Below are positions 1 to 64,000 of a DNA stretch of 64,000 nt, piece after piece. The position numbers and the translations under genes are program-made. The first letter of the stretch is position 1. Each line of letters begins with the position of its first letter. The notes beneath the pieces are model-generated. The model was not told where the DNA came from, ran no database searches, and saw only the letters and a list, made by a program, of their open reading frames with translations. The DNA is from Ylistrum balloti (taxonomy: Eukaryota). Location of the stretch: positions 62,001-126,000 of the forward strand of contig NW_026781861.1 of the NCBI RefSeq assembly GCF_031769215.1. Direction: 5' to 3'.

Positions 1-11
1 CCAGTACATAC

Positions 12-149
12 CATTACACAAGAAACTCATCAACCTATCAGAAATGTCGGTGAGACCTTCAACACTGTCTGTCAGGTGTAGGAATTTGTTTGGCGGCATG
101 GAGACAGCAGATTTCATAAAATCCTGATCAGAGGTACTCAGATCAATTC
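12..149 (-). CDS. Exon: C-terminal third of basic VWA domain E (GIDLSTSDQDFMKSAVSMPPNKFLHL...LMSFLCN)
   Basis: tgtcag acceptor, gtatgt donor, 138 nt, phase 1-1. Completes the VWA begun at 4290. Not in the ORF track. Confidence 0.85.
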
Positions 150-3100
150 CTGACAACAAAAAATGAAATTACATATATCAACACAGAGGTTCTTGTACGT
201 AAACTTATTTCAGTGTTTTATTAAGGTACGTTATGTTTTGCACGATTTTATCATTTCAAAATAAATATTCCGTAGACTTTCATTTATTTTTTCTTTTGAT
301 TACCGATTACCTTTTCCTTGAAATATGACCCAATTATTGTTGATAGATGATTATGATGTCAGACCCATTGTGACGTCATTTTTGCTTAGTTGTCATTGAT
401 TCATTAATTATTAAGCAGATGATAGAATATAAAGCTATTTCACATGGCCGCTACGTATATAAGTCTTAGAATGTCATCCGTGAGATAAAATAACCATATC
501 AGTATGACTAAATGATTTTGACGTCATAATATAGCGCTGAAAATTCAGAGCCGATAACTTCTCGACGTTCTTTAATATTCTATTCCTCAAAATTTAAAAA
601 GGTATCACTAGTAATGTCATTTAAACACAAGAATTGAAATGAAATCATTAAACTTCTTTCAAAACTTAATGTATTTTGATAGACACAAGTGAATTACGTT
701 TACGTCCTTTTAGGATGTCAAGGGCCTAACCTTTGAAGCCTAGGAAACGATTGAAGAAAATCAGTTAAAATAGAGCTAATACGATAACGCCCTACTTCAA
801 TAAATGTAATATTTTATCTGATAATTTCCAAAGAACGTGAAGTTCAAGTGTAACAAATTTTACACTGCCTTAGAAACGGCGTGAAAGTTCACGTACCGAT
901 TCCCATTACTCTGACGCCTCTCATCTTGATCTTGTTGGCTTGCTTGATGACGTTGCTCTCGTCGCGCATGCTCTTTGTAATGAATACCACATATCTTGGG
1001 ATACGTGTCCTGGAGTTAGGAAGTAGGCGCAAGTTCGCTTTTCTCAAAGCCTCAGCTGGATTAGGATCATATGCTCCCTTACTCCTGGTTAAGTAAACGT
1101 TGACGTAAAAAAGTTGAAGAATGAAAAAATAAAACACAAGGAAATGGTTTTATATGAAAATAAAGGTAGAATGAATGCGATGTGCAATAATCTAAATACG
1201 ACATTAAGCTTTATCAAAACAAAATTCACTGATGCAATTATTGTAATGACGTCATAATGTCGTCATGACAGTCATTTATCGAAATCGCTTTGTTTTTATT
1301 TTCATGTAAATCTTTAGGCAGTGTCATTGCATCAATTTTGACTTTTAATTGAAAAAAGAATGTTAAGGCGTCGGTATTTTCTTTCTTACAGTTCCTCAAA
1401 ACACAGGGCGGGTGGGGGGAGGGGCAATCAATTCCATGCCCGTTCTTTATGGCTATCAATTCCATGCCCGTTCTTTATGGTTATCAATTCCATGCCCGTT
1501 CTTTATGTCGGGTCAACAGAGAGACAAATTTGGATCTTTGTACAATACATATTTAAATGAAATTTAAGTCTATATATATTTAATTAAAAATAAAAATGCG
1601 GTTTTATTCATTTAAACACTTTACACTGTTGATTGGTTCATGGTTTGTAGAGACTATGCTATTTATAACTCCTTACACTAATAAAGAAAGTCCAGTTCAA
1701 TGTCCTAACACGATTGTCAATAGGTCATTTTCCTCTTCACGGATAATACAGGTGTTCGAGCAAGACATTAGGATATAGGTTCACCTGCGTTCGCGCGCGT
1801 TCTCCATTTCCACCGACAGGAAGACCCCTAAACGGGCTTCTATTTGCGTCCACGATCCAAGTTATTATTGGCCGGTAAAATTTTTGCATAATTGTGTAAA
1901 AAAAGTACATATCTGTGAATGGAATATCTATATATAGATTTCATTATCATCGACTATCATTCAACACTATGTATGGTTATATACTTCCACAGGGTTTCAA
2001 ACATTGACATTACCGCTGAATGGATAGCAGTGAAAGCGGAGATAAGATTTATAGTCATGAATGAGTGATTTTCAATTTGAATGAGAAATGAATCTGTTTG
2101 TGTTCTGTGACACGAGTCGCTCAGCTGTGTTTAACATCTCACAGAGGTCTTGTCCCATCTTCCATTCATGTTTAAATGATATACAAATTGTAATGGTGTT
2201 AGATTACAAACTTCGTGTCTTAGGTAAAATTTCAGGATGAACAGCTTACTCTGGTTTTTAATTTGGGTCACAGATTTATATGAAAACATATGACGATAAT
2301 AACTGATTCTGCCCCTCGGTGTGGGGTCTGCCTCAGGATACAATATCAAGTTGGGAAACTTGTTTAAATCATTTTTAAAAATGCAGATTTTAAAAAGCGT
2401 CAATAATTAATTTCCTTGATTGTGAGCCATCACCAAAACTCTTAAAAAGAAGTATAATATTTACAACACTTTAAAACAAGTTATATCTTTTTTTTTTTAA
2501 ATCTGTTACACTGTTTTAGGCCGGTCGGTATTGTGTACGGTTCAGGCCGGTCGGTAGTGTGTACGGTTCAGGCCGGTCGGTAGTGTGTACGGTTCAGGCT
2601 GGTCGGTAGTGGGTACGGTTCAGGCCGGTCGGTAGTGGGTACGGCTCAGGCTGGTCGGTAGTGGGTACGGTTCAGGCTGGTCGGTATTGTGTACGGTTCA
2701 GGCCGGTCGGTAGTGGGTACGGTTCAGGCTGGTCGGTAGTGGGTACGGTTCAGGCCGGTCGGTAGTGGGTACGGTTCAGGCCGGGCTGGACCTAACAATC
2801 ACCATCGACCTTACGGTCAACACTACGGACCTTCAGGCTGGTCGGACCTTTCCATTGTGTATCGGCATCACCACCCCGACATAACCATCACCACCTGACC
2901 ATCATCACCCCGATTTTACCATCACCACCCCGACCTCAGCATCACCACCCGACATAACCATCACCACCTGACCTTACTATCACCACCCCGACCTTACCAT
3001 CACCACCCTGTCCTTACCATCACCACCTGACCTTACCATCACCACATTGACCTTACTGTCACCAACCGACCATACCATCACCACCCGATCTTACCATCAC

Positions 3101-6100
3101 CACCCTGACATTACGGTCACCATTCGACCTTATCGTCAACAACCCGGCCTTACTATCACTATCCCGACCTTACTATCACCACCCCGACCTTACATCACCA
3201 CCCCGACCTTACCAATACCACACGACCTTACAATCATCACCCTGAACTTACGGTCACCACTTGACATTATCGTCGACACTCCGGCCTTACGATCACCATC
3301 CCGACCTTACTATCACCACCTCCGTCTTTACCATCACCACCTCCGTCCTTACTATCACCATCCCGACCTTACCATCACTACCCCGACCTTACCATCACCA
3401 CTCCGACTTTACCATCAACACTCGACCTTACTGTCACCACCCCGACCTTACCATCACTACCCCGACCTTACTGTCACCACCCCGACCTTACCATCACTAC
3501 CCCGACCTTACCATCACCACCCCGACCTTACCATCACCACTGCGAACTTACCATCACCCCGACCTAACCATCACAGCCCGACCTAACCATCACCACCCCG
3601 TCCTTATCGGCAACACCCTGACGTTTCAGTTAACAACAAGACTTTACCGTTCAGGTTATAAGCTTAATCATGACGTGACCAATTATAGTACTTAACGTTA
3701 CCGTTTAAAAGACTACGGCAGTTGACGCTATATATCAATACACTATTGATAACCATTGATTGATTGATTGGTTGATTGGTAGATATTGATGCATTGACAT
3801 TATACTTTGTATAACGTAGAAAATTAGCAATAATAAAATCAACGAAATTAACTTAAATGTTCACAAAACAAAATTAACATAAGTATCGGAATATTGCGTA
3901 CTGTTCATAATTAAATTAAATTGTATGTATTCCGTTAGACACGTAAATACTTCATTTGATAGGATACAACGTAAATTTTTAAAATTACTTCAGGCAAGAC
4001 GCCGTGGACAGAGTCTATCTGAAACGTGAACATTTGACAAGAAATTAATAGTAATTACTTTAGACCAGACACCACAGACAGGATCGATTTCTTTTTGGAC
4101 GTCCTACTTAATGTCAGTTTGACTCTGGAGTATTTGGCGAAACTGACAATGCCTGCTCTGAACTTGTGTCGTTTGAACTGCATCCTTTTGATGACGCTGC
4201 GCAGGAATCGTTTCACGCTGCGGAGTTCCTTCCGGCTGACGTAGCGGGATGTATCCACCACAAATACCACATCCGCTGCCGCATCACATCCTGTGTCAAA
4301 AGATCTCCCTTGTGAAATGACGAATTGTCTATATCTAGCTTGAAACATTTCTTAGAATTAAAATTTTAGAACAGAAATTTGCGACACGATGATGAGTAAT
4401 CTGTATGGCTTGTTATGGAAATAGAATGTAATATTTACCATTCTTTTATTTTCTGTTTATTTTTGGTTTCAGGAATGTACTATCAGATTAAAAAAAATAT
4501 ATTATTTGTCAAATGACAAAAAAAAAAAAAAAAAAAAAGCACAAATATGTTCGTAGAATTGAAAAAAATCTCTAATTGTTCGGATGCCTGAATACCTACT
4601 TTTCTCGCAAGTGTCACCAGTATAGCCAGGAACACATTCACACACAAATCCGTTTCCATTTTCACGACACTGTCCTCCATTACTGCAAGGATTCACGTCA
4701 CAATAGCTTTCATCTGGAACAGATAATTGGAAAAATTGTTAAGTATACTTCTTATTCTGTCTATATTTGGAAACTGAGAATCTCTGCATAGTCTCTACAA
4801 ACCATGAACCAAGAGAAACCGTGCACCATTGTTACAATAGTTAAACTCTTAGAATTTGGCCATTAAAATTCGCCCTCTGCAGATAATGAAAATAAATTGG
4901 ATGTAACAGGCCTGTAACGTATTAGCAATTTAGCCGGGGTATTGCGACATATGATAATGCGTATAAAAACCTATGAAAAGGCTGCCGCCCGCCGACTTAA
5001 TCAAATCTGTATCTCCTAGATAACATGGACTACTGGCGAGTTCCTCGTACAAACCTCAATTTATAATGTGCAATTCCCCTATACTGTCCATAATTCATGA
5101 TACGGCAACTGTCGGCTAAAACAGGTTCATTAAGTTCTGTGGTCGTGGGAAACACGTTATAAATTCAAATGGGATAAACAACTAGCATGCTATGTAAACT
5201 TTCCAATATGGGATGTCCGTACCCAACATCGATACGTGTACTTAGACGTATTGGAAAATTTTGATTAATTGATCATACGACGGCGTATCTTTTGCAAATC
5301 ATTAATGAGTCACAGAGTCCTAAAATGGTTGAGGTCACCAACTTACCTCTTTTGTCAAAACACTAACATTGTTGATATCTTGTTCACCATAATAATATAA
5401 TTAGCGAAAAAACTTATGATTCGTAAAAAAAAATTCAGACACTCTTACACCCATGGAGAACCGGTATGGTAATTCCCATTAACAAATGTATCGAACTTGT
5501 TTCTTTCTGGATGTTAAAGCACATTTATCTTTGAATTCATTTATATTATCCGCATATGCTTGCCTTCAAACACGGGTCTTAAGACCTGGTCCGCCAGTCC
5601 GTTACGTAATCCATCTGCACCGTTGATTTCAATTGTGTTTGAGCCTTGTACGTTGGCGATGTTTTCCACATCTGTCTTTACTCTTAAGTCGATTCCGATA
5701 GGGACGATCCTGATGCCGGAATTAATGGCTAATTCAGCTTCCTGCATTGTAGTGTCAGCATTTATCTCCACCGAGCCGTCTGTCAGTAGATACGCAATAT
5801 TGCGCACATCCGGTCTGTCATTTCCGGTATTGAACATATTCACGCGCACTGTTTCGAAGGCAGACGCCATATTTGCTTGGCCTCTGGTATAATGTATAGC
5901 GTCAATAGCGCGGACAATTGTCTCCGTGTCCCTGTTAAAAGTTTAGTATCAAAGAACAAAAAATTGATGAAAAGGCATTTTTGTGTCAATGTTATGGTTT
6001 CCAGCTTAAGAAAAATCATCACGATGGAGTTTAAAATAAACCATTTATCTTTTTTGTTATCAAGTGACACGTTCCTAATTTCTATCTTATACAAAACAAT

Positions 6101-9100
6101 ACTTAAAAGAAAAGAACAAACACCTATTGGAGAAAGCTAGTCTGCCTATGCTTAATCAAAATAATGGAACATTTAACAGCTTTAGATCAAATTAATGCAT
6201 ATCATAAGTAAGATGTGTCATTGAATTAGAATGCTGCTGTTCAGAAAAATCGACCACTTGAATATTTTTACATTATGTTTACCTAAATGCTCCTATGTTA
6301 AATTGCACCATGGACGCTGAGCTGTACTTCATGACACCGACTTGGATGTCACATGACTCGATATTCATCTTACGCACGAGCTCTTCTGCATACGTTTTCA
6401 TTCTCTGGAAAGTACTCTGTCCGATACTCGTGGATGAGTCCAGCATAAACACCACATCTGCGGACTGACCACAGGCTGAAACACAACAGAAACGGTGTTA
6501 TAGTTATACTAATATATACTATATATATATATAGATATATATCATTTTTAGGTTATTAAGAAATAAGCCATTGAACGTTTTTCTAAGCTTGTTTTTTTGG
6601 GAGGTAGCTATTTTTGCGATTTTATTTCATTCTCGTGAAATCAGAGCCTTCGAAAAAAATAAGTCTTTATTGTGTACAACAGTGTAATTCTGAGTTTGTT
6701 TTGTTCACGAGAATATCTGGATGTAAGCTCAACAGCTTTGATAAACAAAGTCTCTAATATGAGCAATGTCTGGAACGACAATAAACATATTGCATCTCTG
6801 GAGTTAATGGTTTTATTTACACGTTTACACAATAGTATTTTATATGGCTCAACACATGATCAGAGAAACAATAACTTAAATTGATATCTGTTGTTGATGT
6901 CAGAACTTTGGGAACTCTCCTGTGTGAAATTTTGATTAAAACAAACAAGTTTGGACGATTGTATTACAAGATATCTATTGCTTATGTCAGAACTTTGGGA
7001 ACTCTCCTGTGAGAACAATCTATTCCAACAAACAATTCTGAACAAGATATATGTTGTTTATGTCATACATATGAAGGTTTCAGATACATAGTTATACAAA
7101 TGCGTTAGTATTATACAATTACTGATAGCATTATTTGCTGTGGAATGTTGTTTTAAAGTCAGTATCAAAATCTTCTTATTTGGCAAGCTAATCTGTGTAG
7201 TGTACCTGTCAATTGTTACATTATAGTTACACACGTGACATTGTAATGCTACATTATAATTACACGCGTGACATTATAATGTTACAATATAGTCACACAC
7301 GTGATATTATAATGTTACATTATAATTACACACGTGACATTATAGTTACACACGTGACATCGGAATCGTATCGCGGTCATGTTTTCTAATCACGTTTTAG
7401 AGCATCGTACATGTAGGTTTAAATTCATTACAAGTTACTCTTCACGCCTTCTCTACTTAACGTATTCCTCAAGACAGAAATAGGAAATTTGTTCATATGA
7501 ATTTTACTAGGAAAATGAGGAATTTGTAGGATCATTTTGATATAAAAAATATCGCATATCTAAACGATTTCTCTGTTTCTGGGTGAAACGTTTCATTGTA
7601 TAGAGAGGATATTTGTATCAACTTTTAGGCGATTTTAACACATTTTGACAAAAATGAGTTTGAAAATTACATACTTATCCAATAACGCTTCATCTTAGTA
7701 AGTTAAAAATGAAAGTAGTCTACTTTAAGTTTATAGTTCGTTTGTAGAAGTAATTTAAATGCTCAACATATGTCTTTTACTTTAGATTTGTCTTATCTCT
7801 GGTTTGGTTCATGAGGAAAAAATCCCACGTGTTCTAATAGATTGTTGGAATGAATGACAACATCAACTCACAGGCACCTCCATTCAAATCCAACTGTTGT
7901 CTTCAGTCATAATTATTTAATTTCTAATTATCTATATGTATCGCTCTGTTACCGCTCTATTAGACACGTGCCTTTCTCTTTGAAATGATTACTATGGACA
8001 TAAACACATTATACATGTGATATAGATTGGCATTTGCAGGAAAGATATTCTTTGATCAGCACTTGAGAAAGACATTGGCGTATCTTGTGAACGTATGTAG
8101 GAACAACACAACGTCTTAATATCTGCATCTGTCTTTCGGGTATTTACCGGCAACATTCTTATCTCTCCGTGGCAGGTGTGCCAAATCGACTTGTCAATCA
8201 GTCATACTTATTAATAATTACACAAGAGAAACGTTCGTCTACAAGTATTTTATGATATTGTTCTTTTCTTCTTTCTTTTCTAGCACTCCGACGATTTCAG
8301 TTTCGAAGTGAGTATTCTCAGCAATTCTGTTATTGATATGTGAATTGCTTTGATGTTAAAGAACATTTGTATTAGTTAAATCCTAATAATATTTGATAAT
8401 TATTAATAGTAAAAAAAACAATAGATATTCAAATGAAGGAAACACGTGTAGGATTCCTGGGACAGTAATTTAGGCAGAAATCAAATTCCTCCTTGACAAC
8501 ACCGTGGTGGAGTGCCGGTAAAAACATTTAGAAAAATGACTGATGACTAAGGATTATGAAATACCGATGTGAAGTGCCGGAAAAATATTAGGAACATTCA
8601 TTGAAGATTAAGAATTATGAAACACGGGGCTAGTGACCTGCCCTTCTAGATTTTACGGGGCTAGTGACCTGCCCTTCTAGGTTTTACGGGGCTAGTGACC
8701 TCCCCTTCTAGGTTTTACGGGATTAGTGACCTCCCCTTCTAGGTTTTACGGGGCTAGTGACCTCCCCGTGTTTTACTGGGCTAGTGACCTTCCCTTCTAG
8801 GTTTTACGGGGCTAGTGACCTTCCCTTCTAGGTTTTACGGGGCTAGTGACCTTCCCTTCTAGGTTTTACTGGGCTAGTGACCTTCCCTTCTAGGTTTTAC
8901 GGGGCTAGTGACCTTCCCTTCTAGGTTTTACGGGGCTAGTGACCTTCCCTTCTAGGTTTTACGCTGCTAGTGACCTTCCCTTCTAGGTTTTACGGGGCTA
9001 GTGACCTGCCCTTCTAGGTTTGAGGTTTTACGGGGCTAGTGACCTCCCCTTCTAGATTTTACGGGGCTAGTGACCTCCCCTTCTAGGTTTTACGGGACTA

Positions 9101-12100
9101 GTGACCTCTCCTTCTAGGTTTTACGGGGCTAGTGACCTCCCCTTCTAGGTTTTACGGGGCTAGTGACCTCCCCTTCAACGTTTTACGGGACTAGTGACCT
9201 TCCCTTCTAGGTTTTACGGGGCTAGTGACCTCCCCTTCTAGATTTTACGGGGCTAGTGACCTGCCCTTCTAGGTTTTACGGGGCTAGTGACCTGCCCTTC
9301 TAGGTTTGAGGTTTTACGGGGCTAGTGACCTCCCCTTCTAGATTTTACGGGGCTAGTGACCTTCCCTTCTAGGTTTTACTGGGCTAGTGACCTGCCCTTC
9401 TAGGTTTTACGGGGCTAGTGACCTGCCCTTCTAGATTTTACGGGGCTAGTGACCTTCCCTTCTAGGTTTTACGGGGCTAGTGACCTCCCCTTCTAGGTTT
9501 GAGGTTTTATGGGGCTAGTGACCTCCCCTTCTAGATTTTACGGGGCTAGTGACCTCCCCTTCTAGGTTTTACGGGACTAGTGACCTCCCCTTCTATATTT
9601 TACGGGGCTAGTGACCTCCCCTTCTAGGTTTTACGGGGTTAGTGACCTTCCCTTCTAGGTTTTACGGGGCTAGTGACCTCCTCTTCTAGGTTTTACGGGT
9701 CTGATGACCTCCCCTTCTATGTTAAGACTTCTTTTTTGATCACTTTGAATACACCTAAATCGCTTCCCAGGTTTCAACATTTAGGCCCATAGCATCACTG
9801 ATGAGTTCTGTGATGTAATGTGTAGTTTAGATTACTGATTTGGCCCTACTATATCTTTCTCTAAAGGACCACGTGGCATTTATAGCACCCCACTTCCCTG
9901 AAATAACACTTAAAGATTTCAAAAGGTCCATAGGGCCTGAATTATTATAGAATTTGCGACATTTACTGAGGGTATAAGGTAAAGTTCAGAAATGGCTCCA
10001 TAACACGGCAAGGGTTCATCGCAAGGCTTCTTATAACCACTTATTTTGTTCATTGGAATCTATTTATCATTTTAAGCAAACATTATTTGTCAAATTTGGC
10101 ATAAGAAAAAAGTTATCATCAATTAAATAAAGACAAATGGGATTTATTCTTGATTTTAAGAACAGAAATTGATCCTAAGAGGAGTGTTTCAAACTCTTTC
10201 GGCCAAAATTTTGTTTAAAAATCGTGACCGATAAGTTTGTCAATCAGCAGCTTAATTACGTGGAGTCAGAATCTCGAAAGTGACGTCATGTAATTGATAT
10301 GATGTTGTGATATATTTCTTATCTTTGTTTTTGTTCTTCAAAATATGAAACAGAGATAAAGAAAGTTTAGAGATGACATTAATGAGATGATAAATTAAAA
10401 CATCTTTGCAAGTAAAGTAAGAGGCCTGGAGAGCCCATATCAGTTCTTTAAGATACACCATTTTCATCGGCATCACCCACGTTTAACCACATGAATGATG
10501 CTATAATAACCTGGCGCAAGTGGATGGCTGATTTACAATCTAGATTCATTGAATTTACGACTGGCAGACTGGAGGATTTTAGGATTTGTCTAATGGCTAT
10601 AATAGCCAAGGTAGTATAACATTGATGCAACATGTGCACACATGCCGGACGTTCTTTTCCCTGCAGGGCAAACACAGTAATATGCCTTGATAGGATCATC
10701 TGAATCAGTTGTTTCAAACTGGATCCAAACATAGTACTTTGTTTGTGACTGGTGGCGTGAATGAATCTGACCTCGAATGAGATCATCCGCATGCTGGTAT
10801 ACCCAGATCTCATAGTCACCTTCATTTGACTGGTGCTCAACAATATAACCTGGGGACAGTTTGATCTGGTAAATACCACATGCTAATGTTTCAAGGTACT
10901 CAAGATTCAACTGAGGAAAGGAAACATTTGATGCTTCTAGTTTTCGTCACACATTTGTGGCTATACGAGTCATGTTTGGGTCCTCCGCAACCTGCTTCAC
11001 AAGAGCATTATCTCTTTGCAAAAGAGATACCATGCGAGTTGCAATTTATATGTCTCGCTGCTTACGCTGGGGATCTGAAACGTATATTGGCCCTCTGAAA
11101 CCATTCAGGCTTGCGATTACTATACGTACAAGTTTCCCAATGATTATAATCAGATGATTTGAAGTGAGTGTATCTTTAAACAGTACCCATTTTTTCAATC
11201 TTCCATGGTAAGACTCCACAACCCAACGTACCTTGGTACAGCAACGATCATCGTTAGCTTGTTGAGAATCCAGTTGAGTCTTACCAGAGGGCAGGAAAGA
11301 CGGCATTTTAGCAACATAGCCCAACTGGGCAAGGATATCAAGCACATCCCTGAAACCACGGTCTACAATCATATTGTCATTTTCACGTAACCATGATCTT
11401 AGAAGATCAAAATTATCCCATGATCATTTTTGTAATGCTTGCATCATTATTGCTGCCACAGTATGGTCCTGTTGTGTCTATCACGTATATATCAGGTAAC
11501 ACAACTGACATGAATTTTAGATAATTGGTTTTCTTTTGCCCCCCATAAGATGCCCTTTGAAACTCATGATGGCTGTTTTTGTTTAGATAAATATATGTTC
11601 TATCCAATATGAAATTTACGTTGGCACCATAGGATGTTTTTGCAAAAACTGTATGGTGGGATATGGCTTAATCACGAGAAAGATGTCCTGTTCCAAGATA
11701 TTTTGGCACAAGTGTTGTGTTCAAAACATCAACTACGTTTTCCATGAAAGGTTAGTTTTTCATTTAACCCAGAAAAACTGAAGAACATCCAGTGAACTGG
11801 CAGAGAAAGTCAAAACTGAAAGATCGGAATTGCACAATTCATGAATTTTCTTCAACTGTTCTACGGTCCAACCAGTCGATACAGTCGGTATCTGATAGAT
11901 TTGCGAACTGTAGATTTGGTGCAATTCCATCTTTGCCTATCTTGTGTATTATTTCAAATAAATCATTAATGACCTGGCCAGAAATACCTCCTAGTTTGGC
12001 TTGTAGAGGTTCTCGACTACTCAAAGATACCTCAGTATCCGGATGCAAGTAAGTGCCAGTAAGGTGTTGCGGGCAGATCCGGAGGGCACCATAGGCATTT

Positions 12101-15100
12101 TTCAATCAGCAAAATATGGCGGACAGACTTGGGTATAGAAACATATAAATCATTATACTGGAAACATGTGGAACATTTTCGATGTGAAGAGAAGCATACT
12201 TAATATCAGTGATATTAAGGAATGATGGCATTGGAAATATACTTGTGTAATTTTGCAAATTCGCATCAATTGCGTTATTCACTGAACAACTATTGGACTG
12301 CGTTTCCTGACTACTCTCCTCCTCCTCAGGATAGGGTCTTTTCATTAGATAGTGTGTGTAACATCTCTTACAAATATTACTGCAAACTTCTACAATCATC
12401 CCCATCTTTCAGGACATTTTTCAGCCAACGATTTTGTGGGGAATCTAGGCTCTTTGATGATTTTCTAGCCTTACTACAATCCTTAAATCGAATCTTGCAG
12501 CTTGGATTTATGCATACATCTCCCATACTTGCCACGAAATCAATGGAGAAATTCAAGAATTCAGTGGTTCAAATGTTACAAGTATTCAAATGCGATATAT
12601 AGATAGCAAGGTGTTTGCCTGTAAACACAGAATCATATAATGACTATGACAGCCAACAATGACAAATTTTGGACTTAATTTAATTTTTACAGAGGTGTTT
12701 CTTCAAGGAGGCTTATCTGTATCATGTAATTACTGCCACTTTGATACTTATTTCTTAAAGCATTCATTTCCCACAATTAATTCAATGTTTAAGTTTTACA
12801 AACTCTTTTTACAGGATTTTTATCATCAAAAAATAAGTGTCCGGGAAAACATGTTATTTTGCTAATTCAGCATGGAGACTTTTGACAATTTGCTTAACAT
12901 CATTAATCATTTTCCACAATTTTATGGATTTCAACTCAACAGTATAACCATTTTTATCCTGCAAATGCATGGGCTTCCGTAAACGGAATACAGCTGCTAC
13001 ATATATTTTTGCTGTATTCTGGCCGTACGTGCGTCGGAGCTACTTTCTGACTGAATATTTATACAGGGAATTGTATACATACCTTCAGATCTTTAATAAA
13101 CCTTCAGTTTTAATGTCTTTCTTATGTTCTATTTTACTTTTGTAAAATAAAGAAAACAAAGGTTTTAGTAGAAAACATTGCAACTATATTTGGCACTGAG
13201 TACATTAAACCGCCAGACATGTAATTGTTATGTTCTCCGACCCTTTTTCACTTCAACAGCTGATCATATATTCATGCATGAAAATATGACAGTCAAAAGA
13301 TGCAGTTTTTTTTCAAATACAGCTTACATTTCCAGACTCTGACCATGTATTACAAATAGTATTACCGGTTACAGTTTCTCTTTTGTATAACAACAAATTT
13401 ATCAGATATATCTAATGAAATAAAGTCAAATGGAATGAGGTTCACACAAGTAAAAAGTGTGTTATGCTACTTAGCAGATGTTCATAACGAAATGTGTAAC
13501 TTCACTGTGCATACTGAACATATTTTCTAAGAGACTTGATCTAAAGAACTGATACGGGCCCTCCAGGCCTCTTACTTTACTTGCAAAGATGTTTTTATCC
13601 AATGTCATCTCTAAACTTTCTTAATCTCTGTTTTATTTTGAAGAACATAAACAAAGATAAGAAATATATCACAACATCATATCAATTACATGGCGTCACA
13701 TTCGAGATTCTGACTCCACGCAATTAAGCTGGTAATTGAGGGGGAGGGGGAGGTTAACTGTAAAACGAACGTCATAAACTGGCACCACATACATTACAGA
13801 TCTATTGAAATATTTAGTTTCATTAATCCCGGCATCTCTTTTCTCGGAATAGAAATAAACATCTCGTTTCCGAACTAAATTAATCGGAGATGTTGGTAAC
13901 AAACCTTTACCGAGAAACGTAGCGATCTAAAATAGGCAAGCTCCTCTATTGTGTTAACATGTCATGCTTCTGAAAGCATGAGATTGACTGAAATCGGTCG
14001 AGGGGAAAATGAAGCTTACAAGGGAGGCCCATTTTTGGAAGGTACATGTCGACATGTCTCGGGAACCATATTTTGCATAACCGCGCAAGGGATGTAAAAA
14101 AGACATTTATGAATTAGGAATTTTAATACAATTGATCATTGTGTAATTCTCAGCCATCTTTCTAGGACTCATCAGTGATGTCAATAATCTAATGCTTTAT
14201 CAAATGAAATCTGTCGCAAATTATTGATGAATTCAAGATGGCAGAAGAATGTTATTAATCAATATGTAAAGTTACACAATGAATAAGGAAGAATTTGATG
14301 ACGTCAGTGGAGCTGACTTAGAAGCACTTAACTTTTTTCCTTGTTGTCACCGTTATAGCGTTATAGTTCTAACAGTTGTCTCCGTGGTATTCCTAGTAAA
14401 GTACTTACAGTTCTGACAATTGTCTCCGTAAAATCCCTCCGTGCAAACACACATATAGCTACGAAGACCGTCAATACAGAATCCACCATTATGACAAGGG
14501 TTTTCCATACAAAGATTGATATCTGCCAAGAGAGAGAGAGACAATTGTAAACTACGAGATCTACATATAATGTATGTATATATCTATACATAATGTATGT
14601 TTGTACCTGTGTATAATGTATGTATATATCTATACATAATGTTTGTTTGTACATGTACATAATGTATGTACATACCTGTACACAATGTGTGTACCTGTAC
14701 ACAATGTATGTACATACCTGTACACAATGTATGTACCTGTACACAATGTATGTACACCCTGTACCTGTAAACAATGTATGTACATACCTGTACATAATGT
14801 ATGTACATACCTGTACACAATGTATGTACCTGTACACAATGTATGTAAACACCTGTACATAATGTATTTACACACCTGTACATAATGTATGTACCTGTAC
14901 ACAATGTATGTACCTGTACACAATGTATGTACACACCTGTACACAATGTATTTACACACCTGTACATAATGTATGTACCTGTACACAATGTATGTACACA
15001 CCTGTACACAATGTATTTACACACCTGTACATAATGTATGTACCTGTACACAATGTATATAATGTATGTATTTACCTGTATATAATGTATGTATTTACCT

Positions 15101-18100
15101 GTATATAATGTTTGTATGTACCTGTACATAATGGTGTGATAAGTTTGTCCTTCAGTAATTCAAGGGCATCGAAGTTCTCAACTCGGATCAAATTGTCTCT
15201 AACTGGATTAGAGGTAATTCCAAACAGTTCAGCCGAGCTGTCGGCGTATCCAACGGCAACAGTTATGATAGTTACTCCTGCGCGTTTCAGGGTCATAGCT
15301 TCCGGTATGGTTCTCATGTTGTTGATGTTTGATTCCCCGTCCGTGATGATGACGATAACATTCGGGACATCTACCAACAAAATAATATACTCATCAACTT
15401 CAACGTCATATTGTAGTAAACCACTAGGAAACTATATATGTGTTACTTCCATCTGAGCAAGTCAGTTGTTTGAAGGGCATCGCTTATATGTAATGTGAAA
15501 CAAACAGAATTACACAAAAATTCTCAACGACACATATTGGTGAAGTATTCAAATGAACAGTAGGATGATGTGTGAGGAAATTGATACATGACTTGATATG
15601 ACTTCGTGGTTAAGATGGAGGATGGGAAATAAATACATAAATAAAAATAAGTAAATAAATAAAAAGTAGCGATGCTTACATGTTTAAAATGCTACAATTA
15701 TCAATTATTATTTCTTAATAAATTTTTTTGTTTGTTTTAAATTGAATTTGAAAATCTGTCGATGTAGCAGAAAATATACTTTATTTTCTTTTGAATGGTA
15801 AATTCTGAGTCATCTGAATTTACTCTATAGAGAGATGTGTGTATTTTGTTTGTAGGGAATCCAAACTACTGGATAGTGCGGATTGTCAGATATTACAACA
15901 TACCCAGTCGGTCACCAAACTGTTGGACAAACATGTCCCGTCTGGCCATCAGAAAGGCATCGGCAGTGTTGGTACGTCCGTATATGTAAGCTGTTCGGGA
16001 TATCGCTTTTTTTATTTCTTCCTTTGTATCATAGCTGTTGAGGTTGAATTCTCTGTTTGCTCGATCACTGAAGGTCATCAAGCCTATTCGGTAGTTTCCG
16101 CTGTTTACATCAAGTTCATTGACAGTGCTCCAAGTGAAGTTCAACATCCTATAGAAGTTGTCACGTCCAACGCTACCCGAGGTGTCCAGAATGAAGACGA
16201 CATCAGCGGTTGAAGTGCATGCTATATAAACAGATGGAATTAGAGAAGTACCGAATGAAACATGATTAAAACAACAACAGAAATATCAAAAAGAAAAAAA
16301 TCGTAGTTTAAACTAAAAATCAGTAAAACGACGGCAAACAATAAAAAATTTAAATGATTTACGACCTTGAATCTCTTGCAAAAAGTACAAGGAGAATGAG
16401 AGAAGGTGTTTCCGGGAGAGCAACCATGTTCTAATATAGCAATGACATCGGTCAGCTGACTGGATGTTATATATAAACAAACAAACTATCATTTATTTGT
16501 TTTAATTAAGCATCCGACCTTAAGACAAATAGGATCTTTCCATACTCTCAAAGTAGGAAATGATATTTTTCTATCCCTTTTTTCCCTTAAAAATTAAGAA
16601 GCAAATAAATATACATGTGACATTATAGCCATAGGTCATTTGCATTTGAGGCCCGGATGACAATTGGAAATAACGTCAATGACCCCATCTGACCCCGACA
16701 CGTCATAGAAATGATGTCATAAACAATCATACAATCCCGAAATGTCACTTCCTGTGCTTGAAGGATGGCTTTCCTTCACCGGAAGTATTTCTATCGGATG
16801 GGTTAGAAATTTTAACAAGATGCCGCAAAGCGTGGCATTATCCACCGCGCATAGGTGTTGGTATGGAACCCAAATATGCTATATATAGCACTGTAATAAT
16901 TTGAGACTTCACACACTTATGTATCAGTACTTTGCACGTGAAGGTCTATTACAGTGAAAGCACTAGTAGAAAATAATAAACTCACATCTCCTCAACTTCA
17001 ACATTATAGATATATATATAGAGTTATAATTGAAAATATAGAATCAACACAACAAATGTGTTTCAGTAACGTTTTCAGGCATAACAGCTATCTTCAGGCA
17101 ACAAAAGATTTACTATGTAAGAGATGTAAAACATGTAATAATAATGATAATGATCACAATCTGAGGGGCCAATGCCTTGAAGTTGTAGCTCAGAAAAAGC
17201 CTTCTTTTGAGGTTTTTAACTAAATTTTTGCAAAAACTGAAAAAAAATATAGTAAAAAATGAAATGTTGTTAATAGCAAAAGGTTCAACTATGGCACTAA
17301 GTTAATATGTGCAGAAAGTTTTGTGAAGTTGAGTGGAACAGTTTTGAAGATATAGCCTGGAAAAGCCTCTTTTTGTGTTACCTGACTATGTTTCCATGGA
17401 AACAGAAAAAATATATATATATAAAGTGAAATGACGGCAATAGCAAAAGGCACAAATAGGGCACCCACTTAATATGTGCAGAAAGTTTGATGAATTATAT
17501 GAATTATTGTATAAGTTTTTCTTTAGTTGTTAAAAGTTGTATACAAAGTTGTACAAAAGTTGTACCATTTTGTATAAAAGTTATACAAAAGTTGTGTACA
17601 AAGTTGTACAAAAGATGTGTACAAAGTTGTACAAAAGTTGTACAAAAGTTGTAAATAGTTGTACAAAAGTTGTACAAAAGTTGTGTACAAAGTTATACAA
17701 AAGTCGTGTACAAAGTTTTACAAAAGTTGTACAAAGTTGTAAAAAGTTGTACAAAGTTGTATAATAGTTGTACATAAGACATATCATTAACACTATAATT
17801 CTAGCTGTCTATAAGGAGCATGAAAACTTACGTCCTTCAGGTCTTGGTCGTGGTGTTGTTGGAGGTGGGCGCGGTCTCCTGCGAGCCTTAGGAGGTTTAT
17901 CGGGCACTGTAACAAAAAACATGAAAACCATTCAAATCGGACTGAAGCACGTGTTTCACCTCGATTTTTTTTCTTTCATAATTTGTTACGTAATATAAGA
18001 TAAAATAAAAAAAAACAACCTACACGCTACCATGAGTTTCCTCTCAATTAGAAAAAATATTATGTTTGATAATTTTGATATATGATTAAAGGGAGAATGC

Positions 18101-21100
18101 ATTTTTAACCGCATGACAATTAAATACGTACGGTTCAGAAAAAGTATTGTATTTGATTTTTTTTCACTCTGTAACTTGAAGAACTGTAAAGATGATTAAT
18201 AATGTCTTTTTAAAACACCGTTATACAGGTCTATCCACGCATAGCAAAATACAGTTCATCACTGTCGAAAGCCACAGAAATGTTGAGACGATCTTTGTGT
18301 ACATTTATGAGATATAAATGCGACATACGTGGGATACATGATAATATTAACAAAATCTTCTGTAATAATACGACTGATATTTGGCAAGTGAATCATCATT
18401 TTGTTGTATAACATATGACCTATGTTACAGCAATATACACAAACCACTACATTTCAGAGTGTAGAGCTCATACAAATAGGAAGTAGAAAATTTATTATAT
18501 TAGTCCCAAGATGTGAAAATTATAGGCCAAAAACACACAGCAAATATAACCAAAAACCTAAGGAAGAAGTGATCAACGGTATATAGGGAAGGAATAATAT
18601 TTTTCTTTGATTTAGGTCTAAGGTCAAAATGTAGGTCAGAGTGACCTTCTTTTGATATATGACACACCGCCTAACCGAGGTGACCTGTTATCCCAGTATG
18701 AAGTTCAGGTGAATAGAACGGGTAGAACAAGGACAAGATAACGGTAGGATGGACGGGAAGACGGACAGAAGAGCGGACGAATACAGCGAAAGCTTTAGTT
18801 CCCCTTGTTCCCGGCGGGAGACTTATTAGGAGGTGCTACAACATACAATTTATAGAGTTGTACTGTAAGAGGTTTATCATCCAAGGAATTACTAGGGGCG
18901 ATAATCTGATATAAAAGTAAAATAGAATATCGTTACAATCTATTCCTTTATCTAATCTTGTAAACAGGTATTGGGTGTTACGTCATTAGTTTGTGTGAGA
19001 AAATTATCTTGTTTTCCTCCCAAATCAATGACGTTATTCTCTCACAAACAAATGACGTTACAATCAATTCTTGTTCACAAGAGCAGACAACTCCGTCTTC
19101 TAAAAAGACGGAATAACTGCTCCACAGTTATAAAGGATTTATTTTGATGATCGAGTTTATTGCTGATTGGGTCTATACCCCAACATTAATACTGAAGTAA
19201 CCGTAGTCTGATTTACTATTTCGCATATATCTATATAAATTTAAACATCATTTAGTCCTGTGTCCATTGGAAAGGGTAATTTGTATAAACAAAATAGAAA
19301 GTGCGTCATTTCAGCAACCCAGTGCACAAAATCTCGTGAGTCTGAGCATTTTTCGTATTTCAGAAGTTGACATTACAAAATATTTGACCCCTTTGATATT
19401 TCAAAATGGTTATTTACTTGAAAATTCTGAACATTTTACACCCTTTCGTGTTACCGGCTCAGAATCTATCACTTTTTTAGCTATTTAGAATCCATTTAAA
19501 AAGTTGACACCGGATAAATTATCTACTGATAAAACACGAGGGAGCGAATGGCGTCGCCTCAAGACCTAATATCACATGCTCCTCAATATCAATATTCAAA
19601 TTCTACCCTGAAAGCAACTGATGGATGCCAGGAAAATAATTGAATAAAGATTTTCTGAGAGCGCCATATTTGGACCGATTAGCATTAATTGCAGTTGTCC
19701 CCACCATCTGGAAGGACATATATGAATGAACAAACGCGAAAAAATAATTTTAGGATTATATGTGTGTACATCAAATAGCATTATTTTAACCATATCTCAC
19801 TGATGAGCTTAATAAAACTGTTCATTTACAGACGTTGTGTGATTTCTCTCCAAATCGCGATTTATTTTGCCAAAATGTTTGGAGGATCAGAGTCTAATCA
19901 TTTAGAGGCTTTAATCATTATTATCATGTATGTGAGTCGATCTTTAATTGAATGTCCCTCCTTGTTTGGCTTCGTAACGATTTAATGGTGTTTTAATTGT
20001 TTACATTACTGGTAAACAGTGAATGTATATTAACTTGTGTTATATGAAACAGTCATTTACAAACAGTTATTTCAAAAGCAACGCCAAGTTTTGATATGTT
20101 GTAGACTTATCGATACAAAAACAAATTTCAAATGAATTCAAATAAACATTTTATTAATTAAGTACATGTTGTATTACTTAAACGATATTTATCCCCGTCT
20201 TCCGCGGTAGAATACTTGAACACTTGTTATGTTCATTGGATATAGAATTTTAACCGTTCGGCTTGTTGGGATTAGGCTGAAATTATCTTCTCTATATTAA
20301 GCATCGCCAATAGGTGGGATGATGGTCTGAGATTTACACGTGCAAATTCATACCATGTGTTACGTGCACAGGTAGCGACAGACTGATGTTAATACCCTAA
20401 TTTATTTTTCTAAATTGAATGGACTTATGGTTAATAACCTCTTAAGAATAGTTATACGGAGAATGGTTTGAAATAATATTCATTGTCGATCTATTAATAT
20501 ATGTTTATGCAGTTTATCTTACAGGCGCATATATATAGATACAAATTTCGTTATTTAATGATCACCAACATTGCCTCTGTACATTTTGTATTTGTTGTTG
20601 TTTATCCTAATGGATAACTGAACAGAGAAATACAGATCTGTATTTTCAATCTAGATTTCGAGACAAACAGATGTCACACACCCCTAGTTACCAAGGCATT
20701 TTCATAGCTAGTAGAGACCCGCCATGGTTGGACACTCATTCCTGTTGCATTTTAAGTGATTAAAATCTATGTGTTAATCACCATATGCGTATTCAGGTCC
20801 AAGCGGCATGCATATCTTAGCAAATCATGTATATTTTCTTAGACCTTAGCAATCTTTTTAGTCTAAACTGTTCGTTTTTATTTCTTACAAAACAAAAAAT
20901 CTTAAATACTTACGTTTATCTTACTTCACAAATACACGGCCTACACATCTGTGTAAATCAGATAACGCTGATAGGACTTCACACTATCATCGTTTACACA
21001 TTCCTTATTATTTTTTAACCTTAAACGACCAGTGTTTGCCTCAATGCATTTTGTAGACCTACGCGATTCTCTACAAAATTTGAGCAGACTTTGTTGAAGT

Positions 21101-24100
21101 TTGTATGTTCTATACAATCGAATCTCGTTATCTCGATGGAACAATGGGGAAACTTCGAGATAACTGAGTACTCGGTATAAGAGATTTCGAATGTTCTGTG
21201 TGACGTTAGACAGGGGCGAAACAAATGCTTCGAATTAAACAATGTCTTCGAGCTATACGAGTTCGAGGTAACGTGGTTCGAATGTAAATCGTTATTCCGA
21301 AGAATCTGACATGTTTGTGTAGTTGATAATGTTCGCTGGGATTGTATTTCGTTATGTTCGTGGTCAACCGAGATCGCACGATATTATAAAGCTAGCCATC
21401 ATTTCCTTAGTGAATGAAAAACTTGTAAAATATCGGTTATACCCCGATGTTTATAGACATCAGTTCCTGAACATGCGCAAAATTTTATACTCCAACTTTT
21501 TCATAACTTTGCATAACTAAGACCCGCGAAATTAAACAACTATACAGCGCGGCAGCTAAAAAGTAAGTAACAGAATGCATGCCGGGAAATGCAATTCGGT
21601 TATTCCGATTTAACAAAAAATAAGATGTGTGATGATAAGACTGCTTGGCTTATAGTTTCAACACATGGTATACATGGAAACTGTAATTTATACATAATAA
21701 AGAGGATTTTTGACAGTATAAAAAGAACACTGCACGCTATGCTAACGCACTCCGATAATGCTTAATTCCATCCTATCTAATGGCATTACATTGCACTGTA
21801 CTTTAGCAGTTACGTCAGAAACGGGCGGGCGTTGATACAGCTCCAGTGATCTATTTTTAGATTTACACGAATATATACAAGTTTTTCCCGTGTTTTCGTT
21901 TTCTCAGACGGCCTTGAGCTGTCTGTAGTAAGACTGTTAACCACGCCTGTAGCTTTTGATAGGAATACTAGTTCCTTTCTTGTTTTGTATTAAGAGGTTA
22001 AGTGCTATAATCATTGTGTTTCTTTCTACTGTGTAAATCCTAGCCATACGTTGGCAGGTGCGTGGAATATACAAAAGATTTACAATATCATTATAACTAT
22101 AACACAGGCTGTCATACTGTATTTTGCATGATGCTTATCCCAGAAATTCGCACCATTTATTCGAATTCTCTATAGATATTCTACAAAAAAGTCAGAAAAA
22201 ATTCTTGATTTTATAATTAATGTTCGAATACATTCGCGATATAAACTCGGCTGAAAAGTGTTTTGAGGTTTGATAGCGACTTAATGAGACAAAAGAATAC
22301 TTTACTGATCTTGTGATAATAACTCCTGTCTTAAATGCTATGTTAACTCGATTGGAATTTCTATTTGAATGCTGTCGAGAAGAAATTCCCGCCCAGCACG
22401 TGTTTACGTCTGTCTGGTAAAAGCGCGTATTTTTTTGTTTTGGTTGCTTGTGAGAATAACATTAGTGTAGGTTATTATACATATCACGGACGACAAATGC
22501 TGTTGTATCCAACAGCTGATGATACAGACAATATCCTATCACAGCAAACTTATCTTATCAACATTGAAGAAAATATTCCTATTTATATAAAAGACATAAA
22601 AACAACATTATACGATACACAAAACATCGTACATTGGTAAACTTCATTATTTTTTAGAAGATAAATATCATTTATGTAACTTGAGTTTAGAATTTGATAA
22701 CCAAAGCAGATATATTCGTGATCACTAAAAAATCAAATTATTCTAATTCCAATTTATATGAAATACAATATTGTAAATATCTTATATATGATATTTTTTA
22801 AATGGCATATTGTTACGTAATGTATATATCAATATTAAATATACATTTTAAAGTTTGAATACACGTTTTATATTTCACTTTGTGAACAATGACTATTTAG
22901 TAAAATAACAAAAGCGCCATGCTTATTTTCTCGGTATAATACAGTTTACTTAAAGGATATGAACGCAATGTGGGGCGGCTAACCGTAAAATGGTGGGCGG
23001 ATAATGTAATTTATGAATTCTTTAAAACTTATAATCAAGCAATAGAATGGTTTTCGATGACACTTGCCACTTTAACGATAATGGGCATGTGTACACGGAG
23101 TACAATTAATTGAATGCTTAATCCTGACTTTCCTAAAACTGAATGATTATAATTCTTAACTGTCCCAAAAGTACGTTTGTTGTTATAGTGGCTAGTGTCC
23201 CAAGGTGTTGTTTCAACTTGTCCCCAAAAATACAGGTAAATAGGATGTGACACGTGATATTATATAGAAAAATGTAATTCAGAGATTAAAGAAAAAATAG
23301 GTATAAATATATTTTTCTCTAAATATTTTGAACAAAAATCAAAGTTACTTGGAGATTTGTAAATGTGTTTCTAATTTTAAAATTGTAATTACTGTAAACT
23401 CATAATTTAGAAGTTTTAAACTATCACTTATTATAATTATTATTCAATGAGTAAAGAAGAAATTATCACTAATGGATGTCAATATGAACAATTTACACCA
23501 AAAAGATGGTGATATGAACACCCGAGGTTGGAGTGAGAACTTGTGAGTAATCAAGCCGCTGATGAGGCGAGTACATGGAGGTTAACACCAAAGCTCGTGT
23601 AATATATATATATCACTGAAGTTTTAATGAAATATCATCATTCCAACTATGGCTAACTTGCAAGTTCAAGTTCAATTCACAACCAACTAGCGTGGAGGCC
23701 GGACACTTCATCAAGCCGGATACAGTTATATAGTAAAAAGAACTGCCGAGAAACAACCTACTAGAGATGCTGCATTCGAACTTGCCCTGCTACAATCAAC
23801 ACTACCAACGACATTCCAGTGAAGATGGATCACCAGCACAACCACCAACCAAACCGCGGAAAGCTACAGACGCTTAACAGGATAATTGACAAACAACTAT
23901 TGGTGGAACAGATACCGACATCCCTATACCACAAGAGAGCCAAACTTCATCCAAGTTTACCAACTTCAGCCACAGATATCGCCCTACAGGACGAGTGGAC
24001 AGAACCCAGTGTAGGTACCCAATTTTCGCTCTTTGACGACAACAGGGACAGTTCGAGAATTTTAGCCTTTGCAACTACCAATAGCCTGGAGATCTTGTCA

Positions 24101-27100
24101 GCGACTGGCACTTTGTATTGTGATGGTACATTCTACACATGCCCAAGGTTCTTCACTCAACTATACACCATCCATGCCGAGATCGACAACTAGATGTATC
24201 CGCTTGTGTTTGCATTGTTACCATGGAAATCACAGATCATCTACACCAGATTGTTGGAGAATCTGAAAGCTGCAATGGAGGGTCTGCATCTTCAATTCAA
24301 CCCGGCCGTCATATTCACGGACTACTGTCCAGAACGCCACCAAAATCGTATTCTCAGGGATTACAGTGAAAGGATGCTTCTTTCACTTTACCCAGTGCAA
24401 TTGGAGAAAGGCCCAACAACTAGGACTCAAGACGCGCTACAGAGACAACGAAGAGATCCACTGACTTGTTCGCCGTGCAGCTGTCCTTCCCCTCCTACCA
24501 CTACACCACACTGAGGACTACTGGTTCAATGCATTGGATGACCTTGAAAAAGTTGGCCTACCTATAGATACAACACCCTTCACTGACTTTGACAACCCAG
24601 TGTATAGAGGGAGACAGACAGATCTGGAACCACTTCGACAACAACAGACCCAGGACTACCAACAGCTTGGATGGATGGCACAGCAAACTCAAGAAGAGGA
24701 TCCCACATGCACACCCGAATATATATCTGTTTGTCCGAGTGCTGAAGGAAAATCATCCAAAGAAACGCCGCTACCGGATTCTGAATGACCATCTGACTCA
24801 CCTGAAAGCCCTTCTGTAGAATGACCAGATTTACTACATAGCCTACGGAGACCGAGCATCATACCTCCTTCACATGGAGTGATTGTGAAATGGATTCAAA
24901 AATATTTAACTGAAGTATTTAAGTAATTGTGTGAAAATTGAGTTGTGCTATTATATATTGTCAACACAAGAAGGCTTAGATTTATTTCATCAAGTTTAGG
25001 AATAATTTATTTTTAAAATACTAAGATTTAAGACTTTAGGAATTGTATGTAACTACATCAATGTAATATAATTTGTTGTAGTGCTTTGGTTTACTTACCT
25101 GGATTTACCTGTGCTTCAAAGAAATTTTGTAATCATCACCTTATCTGTGGTTTTCTTTGTCAATACTGTCTTATATACACAATACCTGACTGTCCCAAAA
25201 AACATTTACCTGAAAATTGGGTTTTGGGACAATCAGGAATGCACCATCCAGAATATGCGCTTCCATGCAGGTTGGTGAGAATTATAGGGAGTTCTATGTT
25301 TGCCATAGTGATATTATTTAGAAATATTTCATTTGTTTGAAGTTAGTTTGCCTGTTGGTTCCGTTGTTCTCATTAGAGAACGTGACATTACTTACTTGGA
25401 ATGACCAAGATTTACATGGTGGATGTCGTCGATGAAAGCGATAAAAGGACGCTTAATCTTTCGGAATATCTGATCTTATTCTCCTTGTACTTTTTCAGGA
25501 GTCTGTGTAAATCTTTCTTTTGTTCGTATTTGCCCTAGTTTGATTGACATTGAGGTTGGATTATAATTGTGTTGACATGTTGGTATTTTCTTGATTTATT
25601 TTTTACATTTATGTTCTATAGATAATGATATATTTTAGATATATTTCATGCCCAGCTATTCATGTGTTCAATGCGTTTCTATGATTTCAACATTTTTATT
25701 CCTATCACTACTGAAGAGTCGAAGTTGTGTGATACAGTGTTATACAATATTGGGTATATTACATATATATAAGGATGGTAGTGTCATTTTTATAACACGC
25801 ATGCCTTGTTATTTAGTGAATATACCATTGAACTGTTTTGTACTCCATGTATTAACTCAATTAATAAGACCCATTGTGACGTCAGAAGTAGATAACACCT
25901 TAAGGCAAACCCATCAACTTAATCATGTTAAAATGAATAAGTTTTGACTAGATTTTCCCCCAAAAATTACAGTCGAAACTCGTTATCTCGAACTCGTGTA
26001 ACTCGAAGAGCTCGTTTAATTCGAAGCATTTCATCGGTCCCTACAAAATACATTCGAACTCAATTAAATCGAATACTCGGTTATCTCGAAGTTCTCCCAT
26101 GGCCCCGCCGAGTTCTAAGTTCGAATGTATATAAACACCGAGAAAGCAGAGACTGTTATAAGAATACACAATACAGTTTTACATCTTTTAAAACTTTCTT
26201 TAGATGAAAGATAACTTTTGATTAACAACATTTGATATAGACAATAGATATAACACTTATTTATCCTAACCGTTAAAACACATGTTCCTCTCCGTGTTTT
26301 ATAGTGCGTCTAACTGTTCACCGCGTGAACTTAGACAGTAACTTACACACTTAAAAATATTAACCTTGCTTTTTGAGTATAATTATTGTTTTGTTACCGC
26401 CATGGAGACTTTGAATGGTTCCAATGATGTATGTGCAAACAGTGTTTGCTATGATCGTTTAACTACATGGAGAATATGATAAACGAAGTTCAACTGCTTC
26501 AAAGTCCAGGGGATAAAAATAGACAGGCAAAAACAAAAATCACGTGGAACGTGCCAACTTCTGAATCTAATCACATTGTTGACGAGAAGAAAAGTGTTTA
26601 CGATGTAGACAACTTGGAAACGAAAGTGCGATTCAGGTGATTTCCAACAGTCTGTAGATGTCTGAAGACTTTTTTTTATATATTTCTAGAACTTTCTGTT
26701 TAAAATTGCAATCCATCATCGTTAAGTACATACATTGGCAACTTAAAGATAAAATCTGTTATTCTGGGCTTAGTAATTATCAATCATATTAACGCTTAGC
26801 TCCAAAATTTGCAGGTGACGTCGAACACAGACGTGGAATCAGATACTCAAAGACAAAAGTTTTTAACCAACAACATCCTCGATACTTCAAGGGTTGCGAC
26901 CATGTTCGTTCTCTGCACCCCTGGAACATGTCATTACAAATTTGAAGGTTCTAAGTGCGACACCTCGTGGACAAGACGAAAAGAATTGTTTGTTCCTTTG
27001 ATGTATATCAAACGAATCTCAGGGCGTATTTTGTAATGACAATGATGAAGTTTGATGTCGTTTTTTGTAATCTTCAAAAGGGGCATATCAGCCTGTTATC

Positions 27101-30100
27101 AGTCAGTTTTTTTTTCTCAGAACCAATCAAATTACTTCGCTTGTGTCTTCAATTTTGCCATGCCATGTTCCAAAGGGTGCAAGGAGCTAAAGTTATCGTA
27201 GCCCTTTGAGTATCGAGGATGAACCAAAGAGTTATTGGTAGAAACGAATCTGCAAATGTAACGTGTGTATGTTTACCCAGTCGGTAAAATGTAAAAATAC
27301 CTTGTCCTTGAATCGTATTCGAACTACAGTTGAACCTAGTAAACTCAAACTTTTATAACCCAAAGACCCTGTATAATTCGGAGCATTTCGTTCGTCCCGG
27401 CTAAATGTTACACTAAACATTCGAACTTACTTAAATTATGACCAGTGTGGAGCTTCACATAGGTCATAAGTCTGTTGAAGGTGACCGTGTAGTCATTGAA
27501 ACGTCACACTCTAATCTTCTACTGGCTGTGTTATAAGATGAAGGTGACTGTGTAGTCATCGAAACGTCACACTCTAATCTTCTACTGGTTGTGTTGTAAG
27601 GACTATAAGGCGACCGTGTAGTCATCAAAACGTCACACTCTAATCTTCTACTGGTTTTGTTGTAAGATGAAAGTGACGGTGAAGTCATTGGGACGTCACA
27701 CTCTAATCTTCTACTGGTTGTGTCATAAGATGAAGACGACCGTGTAGTTATCGAAACGTCACACTCTTACCTTCTACAATTTAATCACTGGTCCAGGAAT
27801 ATATGCATAAATACATAAAAAAAGGTTTCAACTTACTTGCTTCCAGCAGAGCCAACACATCGTTGAAGTTCTTCGGACCTTCTTCCTCCAGGAAGAGTTG
27901 TTGGAAGTCGGACAGTGGGTGAGAGGAAATTTCATTTAGTTCCGCTGTATCCTGAAGTCCGAATCCCACCGTAAATATCTGGACACCTTCATCTTCTGCT
28001 CTTTCTGCTGCTGCCCAGGATTGGAATTTATTTTCGCTTTCGTCACTTCCGGTGAGATACAGAATAAAGTTCCTGGCAAAACTTCTGTCACCACTTCGTC
28101 GTTTGAACATCTGAGTGCGGACAATATCGAAAGCCTTCGCCGTATTCGTTGCGCCTGGACGATATTGTATTCGGTCAATTGCCCGCTGTATACTTGCCTG
28201 TGTTTTATAGTTGCTGAGTTGGAACTGAATGTCTGGGTAGGTGCTAAATCGAAGAAGACCCATTCGGAACTTCTCGTTATCTATACTTAACTCTCCAGCT
28301 ACCATTTTGACATAGTCAGTCATCTTGCTGAACACCTCTGGTCTAACTGAAGAATCCATGACAACAACAAGATCGAATGCTTTAGCTGGAGGTGTTGGTC
28401 TCGGAGTTGTTGGTCGCGGAGTTGTTGGTCGCGGAGTTGTTGGTTTCGGAGTTGTTGGTTTCGGAGTTGTTGGTCGCGGAGTTGTTGGTCGCGGAGTTGT
28501 TGGTCTCGGAGTTGCTGTAACATAAAAAATATAGTTATACGACATATCCTGTATATAAATAGTTTGTACGTGACCAGGGTGCAATTATAGTGACGTAAAC
28601 AGTATAGACACAGATATTTATCACATGCCCGTCAATTTAATATCATACTCTGCTACAGAAATCGGGTGCCTCGATATGAAAAGATATCGATATTGTTAAC
28701 AAGTACACAATAAACACATCTCACTATCATATCCTAAAATTCATTGAAGTTCAATATCCAATCAAAGCTTGATGTATTTTAGCGACAAAACATACTTAAT
28801 CGTGAAAAAATATTTTGTCAAAAAAAAAACAACAAAAAATAAACAAAAACAAAAAATGAAAATATTTTAATATCAATAGAATTGCAGAAGGTGTTGGCTG
28901 ATATATGAACGTTGTATATTATCGTATAACGTGGTACAGAACCACTGAAGGACTGTCTGCTAATGGCATTCACATATATCATTATTATAGCCCCGTTTTT
29001 CAACCGAACTCTTCGAAACAGTCAGTTTACGAACACATGTACAGGTAATAAACTTAAGCTTTGCTGTGTTTTGGAGCGTGAACATTGTTTACCAAGATAT
29101 AGATATATACAAGGTGTATGTGATGAAAGGTTTATACTTACTTCTCGGTGGTAAAGTTGATTCTGAAAGAAAATACATTAAAATGATATGAGAGGTATGT
29201 AGAAACTTTTATGATATACGAGTCTGACATTTTTGTAAAACATGCTTTATAGGATGGTGATACAGAAAAAAAAATATCATTTCTTTTTGTACAGTGATAT
29301 GCATACAAATATAAAAGCGGCGATATACCTTTCCCAGGTAATGTGCACAACTGATTATTGAGTGTCATATGAGAATTTGTATATCGGATGTACTGTACGT
29401 CATCAGACAACATGTACAACAGATCTCTCCATGCAATCAAAAAACGTGTACAAAAATATATTCACGTCATCAAAAAACCTGTATATAAGATATATTCACG
29501 TCATCAAAAAACGTGTACATAAGATATATTCACGTCATCAAGGACGTGTACATAAGATCTATTCACGTCATCAAGGACGTGTACATAAGATCTATTCACG
29601 TCATCAAAAACGTGTACATAAGATATATTCACGTCATCAAAAATATATTCTATTCATCTGCTTCATGGACGACACCCGTCATGTAAATATTGCTCATTCC
29701 AAGTAAGTGATGTCACGTTCTCAAATTTGAACAAGGTATACGACATCGAATCCCACCCCCCCCCCCCCCAAACCCCCTCGTAAAAAAATGAATGACACTT
29801 TTACACATAATGACAACCAATTATATACATATGAAAGTGCCTGTCGGAAAAAAATACACTGTCATTCTATATATGATATATAAGAAAAATTCAGAGAACC
29901 TATCAAATGATTTTTAGACTATTAGGATTTTAAAGTTAATTTATTAGAATAGGATAACGTCACTGCTAAAGGGTAATGCATTAATTCACACACACATTTA
30001 TGTATTATAGATATGGGATGTGATGTACTATATGGAAACATTCAAAATTAAACAGACAATACCATTTAATTAAAGTATGGGTGTATATTAAGATATGAAT

Positions 30101-33100
30101 ACCGTTTTATAAGATATGACGCTGAGCAATATTATCAAAGATTAAGTCATAAAACATCTTTATCCTAAACTGTTTTTGCAGTTTAGAGATCAATGTAGGA
30201 TATCAGATAATGAACATTTCGGGAAACTTGTATTATATTCCCAAGTCTGGAAAAGTAAATTAAAACCATACATTCATTGACCTGCAGAACTATTTCTGAT
30301 ATTCTGTAGTGAAAATGAAGAGATATCCGATACAGGTTACAGTTAATAAACACTAAAACGAGATATTTATAAAAGTTCCACGAATATGCTTCCTGCAGGT
30401 GGCCATGGGTGATTATATCCTCACGCAATCATACAACATTATTTTCATCATTAATGCACACATGTACTTATTTACATGAGGCTGAAACACGTAACATGAT
30501 GATCATCTATTTGCCACGTAATTTAGAAAGTATCTATATTTATAACATCATAAAACAGGTAGAATTTTTACTATTATCTCATTTGATAATTACCTCGGGA
30601 CACTCTATTTTAACATCTAGATTGGCTCTATCAAAATAACATACTCCAACAGTGTTTACCTCAGTATTATCGCCCGATCGGTCTAGCGAGATATATGATG
30701 ATGTGTAAAGCCTAGCGAGAAATGTGTAGCGAAATGTGATCACCGAATCCATAGCGAAAATTATTCTAAAATTAATAACAAAGACTTCAACAAAGTCTAG
30801 GCGAAAATTAACACGATGTTGCGCCAGCTGTTCCTCTGTCTTCAGTTTCTTTGTACTGTTTATCTCTTTGACTTCGCGGAAACTTTATTTCGTGGTGTTC
30901 AGAAATATTATTCACGAAGGCTGATCAAGAAATTACTTTAAATGTGCGAATGATGAACTGTTAAAGACATGGACTCTGCAAGAATCCGATATAGGTAGCC
31001 GAGTCAAAATGGATGCCATCCAGAATTATTTAAGTATTAATGATAGCGAGGAATTTGAATTCCGATTGACTTTTCATGCGTATTGACGCGAAGATAAACC
31101 CCCGCGAAATTTCAGACATTTTACCGATTCTTATTTTGAAAAAACGGACAACTAGGCAACATTTAGTAGTTGTTATGAATGACTCATAATGAAATGATTT
31201 AATCGTTTCACACAGGTTTATACAAATTCATTTATACAAATCTCACCAAAATCTTTGCAACCGATGTGTAGAAGGTTGTTTTGATATTACAGAGTACGTA
31301 AACTACCAGCATTGTGATTTCTGTTAAGGTTTGTATATATGAATTATAGAAATTTAAACTAATATTATTTCATAGGTCTTACGCTGTATAAAATAGACGT
31401 TTAAATAAATATATATATATCAGAGAAGATTTAATATCATTTTATCTCTGGTGCAATATTGCAACAATAAAATTATATATTTTCCCATGACTAGTCTATC
31501 TTCAGTTAAACAAAAGTTGATATTTATTTGATCACGTGGTCGGATACCTCTGCTCTCCTCATTAGGACGTCTGGTTATACTAGCATCTGTAGGACGTTCT
31601 GTAGGTACTGGCGTTCCTTCAAAGACACATATGACGTCACAGTACGTGGAGGACAAATAAACAGTGTCAGAAAAAAACAAGACAATTTAGTACAAAGAAA
31701 ACACTTAGTGATTATACAGTGCCAAGCATACATTCATTAACCATACGTTATTCACTTTTACCAATATTTGGTCAATTTCCAATTAAATGAATTTGAGTAA
31801 ATATTTGTTCGGTATTTAAACATACTTTTTTTCTTAAAAAGTGAGTAACAACGGTTGTGCTGATGAATAAAAACAAAACAAATACACTCCGGTCATGTTG
31901 TGATACTTGTATAAAAAAAACGCGCATCTATTTTGAAGAATTTCTGAACAATGAAAGCAAATCATAAAGATTCTAGCATCTTTTACTGCCATCAAAGAAG
32001 CACGATGAAATCTTTCTGCTTGTTTATCTAATTTGAATATATAATAATTTTATAGCCGTCGCTGTTTTTCTGTTGTTGTTTATTATTCAGAACATCGAGA
32101 AAATATCAACAGGTCAACACAATCATAATCCGAACTCTAATTACATAAAACTAGGGCAAAATATGAACAAAAGAAAGATTAAAAGAAGAATTTGACCATG
32201 TGCTTCAGATACGTAAGCGTCTTCTGCTTCATCGACGACACCCGCCATGTAAATCTTGGTCAATCCAAGTAAGTAATATTACGTTCTCAAATGAGAACAA
32301 GGTATACAACACCGGAACCAATAGGCAACCTATTGGGCATCAAACGAGAAGCGTGACACTGTCAAAGTCCTAGCTTTTTATCACATTATAGAATATATAG
32401 ACAGTTTTATCTGCATTGCAACCCTCAAGGAGCAACAGTTAATAAAAAAAATAACAGGACGGCTATTTCATTGATTAATGTTTCGGACATGTTAGAAATT
32501 ATTTTATAGAAACATGAAATCCAGGAGAAATTTGATCTTAGCCTGGTACCTCTGTCACCATCCGTTGAAGAAACAGATGGTCGAGCGGTAGAACGTTCCG
32601 ACGGAAGTGTAGGGCGTCTGGTAGGATAATGGGGTCGTCGCGTCGACATCGGATATTTAGATGGGCGAGTCGGAGGATACCGTGGACGTGCTGTTTGTTC
32701 ATTTAATGACACAAATGACATCACAGGCAGTGAAGGACACACAAAAGGACATCACAGTGCCGTGGGTGCAAAGTGGAAACAAAACAATCAGTGAAATATT
32801 GAATAATTAAAAAGATATAAAACATTAATGTCAATGCAATTTTTAATGCATCCGAACCTCGTTATCTCGAACTTGTATTACTCGAAGACCTCGTTCAACA
32901 ATAAACATTTCGTAGGTCCCTGCCTAGCTTTACACAAAACATTCGAACTCACTTAGATTGAATATTCGGTTATCTTGAAGCTTTCCCATTGTCCCGCCGA
33001 ATTCGAGATACCGAGGTCCGACTTGATGCAAAACACATCTAACATAAAATAACATACAGAAATATTTTGCGTTTACCCATAAAACAGGATTGATTTTGAT

Positions 33101-36100
33101 AATTTCAAATCAAAATAAATATTGGTACTCGGTTTGGTAAACATATTATTGAAAAGTTCTGATTAATATTTTTAAAAGTTAATTTATATTGTTTTCGGTA
33201 TTTAATCAGAATATAACAATAGGAATCACCGTAAATCTGGTATTTTTCTTTAAGCTTTCAACACGACATTTAGCGATTGTAAATAAAGATAAGTGACATC
33301 ATTATTGATTGACAAACATGTATCATAAGAAACTTCATGTTTAGATAAGCGTCAAAGCATCTTTTTTATTTTCTTTACATGAAAACAATCTGAATATTAC
33401 AAGAATAAAATTGCACAAATGAGCTAAAATTACAAAATTTTGTAGACAGTTTTCATTATTCATTTATGTATTATAATGCGTGATGAGATAACTTTTCAAA
33501 CTGGCATTTACAGCAAATGTTATATATGTTCTAATTGCAATATACTTAGAAAGAATGTCTGGTGTAGACAGAATTAGAAGAGCTTTCATGAGTTAATTAT
33601 AAACATGACTGACGACTTTATGACAACAACCTGAGCGGTAGTCATGGTCTGATAATTAGTTTTCATATTTTACAAAACGTATTATCAGAAATCGTGAAAA
33701 GTTTAATTTGAGAAAATCCGTTTTTAGTTACCCGCTTTTTTTGCATTTCAGATTTGTCTTTGGTGGTTTCGACAGTGTCGAACAAACAATTAATTAATGC
33801 ATTTGTATGTTGTTGAGAGAGTGACCCTAAAGCTTACACATTACAGTGACAGTCTTATCGATACAAACTCTACAAAGAACAACAGAATACACTGGATCTT
33901 ACAATTATCTACAAAGATGAAAGATAACTACGTATACAGAAATATATATAAACAGTAACATATACAAAAATAACACTAAAAATTACTTCTTAATTACCCC
34001 CAGTTGATTTCGTTATCATTTGTGGTACAATGCTGTATTCTGATGTTATTTTATGAAGACAGATTGGTAAAGAAGATGCATGAAAAATGAAGTTACCAGA
34101 TAGGTAAGCGAACGCATAAAAAACTATAAGTAATAAAGTGCGCGGTACAGTTAATAATGATTGAACACCGCGTGACTGAAGTACGCGCAGTCTTGCAGCT
34201 GTGATTGATATACCTGTAGTAGTAGGCGCTCTTGTTGGTGCAGCAGTTGGTTGGGGCGTGGTTGGTTTGGGTGTGGTTGGTGTGGGCGTGGTTGCTTTCG
34301 CTGAACACATTCAACACAGATGTGACACGCACATTGAAAGACGGACACACAGAGATGAAGTGAAACAAAATACTATTAAATATTATGAATCATATAGGGT
34401 GGCTAATGATAAAATTCAATGAAAACCATATTACCACAGAAATACTGCATAATTCGTTTGTTAAAGAATGTGATATTTATCTAATACTGTCTAGTAGTTT
34501 AATCATATTGTAACGTCTAAATGAGTTTAACATGTTTATGATAAAATTAATTGACCATCAACGAACATTTCGCCAAGCTTCATGTTAAAGCCATACAACA
34601 GTAACAAAATTTAAATAGATTTCTTAGAAAGAAATTGATTAAGTTTTTGACACTTCATCGATTCGTTTGCTTTGTTCTAAAATTCATCACATCATCGGAA
34701 GGCTAGATTGTATAAATGGCCGGGTACTATTGTACTGATATTGTGTAGAAAAGCACAACATGTACCTGTGGTTGTTGATCTTCTCGTAGGAAGCGTTCGC
34801 TCTGCTAAATGAACGATAAAGAGCAGACTTGTTACTTAAGAGAAACGCATTGGATTTAATTCGAATTCTCAAAGTAAACGATCTCATGTATGTAGACATT
34901 TTCTAAAACTTGTTCTGTGATTTTTGCACTTTAATTTTTTCACTATGATTTTGTGTGTTTGGTTTTATATATAATTATATTAAAAAAAAAAAAAAAAAGA
35001 TTTTATAACACAAGGAAATGCCTGGAGATGTAGATCGCCACTTTCAGTGAAAACCAAAAAAATCTTATCTACATATTTTTTCTAAATTATCAAATATTTG
35101 CCAAAAATGTATGAAAAAAACAATTTTCAAAATTGATGACGTGATTAAAATCATCACTGATAAGAAAGATAGATCTTGAACATAGAAATGCGTATCAAAT
35201 TCGATAAAACGTTTACATCGAGAGGGAAATGTCTTTTATTATATATTATCTATCTATTAATAATGAACGATATTGAAATCGATATCAGGTTTCCGAAAAC
35301 GAGGCAATGAAGCGATATGATGTAGAACAAGAACAAGCTAATATCTAAAGTCCACTGACCTAGTAAAATGACTTTGTTCGAATTTTGTTATCCGTTAAGA
35401 TAGGAAGTTATTTGTACAAGTTTTTGACTAGAAAAGAACGAACTCAGCACGAAGACAAAACAACATAACAGACATGAAGAACTGAATATCACAAAAAAGA
35501 TCACGATAAACAGGCAATGAATTGAATTTAAATGTCTTTCTGAATCTTGGTTTACAACTGGAATGATGCAATGTTGCATTATTTGTACTAACTTGATAAA
35601 ACAACTAAACATTTTGTGTCACACCTATTTTTGCTTGATGTTGATAGATGATAGACAGTATCAACATCCCAAGGAATAGCGTCATGTATTGTAAGTACAT
35701 AAGTAGATACATATATAGGTACTCCACAATATACGTATACTGAAACAATGGATTCAACAATTAGCAAACACACCAATAATTTTGTTACATATAATAGTAA
35801 ACAAACGTGGGAAATACGTGATGTCTATTTTTTATATTTGATTGTAAAGAGCAACAACAACGTATGGTTAACTTGATAAGGAAGTGAGTGGACCGTGGCG
35901 ACATATGTATTCTAATACTGAAGTTATGCTTGATTGTCAAACAAAAAAAAAAAAAAAAAAAAAAAAAACAATGCCAGATCTGGAAAGTTAATACTTTTGT
36001 TAATACAAAATATGTCTTCAGCTCTCGCTGGAAAAAATACAATGCTGTTTGAAGGGTGAATAAAGATATACCTAGTAAATCTGACGTAAAGAAATGACTA

Positions 36101-39100
36101 TTACGAAATCTGCATTCAGTTGTCAATTTTGGGAATTGACGTTTCGTTTTTTATTATAATAAGAGCATACAGTAATTAATTGTATATCATGGCCACTATA
36201 TATGTTCACATATAGAAATCTCAATATTTACACGTAACAGTCAGTAAGTTAAGTGCAAGCATGCATATGTTGTGCAAAACGAAAGTACTGTTTGATTGAC
36301 ATCAAACTGATACTTACATATCAAAGAGATAACGTAAGCGTTTACATAATAAACAAAACAATCTGTAGAAATGAAGGATGCTCCCTGAACGCTAGTTCAA
36401 AAAGTTCTAATTTTGACAAAAATTAAATATGAAAAATAAGAAAGGGCAATAACTCCTAAATTATACAAAAGAGAGCAATTTTTTTTGTACATTGCCCAAT
36501 TATCTCCCTACCGATATTTAATTTTTATTGACGGCGGAATGAATGTACAATGTGGCGACTATATACTCGCCTTCGGGAAGCATAATAAAAACCAATGGTC
36601 AACAATTACACATCAGATTGTGTACAATTAGTCGATGTAATGATGGATTGAAATAAAACTAACCTGGACATAGGGACTTGAATACTTTCTTCTCAAATCC
36701 TTCCAGTTCGTCAAAGCTGTTAACGACGAAGCTGTTGCTGGAGGCCGGCGGGGTTGCAATTGCGAAAAGTTCGGTTGTGTCCAGCAGTCCGATACCAACG
36801 GTGTAGACAAAGATTCCGTCCCCATGGGCTGACTCAGCTTCCGGTATTGTTCGGCGGGAGTTGATGTTCGATACGCCGTCAGTGATGACGATAGCGATGT
36901 TCATGACGTCAGGTCGGTCACCATTTGCAGAGGTGAACATTTCCTGTCTCATCGTACGGAGGCCATCAGCGGTATTTGTGCTGCCATATGTATATTGAAT
37001 GTTGTCAATAGCTTCGAACATACTGGCCCGTGTGTTAAAGGAGTTGAGTTGAAACTGAATCTCGACACCTGTGCTGTAGATGAGAATACCAGCTCGTACA
37101 GCACCCGAATCAATATCTGTGTTGGACAGAAGTTGTTTGACAAAGTTGATCTGTTTCTGGAAGTTATCTACACCTACACTTGTTGATGAGTCGATGACGA
37201 AGACGATGTCCACACGAGCAAGACCACATCCACCTGAATTATTGCGAAATTATTCATAAAATCTACTTTCATATTGATTCTTTTCTACCAAGAAAACAAT
37301 TAAAAATATTGGTCCAGTATATACGCATATCGATTTTACCTAAAAAGACAAGGAAATAGGTATTACAGATATATAAACGAATTCAATTTGTTTTAGTTTA
37401 TGTTTGTTTGACTACAAAATGAATAAAAAAGTTATCAATTATTTCATCATGAACTTTATCAATTAGACATATTATTGATAAAGGTTCGCTATATACAGAG
37501 GTGTAGTACTTGTATACATGTGACGTCACATATAAACTTACTAGCTGTCGGAGTAGGAGTTGGAATGGGCGGTTCTGGTACGACAAAGAAAACTCGTCAT
37601 ATCATATCAATGTAAAGATAGATTATCATTTTGAATGAAATATACATTTTTGCTACATTTTATGTCAATTTTGAAAATATGATATTCAATGGAAAAAAAG
37701 ATTAAACTTTATTTCAGCAATTTAAAAAACATCGTTTTAACTTTTTTTGGTGTGAAAATTCATGCACACAATTACATTGATCCATTATTCATAGTTATCT
37801 GAATATCATTTACTTTATTATGTAAGTCAGTATAATTGTTATAACGGTATATGTGTTACAAGTGCAGTTTAACTATTGCGGGTGAGGTATGTTAGGCACA
37901 GAGGAATGATTCGTATATTCAACATAGAATGGTATCAACGCTTTTGTAAAGCATACATTTAACATAGAAAGACGAACAAATCGATGAGATGGTAAACAGT
38001 TTACACGACAAAGGATGATTACAAATTTTTTACAAGTAGTGGAAACGGCACATCGATCTTAATGTAAAACAAATAACAAACCTTGTTATCGTTATAATTG
38101 ACAAAACAAACACAGAACATTAACCGAGGTGATGATACAGAAACTCCCCTTCAAAATACAATACATGATAGCTCCGTCCTAAAAGACATAAAATGGCGTT
38201 CGAACTTGATATATATATATATATATACACAAGAATTATTTAACCAATAGAATATGGTAAATATAAGTTATAAACATGAAAATCGTAAAACCCTGTTTAA
38301 AAGAATGTAATTCACATAAAAGTTACCTGAAAAGAAAAATATTACAGTTCATATTTTTAAAATTTTCATTTCCAATGATGATTGCCATTGTACTTGGGCA
38401 GTTTTTTAAAACAATTTCTAGAATTTATATAACCAGACACTGATTCTATATATCACGTTGAAACTACATATATCTAAATATCCTTTCCTGGTCTCCACTA
38501 ATATCTTCTCTGCATTAACGTATTCAATTCAATTCCAAAATAACACGCTTCGGTTGCGAAAATACGCGCACACTTCCAACCGCGATGTAATACATAAAAA
38601 AAACCGATATTCGGTCCCAAGCAGAGGAGGTTCATATCCTCGGAACATTTCTGTGGATTAATACACCAACATAAACATGTAAACAGGGAAACAAAACATC
38701 ATTTGTTATCAATCATGCGTGCTATGAATCGGATGACGGATAAAACACTTTCTATAATTCAAAGGGTTATCATATGTAAATCGACACAAATGTTAAACAT
38801 TCAAACTAAACATTGTTCCTGAAATGAAAGGATAGGACTTGAGGAATATCCATGTACAGATGCAATTAAGTTTGATGACATAATGTTCCAACATTTACAC
38901 ACAACATATGTTACCAATAAACGTTTAATTATCGCAAAGTCATGATCAACACATGGTTGCTAAGGGGATATGAAGCGTAACTAAGGGAAACTAATACAAT
39001 AGATAAGAAATCTCAATGGCATTTTATACAATTTTTCTAAATAATCATTGATATATATTATAAATATATATTGATAAATCAATATAAAGAAAATATAAAC

Positions 39101-39710
39101 ATAAAAAACATGTATGTATTATACATATGTTTCAAGCATAAAGCTATTACAAGAATACGTCACATGATGCACGTGAAGTTTGCGACGTAAACGCAACATT
39201 AACGTTCCTTTCGAAAACATTTCTATTACACAAAGAAAACAATTTGGACGCAATAAACATATTACTGTCTACAATGGTTCATTCAAATTGTAAATCGATA
39301 TGTAAGGTAGTATTATAGATAGGCAGATTTGTCAGGATGTAAGCATTCCAGACGTAATGAAAACCATACGAGGCACCTGTACATTAATACACAGAAAACA
39401 ATAAACATGACTGAATGCAATCAACATAGAACACCTGTACACAAATACACAACAGGGGAAGACAAAAAATGTGGTGAGCTGCAACCCACATTTGATCTGA
39501 CCTCTGACCTCATTCACCACGTTACCTGTTTCTATCGCAGTTGATGTACCAATAGTTGTGGTTGTGGACGGACTCGTAGTTGTTGTCATGGTAGCAGTAG
39601 TGGTAGTAGTAGTGGTAGCAGTAGTAGTACGTACACGTGTGGACACTATTAGCACACAGAACAATTCATATGTACGGGACATTATTGACGTTACACGTGT
39701 GGCAAATGTT

Positions 39711-39764
<54 letters not shown>

Positions 39765-39881
39765 CACACACAGAGAGACAGAGAGAGACAGAGAGAGACA
39801 GAACACACAAACACACATACAAACAGAACACACGCATACAGACTGAACACACACGCACACATACACACACTTATACACACA

Positions 39882-39934
<53 letters not shown>

Positions 39935-42900
39935 CACATATATATTTGATTTAAAACATTTAGCATAATATACAATATACAATTTATCAGTCACAATATG
40001 TGATCACGATTCTGACACATCAACAGAAAGTGATTTACGTGTACAGAACGCATTTACGCGTGCCAGTGTATAACATGTGCATGATAACGTATCCATTCCA
40101 AACATTTAACACAACGATTAAACCTCATAGGACCACATGATTGAGCATTCCAAAGTTAGTATCATTCATTCGAAATCTACACTTTGTGGATTCATTCTAT
40201 GTTAATATATTTCCACCTAACAAAGCACTTAGTTTAGAACCTTTACTGAGAACAAAAGAGATAATAATGCGATTTGATCATAAATCAGATAAAATAAATT
40301 CACATCTGCATAAATAAAAATGTAAGGTCTGTAGCTATAAATACCTGGACATATCGACGAAAATATTTGTTCGTCAAGTCCCTGGAGATCTTCAAAACTT
40401 TGAACATTGAAAACATTATCTTCTGGGGGTTCTGAAGCCATTTCCTCTAACTCCCTCGTGTCAACAAGACCGATACCAACAACATACACATGAATTCCCT
40501 CGTCCCTGGCCAGCACAGCTTCAGGGATAGTCCTCTGGGAGTTGATGTTCGACACGCCGTCCGTGATGATAATAGCCACGTTTTTCACGTCTGGTCTGTC
40601 TCCGTTTCCATACGTAAACATATCCGATCGCATAACTTTAATACCGTCTGCCGTGTTTGTGCTTCCATACTGGTATTCGATGTCATCTATAGCAGCATTG
40701 ACTTCCGCTTTGGTTGAAAAGCTGTTTAGTTGGAATTGGACGTTTACTTCGCTGCTATATAACAGTACACCGACCCGTACACTCCCGCTATCTATATCGG
40801 CGTCTTTGACGAAGGATTTTAAGAAATTGAGAGTTTTGCCAAAGTTTTCCACACCAACGCTTGTGGAAGAATCCACCAGGAAGACTAAATCCACATCTGA
40901 CAGTCCGCATGATGACGGCGCTGAAACAATGCAGAAATAATGCAGTATAACTCAACTTGATAGGAGTATTCACGTACAAAGAAACTTTTTCCAATGCCGT
41001 ATTTCATCTTAAGACGTTACGTTGTTGTGTCATCAGTAGGGCAGAAAACACTTAACTTTTAGAAAACCTTTTCCCATCTTCTTTAACCTAAATTAAATGA
41101 TTTCAGTGTTTATTTATTACAAGTAACACTTTTATTGAGTCCTACGAAACGACAGATAAGTGATGGTATTGTTATATACATCGTCAGATTCAACTTTATT
41201 TTCATATATAATGTTTTTACATATTCTATATCAATGATCTTTGCAGGATAAATGCTTGCCTTGCATTTGGAAATCCAAAGAATATCAAACACTTACATAA
41301 AGTTATCCCGTTAGAATAATCAAACTAAGTGCATTTATTATAATTGTCTTCAAAAATAAATAAATAGGTGGTATTTTTTGCGAGTCAAAATGTTCGAGTT
41401 TTTCTTTTAAAACTATCGAATTATAACTGACCTAAATACAATTCACTTTCTGGATGTAAAATGACATACTATATACATAGGTAGCTCATTATCTCACGAA
41501 CTAAAAGTTCGTTATCATTTTAATGTACCGCGAAACAGCGAAAATATTATCCCCGCGAAAATAACTGGCTATACGGTGATTGAGTAGATAAGTAAATACA
41601 ACCCTTAAATATTGTCATCACAGGTGGATATAGAAAATAATGGAAGCTACTTGAGATATTTCTACCTTTTCATTCACAATGTACACGAAATGAGTAGCGG
41701 CCATCTCGAACAATTATATCAGCTAGGGAATTGAAATTCAGATTACTTTGTATCAGTCGTGTTTTTATGTGATAACCGGCTCAGATTTCACCTGGAGCGT
41801 GTGAAGCTATTTCCTATATGATATCAGTTCATTTTACTCTGGGTTGTTCATTCTATGCAGACCAGACGACAGGTGTATAGAACATGACCTGTTCATACTG
41901 AATATCTGATGACAATACACGAGCTCTGTTTACAATTCACATTCACAATACAGAATTTAAACCCGTAACATTTTCTTTTACATTCTGATCATCTCGAATT
42001 TACAAAATGTTTGTTACTCGCTGTAAATGTAGATTACACAATTAAACAAACATTTAAATTTCACTTGAAAAGTCACTGGCTGTTGATAAAAAATATCGAA
42101 ATTTTCTATATTGTTTGTCCTAAAGTTGAAGTAGAATTCTGCGGTGTACGATTACAATCACCTGTTAACGTCTTACAAAGATTGATAAAAACAGAGAAAT
42201 TCTCATGTACAATGTATCGATATAAAGCTCCTTTAATCCAAACATAACCTTACCTTAACCTCCCCACGTCGATAAAAAAATATAAAAAATAATAAATTCC
42301 AGACGTTTCGTATGAATTGATAACGACGCTATTTACTTAGGCCTAAAATAAACGTTAATGCTTTGTATTACAAATAATCCCGTATTAGGTAAATATGACA
42401 CAGTTACACAACGGTATTTATTTAACAAGAGTGATGTAGGTAGAATACTTAAGCAGGAAAACAAGAAGAATATTAAACAGGATCAAAGTGATTGTGTTCT
42501 CGTGCTGTTATGAACTGCTATCCCCATATATACATTTGTCAAATTCATTCTGACAATTTTCCAAATCAAGGCATTTTTGCTTTATACGAACTACTGTAAA
42601 CTGCGAAACTTTCGTCAATTGTGTCATCATGACATTTCTATATATGCAAAACTTCGTTCGTTTCGCTCCCTTGATATTTGTACATGAACAAATATTTGTT
42701 CATGTGGAAACTGTCGTCCGTTTCTCTCTTTTGATATTTGTGTACAGAGAAACTGTCGTCCGTTTCTCTCTTTTGATATTTGTGTACAGAGAAACTGTCG
42801 TCCGTTTCTCTCTTTTGATATTTGTGTACAGAGAAACTGTCGTCCGTTTCTCTCTTTTGATATTTGTGTACAGAGAAACTGTCGTACGTTTCTCTCTTTT

Positions 42901-45900
42901 GATATTTGTGTACAGAGAAACTGTCGTACGTTTCTCTCTTTTGATATTTGTGTACAGAGAAACTGTCGTCCGTTTCTCTCATTTGATATTTGTGTACAGA
43001 GAAACTGTCGTCCGTTTCTCTCTTGATATTTGTGTACAGAGAAACTGTCGTCCGTTTCTCTCTTGGTATTTGTGTACAGAGAAACTGTCGTCCGTTTCTC
43101 TCTTGATATTTGTGTACAGAGAAACTGTCGTCCGTTTCTCTCTTGATATTTGTGTATAGAGAAACTGTCGTCCGTTTCTCCCTCTTGACATCAGAGCAAA
43201 AACAAATAGTAAACTAAATGTGAACTTAAGCTGAGATATTTTTATTGTAGTTTAGACCCATCTATTTAACTCTGATTGACGCGAGGGCGAAAAAGAAACC
43301 AAAAGCACATATTGTACTATATACGAATTACTTACAGACAAATGAGGAAGTAAGTAGGTATGGATGACTACTCCGGCTATCTAAGGCGTTTATGTTACAG
43401 AGTCAACCATGCTGTTAAACCATTCAAGGGTAATGTTTGATGTGTATTGTAACCTCAACGGACTGTGATAGGAAGGTGGACAGTACCACACCAGTACGTC
43501 TGTTATATAGTGTTAGCTGAACGTGTTATGAAGGTGGACAGGACCACAAGAGTATGTCTGTTTGTTATACTGTGTGACCTGAACTGTCTCTGTGTTATCA
43601 AGGTGGACAGGACCACATCATTATGTCTGTCTGTATTACAGTGTTACCTGCATCATTATGTCTGTCTGTATTACAGTGTTACCTGAAATGGCTGTGTGTT
43701 ATCAAGATGGACAGGACCACATCAGTATGCCTGTCTTATATTATAATTTTATTTATTTTACAACAATTGCGAAACAAGTTATGTCAACTTATACTAATCA
43801 CTCTTGTTGGCCCGGATGTAAGCGCGCGAGGGGTCTTATTGTGGGAGGAAACCGGAGAACCCGGGGAAAACCCACGTGGTCGGGCACGTAACCTCTTACC
43901 TTTTCACGTCCGTTCCGGGAATCGAACCCCGGTCGGCTAGGTGAAAGGCAAGTGTGTTACCACTGCGCCATCCTACCACCCCATATGTCTGTCTGTATTA
44001 CAGTGTTACCTGAAATGGCTGTGTGTTATCAAGATGGACAGGACCACATCAGTATGTCTGTCTGTATTTCAGTGTTACCTGAAATGGCTGTGTGTTATCA
44101 AGATGGACAGGACCACATCAGTACCTCTTAAAATCTGGATATCATCCAATGTATGATTACGTTAAGAAAATAATAATAAAAAGTCACCGTTATCAGTACG
44201 TATGATTTGATATTAAGGGCGACAATTAAGTTTGAATAGATATCCTTTTCAATAGGCTTATACTTCCCAAAACTGTTCGTTATAGATCTGTTGACGTCAA
44301 TTTCTTTTGAACCAAGCAGCAAGAAGTGCTTTAATGTCTGACGTCAATATACCGTTACATCTAAGTAATTGTTTTCCTGACAACATCTCTATGACGCGCC
44401 TTCTTTCAGTGTGTTTCCTTGCTAAGTTACACTCTGTCTGTGTATATTCAACTAAGTCCTGTTCAACGTCAAGATAAGCCCGACATCGATACTTCCTAAC
44501 ACCTAACAGAAACCTTGTTTACCACTGAACTGTCGAAGGCAAGCAAGGTTTCAGGATTCAATAATCAGTTCGTCCTTGTTTATAAGTTTAGAATTACGGT
44601 TACCACGAAGCAAAGAGTAATTAGTTAATTAATAAAGGAGGAGTTTCAGTACCGGATCAAAATAAAACACATGTCATTGTTGAAAACACTCAGGCCATAA
44701 ATGTGATGTTTGATGTTTTGTGACGAGCAGATAACTCCAGTATCAAATAAAGTGGGTGTTGATGTATAGAATGAGGAATGAGCTGAAATGTTTTGTGAAA
44801 TTCAACACGGATTATTTTCAGCATGCACATCCTTGATACACATGGGGTTACAATCACTTTCGATCTCTGCACCCTAGGAACATGTAATGGCAAATTAAAA
44901 GCACAAACGGAGTAATTTGATTGGTTGCAGCAACACAAATGACCAACCACAGGCTAATACGCTCCTGTTGAAGATTACAAAGAAGCGACACCCAACTTCA
45001 ATACCATTACAATATACCGTTATGCGACATCGAAATTCGTTTGATAAACATCAAATGATCAAACTAATCTTTTCGTCTTGTCTACAAGGTGGCGCACATG
45101 GAACCTTCAATTTTGTCCTGGCATGTTGCAGGGCTGCGGTAGGAGAAAGTGACCGTAAACCCCTGGGGTACCAATGGTGCAGAATACTGTGATGAATATC
45201 ATTATAGTTATTCTTCAGTTTGTGTCATGTATGATTTTAACATACATCGCTCCGTCTATTGACAAAAATACCTGTCTTGGGAAGTTCTTACTATTTGGTT
45301 GTGAATTAGTACCTAGCTCTTGGTAGAATTTGTTGGTACGATATGGGTGTGGAGTAAGATCATTTTCATTGGAGCAACGACAGCTGTGTCTGATATCCTA
45401 ACCCAACATAATCAGATGTATAATATGTGTAGCTAACAATCAATACACCACTTTATATTAGACCCAGGAACTCTTTTGCTATCAGAAATGTTAAAATGGG
45501 TGTGTCAGCAAAATAGAGAAAGAGATATATTTATAAATGTCATATCGAAAATTTAACTCAGTTCCGCTCTATCAATTTAGTTTTACTTAGTTTGACATTC
45601 GGTATATCTCTTCTAGCTTCCACATTAGTAATTTATCAGATGTTCGGTATCCCTTTCTTAATGACAATCTTGAAAAACTATCATACTACGAGTAAAATTA
45701 AACGGGAACCTGACACAGTTGGTAATACTTTTGATATGCCTGTTTTAGAACAGCTCTAACAATGTATCACTTTTTTGGAATATCTCCTCAAGATTAACAA
45801 TCCAATTAAAATGCACAAGTCAGAAATTTAAGTACAAAATAGATAACGTTTTATTTAGGTATATATGTATCAGGTAAATGTGATAAATAAGTGGATTTTG

Positions 45901-48900
45901 TTATGTAATATAAACCCGAATATTAAAGTTGTTTTCTGTCTCTCAATATGTTTGTTTTGTGTGTGTCTATATGTGTCTGTACATGCCTGTCGGCCTCAAT
46001 CAAGAACATGCTAATGTATAAGACTACAAATGAAGTTTTTTTCTAACATTAACATATTCCTTATTTGTTTGACCCTTTTGCAGTTGAATTAAAAAAAACA
46101 AAGAAAAAAAAAAGAAATCTACAGTTCGCTAGCAAGATTTATTTACATTATCAGCATGTGAGTTCATTTACACGGTGTCTTAAAAACCTGTCTGAATGAA
46201 TATTTACACATATCTTACCTTGTGTCGGCGGTGGTAGTGTTGATGGTACAGGTGTAGAGACTGAAAGGAAAGTGTGAACTCGGATGAAGATACATAATCC
46301 AACATCTGCATTACACGTTACCGGCATCGTCACATAATTTATCTCAATAGATTTTTATATCAGAATACATTAGTCAAGCCGGTAAGCACAGTGTGGATGG
46401 CTTGTGTCTGGAATCCATAAGGAGAGACATATATATCTGGGGCTCTAAATAGTGAATACATCCATTCTAACTGAAATCACAAACACTTTAATAACACCGG
46501 ACTCAAACACGAGAAATTCTCTTTTAGAAAAGACGGTTTTGTGGAAATAGATTTACATCCTCATCCATGGAATTTATAGGTGCAGTAGAGATCTCATGCA
46601 CAACATATAAACAGTTATCACATTTGAGGAGGTAGAATCCATGCACAATATACGTATCACCTAACTACACCTACATAGTGGCCTGAGACTCTCGCGTCAC
46701 CGATCTAGAGATAGAAGGAGCAGTGGAAATGCACCATCTACATTTGTCATTTACTGTGATTACTACTGAACTATGTCTGCCCAGCTGACGGCAGATTCCC
46801 CTTGAGTTACGTAATTAGCTCCCGGTGTTTATATACTGATCTTTTGTGACCTCTGTCGTTCATTCAATCTTATATATCTAGCTAATTATTGCCATTGTTG
46901 TCGATGTCGAGAGTATGTCGAATGCCAGGTATCATTCAAAGAAACTGTGGTCTTTCATTGGAGAAAAAACAGCGATAGGTTAGTATCAAAATATCCAGTA
47001 CGTCTGTATTAATCCACGTTGTAGATTCAGTAGAAAATGAGAAAAAAATCTTACGTAATACACACGGACTGTTAACATTTATAGACTGCATGTGACTAGA
47101 TTACCAAATACACTAATAAACGATTCCTACTTTTGTACGAGGAATTATCTATCAATCCTTCCAGTACCTGTTCTCCGCGAGTTTTGTTAGGAGTAGCATA
47201 ACAATTGTAGACATCCATGGGCGCAATACTCGGACTGTATCATACCACTGTTTGCTCCTATCCAATACAACATAGATTTAAGCTAGATTTCCCCGTGTGA
47301 AATATCCTTGCGTTGTAATAGTATCACTTGTGCAAATCTATATTTTTATTGATAAATTTAGGCTTTCAAATGCGTGGTACCCAAACTATGTAAAACCACT
47401 GCTCACAGCACGAATTTCACTGTCGGGATACACGAGCTGTACAATACCACTTCTTCAGACACAGCTTGAATAAGTGTGGTACACGAGCTGTACAATGCTA
47501 GTTCTTAATACAGGGCTTTCATAGACGTAGTACCCGCGCTGTACAATACCACTTCTTCAGAAACAACTTGAGGAAGTGTGGTAAACGGGGTGTACGATGC
47601 TAATTCTAAATACAGGGCTTTAATAGACGTAGTACCCGCGCTGTACAATACCACTTCTTCAGAAACAACTTGAGGAAGTGTGGTAAACGGGGTGTACGAT
47701 GCTAATTCTAAATACAGGGCTTTAATAGACGTGGTACCCGCGCTGTACAATACCACTTCTTCAGACACAGCTTGAATAAGTGTGGTAAACGGGGTGTACG
47801 ATGCTAATTCTAAATACAGGGCTTTAATAGACGTGGTACCCGCGCTGTACAATACCACGTCTTCAGACACAGCTTGAATAAGTGTGATACACGAGCTGTA
47901 CAATGGTAATTCTAAATACAGGGCTTTAATAGACGTGGTACCCGCGCTCTACAATACCACTCCTTCAGACACAGCTTGAATAAGTGTGGTAAACGGGGTG
48001 TACGATACTAAGTCTAAATACAGGGCTTTAATAGACGTAGCACCCGCGCTACAATACCACTACACGGGGTGTACGATACTAAGTCTAAATACAGGGCTTT
48101 AATAGACGTAGCACCCGCGCTTTACAATACCACTTCTTCAGACACAGCTTGAATAATACAGGGCTTTAATAGACGTGGTAACCACACTGGTTAAGTCTGT
48201 TTTGTACAAAGAAGGCAAACTACCAGTGCTGAGTCGTATCACTGCTGTAAGATAGGTTTTAGTAGCAATTCGAATCTATCTTTTTTAAGCTCAAATAGGT
48301 TGATAAAGTGATCGTTTGAAACACAGTTTAAAGGCAGTATATGTAATTTTAGTATCAAATTAAAATAAATTGATTTTTTTTTTGCAACTCAATTCTTAAT
48401 AAACATATTTTTTTTTCTAAATTTCTACACATTAAAAAATTGAGCCCTCACATTGGCCTCAGGATATTTGAACTAAAGAGATTAAACAGAAAGATTAAAT
48501 GTATTACAGTTATTCTGAATGAGATTTCTTCATGTTAAGTTTAGATGCTAAACAGATAACATATCTGCTTGATGAATAGCTCAAATTATCGCTATAAAAT
48601 ATTACTTAAGTGTTAAATATCGTGTTAGAAATCATATTGTGTTAGCTGAGATATTGATCAATTTGTGTGCTCCGTGCCTCAAGCACTTTCACTCTCAGAA
48701 AAAAAAAAATATATAAACACGAATTATACATATCTGTTTGTAAATCTCTCAATTTGCGCAGAAGTAATGTCACGGTAGGCATATCGCTTTGCTTCATTGT
48801 CGACGTAGACACTATTTATCTATACACAATACCAAAGTGACAGCTCTAAATGGGAAGCAATTTATTTTCTCTATATTTATGAGGTGAAGAAGACATACCA

Positions 48901-51900
48901 GGTAAAACTACATTAACAAGCGGCTTCTTATTTATTTAAACAATTTCATTCTAATACCCCCAGCTCTTATTACAGTATTTCTTTTGAATCCGAGTATGGC
49001 ATGACCTATGTAATCTCTTAATGTTTAATAATGTACGAAATCATAGACAGCTTATTAATTCCAGGAATCTTAAAGATGATTTACAACTTTTTGAATAATG
49101 TCATGCAGATTTTCTTCGGAAAAGGAAAATTAATTTTTCGACATGCAGAAAGTTACCTAATTTTAATAATAATGGTGATCATGATGAAATGTATGCAGAC
49201 TTTCATATACCAAGTATATCGTCTATTTATGATTCAAATCATGCCTTAACATTATTACAAGAAAAAAGTAAATTTGAATTTGTATATGTTCAGTTCATCG
49301 ACACTCGATACGTTCATGTAATATAAGACTATGTTATGTCCTTTTCCTTTCAGTCAAAACGACCTTAAAGTAATTATAAAGAGGAATGACAGTAATTTTA
49401 CACTATGTACCATGTTTTCAGTCAAGACTTCATGAAATGCTCACCGGAACAGTCAAAACGAACCCTGTAGAGATGCTCAAAAAGTGATGCACCGCATTTG
49501 TTCCAAACGAAAGGTAAATACTTTTTAGATCATTGTACAGTTGTTGACAAACATCAACATCTTTCAATTCACACTTGAAAAATAAAATACATAGGATTGG
49601 ATTCACTTATCAAACCACTGCTCGCTCCGACCACCGATTTTAAGTGTCCATTCGTATTATCTAGATTTCACCTTCGCTGGTATCATGCTTACAATTGATT
49701 TGGTATCTAACCAGCCAGAGATGATGAGGTCGTATCTTACAGCCGTACGAATATAAGACAGCTTTATTCAAACGTTATATGCAGTTAACGAAGAATTGCA
49801 ATACACAAACATTCCGAATGGCATACTGCATCATACCAAAAAATTCAAAACTCATGTCATGAAAATGATATCAACAATATGTCATATCAACATTTGATTT
49901 ACCATCAAACAATATTTGTGAACATTTTCACATTTGAAACAGGCAGCGGGATGATAAGTATTACCTTCAAATAATTTATTTGCTTACCTTGTTCTCGGGA
50001 AGGTCCCGTTGTTGGTGGTTCTGTACCTCTGGCACCTATCATATGGCGTTCACAAATGCATTCATGACAGACAAACATTTCAACGAAATACGATATAAGT
50101 TTTACAAGAACATTACATTACAATAATAATATAACCGAATAGCGTGTTGTTTAAAGGCAGTGTTTACAGTGACATCATGGACACAAACGATAATGTGAAA
50201 GTAAGATATAAATAAAAGTGCAAGCGATTATCTATCTATATATACATGTGATATTAGACACATTAAGCAGTGTATATTTACATACAGGTGACATTAGTAA
50301 ACATGAATATCGATCAGTCGATCAATAGAAGCTGAAATGAAAAATTTTCATCCTTTACATTTGTGATATATGTCGAATAATATAACTGACCTACCTGGAC
50401 AGAAGGCGGAAAATATTTTTTTATCAAGACCCTTTAATTCATCGAAACTCTGCACGTTGAAGCTGTTTGCCTCTGGCGGTTGATTGGCTATTGCATCTAC
50501 TTCCGTCGTATCAGTTAGACCGATACCAATGGAGTACACATGTATCCCGTCACCCCTTGCTCCATCTGCCTCCGGAATGGTACGACGAGAATTAATGTTT
50601 GAGACGCCATCGGTAATGACAATACCTACATTCGGAACTCCCTCTCGATCACCATCTGCGGCATTGAACATGTTTCTCATTGTCTGTATAGCGTCTGCAG
50701 TATTAGTACTTCCGTAAATATAAGGGATTTTATCAATAGCAGCAAACACTTCAGAAGATGAAGAGAAGGAATTCAAGTTGAACTGAATCTCCACGTTCGA
50801 GCTGTATATGAGCATACCCACACGAACACTCCCGGAATCAAGATCAGCATTTCCGAGGAAGTCCTTGCAGAATTGAAGCATCTTGCCATAGTTATCTTCA
50901 CCAACACTCGTAGAAGAATCCAATATAATTATCAGATCTACTTTGGAAAGACCACAATCTGTAATCGTTTACAAAAATGTATGTCAACTCAACAAATCAA
51001 AAGAAGATTTATCAGAAATTTGACAAGAACGGTCACAAAAATAACTGATGAATGAGGAATTTTCTAGGAACTACCAAAGTACGTTCAGTCAATAAATGCC
51101 ATTGCTTATGTTATCAATTTGGTAGCAATATCTTAAGTTCCCTGTATGGATGGGTGTTGTCTGAATGCGTTCAAGTTAACAAAATTGGTTTATTGGTTTC
51201 CTATGTGTGAATGAATTTATAAATATATGTCTTTTTTCAAGGAAGTTATTCGAATTAACAAAATCTGTTCATCGTATGTTTTTAAGGTAAATGAATGTTT
51301 TATCTGTATGTGTTCGAGATAATAAAATGTGTTTTCCGTAAGTGTTCGAGTTAGGTGTTTTCCGTATGTTCTGAAGATAAATAAAATCGATTACTTTTTG
51401 TGTGCTATAAGTAAGTTTGAGTCAAGTTCAAAATGCTTTTCTGTATAAATATGAGATAAATATGTAAAATATGTTAATGTGTTCATAGTTAAATGTTTTT
51501 CTTACCGGACTTTGGAGGCACGGTAGATGAAACAGAATAAGGGCGGGTATAGTGGTTTTAATATAAGTGGAATTAATATTTCTTATCATAGAAACTAGTG
51601 AAGAAAATGGGATTGATCATGATTCGCATTAAAAATGCAGTTTAAAATGTCACTGATGTTTAATTGTAGACATAATCGTGTAATTTCTTGGCATGAAATA
51701 TAAAGGAAAGTGAAAAGCATAAGAGTTGTGTCCCTTGCCGAATAAATGCAATATGAAAAATGTAAAGCATGCCTTCTACTGAGAGGGAAATAAGATTGAA
51801 GATTTTAAGACTGATATGTCTAAATCAAATGATAATTTCTGAGTTGTAAACATTTTTAATATATTTTTGTTTTCGGAGATGTTTGTTGTTATTCCTTTAA

Positions 51901-54900
51901 TTTGTTCTATCGGTGTCATTTCCCAGGTCTTTACACCTACGGTTAAAAGGAATGATTTTGATTAAAATGACAAAACATTTGTGTCATCTCGATCTTAATC
52001 AATTTCTAGACCTAAACCACACCGTATTATCTTGAAATGAGTAGCAAACATTATTACGCTCATGGTAATCCATTTTTCCATCACAAGTTACCAAACAACT
52101 CCAAATAATGTGACTACTGTAGTAAAGAGACTTCAACAAAATCAGTATTAGCATTTTGTGGGTGTTTAAATTTGTAACACTTACATGCTGGAGAATATGG
52201 CCTCGGTCTAAATCCTGGCGTTGGTAACTCCGGCACTATCAAAAGCAGGAAAAGTAGTCAAAATGATCAGAACGATTCTTGATTTAGACTTCAATATAAG
52301 ATTTTTTGATGGAATGATCTTTCTATGAGCTCAGTGAGCACAAATTTCTCAACATCGATACATATTGTCTAAGTTGTAACACACTAAGAGATAAACAATC
52401 ATTCGACAATTAGCACGTGGTTAAATGCTCTCTTGTGTTTGTAAGTAATGTAAAACTAATAAATTTATAAATAAAATAAAATACTCCCAGGTTCACTAAT
52501 ATCATAACAAACAGTGTATTAAAACTACAATTCCATACCGGATAACACCCACTTTCCTAGGTTTGATACCCCCCCCCCCCCCCCCTCCCCCCATTCCCCG
52601 CCCAACAACAACAACACAAACACTTACATGCTTCTAACATCGCTAACTCGTCGTCGATATCCTCCGGTCGGTCAGATATAAGGAACAGACGTTGGTATTC
52701 CTCCAGTGGATGTGACGACACCTCGTCCAGTTCACTGTGGTCTCGGAGTCCTACTCCAACCGTGAATAAGTAATTACCGTCATTTTCATTTTTCTCTGCT
52801 GCCCGGAATGCTTCGTACCTATCAGTGCTTTCGTCATTTCCGGTAATCAAGAGAATAAAGTTTCTCGCAAAATCTCTGTCGCCATTGTCAGGTCTGAACA
52901 TCTCCGTTCTCACATAATCTAAAGCAGCCGCGGTGTTGGTCTCCCCTGGCTGATACTGGATATCGTCCATGGCAGCCACAACGCCATCCTTTGTTAAGTA
53001 ATCGTCCAGCTGGAATTGAGCGGCCTGATCAGTACTGTACCTAAGGAGACCTACTCGGAACCTCCCATCGTTAATACTTAGTTGACCTGCCACCATTTTC
53101 GCATAATTACGAATCCATTCGAACTTTTCTGGTGTAACAGACGAATCCAAGACGATGACAAGATCGAACGCTCTTGGATCTGGGAGTTGAGTCACTACAA
53201 CCACGAAAACATTTGGTATATTATAAAAATGGTAAATGCTTTGTCACAATCTGTAGAATATCAATAGATAATCCATATAGTTAAAAAAATGATTACCCTT
53301 AGTTGATTTTTTTAACGTATAAGTTGCTCTAGTATTGAAGTTTGCATTTGTTACATAATACCATATTCCAGAGCATCTAATTTATTAAGATATACTCAAA
53401 ATAACTGGCGTAATGTCGCTAATATCATCAACATAACAGTTCAAATCAAAATATAAATAATTACTTTATTAAATCGAAACCTGTAAGTTTAACGTTCAAT
53501 ACTTAACCGAATGGTGTTATATATTGTGTGATTTTTAAGCATTACCAACAAAAGTCATTTGTTTTGATGAAAAAAATGCAAGCGTCAAAAACAGGGATTT
53601 TGTTTAGAGTATTTCCGTTCCAGGCACTTTCAGAATTAAAATTCATCGCCCCTCCCCCCTCACCCCCAAAGAAAAAAAAACAAAAACAAAAAATAACCCC
53701 CAAACAAAATAAAGACAAAACATAACAAAAACAAATCCGATTTGTTATGATGATGAAGAGTTCAAAGAACTATATAATAGAATGGAAATGCATTTCCATA
53801 AAACATGCACGTGTTAATTGCATGTTTACCTCTTAGAGTAGTTGTCGGAGTATCAGTAGTTCTTGGCTCTTCTGTCGGTATACGTCCTAACACATACAGA
53901 CACAGACAGTGCAATAAAGTGTAATACATATTACAATGTAATACATAACAGTTTGTAAGACACAATACACAGTGCTATATATAATACAGGAAATACGTGA
54001 TACATTGTAATATATAACAAAATAGTACAAAACAATGTGCAATACACGATACATACAGTGTTATACACCACATTAATTAATTCACAATATGGTATTGTAC
54101 AATAAGAAACATCATACAGTTTTAGAAGAGGTAACAGTTGAATACAATGTCGCATACATATATACCGAACATATTCCCCGGAACAAAAACATACGCCCAC
54201 GTATATTTATATTCAGATTTTTATATGGGTTTCTGATAAATTGCTATTATGTGAACGAAAATTCCCAATATAGACATATACATTCACAAACGAGTATCCG
54301 GGGAAAAGAAAATGCGTAAACGAAAGTGAGTTGTGCAGTGTAATATGTAAATTAGCGTAACAGTAGAGGAAATACAGATTGATCAACATTACATTGAATC
54401 CATATAAAGTGGTGCCTAATACGTGACAAAAGCAGTGCAATGTCTCAAGGTAGTAGTTCGCTATAGAAACGGATATGTATGAATATTATTTTCAAAGGAA
54501 GAAAAACCTCCACCAGATTGTCTTTTATCATACTAATATTATCGTTCTGGTGTTTTGTATTTGTGTATACCAGTAATCTGAACATACCTGGACAGAGAGA
54601 AGAGAAGACCTGGTCACTGAGAGCATTCAACTCGTCAAATGTCTGCACGTTGAAGCTGTTTTCCGATGAGGGTTTGTTAGCGATACCGTCTAACTCCTTC
54701 GTGTCTTTCAGACCGATACCAATAGCATACACATGTATGTCTGCATCCCTGGCCCGGTCCGCTTCCGGAATGGTTCTCCGGGAGTTGATGTTGGATACAC
54801 CGTCTGTTAAGATGATACAGATGTTGGGAACGTCAGCACGGTCTCCATCGGCAGCATTGAACATGTTCCTCATTGTCAGCAGCGCATCAGCGGTGTTCGT

Positions 54901-57900
54901 ACTTCCATAGATATAGGGAATTTCATCGATAGCCTGGTATATTTCAGCCTTTGTTGAATAGGAGTTCAAGTTAAACTGAATTTCTACCCCGGAACTGTAG
55001 ATCAAGGCACCGACACGTACGTTTCCAGAGTCAATGTCGGCGTTCTTGAGGAAATCCTTACAGAAAGCCAGCATTTTATCGTAGTTTTCCTGTCCTACAC
55101 TGGTGGAGGCATCGATGATGATGACCAGATCGACTTTGGACAAGGCGCAGTCTACACAAAATAAAAAAAATATTTGTAGTCCAAATTGGACTATTTCATA
55201 AATACTCATTAAAGAATTTATATGAAGATAATAAGTTGAAATATCAAATTATATTAACCATTTAGTAGAACTGATGATTACTGATATCATGTGTATATAA
55301 GCAATCGATACTAATAATACACTGGATATACTTTAGTCGCATTAGATGTAAGAATAAGTTATCATACCCACGTAATAGGAAGCTTTAGCCGATCTAATGT
55401 TCGATATGAAATGAAAGCACTATTTAATCGAGAATTTAATTCCTGATATCAAGGTATTTAACCTCGAATACACCATCTATGTGAAGTTAATCTTTGTTAA
55501 TATTCCCTTAATAAATTACACGATCCCTTTTAAAAGTAATACTTCTTAGTTGCATTTTAGAATCCGTAAAAATGGAAGATAAAAAACAATAGAAATCGAT
55601 GTGTGTTCGGTTGCTGGATAAAACCATCAACGAACGTGGATATATACAAGGAAATATCCAATCAAAAAAATGTTGTTCTCATTAAACAGATTTTAAATGC
55701 AATGCAAAAAAGTAAGATCATGTTTCAAAATGAGATCATGGTAAACTACGAAGGAAACATCAAGTATACAGACGAACGTCAAACACGGTAAACATCTGTG
55801 GAACCAATAGGTGTACTATCGAACATCAGACACTGTAAACGACAGCAGGACCAATAGGTATACTATCGACAGCAAAACCAATAGTTATACTATCGAACAT
55901 CAGACACTGTAAACGACAGCAAAACCAATAGTTATACTAACGAACATCAGACACTGTAAACGACAGCAGAACCAATAGTTATACTAACGAACATCAGACA
56001 CTGTAAACGACAGCAAAACTAATAGTTATATTAACGAACATCAGACACTGTAAACGACACCAGGACTAATAGGTATACTATCGAACAACAAACACTGTAA
56101 ACGACAGCAAAACCAATAGTTATATTAACGAACATCAGACACTGTAAACGACAGCAGGACCATTAGGTATACTATCGAACATCAGACACGGTAAACGACA
56201 GCAGAACCAATAGTTATACTAACGAACATCAGACACGGTAAACACGAAGAAACTATCAGATATACAAACGATGACCAGATACCGTAAACAATAGCGGAAC
56301 CAACACGAGTTCGAAAAATGTCCAGTGTCACACCGCAAAAGGAAACTGTGTTTCCCAATGTCATCATTATTTCCGTATCATCTGAATGAACGATGATTCC
56401 CCCAATCAAACCAACTAATGTTACTTACCTGAAGGGGGAGGGAGCGTGATTGGTAATGGAGTGGTAGCTATAGAAACGAAAAAAAAGAACACAGGTTGAA
56501 CTTAAACAGTGAATTATGTTGTTTGTATACATGATTAAATCGACTATTTTTGGTTCTTTACATTTACCCGGTAGTTAATATGTTATAACACAGTGTTTGG
56601 AATTAGACTGATATGCTAATTATGACATATATTTCTTCTATTACTCAAGTCGTATTAAAATACCTTTAAACCTTTCTCTCTGTACCGGACACTATTTGTA
56701 GAGAACAGTGATCGAATTCTTTATTCACATGTGTCTTTTCTACAATCTTTATAAACACAAAATCTGAAGATGAAGAATGTTATATCTATATCTGATGAGA
56801 CTCAATCGAGGTTTGCAGAGGTCAAAACCTCTTAGTTTGCTTGTTGTTTTTTTATCATGTATTTATTGCATTTGGAAACAACCTCCCCCCAGCCCATTCC
56901 ACAAAAAGAAAACCAAAATGTTATTTAAGAATTATTCGAAACCCTTATCTTCAAACATTTCTGTTAAGGTATTGAAGACCTGATGACCGGTTCCTACTTA
57001 CTTGGTGGCGGGTAGGGTCTACCACGGAACCCATCAGGTGGCTGTTCCGGTACTGTAAGAAAGGAACAAATTATATTGCAATTTCAAAAAATAGTGGGAA
57101 ATTAACATACTGATCATTATTTCATAGATAGTAAGTAAATTAAACTAATATATATATAACACAAAAACAAAAGATCATTCTTTAATAAATAGTTAGTAAA
57201 AGTTTATCAAGTAAAACAAACTAAAAACATGTATATATGTAACACAAAAACAACAGAAGAACTGATTAATCAAATTACCTACCTTCCTTACATGTTATTT
57301 ATCAATCATTCTTTCATGACATATTTTATTATCATTTTGATACTTTGATAATTTTCAGGTGACTGTTATGCACATTCAAATTTGCACTGATGATTATCTA
57401 TAACCATTTTCAAGTCTCCGATTTTTTAAAGCGAGATGGTATATGAAAAGTTGATGTTCACATAAATTTGCAAACCATATTGCCATTACAATACGTGATA
57501 TTAAATGACATGTCAAGAAAAGGATCATAGGAAATATAGCTCACATGCTTCTAACATCGCTAACTCGTCGTCGATATCCTCCGGTCGGTCAGATATAAGG
57601 AACAGACGTTGGTATTCCTCCAGTGGATGTGACGACACCTCGTCCAGTTCACTGTGGTCTCGGAGTCCTACTCCAACCGTGAATAAGTAATTACCGTCAT
57701 TTTCATTTTTCTCTGCAGCCCGGAATGCTTCGTACCTATCAGTGCTTTCGTCATTTCCGGTAATCAAGAGAATAAAGTTTCTCGCAAAATCTCTGTCGCC
57801 ATTGTCAGGTCTGAACATCTCCGTTCTCACATAATCTAAAGCAGCCGCGGTGTTGGTCTCCCCTGGCTGATACTGGATATCGTCCATGGCAGCCACAACA

Positions 57901-60900
57901 CCATCCTTTGTTAAGTAATCGTCCAGCTGGAATTGAGCGGCCTGATCAGTACTGTACCTAAGGAGACCTACTCGGAACCTCCCATCGTTAATACTTAGTT
58001 GACCTGCCACCATTTTCGCATAATTACGAATCCATTCGAACTTTTCTGGTGTAACAGACGAATCCAAGACGATGACAAGATCGAACGCTCTTGGATCTGG
58101 GAGTTGAGTCACTACAACCACGAAAACATTTGGTATATTATAAAAATGGTAAATGCTTTGTCACAATCTGTAGAATATCAATAGATAATCCATATAGTTC
58201 AAAAAATAATTACCCTTAGTTGATTTTTTTAACGTATAAGTTGATCTAGTATTGAAGTTTGCATTTGTTACATAATACCATATTCCAGAGCATCTAATTT
58301 ATTAAGATATACTCAAAATAACTGATGTAATGTCGCTAATATCATCAACATAACAGTTCAAATTAAAATATAAATAATTACTTTATTAAATCGAAACCTG
58401 TAAGTTTAACGTTCAATACTTAACCGAATGGTGTTATATATTGTGTGATTTTTAAGCATTACCAACAAAAGTCATTTGTTTTGATGAAAAAAATGCAAGC
58501 GTCAAAAACAGGGATTTTGTTTACAGTATTTCCGTTCCAGGCACTTTCAGAATTAAAATTCACAGCCCCTCCCCCTTCCCACTCCACCCAAGAAAAAACA
58601 AAAACAAAAAATAAACCCTAAACAAAACAAATACAAAACATAACAAAAACAAATCCGATTTGTTATAATAATTAAGACTTCAAAGAACTATATAATAGAA
58701 TGGAAATGCATTTCCATAAAACATGCACGTGTTAATTGCATGTTTACCTCTTAGAGTAGTTGTCGGAGTATCAGTAGTTCTTGGCTCTTCTGTCGGTATA
58801 CGTCCTAACACATACAGACACAGACAGTGCAATAAAGTGTAATACATATTACAATGTGATACATAACAGTTTGTGATACACAATACACAGTGCTATATAT
58901 AATACAGGAAATACGTGATACATTGTGATATATAACAAAATAGTACAAAACAATGTGCAATACACGATACATACAGTGTTATACACCACACTGATTAATA
59001 CACAATATGGTGTTGAACAATAAGAAACATCATACAGTTTTAGAAGAGGTAACAGTTGAATACAATGTCGCATACATATATACCGAACATATTCCCCGGA
59101 ACAAAAATATACGCCCACATATATTTATATTTAGATTTTTATATGGGCTTCAGATCAATTGCTATTATGTGAACGAAAATTCCCAACATAGACATATACA
59201 TTCACAAACGAGTACTTAAACATACGGGGAAAAGAAAATGCGTAAACGAAAGTGATTTGTGCAGTGTAATATGTAAATTAGCGTAACAGTAGAGGAAATA
59301 CAGATTGATCAAGAACATTACATTGAATCCATATAAAGTGGTGCCTAATACGTGACAAAAGCAGTGCAATGTCTCAAGGTAGTAGTTCGCTATAGAAACG
59401 GATATGTATGAATATTATTTTCAAAGGAAGAAACATCCACCAGATTGTCTTTTATCATACTAATATTATCGTTCTGGTGTTTTGTATTTGTGTATATCAG
59501 TAATCTGAACATACCTGGACAGAGAGAAGAGAAGACCTGGTCACTGAGAGCATTCAACTCGTCAAATGTCTGCACGTTGAAGCTGTTTTCCGATGAGGGT
59601 TTGTTAGCGATACCGTCTAACTCCTTCGTGTCTTTCAGACCGATACCAATAGCATACACATGTATGTCTGCATCCCTGGCCCGGTCCGCTTCCGGAATGG
59701 TTCTCCGGGAGTTGATGTTGGATACACCGTCTGTTAAGATGATACAGATGTTGGGAACGTCAGCACGGTCTCCATCGGCAGCATTGAACATGTTCCTCAT
59801 TGTCAGCAGCGCATCAGCGGTGTTCGTACTTCCATAGATATAGGGAATTTCATCGATAGCCTGGTATATTTCAGCCTTTGTTGAATAGGAGTTCAAGTTA
59901 AACTGAATTTCTACCCCGGAACTGTAGATCAAGGCACCGACACGTACGTTTCCAGAGTCAATGTCGGCGTTCTTGAGGAAATCCTTACAGAAAGCCAGCA
60001 TTTTATCGTAGTTTTCCTGTCCTACACTGGTGGAGGCATCGATGATGATGACCAGATCGACTTTGGACAAGGCGCAGTCTACACAAAATAAAAAAAATAT
60101 TTGTAGTCCAAATTGGACTATTTCATAATTACTCATTGAAGAATTCATATGACGCTGGATTTACTTTAGTCGCATTAGATATAAGAATAAGTTATCATAC
60201 CCACGCAATAGGAAGCTTTAGTCGATCTAATGTTCGATATGAAATGAAAGCACTATTTAATCGAGAATTTAATTCCTGATATCAAGGTACTTAACCTCGA
60301 ATACACCATCAATGTGAAGTTAATCTTTGTTAATATTCCCTTAATAAATTACACGATCCCTTTTAAAAGTAATACTTCTTAGTTGCATTTTAGAATCCGT
60401 AAATATGGAGGATAAAAAAACAATAGAAATCGATGTGTGTTCGGTTGCTGGATAAAACCATCAACGAACGTGGATATATACAAGGAAATATCCAATCAAA
60501 AAAATGTTGTTCTCATTAAACAGATTTTAAATGCAATGCAAAAAAGTAAGATCATGTTTCAAAATGAGATCATGGTAAACTACGAAGGAAACATCAAGTA
60601 TACAGACGAACGTCAAACACGGTAAACATCTGTGGAACTAATAGTTATACTATCGACAGCAAAACTAATAGTTATGCTATCGAACATCAGACACTGTAAA
60701 CGACAGCAAAACTAATAGTTATATTAACGACCATCAGACACTGTAAACGACAGCAAAACCAATAGTTATACTAACGAACATCAGACACTGTAAACGACAG
60801 CAAAACCAATAGTTATACTAACGAACATCAGACACTGTAAACGACAGCAGAACCAATAGTTATACTAACGAACATCAGACACTGTAAACGACAGCAAAAC

Positions 60901-63694
60901 TAATAGTTATATTAACGAACATCAGACACTGTAAACGACAGGCAAACCAATAGTTATACTAATGAACATTAGACACTGTAAACGACAGCAAAACCAATAG
61001 TTATATTAACGAACATCAGACACTGTAAACGACAGCAGGACCATTAGGTATACTATCGAACATCAGACACGGTAAACGACAGCAGAACCAATAGTTATAC
61101 TAACGAACATACTAACGAACTGTACTCACGACCATCAGACACTGTAAACACGAAGAAACTATCAGATATACAAACGATGACCAGATACCGTAAACAATAG
61201 CGGAACCAACACGAGTTCGAAAAATATCCAGTGTCACACCGCAAAAGGAAACTGTGTTTCCCAATGTCATCATTATTTCCGTATCATCTGAATGAACGAT
61301 GATTCCCCCAATCAAACCAACTAATGTTACTTACCTGAAGGGGGAGGGAGCGTGATTGGTAATGGAGTGGTAGCTATAGAAACGAAAAAAAAAAGAACAC
61401 ATGTTCAACTTAAAGAGTGAATTATGTTGTTTGTATACATGATTAAATCGACTATTTTTGGTTCTTTACATTTACCCGGTAGTTAATATGTTATAACACA
61501 GTGTTTGGAATTAGACTGATATGCTAATTATGACATATATTTCTTCTATTACTCAAGTCGTATTAAAATACCTTTAAACCTTTCTCTCTGTACCGGACAC
61601 TATTTGTAGAGAACAGTGATCGAATTCTTTATTCACATGTGTCTTTTCTACAATCTTTATAAACACAAAATCTGAAGATGAAGAATGTTATATCTATATC
61701 TGATGAGACTCAATCGAGGTTTGCAGAGGTCAAAACCTCTTAGTTTGCTTGTTGTTTTTTTATCATGTATTTATTGCATTTGGAAACAACCTCCCCCCAG
61801 CCCATTCCACAAAAAGAAAACCAAAATGTTATTTAAGAATTATTCGAAACCCTTATCTTCAAACATTTCTGTTAAGGTATTGAAGACCTGATGACCGGTT
61901 CCTACTTACTTGGTGGCGGGTAGGGTCTACCACGGAACCCATCAGGTGGCTGTTCCGGTACTGTAAGAAAGGAACAAATTATATTGCAATTTCAAAAAAT
62001 AGTGGGAAATTAACATACTGATCATTATTTCATAGATAGTAAGTAAATTAAACTAATATATATATAACACAAAAACAAAAGATCATTCTTTAATAAATAG
62101 TTAGTAAAAGTTTATCAAGTAAAACAAACTAAAAACATGTATATATGTAACACAAAAACAACAGAAGAACTGATTAATCAAATTACCTACCTTCCTTACA
62201 TGTTATTTATCAATCATTCTTTCATGACATATTTTATTATCATTTTGATACTTTGATAATTTGCAGGTGACTGTTATGCACATTCAAATTTGCACTGATG
62301 ATTATCTATAACCATTTTCAAGTCTCCGATTTTTTAAAGCGAGATGGTATATGAAAAGTTGATGTTCACATAAATTTGCAAACCATATTGCCATTACAAT
62401 ACGTGATATTAAATGACATGTCAAGAAAAGGATCATAGGAAATATAGCTCACATGCTTCTAACATCGCTAACTCGTCGTCGATATCCTCCGGTCGGTCAG
62501 ATATAAGGAACAGACGTTGGTATTCCTCCAGTGGATGTGACGACACCTCGTCCAGTTCACTGTGGTCTCGGAGTCCGACTCCAACCGTGAATAAGTAATT
62601 ACCGTCATTTTCATTTTTCTCTGCAGCCCGGAATGCTTCGTACCTATCAGTGCTTTCGTCATTTCCGGTAATCAAGAGAATAAAGTTTCTCGCAAAATCT
62701 CTGTCGCCATTGTCAGGTCTGAACATCTCCGTTCTCACATAATCTAAAGCAGCCGCGGTGTTGGTCTCCCCTGGCTGATACTGGATATCGTCCATGGCAG
62801 CCACAACACCATCCTTTGTTAAGTAATCGTCCAGCTGGAATTGGGCGGCCTGATCAGTACTGTACCTAAGGAGACCTACTCGGAACCTCCCATCGTTAAT
62901 ACTTAGTTGACCTGCCACCATTTTCGCATAATTACGAATCCATTCGAACTTTTCTGGTGTAACAGACGAATCCAAGACGATGACAAGATCGAACGCTCTT
63001 GGATCTGGGAGTTGAGTCACTACAACCACGAAAACATTTGGTATATTATAATCTGTAGAATTTCAGTAGATAATTCATATAGTTAAAAGAATGATTAACC
63101 TTAGTTGATTTTTTTAACGTATAAGTTGATATAGTATTGAAGTTTGCATTTGTTACATAATACTATATTCCAGAGCATCTAATTTATTAAGATATACTCA
63201 AAATAACTGATGTAATGTCGCTAATATCATCAACATAACAGTTCAAATTAAAATATAAATAATTACTTTATTAAATCGAAACCTGTAAGTTTAACTTTCA
63301 ATACTTAACCGAATAGTTTTATATATTGTGTGATTTTTAAGCATTACCAACAAAAGTCATTGGTTTTGATAAAAAGAAAATGCAAGTGTCAATAAAACAG
63401 GGACTTTGTTTACGGTCTTACGGTTCCAGGCACTTTCAGAATTAAAATTCATCGCCCCTCCCCCTTCCCACTCCACCCAAGAAAAAACAAAAAACAAAAA
63501 ATAAACCCTAAACAAAACAAATACAAAACATAACAAAAACAAATCCGATTTGTTATGATAATTAAGACTTCAAAGAACTATATAATAGAATGGAAATGCA
63601 TTTCCATAAAACATGCACGTGTTAATTGCATGTTTACCTCTTAGAGTAGTTGTCGGAGTATCAGTAGTTCTTGGCTCTTCTGTCGGTATACGTC
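12..63694 (-). CDS. Partial multi-exon gene (34 exons in window, ~2716 aa) for a giant multi-VWA/EGF extracellular protein with mucin-like linkers (collagen-VI/matrilin-like architecture)
   Basis: Exons join in frame at AG acceptors and GT donors (one GC donor). There are 12 VWA domains (e.g. DLVIIIDASTSVG...GSTNTADAL...LTDG) and 2 six-Cys EGF exons. Neither start nor stop codon lies in the window. Confidence 0.92.
897..1084 (-). CDS. Exon: middle of VWA domain E (SKGAYDPNPAEALRKA...YVVFITKS...GVRVMGI)
   Basis: accag acceptor, gtacgt donor, 188 nt, phase 2-1. Frame matches both neighbours. Confidence 0.85.
1429..1507. repeat. 28-bp tandem repeat, ~3 copies
   Basis: caattccatgcccgttctttatgg(c/t)tat. 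Confidence 0.85.
2518..2785. repeat. 26-bp minisatellite, ~10 copies
   Basis: caggc(c/t)ggtcggtagtg(g/t)gtacggtt. Confidence 0.95.
2865..3620. repeat. ~20-bp C-rich degenerate minisatellite
   Basis: accatcaccaccccgacctt. Source of the spurious Pro/His/Thr ORFs. Confidence 0.95.
4059..4290 (-). CDS. Exon: N-terminal part of VWA domain E (CDAAADVVFVVDTSRYVSRKELRSVKRFL...)
   Basis: acacag acceptor, gtaatt donor, 232 nt, phase 1-2. Carries the VWA beta-A motif DVVFVVD. Confidence 0.88.
4600..4713 (-). CDS. Exon: EGF-like domain (DESYCDVNPCSNGGQCRENGNGFVCECVPGYTGDTCEK)
   Basis: Six-cysteine EGF spacing, ttccag acceptor, gtaggt donor, 114 nt, phase 1-1. Confidence 0.92.
5564..5931 (-). CDS. Exon: C-terminal part of VWA domain D (DTETIVRAIDAIHY...DRPDVRNIAYLLTDG...RPVFE)
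   Basis: taacag acceptor, donor AG/gcaagc (GC), 368 nt, phase 2-1. Confidence 0.85.
6283..6475 (-). CDS. Exon: N-terminal part of VWA domain D (CGQSADVVFMLDSSTSIGQSTF...)
   Basis: tttcag acceptor, gtaaac donor, 193 nt, phase 1-2, DxSxS motif. Not in the ORF track. Confidence 0.9.
7205..7360. repeat. ~20-bp degenerate tandem repeat
   Basis: cattatagttacacacgtga variants. Confidence 0.75.
8626..9720. repeat. 31-bp minisatellite, ~35 copies
   Basis: ggggctagtgacct(c/t/g)cccttctaggttttac. Confidence 0.97.
10248..13731 (-). mobile_element. Decayed DNA transposon with ~190-200 bp inverted ends and a DDE_Tnp_4 (PIF/Harbinger-ISL2EU-like) transposase
   Basis: 10248-10449 (cagcttaattacgtggagtcagaatctcg...) is the near-perfect reverse complement of 13541-13731. 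The interior holds transposase remnants. Confidence 0.8.
10590..12560 (-). pseudogene. Disrupted transposase: DDE_Tnp_4-like core plus C-terminal SWIM zinc finger
   Basis: Fragments ILDRTYIYLNK...FQRASY, NNDASI, MIVDRGFRD, TKVRWVVESYHGRLKKW, then YYCVCPAGKRTSGMCAHVAS (CxC...CxH). Several stops and frameshifts lie between them. Confidence 0.8.
14409..14522 (-). CDS. Exon: EGF-like domain (DINLCMENPCHNGGFCIDGLRSYMCVCTEGFYGDNCQN)
   Basis: Six-cysteine EGF spacing, tggcag acceptor, gtaagt donor, 114 nt, phase 1-1. Confidence 0.92.
14565..15130. repeat. ~19-23 bp minisatellite continuous with an exon donor site
   Basis: Minus-strand unit ATT(A/G)TGTACAGGTACATAC. Confidence 0.93.
15122..15370 (-). 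CDS. Exon: C-terminal half of VWA domain C (DVPNVIVIITDGESNIN...ITPLCT)
   Basis: tggtag acceptor, gtacat donor, 249 nt, phase 1-1. Confidence 0.9.
15904..16221 (-). CDS. Exon: N-terminal half of VWA domain C (CTSTADVVFILDTSGSVGRDNF...GRTNTADAF...GDRL)
   Basis: atatag acceptor, gtatgt donor, 318 nt, phase 1-1, intact DxSxS. Confidence 0.9.
17530..17772. repeat. Low-complexity aaagttgtaca tandem repeat
   Basis: Direct inspection. Confidence 0.9.
17832..17906 (-). CDS. Linker exon (MPDKPPKARRRPRPPPTTPRPRPEG)
   Basis: ttacag acceptor after a T-rich tract, gtaagt donor, 75 nt, phase 1-1. Confidence 0.82.
18480..18830 (+). mobile_element. Decayed pearl/CvA-like (Helentron-associated) non-autonomous element
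   Basis: aggtcaa/gtgacct core, degenerate (ACGG)n tract near 18745-18780 and a short GC-rich end. Family assignment is from recalled bivalve repeat structure, not a search. Confidence 0.4.
21115..21290. mobile_element. MITE family member, inverted copy
   Basis: The reverse complement aligns by eye to 25968-26130. Confidence 0.6.
23115..25245 (+). mobile_element. Possible extent of the MULE element
   Basis: Weak inverted similarity between atcctgactttcctaaaact (23121) and gttttgggacaatcaggaat (25221) flanking the transposase remnant. Ends are uncertain. Confidence 0.4.
23650..24850 (+). pseudogene. Disrupted Mutator-like (MULE) transposase with N-terminal FLYWCH-type zinc finger
   Basis: TY*RCCIRTCPATINT...HQHNH (FLYWCH-like), YCDGTFYTCPRFFTQLYTIH, YPLVFALLP, GCFFHF, RTTNSLDGWHSKL, HPNIYLFV. 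Stops and frameshifts are present. Confidence 0.85.
25335..25545 (-). repeat. Dispersed ~200 bp repeat, also at 32145-32340 (+), with partial copies at 29650-29750 and near 16370-16430
   Basis: Shared aaactagggcaaat..gaacaaaagaaagatt and catcgacgaca..c.ccatgtaaatcttggtca.tccaagtaagtaat..cacgttctc. Confidence 0.75.
25968..26130. mobile_element. Short MITE family member (TACAGTCGAA(C)CTCGTTATCTCGAA-type end)
   Basis: Homologous to 21115-21290 (inverted) and 32850-33030. Repeated ctcgttatctcgaa / ttcgagataac motifs. Confidence 0.65.
26874..27221. mobile_element. MITE-like element with ~60 bp imperfect TIRs
   Basis: catcctcgatact...ctgcacccctggaacatg at the left end is mirrored at 27155-27221. 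Flanks aaccaacaa / aaccaaaga match at 7 of 9 positions. Confidence 0.6.
27478..27775. repeat. ~62-bp tandem repeat, ~5 copies
   Basis: gaccgtgtagtcat.gaaacgtcacactctaatcttctactgg.tgtgtt.taagatgaa. Confidence 0.9.
27837..28514 (-). CDS. Exon: (PTTPR/K)x8 mucin-like repeat plus type-B VWA domain (AFDLVVVMDSSVRPEVF...)
   Basis: ttacag acceptor, gtaagt donor, 678 nt, phase 1-1. Paralog of the type-B exons at 52628/57545/62453. Confidence 0.92.
29438..29642. repeat. ~34-bp tandem repeat, ~6 copies
   Basis: aaaaacgtgtacataagat(a/c)tattcacgtcatca. Confidence 0.9.
31548..31616 (-). CDS. Linker exon (GTPVPTERPTDASITRRPNEESR)
   Basis: ttgaag acceptor, gtatcc donor, 69 nt, phase 1-1. Resembles the GRIPTEEP linker exons. 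Confidence 0.75.
32550..32690 (-). CDS. Linker exon (ARPRYPPTRPSKYPMSTRRPHYPTRRPTLPSERSTARPSVSSTDGDR)
   Basis: aaacag acceptor, gtacca donor, 141 nt, phase 1-1. GC-richer island within AT-rich intron. Confidence 0.75.
32850..33030. mobile_element. MITE family member with both inverted ends
   Basis: Starts ccgaacctcgttatctcgaa and ends ttcgagataccgaggtccga. The interior resembles 25968-26130. Confidence 0.65.
34214..34300 (-). CDS. Linker exon (AKATTPTPTTPKPTTPQPTAAPTRAPTTT)
   Basis: gttcag acceptor, gtatat donor, 87 nt, phase 1-1. Confidence 0.82.
36664..37233 (-). CDS. Exon: type-A VWA domain (GCGLARVDIVFVIDSSTSVG...SLCP)
   Basis: attcag acceptor, gttagt donor, 570 nt, phase 1-1, intact MIDAS, terminal cysteines. 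Confidence 0.93.
37542..37574 (-). CDS. Linker mini-exon (EPPIPTPTPTA)
   Basis: gtaagt donor. The only usable AG is in gtaccag, giving 33 nt, phase 1-1. The start may extend to 37580 (see findings). Confidence 0.6.
39526..39645 (-). CDS. Thr-rich linker exon (VSTRVRTTTATTTTTTTATMTTTTSPSTTTTIGTSTAIET)
   Basis: taatag acceptor, gtaacg donor, 120 nt, phase 1-1. Confidence 0.8.
39714..39930. repeat. Compound (CA)n/(GA)n microsatellite
   Basis: Direct inspection. Confidence 0.97.
40345..40920 (-). CDS. Exon: type-A VWA domain (APSSCGLSDVDLVFLVDSSTSVG...SICP)
   Basis: tttcag acceptor, gtattt donor, 576 nt, phase 1-1, intact MIDAS. Confidence 0.93.
42706..43182. repeat. 40-42 bp minisatellite, ~12 copies
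   Basis: gaaactgtcgtccgtttctctc(tt)ttgatatttgtgtacaga. Confidence 0.95.
43465..44125. repeat. ~68-bp tandem repeat interrupted by the SINE
   Basis: atcaagatggacaggaccacatcagtatgtctgtctgtattacagtgttacctgaaatggctgtgtgtt. Confidence 0.88.
43737..43983 (-). mobile_element. tRNA-derived SINE (V-SINE-like central motif)
   Basis: Minus strand has A-box TGGCGCAGTGG, B-box GGTTCGATTCC, central GGGTTTTCCCCGGGTTCTCCGGTTTCCTCCCACA and an A/T-rich tail. Candidate 11-bp TSD TATG(C/T)CTGTCT at 43726 and 43984. Confidence 0.85.
46219..46260 (-). CDS. Linker mini-exon (VSTPVPSTLPPPTQ)
   Basis: cctttcag acceptor, gtaaga donor, 42 nt, phase 1-1. Paralog of the TTTPLPITLPPPS exons. Confidence 0.8.
47432..48182. 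repeat. 102-bp tandem repeat made of two ~51-bp halves, ~7 copies
   Basis: 34-aa period in the read-through ORF 47505-47903. Both halves begin (c/g)tgtac(a/g)at. Confidence 0.9.
49988..50035 (-). CDS. Linker mini-exon (GARGTEPPTTGPSREQ)
   Basis: tgatag acceptor, gtaagc donor, 48 nt, phase 1-1. Confidence 0.75.
50395..50958 (-). CDS. Exon: type-A VWA domain (CGLSKVDLIIILDSSTSVG...AFCP)
   Basis: ttacag acceptor, gtaggt donor, 564 nt, phase 1-1. Diverged paralog of 54588/59515. Confidence 0.93.
51506..51526 (-). pseudogene. Candidate dead linker mini-exon (STVPPKS) with the acceptor reading CAT instead of CAG
   Basis: Strong gtaaga donor, pyrimidine tract cccttattctgtttcat, 21 nt, phase 1-1. 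It sits at the position of the TTTPLPITLPPPS exon in the repeat unit. Confidence 0.5.
52185..52235 (-). CDS. Linker mini-exon (LPELPTPGFRPRPYSPA)
   Basis: tgatag acceptor, gtaagt donor, 51 nt, phase 1-1. Diverged paralog of LPEQPPDGFRGRPYPPP. Confidence 0.85.
52628..53194 (-). CDS. Exon: type-B VWA domain, duplicate copy 1 (VTQLPDPRAFDLVIVLDSSVTPEKF...AMLEA)
   Basis: ttgtag acceptor, gtaagt donor, 567 nt, phase 1-1. Confidence 0.92.
53830..53886 (-). CDS. Linker mini-exon (GRIPTEEPRTTDTPTTTLR), copy 1
   Basis: tgttag acceptor, gtaaac donor, 57 nt, phase 1-1. Confidence 0.85.
54588..55151 (-). CDS. Exon: type-A VWA domain, duplicate copy 1 (DCALSKVDLVIIIDASTSVG...SLCP)
   Basis: tgtgtag acceptor, gtatgt donor, 564 nt, phase 1-1, intact MIDAS. 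Confidence 0.93.
55795..56245. repeat. 47-bp minisatellite inside duplicated intron, copy 1
   Basis: aaaaccaatagttatactaacgaacatcagacactgtaaacgacagc. Confidence 0.93.
56429..56467 (-). CDS. Linker mini-exon (TTTPLPITLPPPS), copy 1
   Basis: ctatag acceptor, gtaagt donor, 39 nt, phase 1-1. Confidence 0.82.
57002..57052 (-). CDS. Linker mini-exon (LPEQPPDGFRGRPYPPP), copy 1
   Basis: ttacag acceptor, gtaagt donor, 51 nt, phase 1-1. Confidence 0.85.
57545..58111 (-). CDS. Exon: type-B VWA domain, copy 2
   Basis: ttgtag acceptor, gtgagc donor, 567 nt. Protein identical to copy 1. Confidence 0.92.
58748..58804 (-). CDS. Linker mini-exon (GRIPTEEPRTTDTPTTTLR), copy 2
   Basis: Identical to 53830-53886 with the same splice sites. 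Confidence 0.85.
59515..60078 (-). CDS. Exon: type-A VWA domain, copy 2
   Basis: Protein identical to 54588-55151, same splice sites, 564 nt. Confidence 0.92.
60630..61150. repeat. 47-bp minisatellite inside duplicated intron, copy 2 (longer)
   Basis: Same unit as 55795-56245 with different length and variant order. Confidence 0.93.
61335..61373 (-). CDS. Linker mini-exon (TTTPLPITLPPPS), copy 2
   Basis: Identical to 56429-56467. Confidence 0.82.
61910..61960 (-). CDS. Linker mini-exon (LPEQPPDGFRGRPYPPP), copy 2
   Basis: Identical to 57002-57052. Confidence 0.85.
62453..63019 (-). CDS. Exon: type-B VWA domain, copy 3
   Basis: 567 nt, same splice sites as copy 2. Protein identical, with silent differences near 62577 and 62844. 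Confidence 0.92.
63638..63694 (-). CDS. Linker mini-exon (GRIPTEEPRTTDTPTTTLR), copy 3
   Basis: Identical to the other two copies. The gene continues beyond the window. Confidence 0.85.
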
Positions 63695-64000
63695 CTAACA
63701 CATACAGACACAGACAGTGCAATAAAGTGTAATACATATTACAATGTGATACATAACAGTTTGTAATACACAATACACAGTGCTATATATAATACAGGAA
63801 ATACGTGATACATTGTAATATATAACAAAATAGTACAAAACAATGTGCAATACACGATACATACAGTGTTATACACCACACTGATTAATACACAATATGG
63901 TGTTGAACAATAAGAAACATCATACAGTTTTAGAAGAGGTAACAGTTGAATACAATGTCGCATACATATATACCGAACATATTCCCCGGAACAAAAACAT

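Follow-up and report, generated by a model that had tools for sequence, protein, structure and literature searches.

The window analysed here, a 64,000-nt stretch at C4:62,001-126,000 of a 648.5 Mb assembly, probably represents the 3′ portion of a single, very large gene on the minus strand that would encode an extracellular matrix protein of the beads-on-a-string type in a mollusc, probably a scallop, a reading to which a probability of about 0.7 is assigned. Same-strand VWA exons were found from window position -7,183 to +195,453 (signed positions are window coordinates continued beyond its edges), amounting to ~75 VWA units across ~200 kb. Most probably, all exons of the window are internal ones of the 3′-most gene of this array, and neither a start nor a stop falls within it. 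The analysis of the flanks covered C4:1-266,000.

Domain Content of the Window

The window has a G+C content of ~36% and is free of N. All of its coding signal and all of its long VWA-like open frames are on the minus strand. The Pfam profile PF00092 matched nine single-exon open frames with scores of 98-160.6 bits (E-values 1e-28 to 6e-47; cut-off 23.8) as well as pieces of three split VWAs with 40-88 bits, giving 12 VWA domains in total. A local VWA HMM was applied to all six-frame open stretches of the window and recovered exactly 12 VWA units, none of them on the plus strand. A cysteine-pattern scan detected two EGF-like exons that both exceed the PF00008 gathering score of 21.5 (Table 1). 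The inventory of 12 VWA and two EGF domains in a first-pass annotation of this DNA was reproduced by PF00092, the local HMM and PF00008.

Motif reading distinguishes two types of single-exon VWA. Type A domains possess a full MIDAS (DxSxS...T...D) and a cysteine at both ends, and type B domains are cysteine-free with an incomplete MIDAS (DSSVT/R, with the Asp of TDG absent). By the same reading, the motif is complete in the five type A domains, VWA10 and VWA11, and incomplete in the four type B domains and VWA12. A complete MIDAS is the motif for metal-dependent ligand binding.

The introns also contain other elements. A Harbinger-type DDE_Tnp_4 fragment (26 bits) and a SWIM-like piece are located inside an intron, at 10451-12408 on the minus strand. 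Three consecutive plus-strand ORFs at 23765-24785, likewise intronic and without a Pfam match, resemble what we take, as an impression only, to be a broken MULE-type transposase. Minisatellites with units of 20-102 bp occupy intronic positions 2866-3606, 8624-9723, 14565-15058, 42707-43188, 47429-48061, 55867-56243, and 60654-61110.

Exon Model and Intron Phases

An independent model of the window was assembled on the basis of a crude splice-site score of our own combined with homology and conservation. The model comprises 30 exons that total 2,536 codons, all with canonical AG/GT sites and free of internal stops (Table 1). Phase 1 was assigned to 27 of the 29 modelled introns, with the two phase-2 introns splitting VWA11 and VWA12. 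Aside from the phase-2 pieces of these split domains, the modelled VWA, EGF, and Pro/Thr linker exons have 3n length and are phase 1-1. Inclusion of two weak linker candidates would increase the model to 32 exons and ~2,609 codons. The first-pass totals of 34 exons and 2716 codons therefore were close, but the exact count was not recovered as two exons (~107 codons) could not be placed. The dominance of phase 1, put earlier at 31 of 33 introns, was seen again, accompanied by the two phase-2 introns. Moreover, the previous end points at 12 and 63694 coincide exactly with a donor and an acceptor in the new model. An alternative donor for the C-terminal exon of VWA11 is possible at 5606 and is likewise in phase 1.

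Table 1. Exons and other features of the VWA locus in gene order, from the 5′ end of the array to the low edge of the window. Signed positions lie outside the window; splice-site scores are from our own scoring.
Feature	Position	Strand	Phase	Remarks
Divergent VWAs	195-166 kb			Mostly MIDAS-less
Ser/Thr-rich mucin-like exon, 1,242 nt	+164,239..+165,480	same strand	1-1	3n
Phase-2-split VWA	~162 kb
Ig-domain exon	+157,516..+157,827	same strand	1-1	3n; Pfam Ig_3/I-set
A-like VWA block	153-121 kb
VWA block with built-in Pro/Thr tails	120-112 kb
Strict A/B alternation	107-50 kb			Holds 7.3 copies of 3.12 kb unit and ~2.5 copies of 4.9 kb unit
Last segment	within window			A, A, B, then EGF-interleaved tail
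Tandem copies (~2.3) of 4.9 kb unit	52623..64000			Self-BLAST 96-97.6% identity; array continues to ~64,970
L57 Pro/Thr linker, 57 nt	63638..63694	-	1-1	AG/GT, stop-free; identical in three 4.9 kb units; first exon of first-pass model
VWA type B, 567 nt	62453..63019	-	1-1	Pfam 98 bits; DSSVT, TDG Asp absent, Cys-free
L51 Pro-rich linker, 51 nt	61910..61960	-	1-1	Acceptor 6.6, donor 4.6
L39 Pro/Thr linker, 39 nt	61335..61373	-	1-1	Acceptor 7.4, donor 8.6
VWA type A, 564 nt	59515..60078	-	1-1	Pfam 146.6 bits; DASTS, T, TDG; Cys at both ends
L57 linker	58748..58804	-	1-1
VWA type B, 567 nt	57545..58111	-	1-1	2 synonymous differences versus copy 53194-52628
L51 linker	57002..57052	-	1-1
L39 linker	56429..56467	-	1-1
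VWA type A, 564 nt	54588..55151	-	1-1
L57 linker	53830..53886	-	1-1
VWA type B, 567 nt	52628..53194	-	1-1
L51-like linker	52185..52235	-	1-1	Diverged copy
VWA type A, 564 nt	50395..50958	-	1-1	Older paralogue; Pfam 136 bits; versus A1 pN 0.16, pS 0.83
Pro/Thr linker, 42 nt	46219..46260	-	1-1
VWA type A, 576 nt	40345..40920	-	1-1	Pfam 160.6 bits; 2 synonymous SNPs in independent DNA run
Pro/Thr linker, 33 nt	37542..37574	-	1-1
VWA type A, 570 nt	36664..37233	-	1-1	Pfam 142.1 bits
Thr/Arg-rich linker, 39 nt	34766..34804	-	1-1
Candidate Pro/Thr linker, 87 nt	34214..34300	-	1-1	Tentative; weak acceptor
Candidate Pro/Arg/Thr linker, 132 nt	32559..32690	-	1-1	Tentative; very weak acceptor
Mucin-like PTTPR/K repeat then type B VWA, 678 nt	27837..28514	-	1-1	Pfam 108.7 bits
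Pro/Arg-rich linker, 75 nt	17832..17906	-	1-1	Bridges A/B array to split-VWA/EGF tail
VWA10 N-terminal exon, 318 nt	15904..16221	-	1-1	DTSGS, TNT; Pfam 88 bits, profile 1-100
VWA10 C-terminal exon, 249 nt	15122..15370	-	1-1	TDG; Pfam profile 102-172
EGF exon, 114 nt	14409..14522	-	1-1	PF00008 42.1 bits
VWA11 N-terminal exon, 193 nt	6283..6475	-	1 in, 2 out
VWA11 C-terminal exon, 311 nt	5621..5931	-	2 in, 1 out	Pfam profile 59-155
EGF exon, 114 nt	4600..4713	-	1-1	PF00008 40.9 bits
VWA12 first exon, 250 nt	4059..4308	-	1 in, 2 out	Degenerate MIDAS; Pfam 49.6 bits, profile 1-71
VWA12 middle exon, 113 nt	897..1009	-	2 in, 1 out	Inferred; too short for Pfam
VWA12 last exon, 138 nt	12..149	-	1-1	Local VWA HMM positions 167-211; last exon of first-pass model

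The AG/GT context was inspected in each frame, and acceptors and donors then were scored blind to phase. When 63 complete VWA exons from across the extended locus were examined, phase 1 supplied the best acceptor in 50 cases and the best donor in 57. When copies that were at least 90% identical were collapsed into 35 clusters, the corresponding values were 31 and 33 (binomial test against one third, p = 2e-11 for acceptors and 5e-14 for donors). Small Pro/Thr-rich exons with strong splice sites are positioned between the VWA exons. The phase test and the exon model together uphold the proposal that VWA, EGF, and linker modules are symmetric 1-1 cassettes of 3n length.

Extent of the Locus Beyond the Window

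The first-pass annotation envisaged a protein with 12 VWAs and 2,716 codons. That protein is incomplete since the gene extends past both edges of the window: two VWA and two EGF domains are situated downstream and ~60 further same-strand VWA exons upstream. The downstream part consists of an EGF, the split VWA13, a second EGF, and finally VWA14, a single-exon domain whose frame terminates at a stop codon at -7,208, eight codons past the domain. Four orthologous ORFs from other sources similarly possess a stop five to eight codons past the same conserved Ser-Cys, and the closest of these four terminal ORFs is 88% identical with an identical tail. Further small 3′ exons are possible, since the stop in the last VWA exon is overlapped by a weak GT in phase 1. 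Inspection of the flanks for C-terminal domains and a signal peptide, which had been advised earlier, thus yielded an EGF/VWA tail with a stop for the former and heuristic candidates far upstream for the latter. Two plus-strand ORFs are 3′ neighbours of the VWA gene. The ORF at -19,144..-18,761, which was read by eye and which we take to resemble ribosomal protein S26, bounds the 3′ reach of the gene. The second, at -51,164..-49,512 (551 amino acids), presumably is B-box/TRIM-like, again as read by eye.

A whole-genome Pfam scan placed nearly half of 150 scored VWA matches in C4:54.8-257.4 kb. Same-strand arrays of single-exon VWAs on other contigs contain ~5-12 exons each, and the array on C4 is by far the largest. 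These other arrays are at C179:1.838-1.885 Mb, C364:0.36-0.47 Mb, C764:0.916-0.934 Mb, C202:0.354-0.369 Mb, C627:2.197-2.211 Mb, and C60:0.287-0.301 Mb. The order of exon types along the C4 array is included in Table 1; all non-VWA exons of the array that were checked are 3n in length and phase 1-1.

Two copies in the upstream part are defective. A type B exon at ~+83,113 has a 2-nt deletion 15 nt before the donor when compared with seven sister copies in the 3.12 kb array, which reflects either a frameshifted cassette or an assembly error. A VWA exon at +118,632..+119,265 is split over three reading frames and its DxSxS motif is mutated, which gives it the appearance of a cassette that has decayed within the array.

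One Gene or Several

Every VWA exon from 153 kb down to position 12 possesses both an acceptor and a donor. The array tentatively is read as one gene that extends from at least ~+153 kb, or possibly from a candidate signal-peptide exon at +183 or +201 kb, to the stop at -7.2 kb. This gene would specify a secreted protein with at least 64 VWAs and ~13,000-15,000 residues, the length of which may still be changing via selected 426-codon A+B units. The presence of at least 60 VWAs in one mRNA is judged to have slightly less than an even chance. Alternatively, the 200 kb array might be a cluster of separate multi-VWA genes that follow one another head to tail on the same strand, in which case the 12 VWAs of the window would belong to the 3′-most gene with its promoter and signal exon, for example, at 107-160 kb or possibly in a long intron of the window. 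This arrangement is regarded as plausible though less likely, and the evidence that bears on the choice is of four kinds.

The first concerns termini. Neither a stop-terminated VWA exon nor a credible first exon was found between 153 kb and -7 kb, which speaks against a cluster, and a scan of the same interval for exons with an ATG and a signal peptide produced no credible candidate. Signal-peptide-like first exons inside the array were rejected as polypyrimidine-tract read-through into linker exons only. Further upstream, two heuristic candidates were identified on the minus strand at +183,345..+183,405 and +200,688..+200,760. Both are ATG-initiated, encode a hydrophobic core as well as a plausible cleavage site preceded by small residues, and have a phase-1 donor, and the exons at +183,405 and +200,760 are considered candidate signal-peptide first exons of the VWA locus. 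With two such exons, at least two starts are possible, as would be expected for several genes.

The second concerns the pattern of exon types. EGF exons are confined to the 3′ end, and the EGF/VWA tail with its stop occurs once. The VWA sequence types sit in single blocks without the pattern of repeats that whole genes would leave. Both features disfavor a cluster, whereas the shift in exon type at ~153-166 kb (Ig exon, Ser/Thr-rich exon, and split VWA) would fit a border between genes. Thirdly, the amplified 3.12 and 4.9 kb units hold only A, B, and linker exons, and these blocks therefore are intragenic.

Lastly, size and the integrity of the copies are more readily accommodated by several genes. 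The largest relatives among 1.84 billion representative proteins have ~22 VWAs, annotated relatives have 6-22, and the other VWA-exon arrays of the genome are of ~5-12 exons only, so that a transcript with 60-75 VWAs would be unprecedented. The 2-nt deletion at ~83.1 kb and the broken VWA at ~119 kb imply that not all copies are in one frame unless the exons are skipped or the lesions are assembly errors; such defects could be tolerated if the copies were at the edges of genes or belonged to pseudogenes.

Amplification of A+B Units and Selection on the Exons

The 4.9 kb unit consists of a type A exon (564 nt), L57, a type B exon (567 nt), L51, and L39, which together make up 426 codons. The tandem copies in the window demonstrate that in-frame duplication, which the first-pass annotation had deemed possible, has occurred for whole units. 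Outside the window, the identity among the 3.12 kb units is 99.2-99.6%. When two complete 4.9 kb copies were compared, the introns differed at 101 of 3,571 aligned sites (2.8%) in addition to many indels. In the same comparison, the five exons differed at two of 1,278 sites (0.16%) and both changes were synonymous. The exons therefore are 18-fold less diverged than the introns (Fisher p = 1.6e-11). Even the three linker exons considered separately showed no differences at 147 sites (p = 0.015). A 47-bp minisatellite that numbers 8.0 copies in one of the 4.9 kb units and 9.7 in its neighbour explains part of the difference in unit length.

Older type A paralogues have retained intact frames and splice sites with pN of 0.16-0.27 compared to a saturated pS of 0.75-0.83 (pN/pS ~0.2-0.35). 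An independent genomic DNA run from another individual reproduced 35.9-41.0 kb contiguously with ~0.5% differences. Exons of this second individual carried two SNPs in 1,179 nt, both synonymous, compared to 22 in 3,482 nt of intron (p = 0.06). Overall, purifying selection acts on the modelled exons, even on the tiny linkers.

Inflation of the repeat copy number by assembly error, through haplotypes or collapsed or expanded long-read repeats, would mean that the true gene is shorter. The near-identity of the 3.12 kb units is in the range where assemblers miscount, and the 2-nt deletion in the type B exon could be a consensus error. However, the 4.9 kb copies in the window differ by 2.4-4% with many indels, which is far above the ~0.5% between individuals, and they therefore are distinct loci. 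Moreover, the contiguous recovery of 35.9-41.0 kb in the independent run, and the fact that most of the array (153-94 kb and 50-0 kb) is composed of diverged, unique exons, render this explanation improbable. That a large part of the array is an unexpressed relic in decay, with its neat phases due to recent duplication of one ancestral exon pair, is highly improbable: the sole sequencing run that matched the locus is genomic DNA whose contigs cross introns without joints (35000-40990), one B exon with a frameshift and one broken-up VWA exon are present upstream, and transposon remnants and minisatellites lie in the introns, but the strong conservation of exons relative to introns with synonymous changes only, the constraint on ancient paralogues, the synonymous nature of the exon SNPs within the species, and the open frames of 30 of 30 modelled window exons all are contrary to decay.

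Discussion

In the preferred reading of the locus as one very large gene, each bead of the encoded protein would be a VWA domain from one phase 1-1 exon. Within the window, MIDAS-complete type A domains, presumably clasped by a disulphide, would alternate with cysteine-free MIDAS-incomplete type B domains. The short Pro/Thr exons between the beads may supply spacers that probably are O-glycosylated. Split VWAs alternating with EGFs would form the C-terminal tail, which is predicted to end with the VWA exon whose stop is 7.2 kb past the low edge of the window. An extracellular multivalent scaffold is the natural reading of the EGFs, clasped VWAs, mucin-like linkers, and extracellular relatives. 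Such a scaffold could bind collagen or other ligands in the matrix through numerous weak, metal-dependent contacts of its VWAs, as collagen VI N-domains and PTMP1 do. Secretion and ligand binding are predicted from sequence, and a role in adhesion, mucus, byssus, or shell is putative. Protein length may be tuned by copy number and by exon skipping.

As every module is 3n in length and phase 1-1, whole A+B units can be amplified in frame. Unequal crossing-over probably amplified these units, and the copies have been retained under purifying selection. The locus is a clean natural case of exon-cassette amplification in progress, with units ~96-99.6% identical and selection preserving the amplified exons. 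If there is a single transcript, it would contain the largest VWA array known, with ~3 times the VWA number of any relative found, and its product would be among the largest animal matrix proteins.

Modular extracellular VWA/EGF proteins assembled from phase 1-1 exons are an ordinary design. The one-VWA-per-exon plan already is known, and multi-VWA "collagen VI-like" predictions are common in molluscs. The finding therefore is the correct annotation of an ordinary design and changes little. What sets the locus apart is quantitative: how large it is, and that its A+B units are still being amplified under selection. The scale of ~75 VWA exons on one strand is of interest for research on molluscan matrix and adhesive proteins.

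Comparison with Known Systems

The closest database proteins are molluscan multi-VWA predictions named COL6A, collagen alpha-3/4(VI)-like, matrilin-3-like, or cartilage matrix protein-like. Each of the eight repeats of Sinanodonta woodiana KAL3854705.1 (2,044 amino acids) is 62-66% identical to the type A exon, and Argopecten irradians XP_069108493.1 (1,243 amino acids) is a further example of these multi-VWA relatives. Models of this type resemble the locus in having VWA arrays without a collagen helix, but differ in that they possess six to eight type A domains only and an SRCR or other tail. The locus is ~10 times larger, and its type B exon is only ~35-38% identical to those models. Relatives of type B are few: 12 matches were retrieved, the best named of which is a Mizuhopecten fragment with 81% identity. 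Exon-level word searches of protein collections returned nothing above 67% for type A or 81% for type B. An 82,156-nt contig in ENA ERZ26168041 carries gene calls for same-strand VWA-only ORFs, both A-like and B-like, at intervals of 1.5-3 kb, which suggests a homologous array in another mollusc. The same contig also contains a TSP_1 ORF.

Byssal, adhesive, and shell-matrix VWA proteins include PTMP1, the Pinctada VWA proteins, and Pif/BMSP. Among solved structures, Mytilus PTMP1 ranks second for the type A exon (4cn8, 108.9 bits across two VWAs). VWA proteins occur in bivalve byssus, and PTMP1 is comparable to the predicted product in being an extracellular VWA protein, here from the adhesive holdfast of a bivalve (PMC12817120). 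However, PTMP1 has two VWAs and lacks EGFs, and the likeness is one of sequence only. Matrilins and AMACO (VWA2) share the alternation of VWA and EGF domains with the C-terminal part of the locus, and some relatives bear automatic names of the matrilin-3-like or cartilage matrix protein-like kind. In contrast to matrilins, the locus is without a C-terminal coiled coil, has far more VWAs, and its EGFs are single rather than in runs. Membership of the matrilins was rejected as only eight residues follow the last VWA without a coiled coil, although a weak alternative donor overlaps the stop.

Among solved structures, collagen VI alpha3 (9han_C) gave the highest score with the A exon as well as with the B exon. 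A 1990 report on chicken collagen alpha3(VI) describes a separate exon for every type A repeat and skipping of exons that varies the repeat number and generates isoforms (PMC2116307). The cassette idea thus is textbook for the VWA family. The predicted exon structure of the locus matches this plan of VWA repeats in individual exons that would be skippable in frame, and some collagen VI alpha3 domains also have an incomplete MIDAS. Nevertheless, no Gly-X-Y run of at least five triplets was present in the six frames of C4:1-266,000, and the locus thus is not a collagen VI orthologue. The earlier opinion that this is no ordinary collagen VI is borne out by the missing helix in the window and its flanks. 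The relatives do bear COL6A, collagen alpha-3(VI)-like, or matrilin-like names; automatic "collagen VI-like" labels on such genes mislead because the collagen helix is absent. An EGF-interleaved tail replaces the C-terminal domains of collagen VI, and Pro/Thr linker exons and strict A/B alternation set the locus further apart from alpha3. The locus contains ~75 VWA exons compared to 10-12 in vertebrate alpha3 and 20-22 in some fish and shark predictions.
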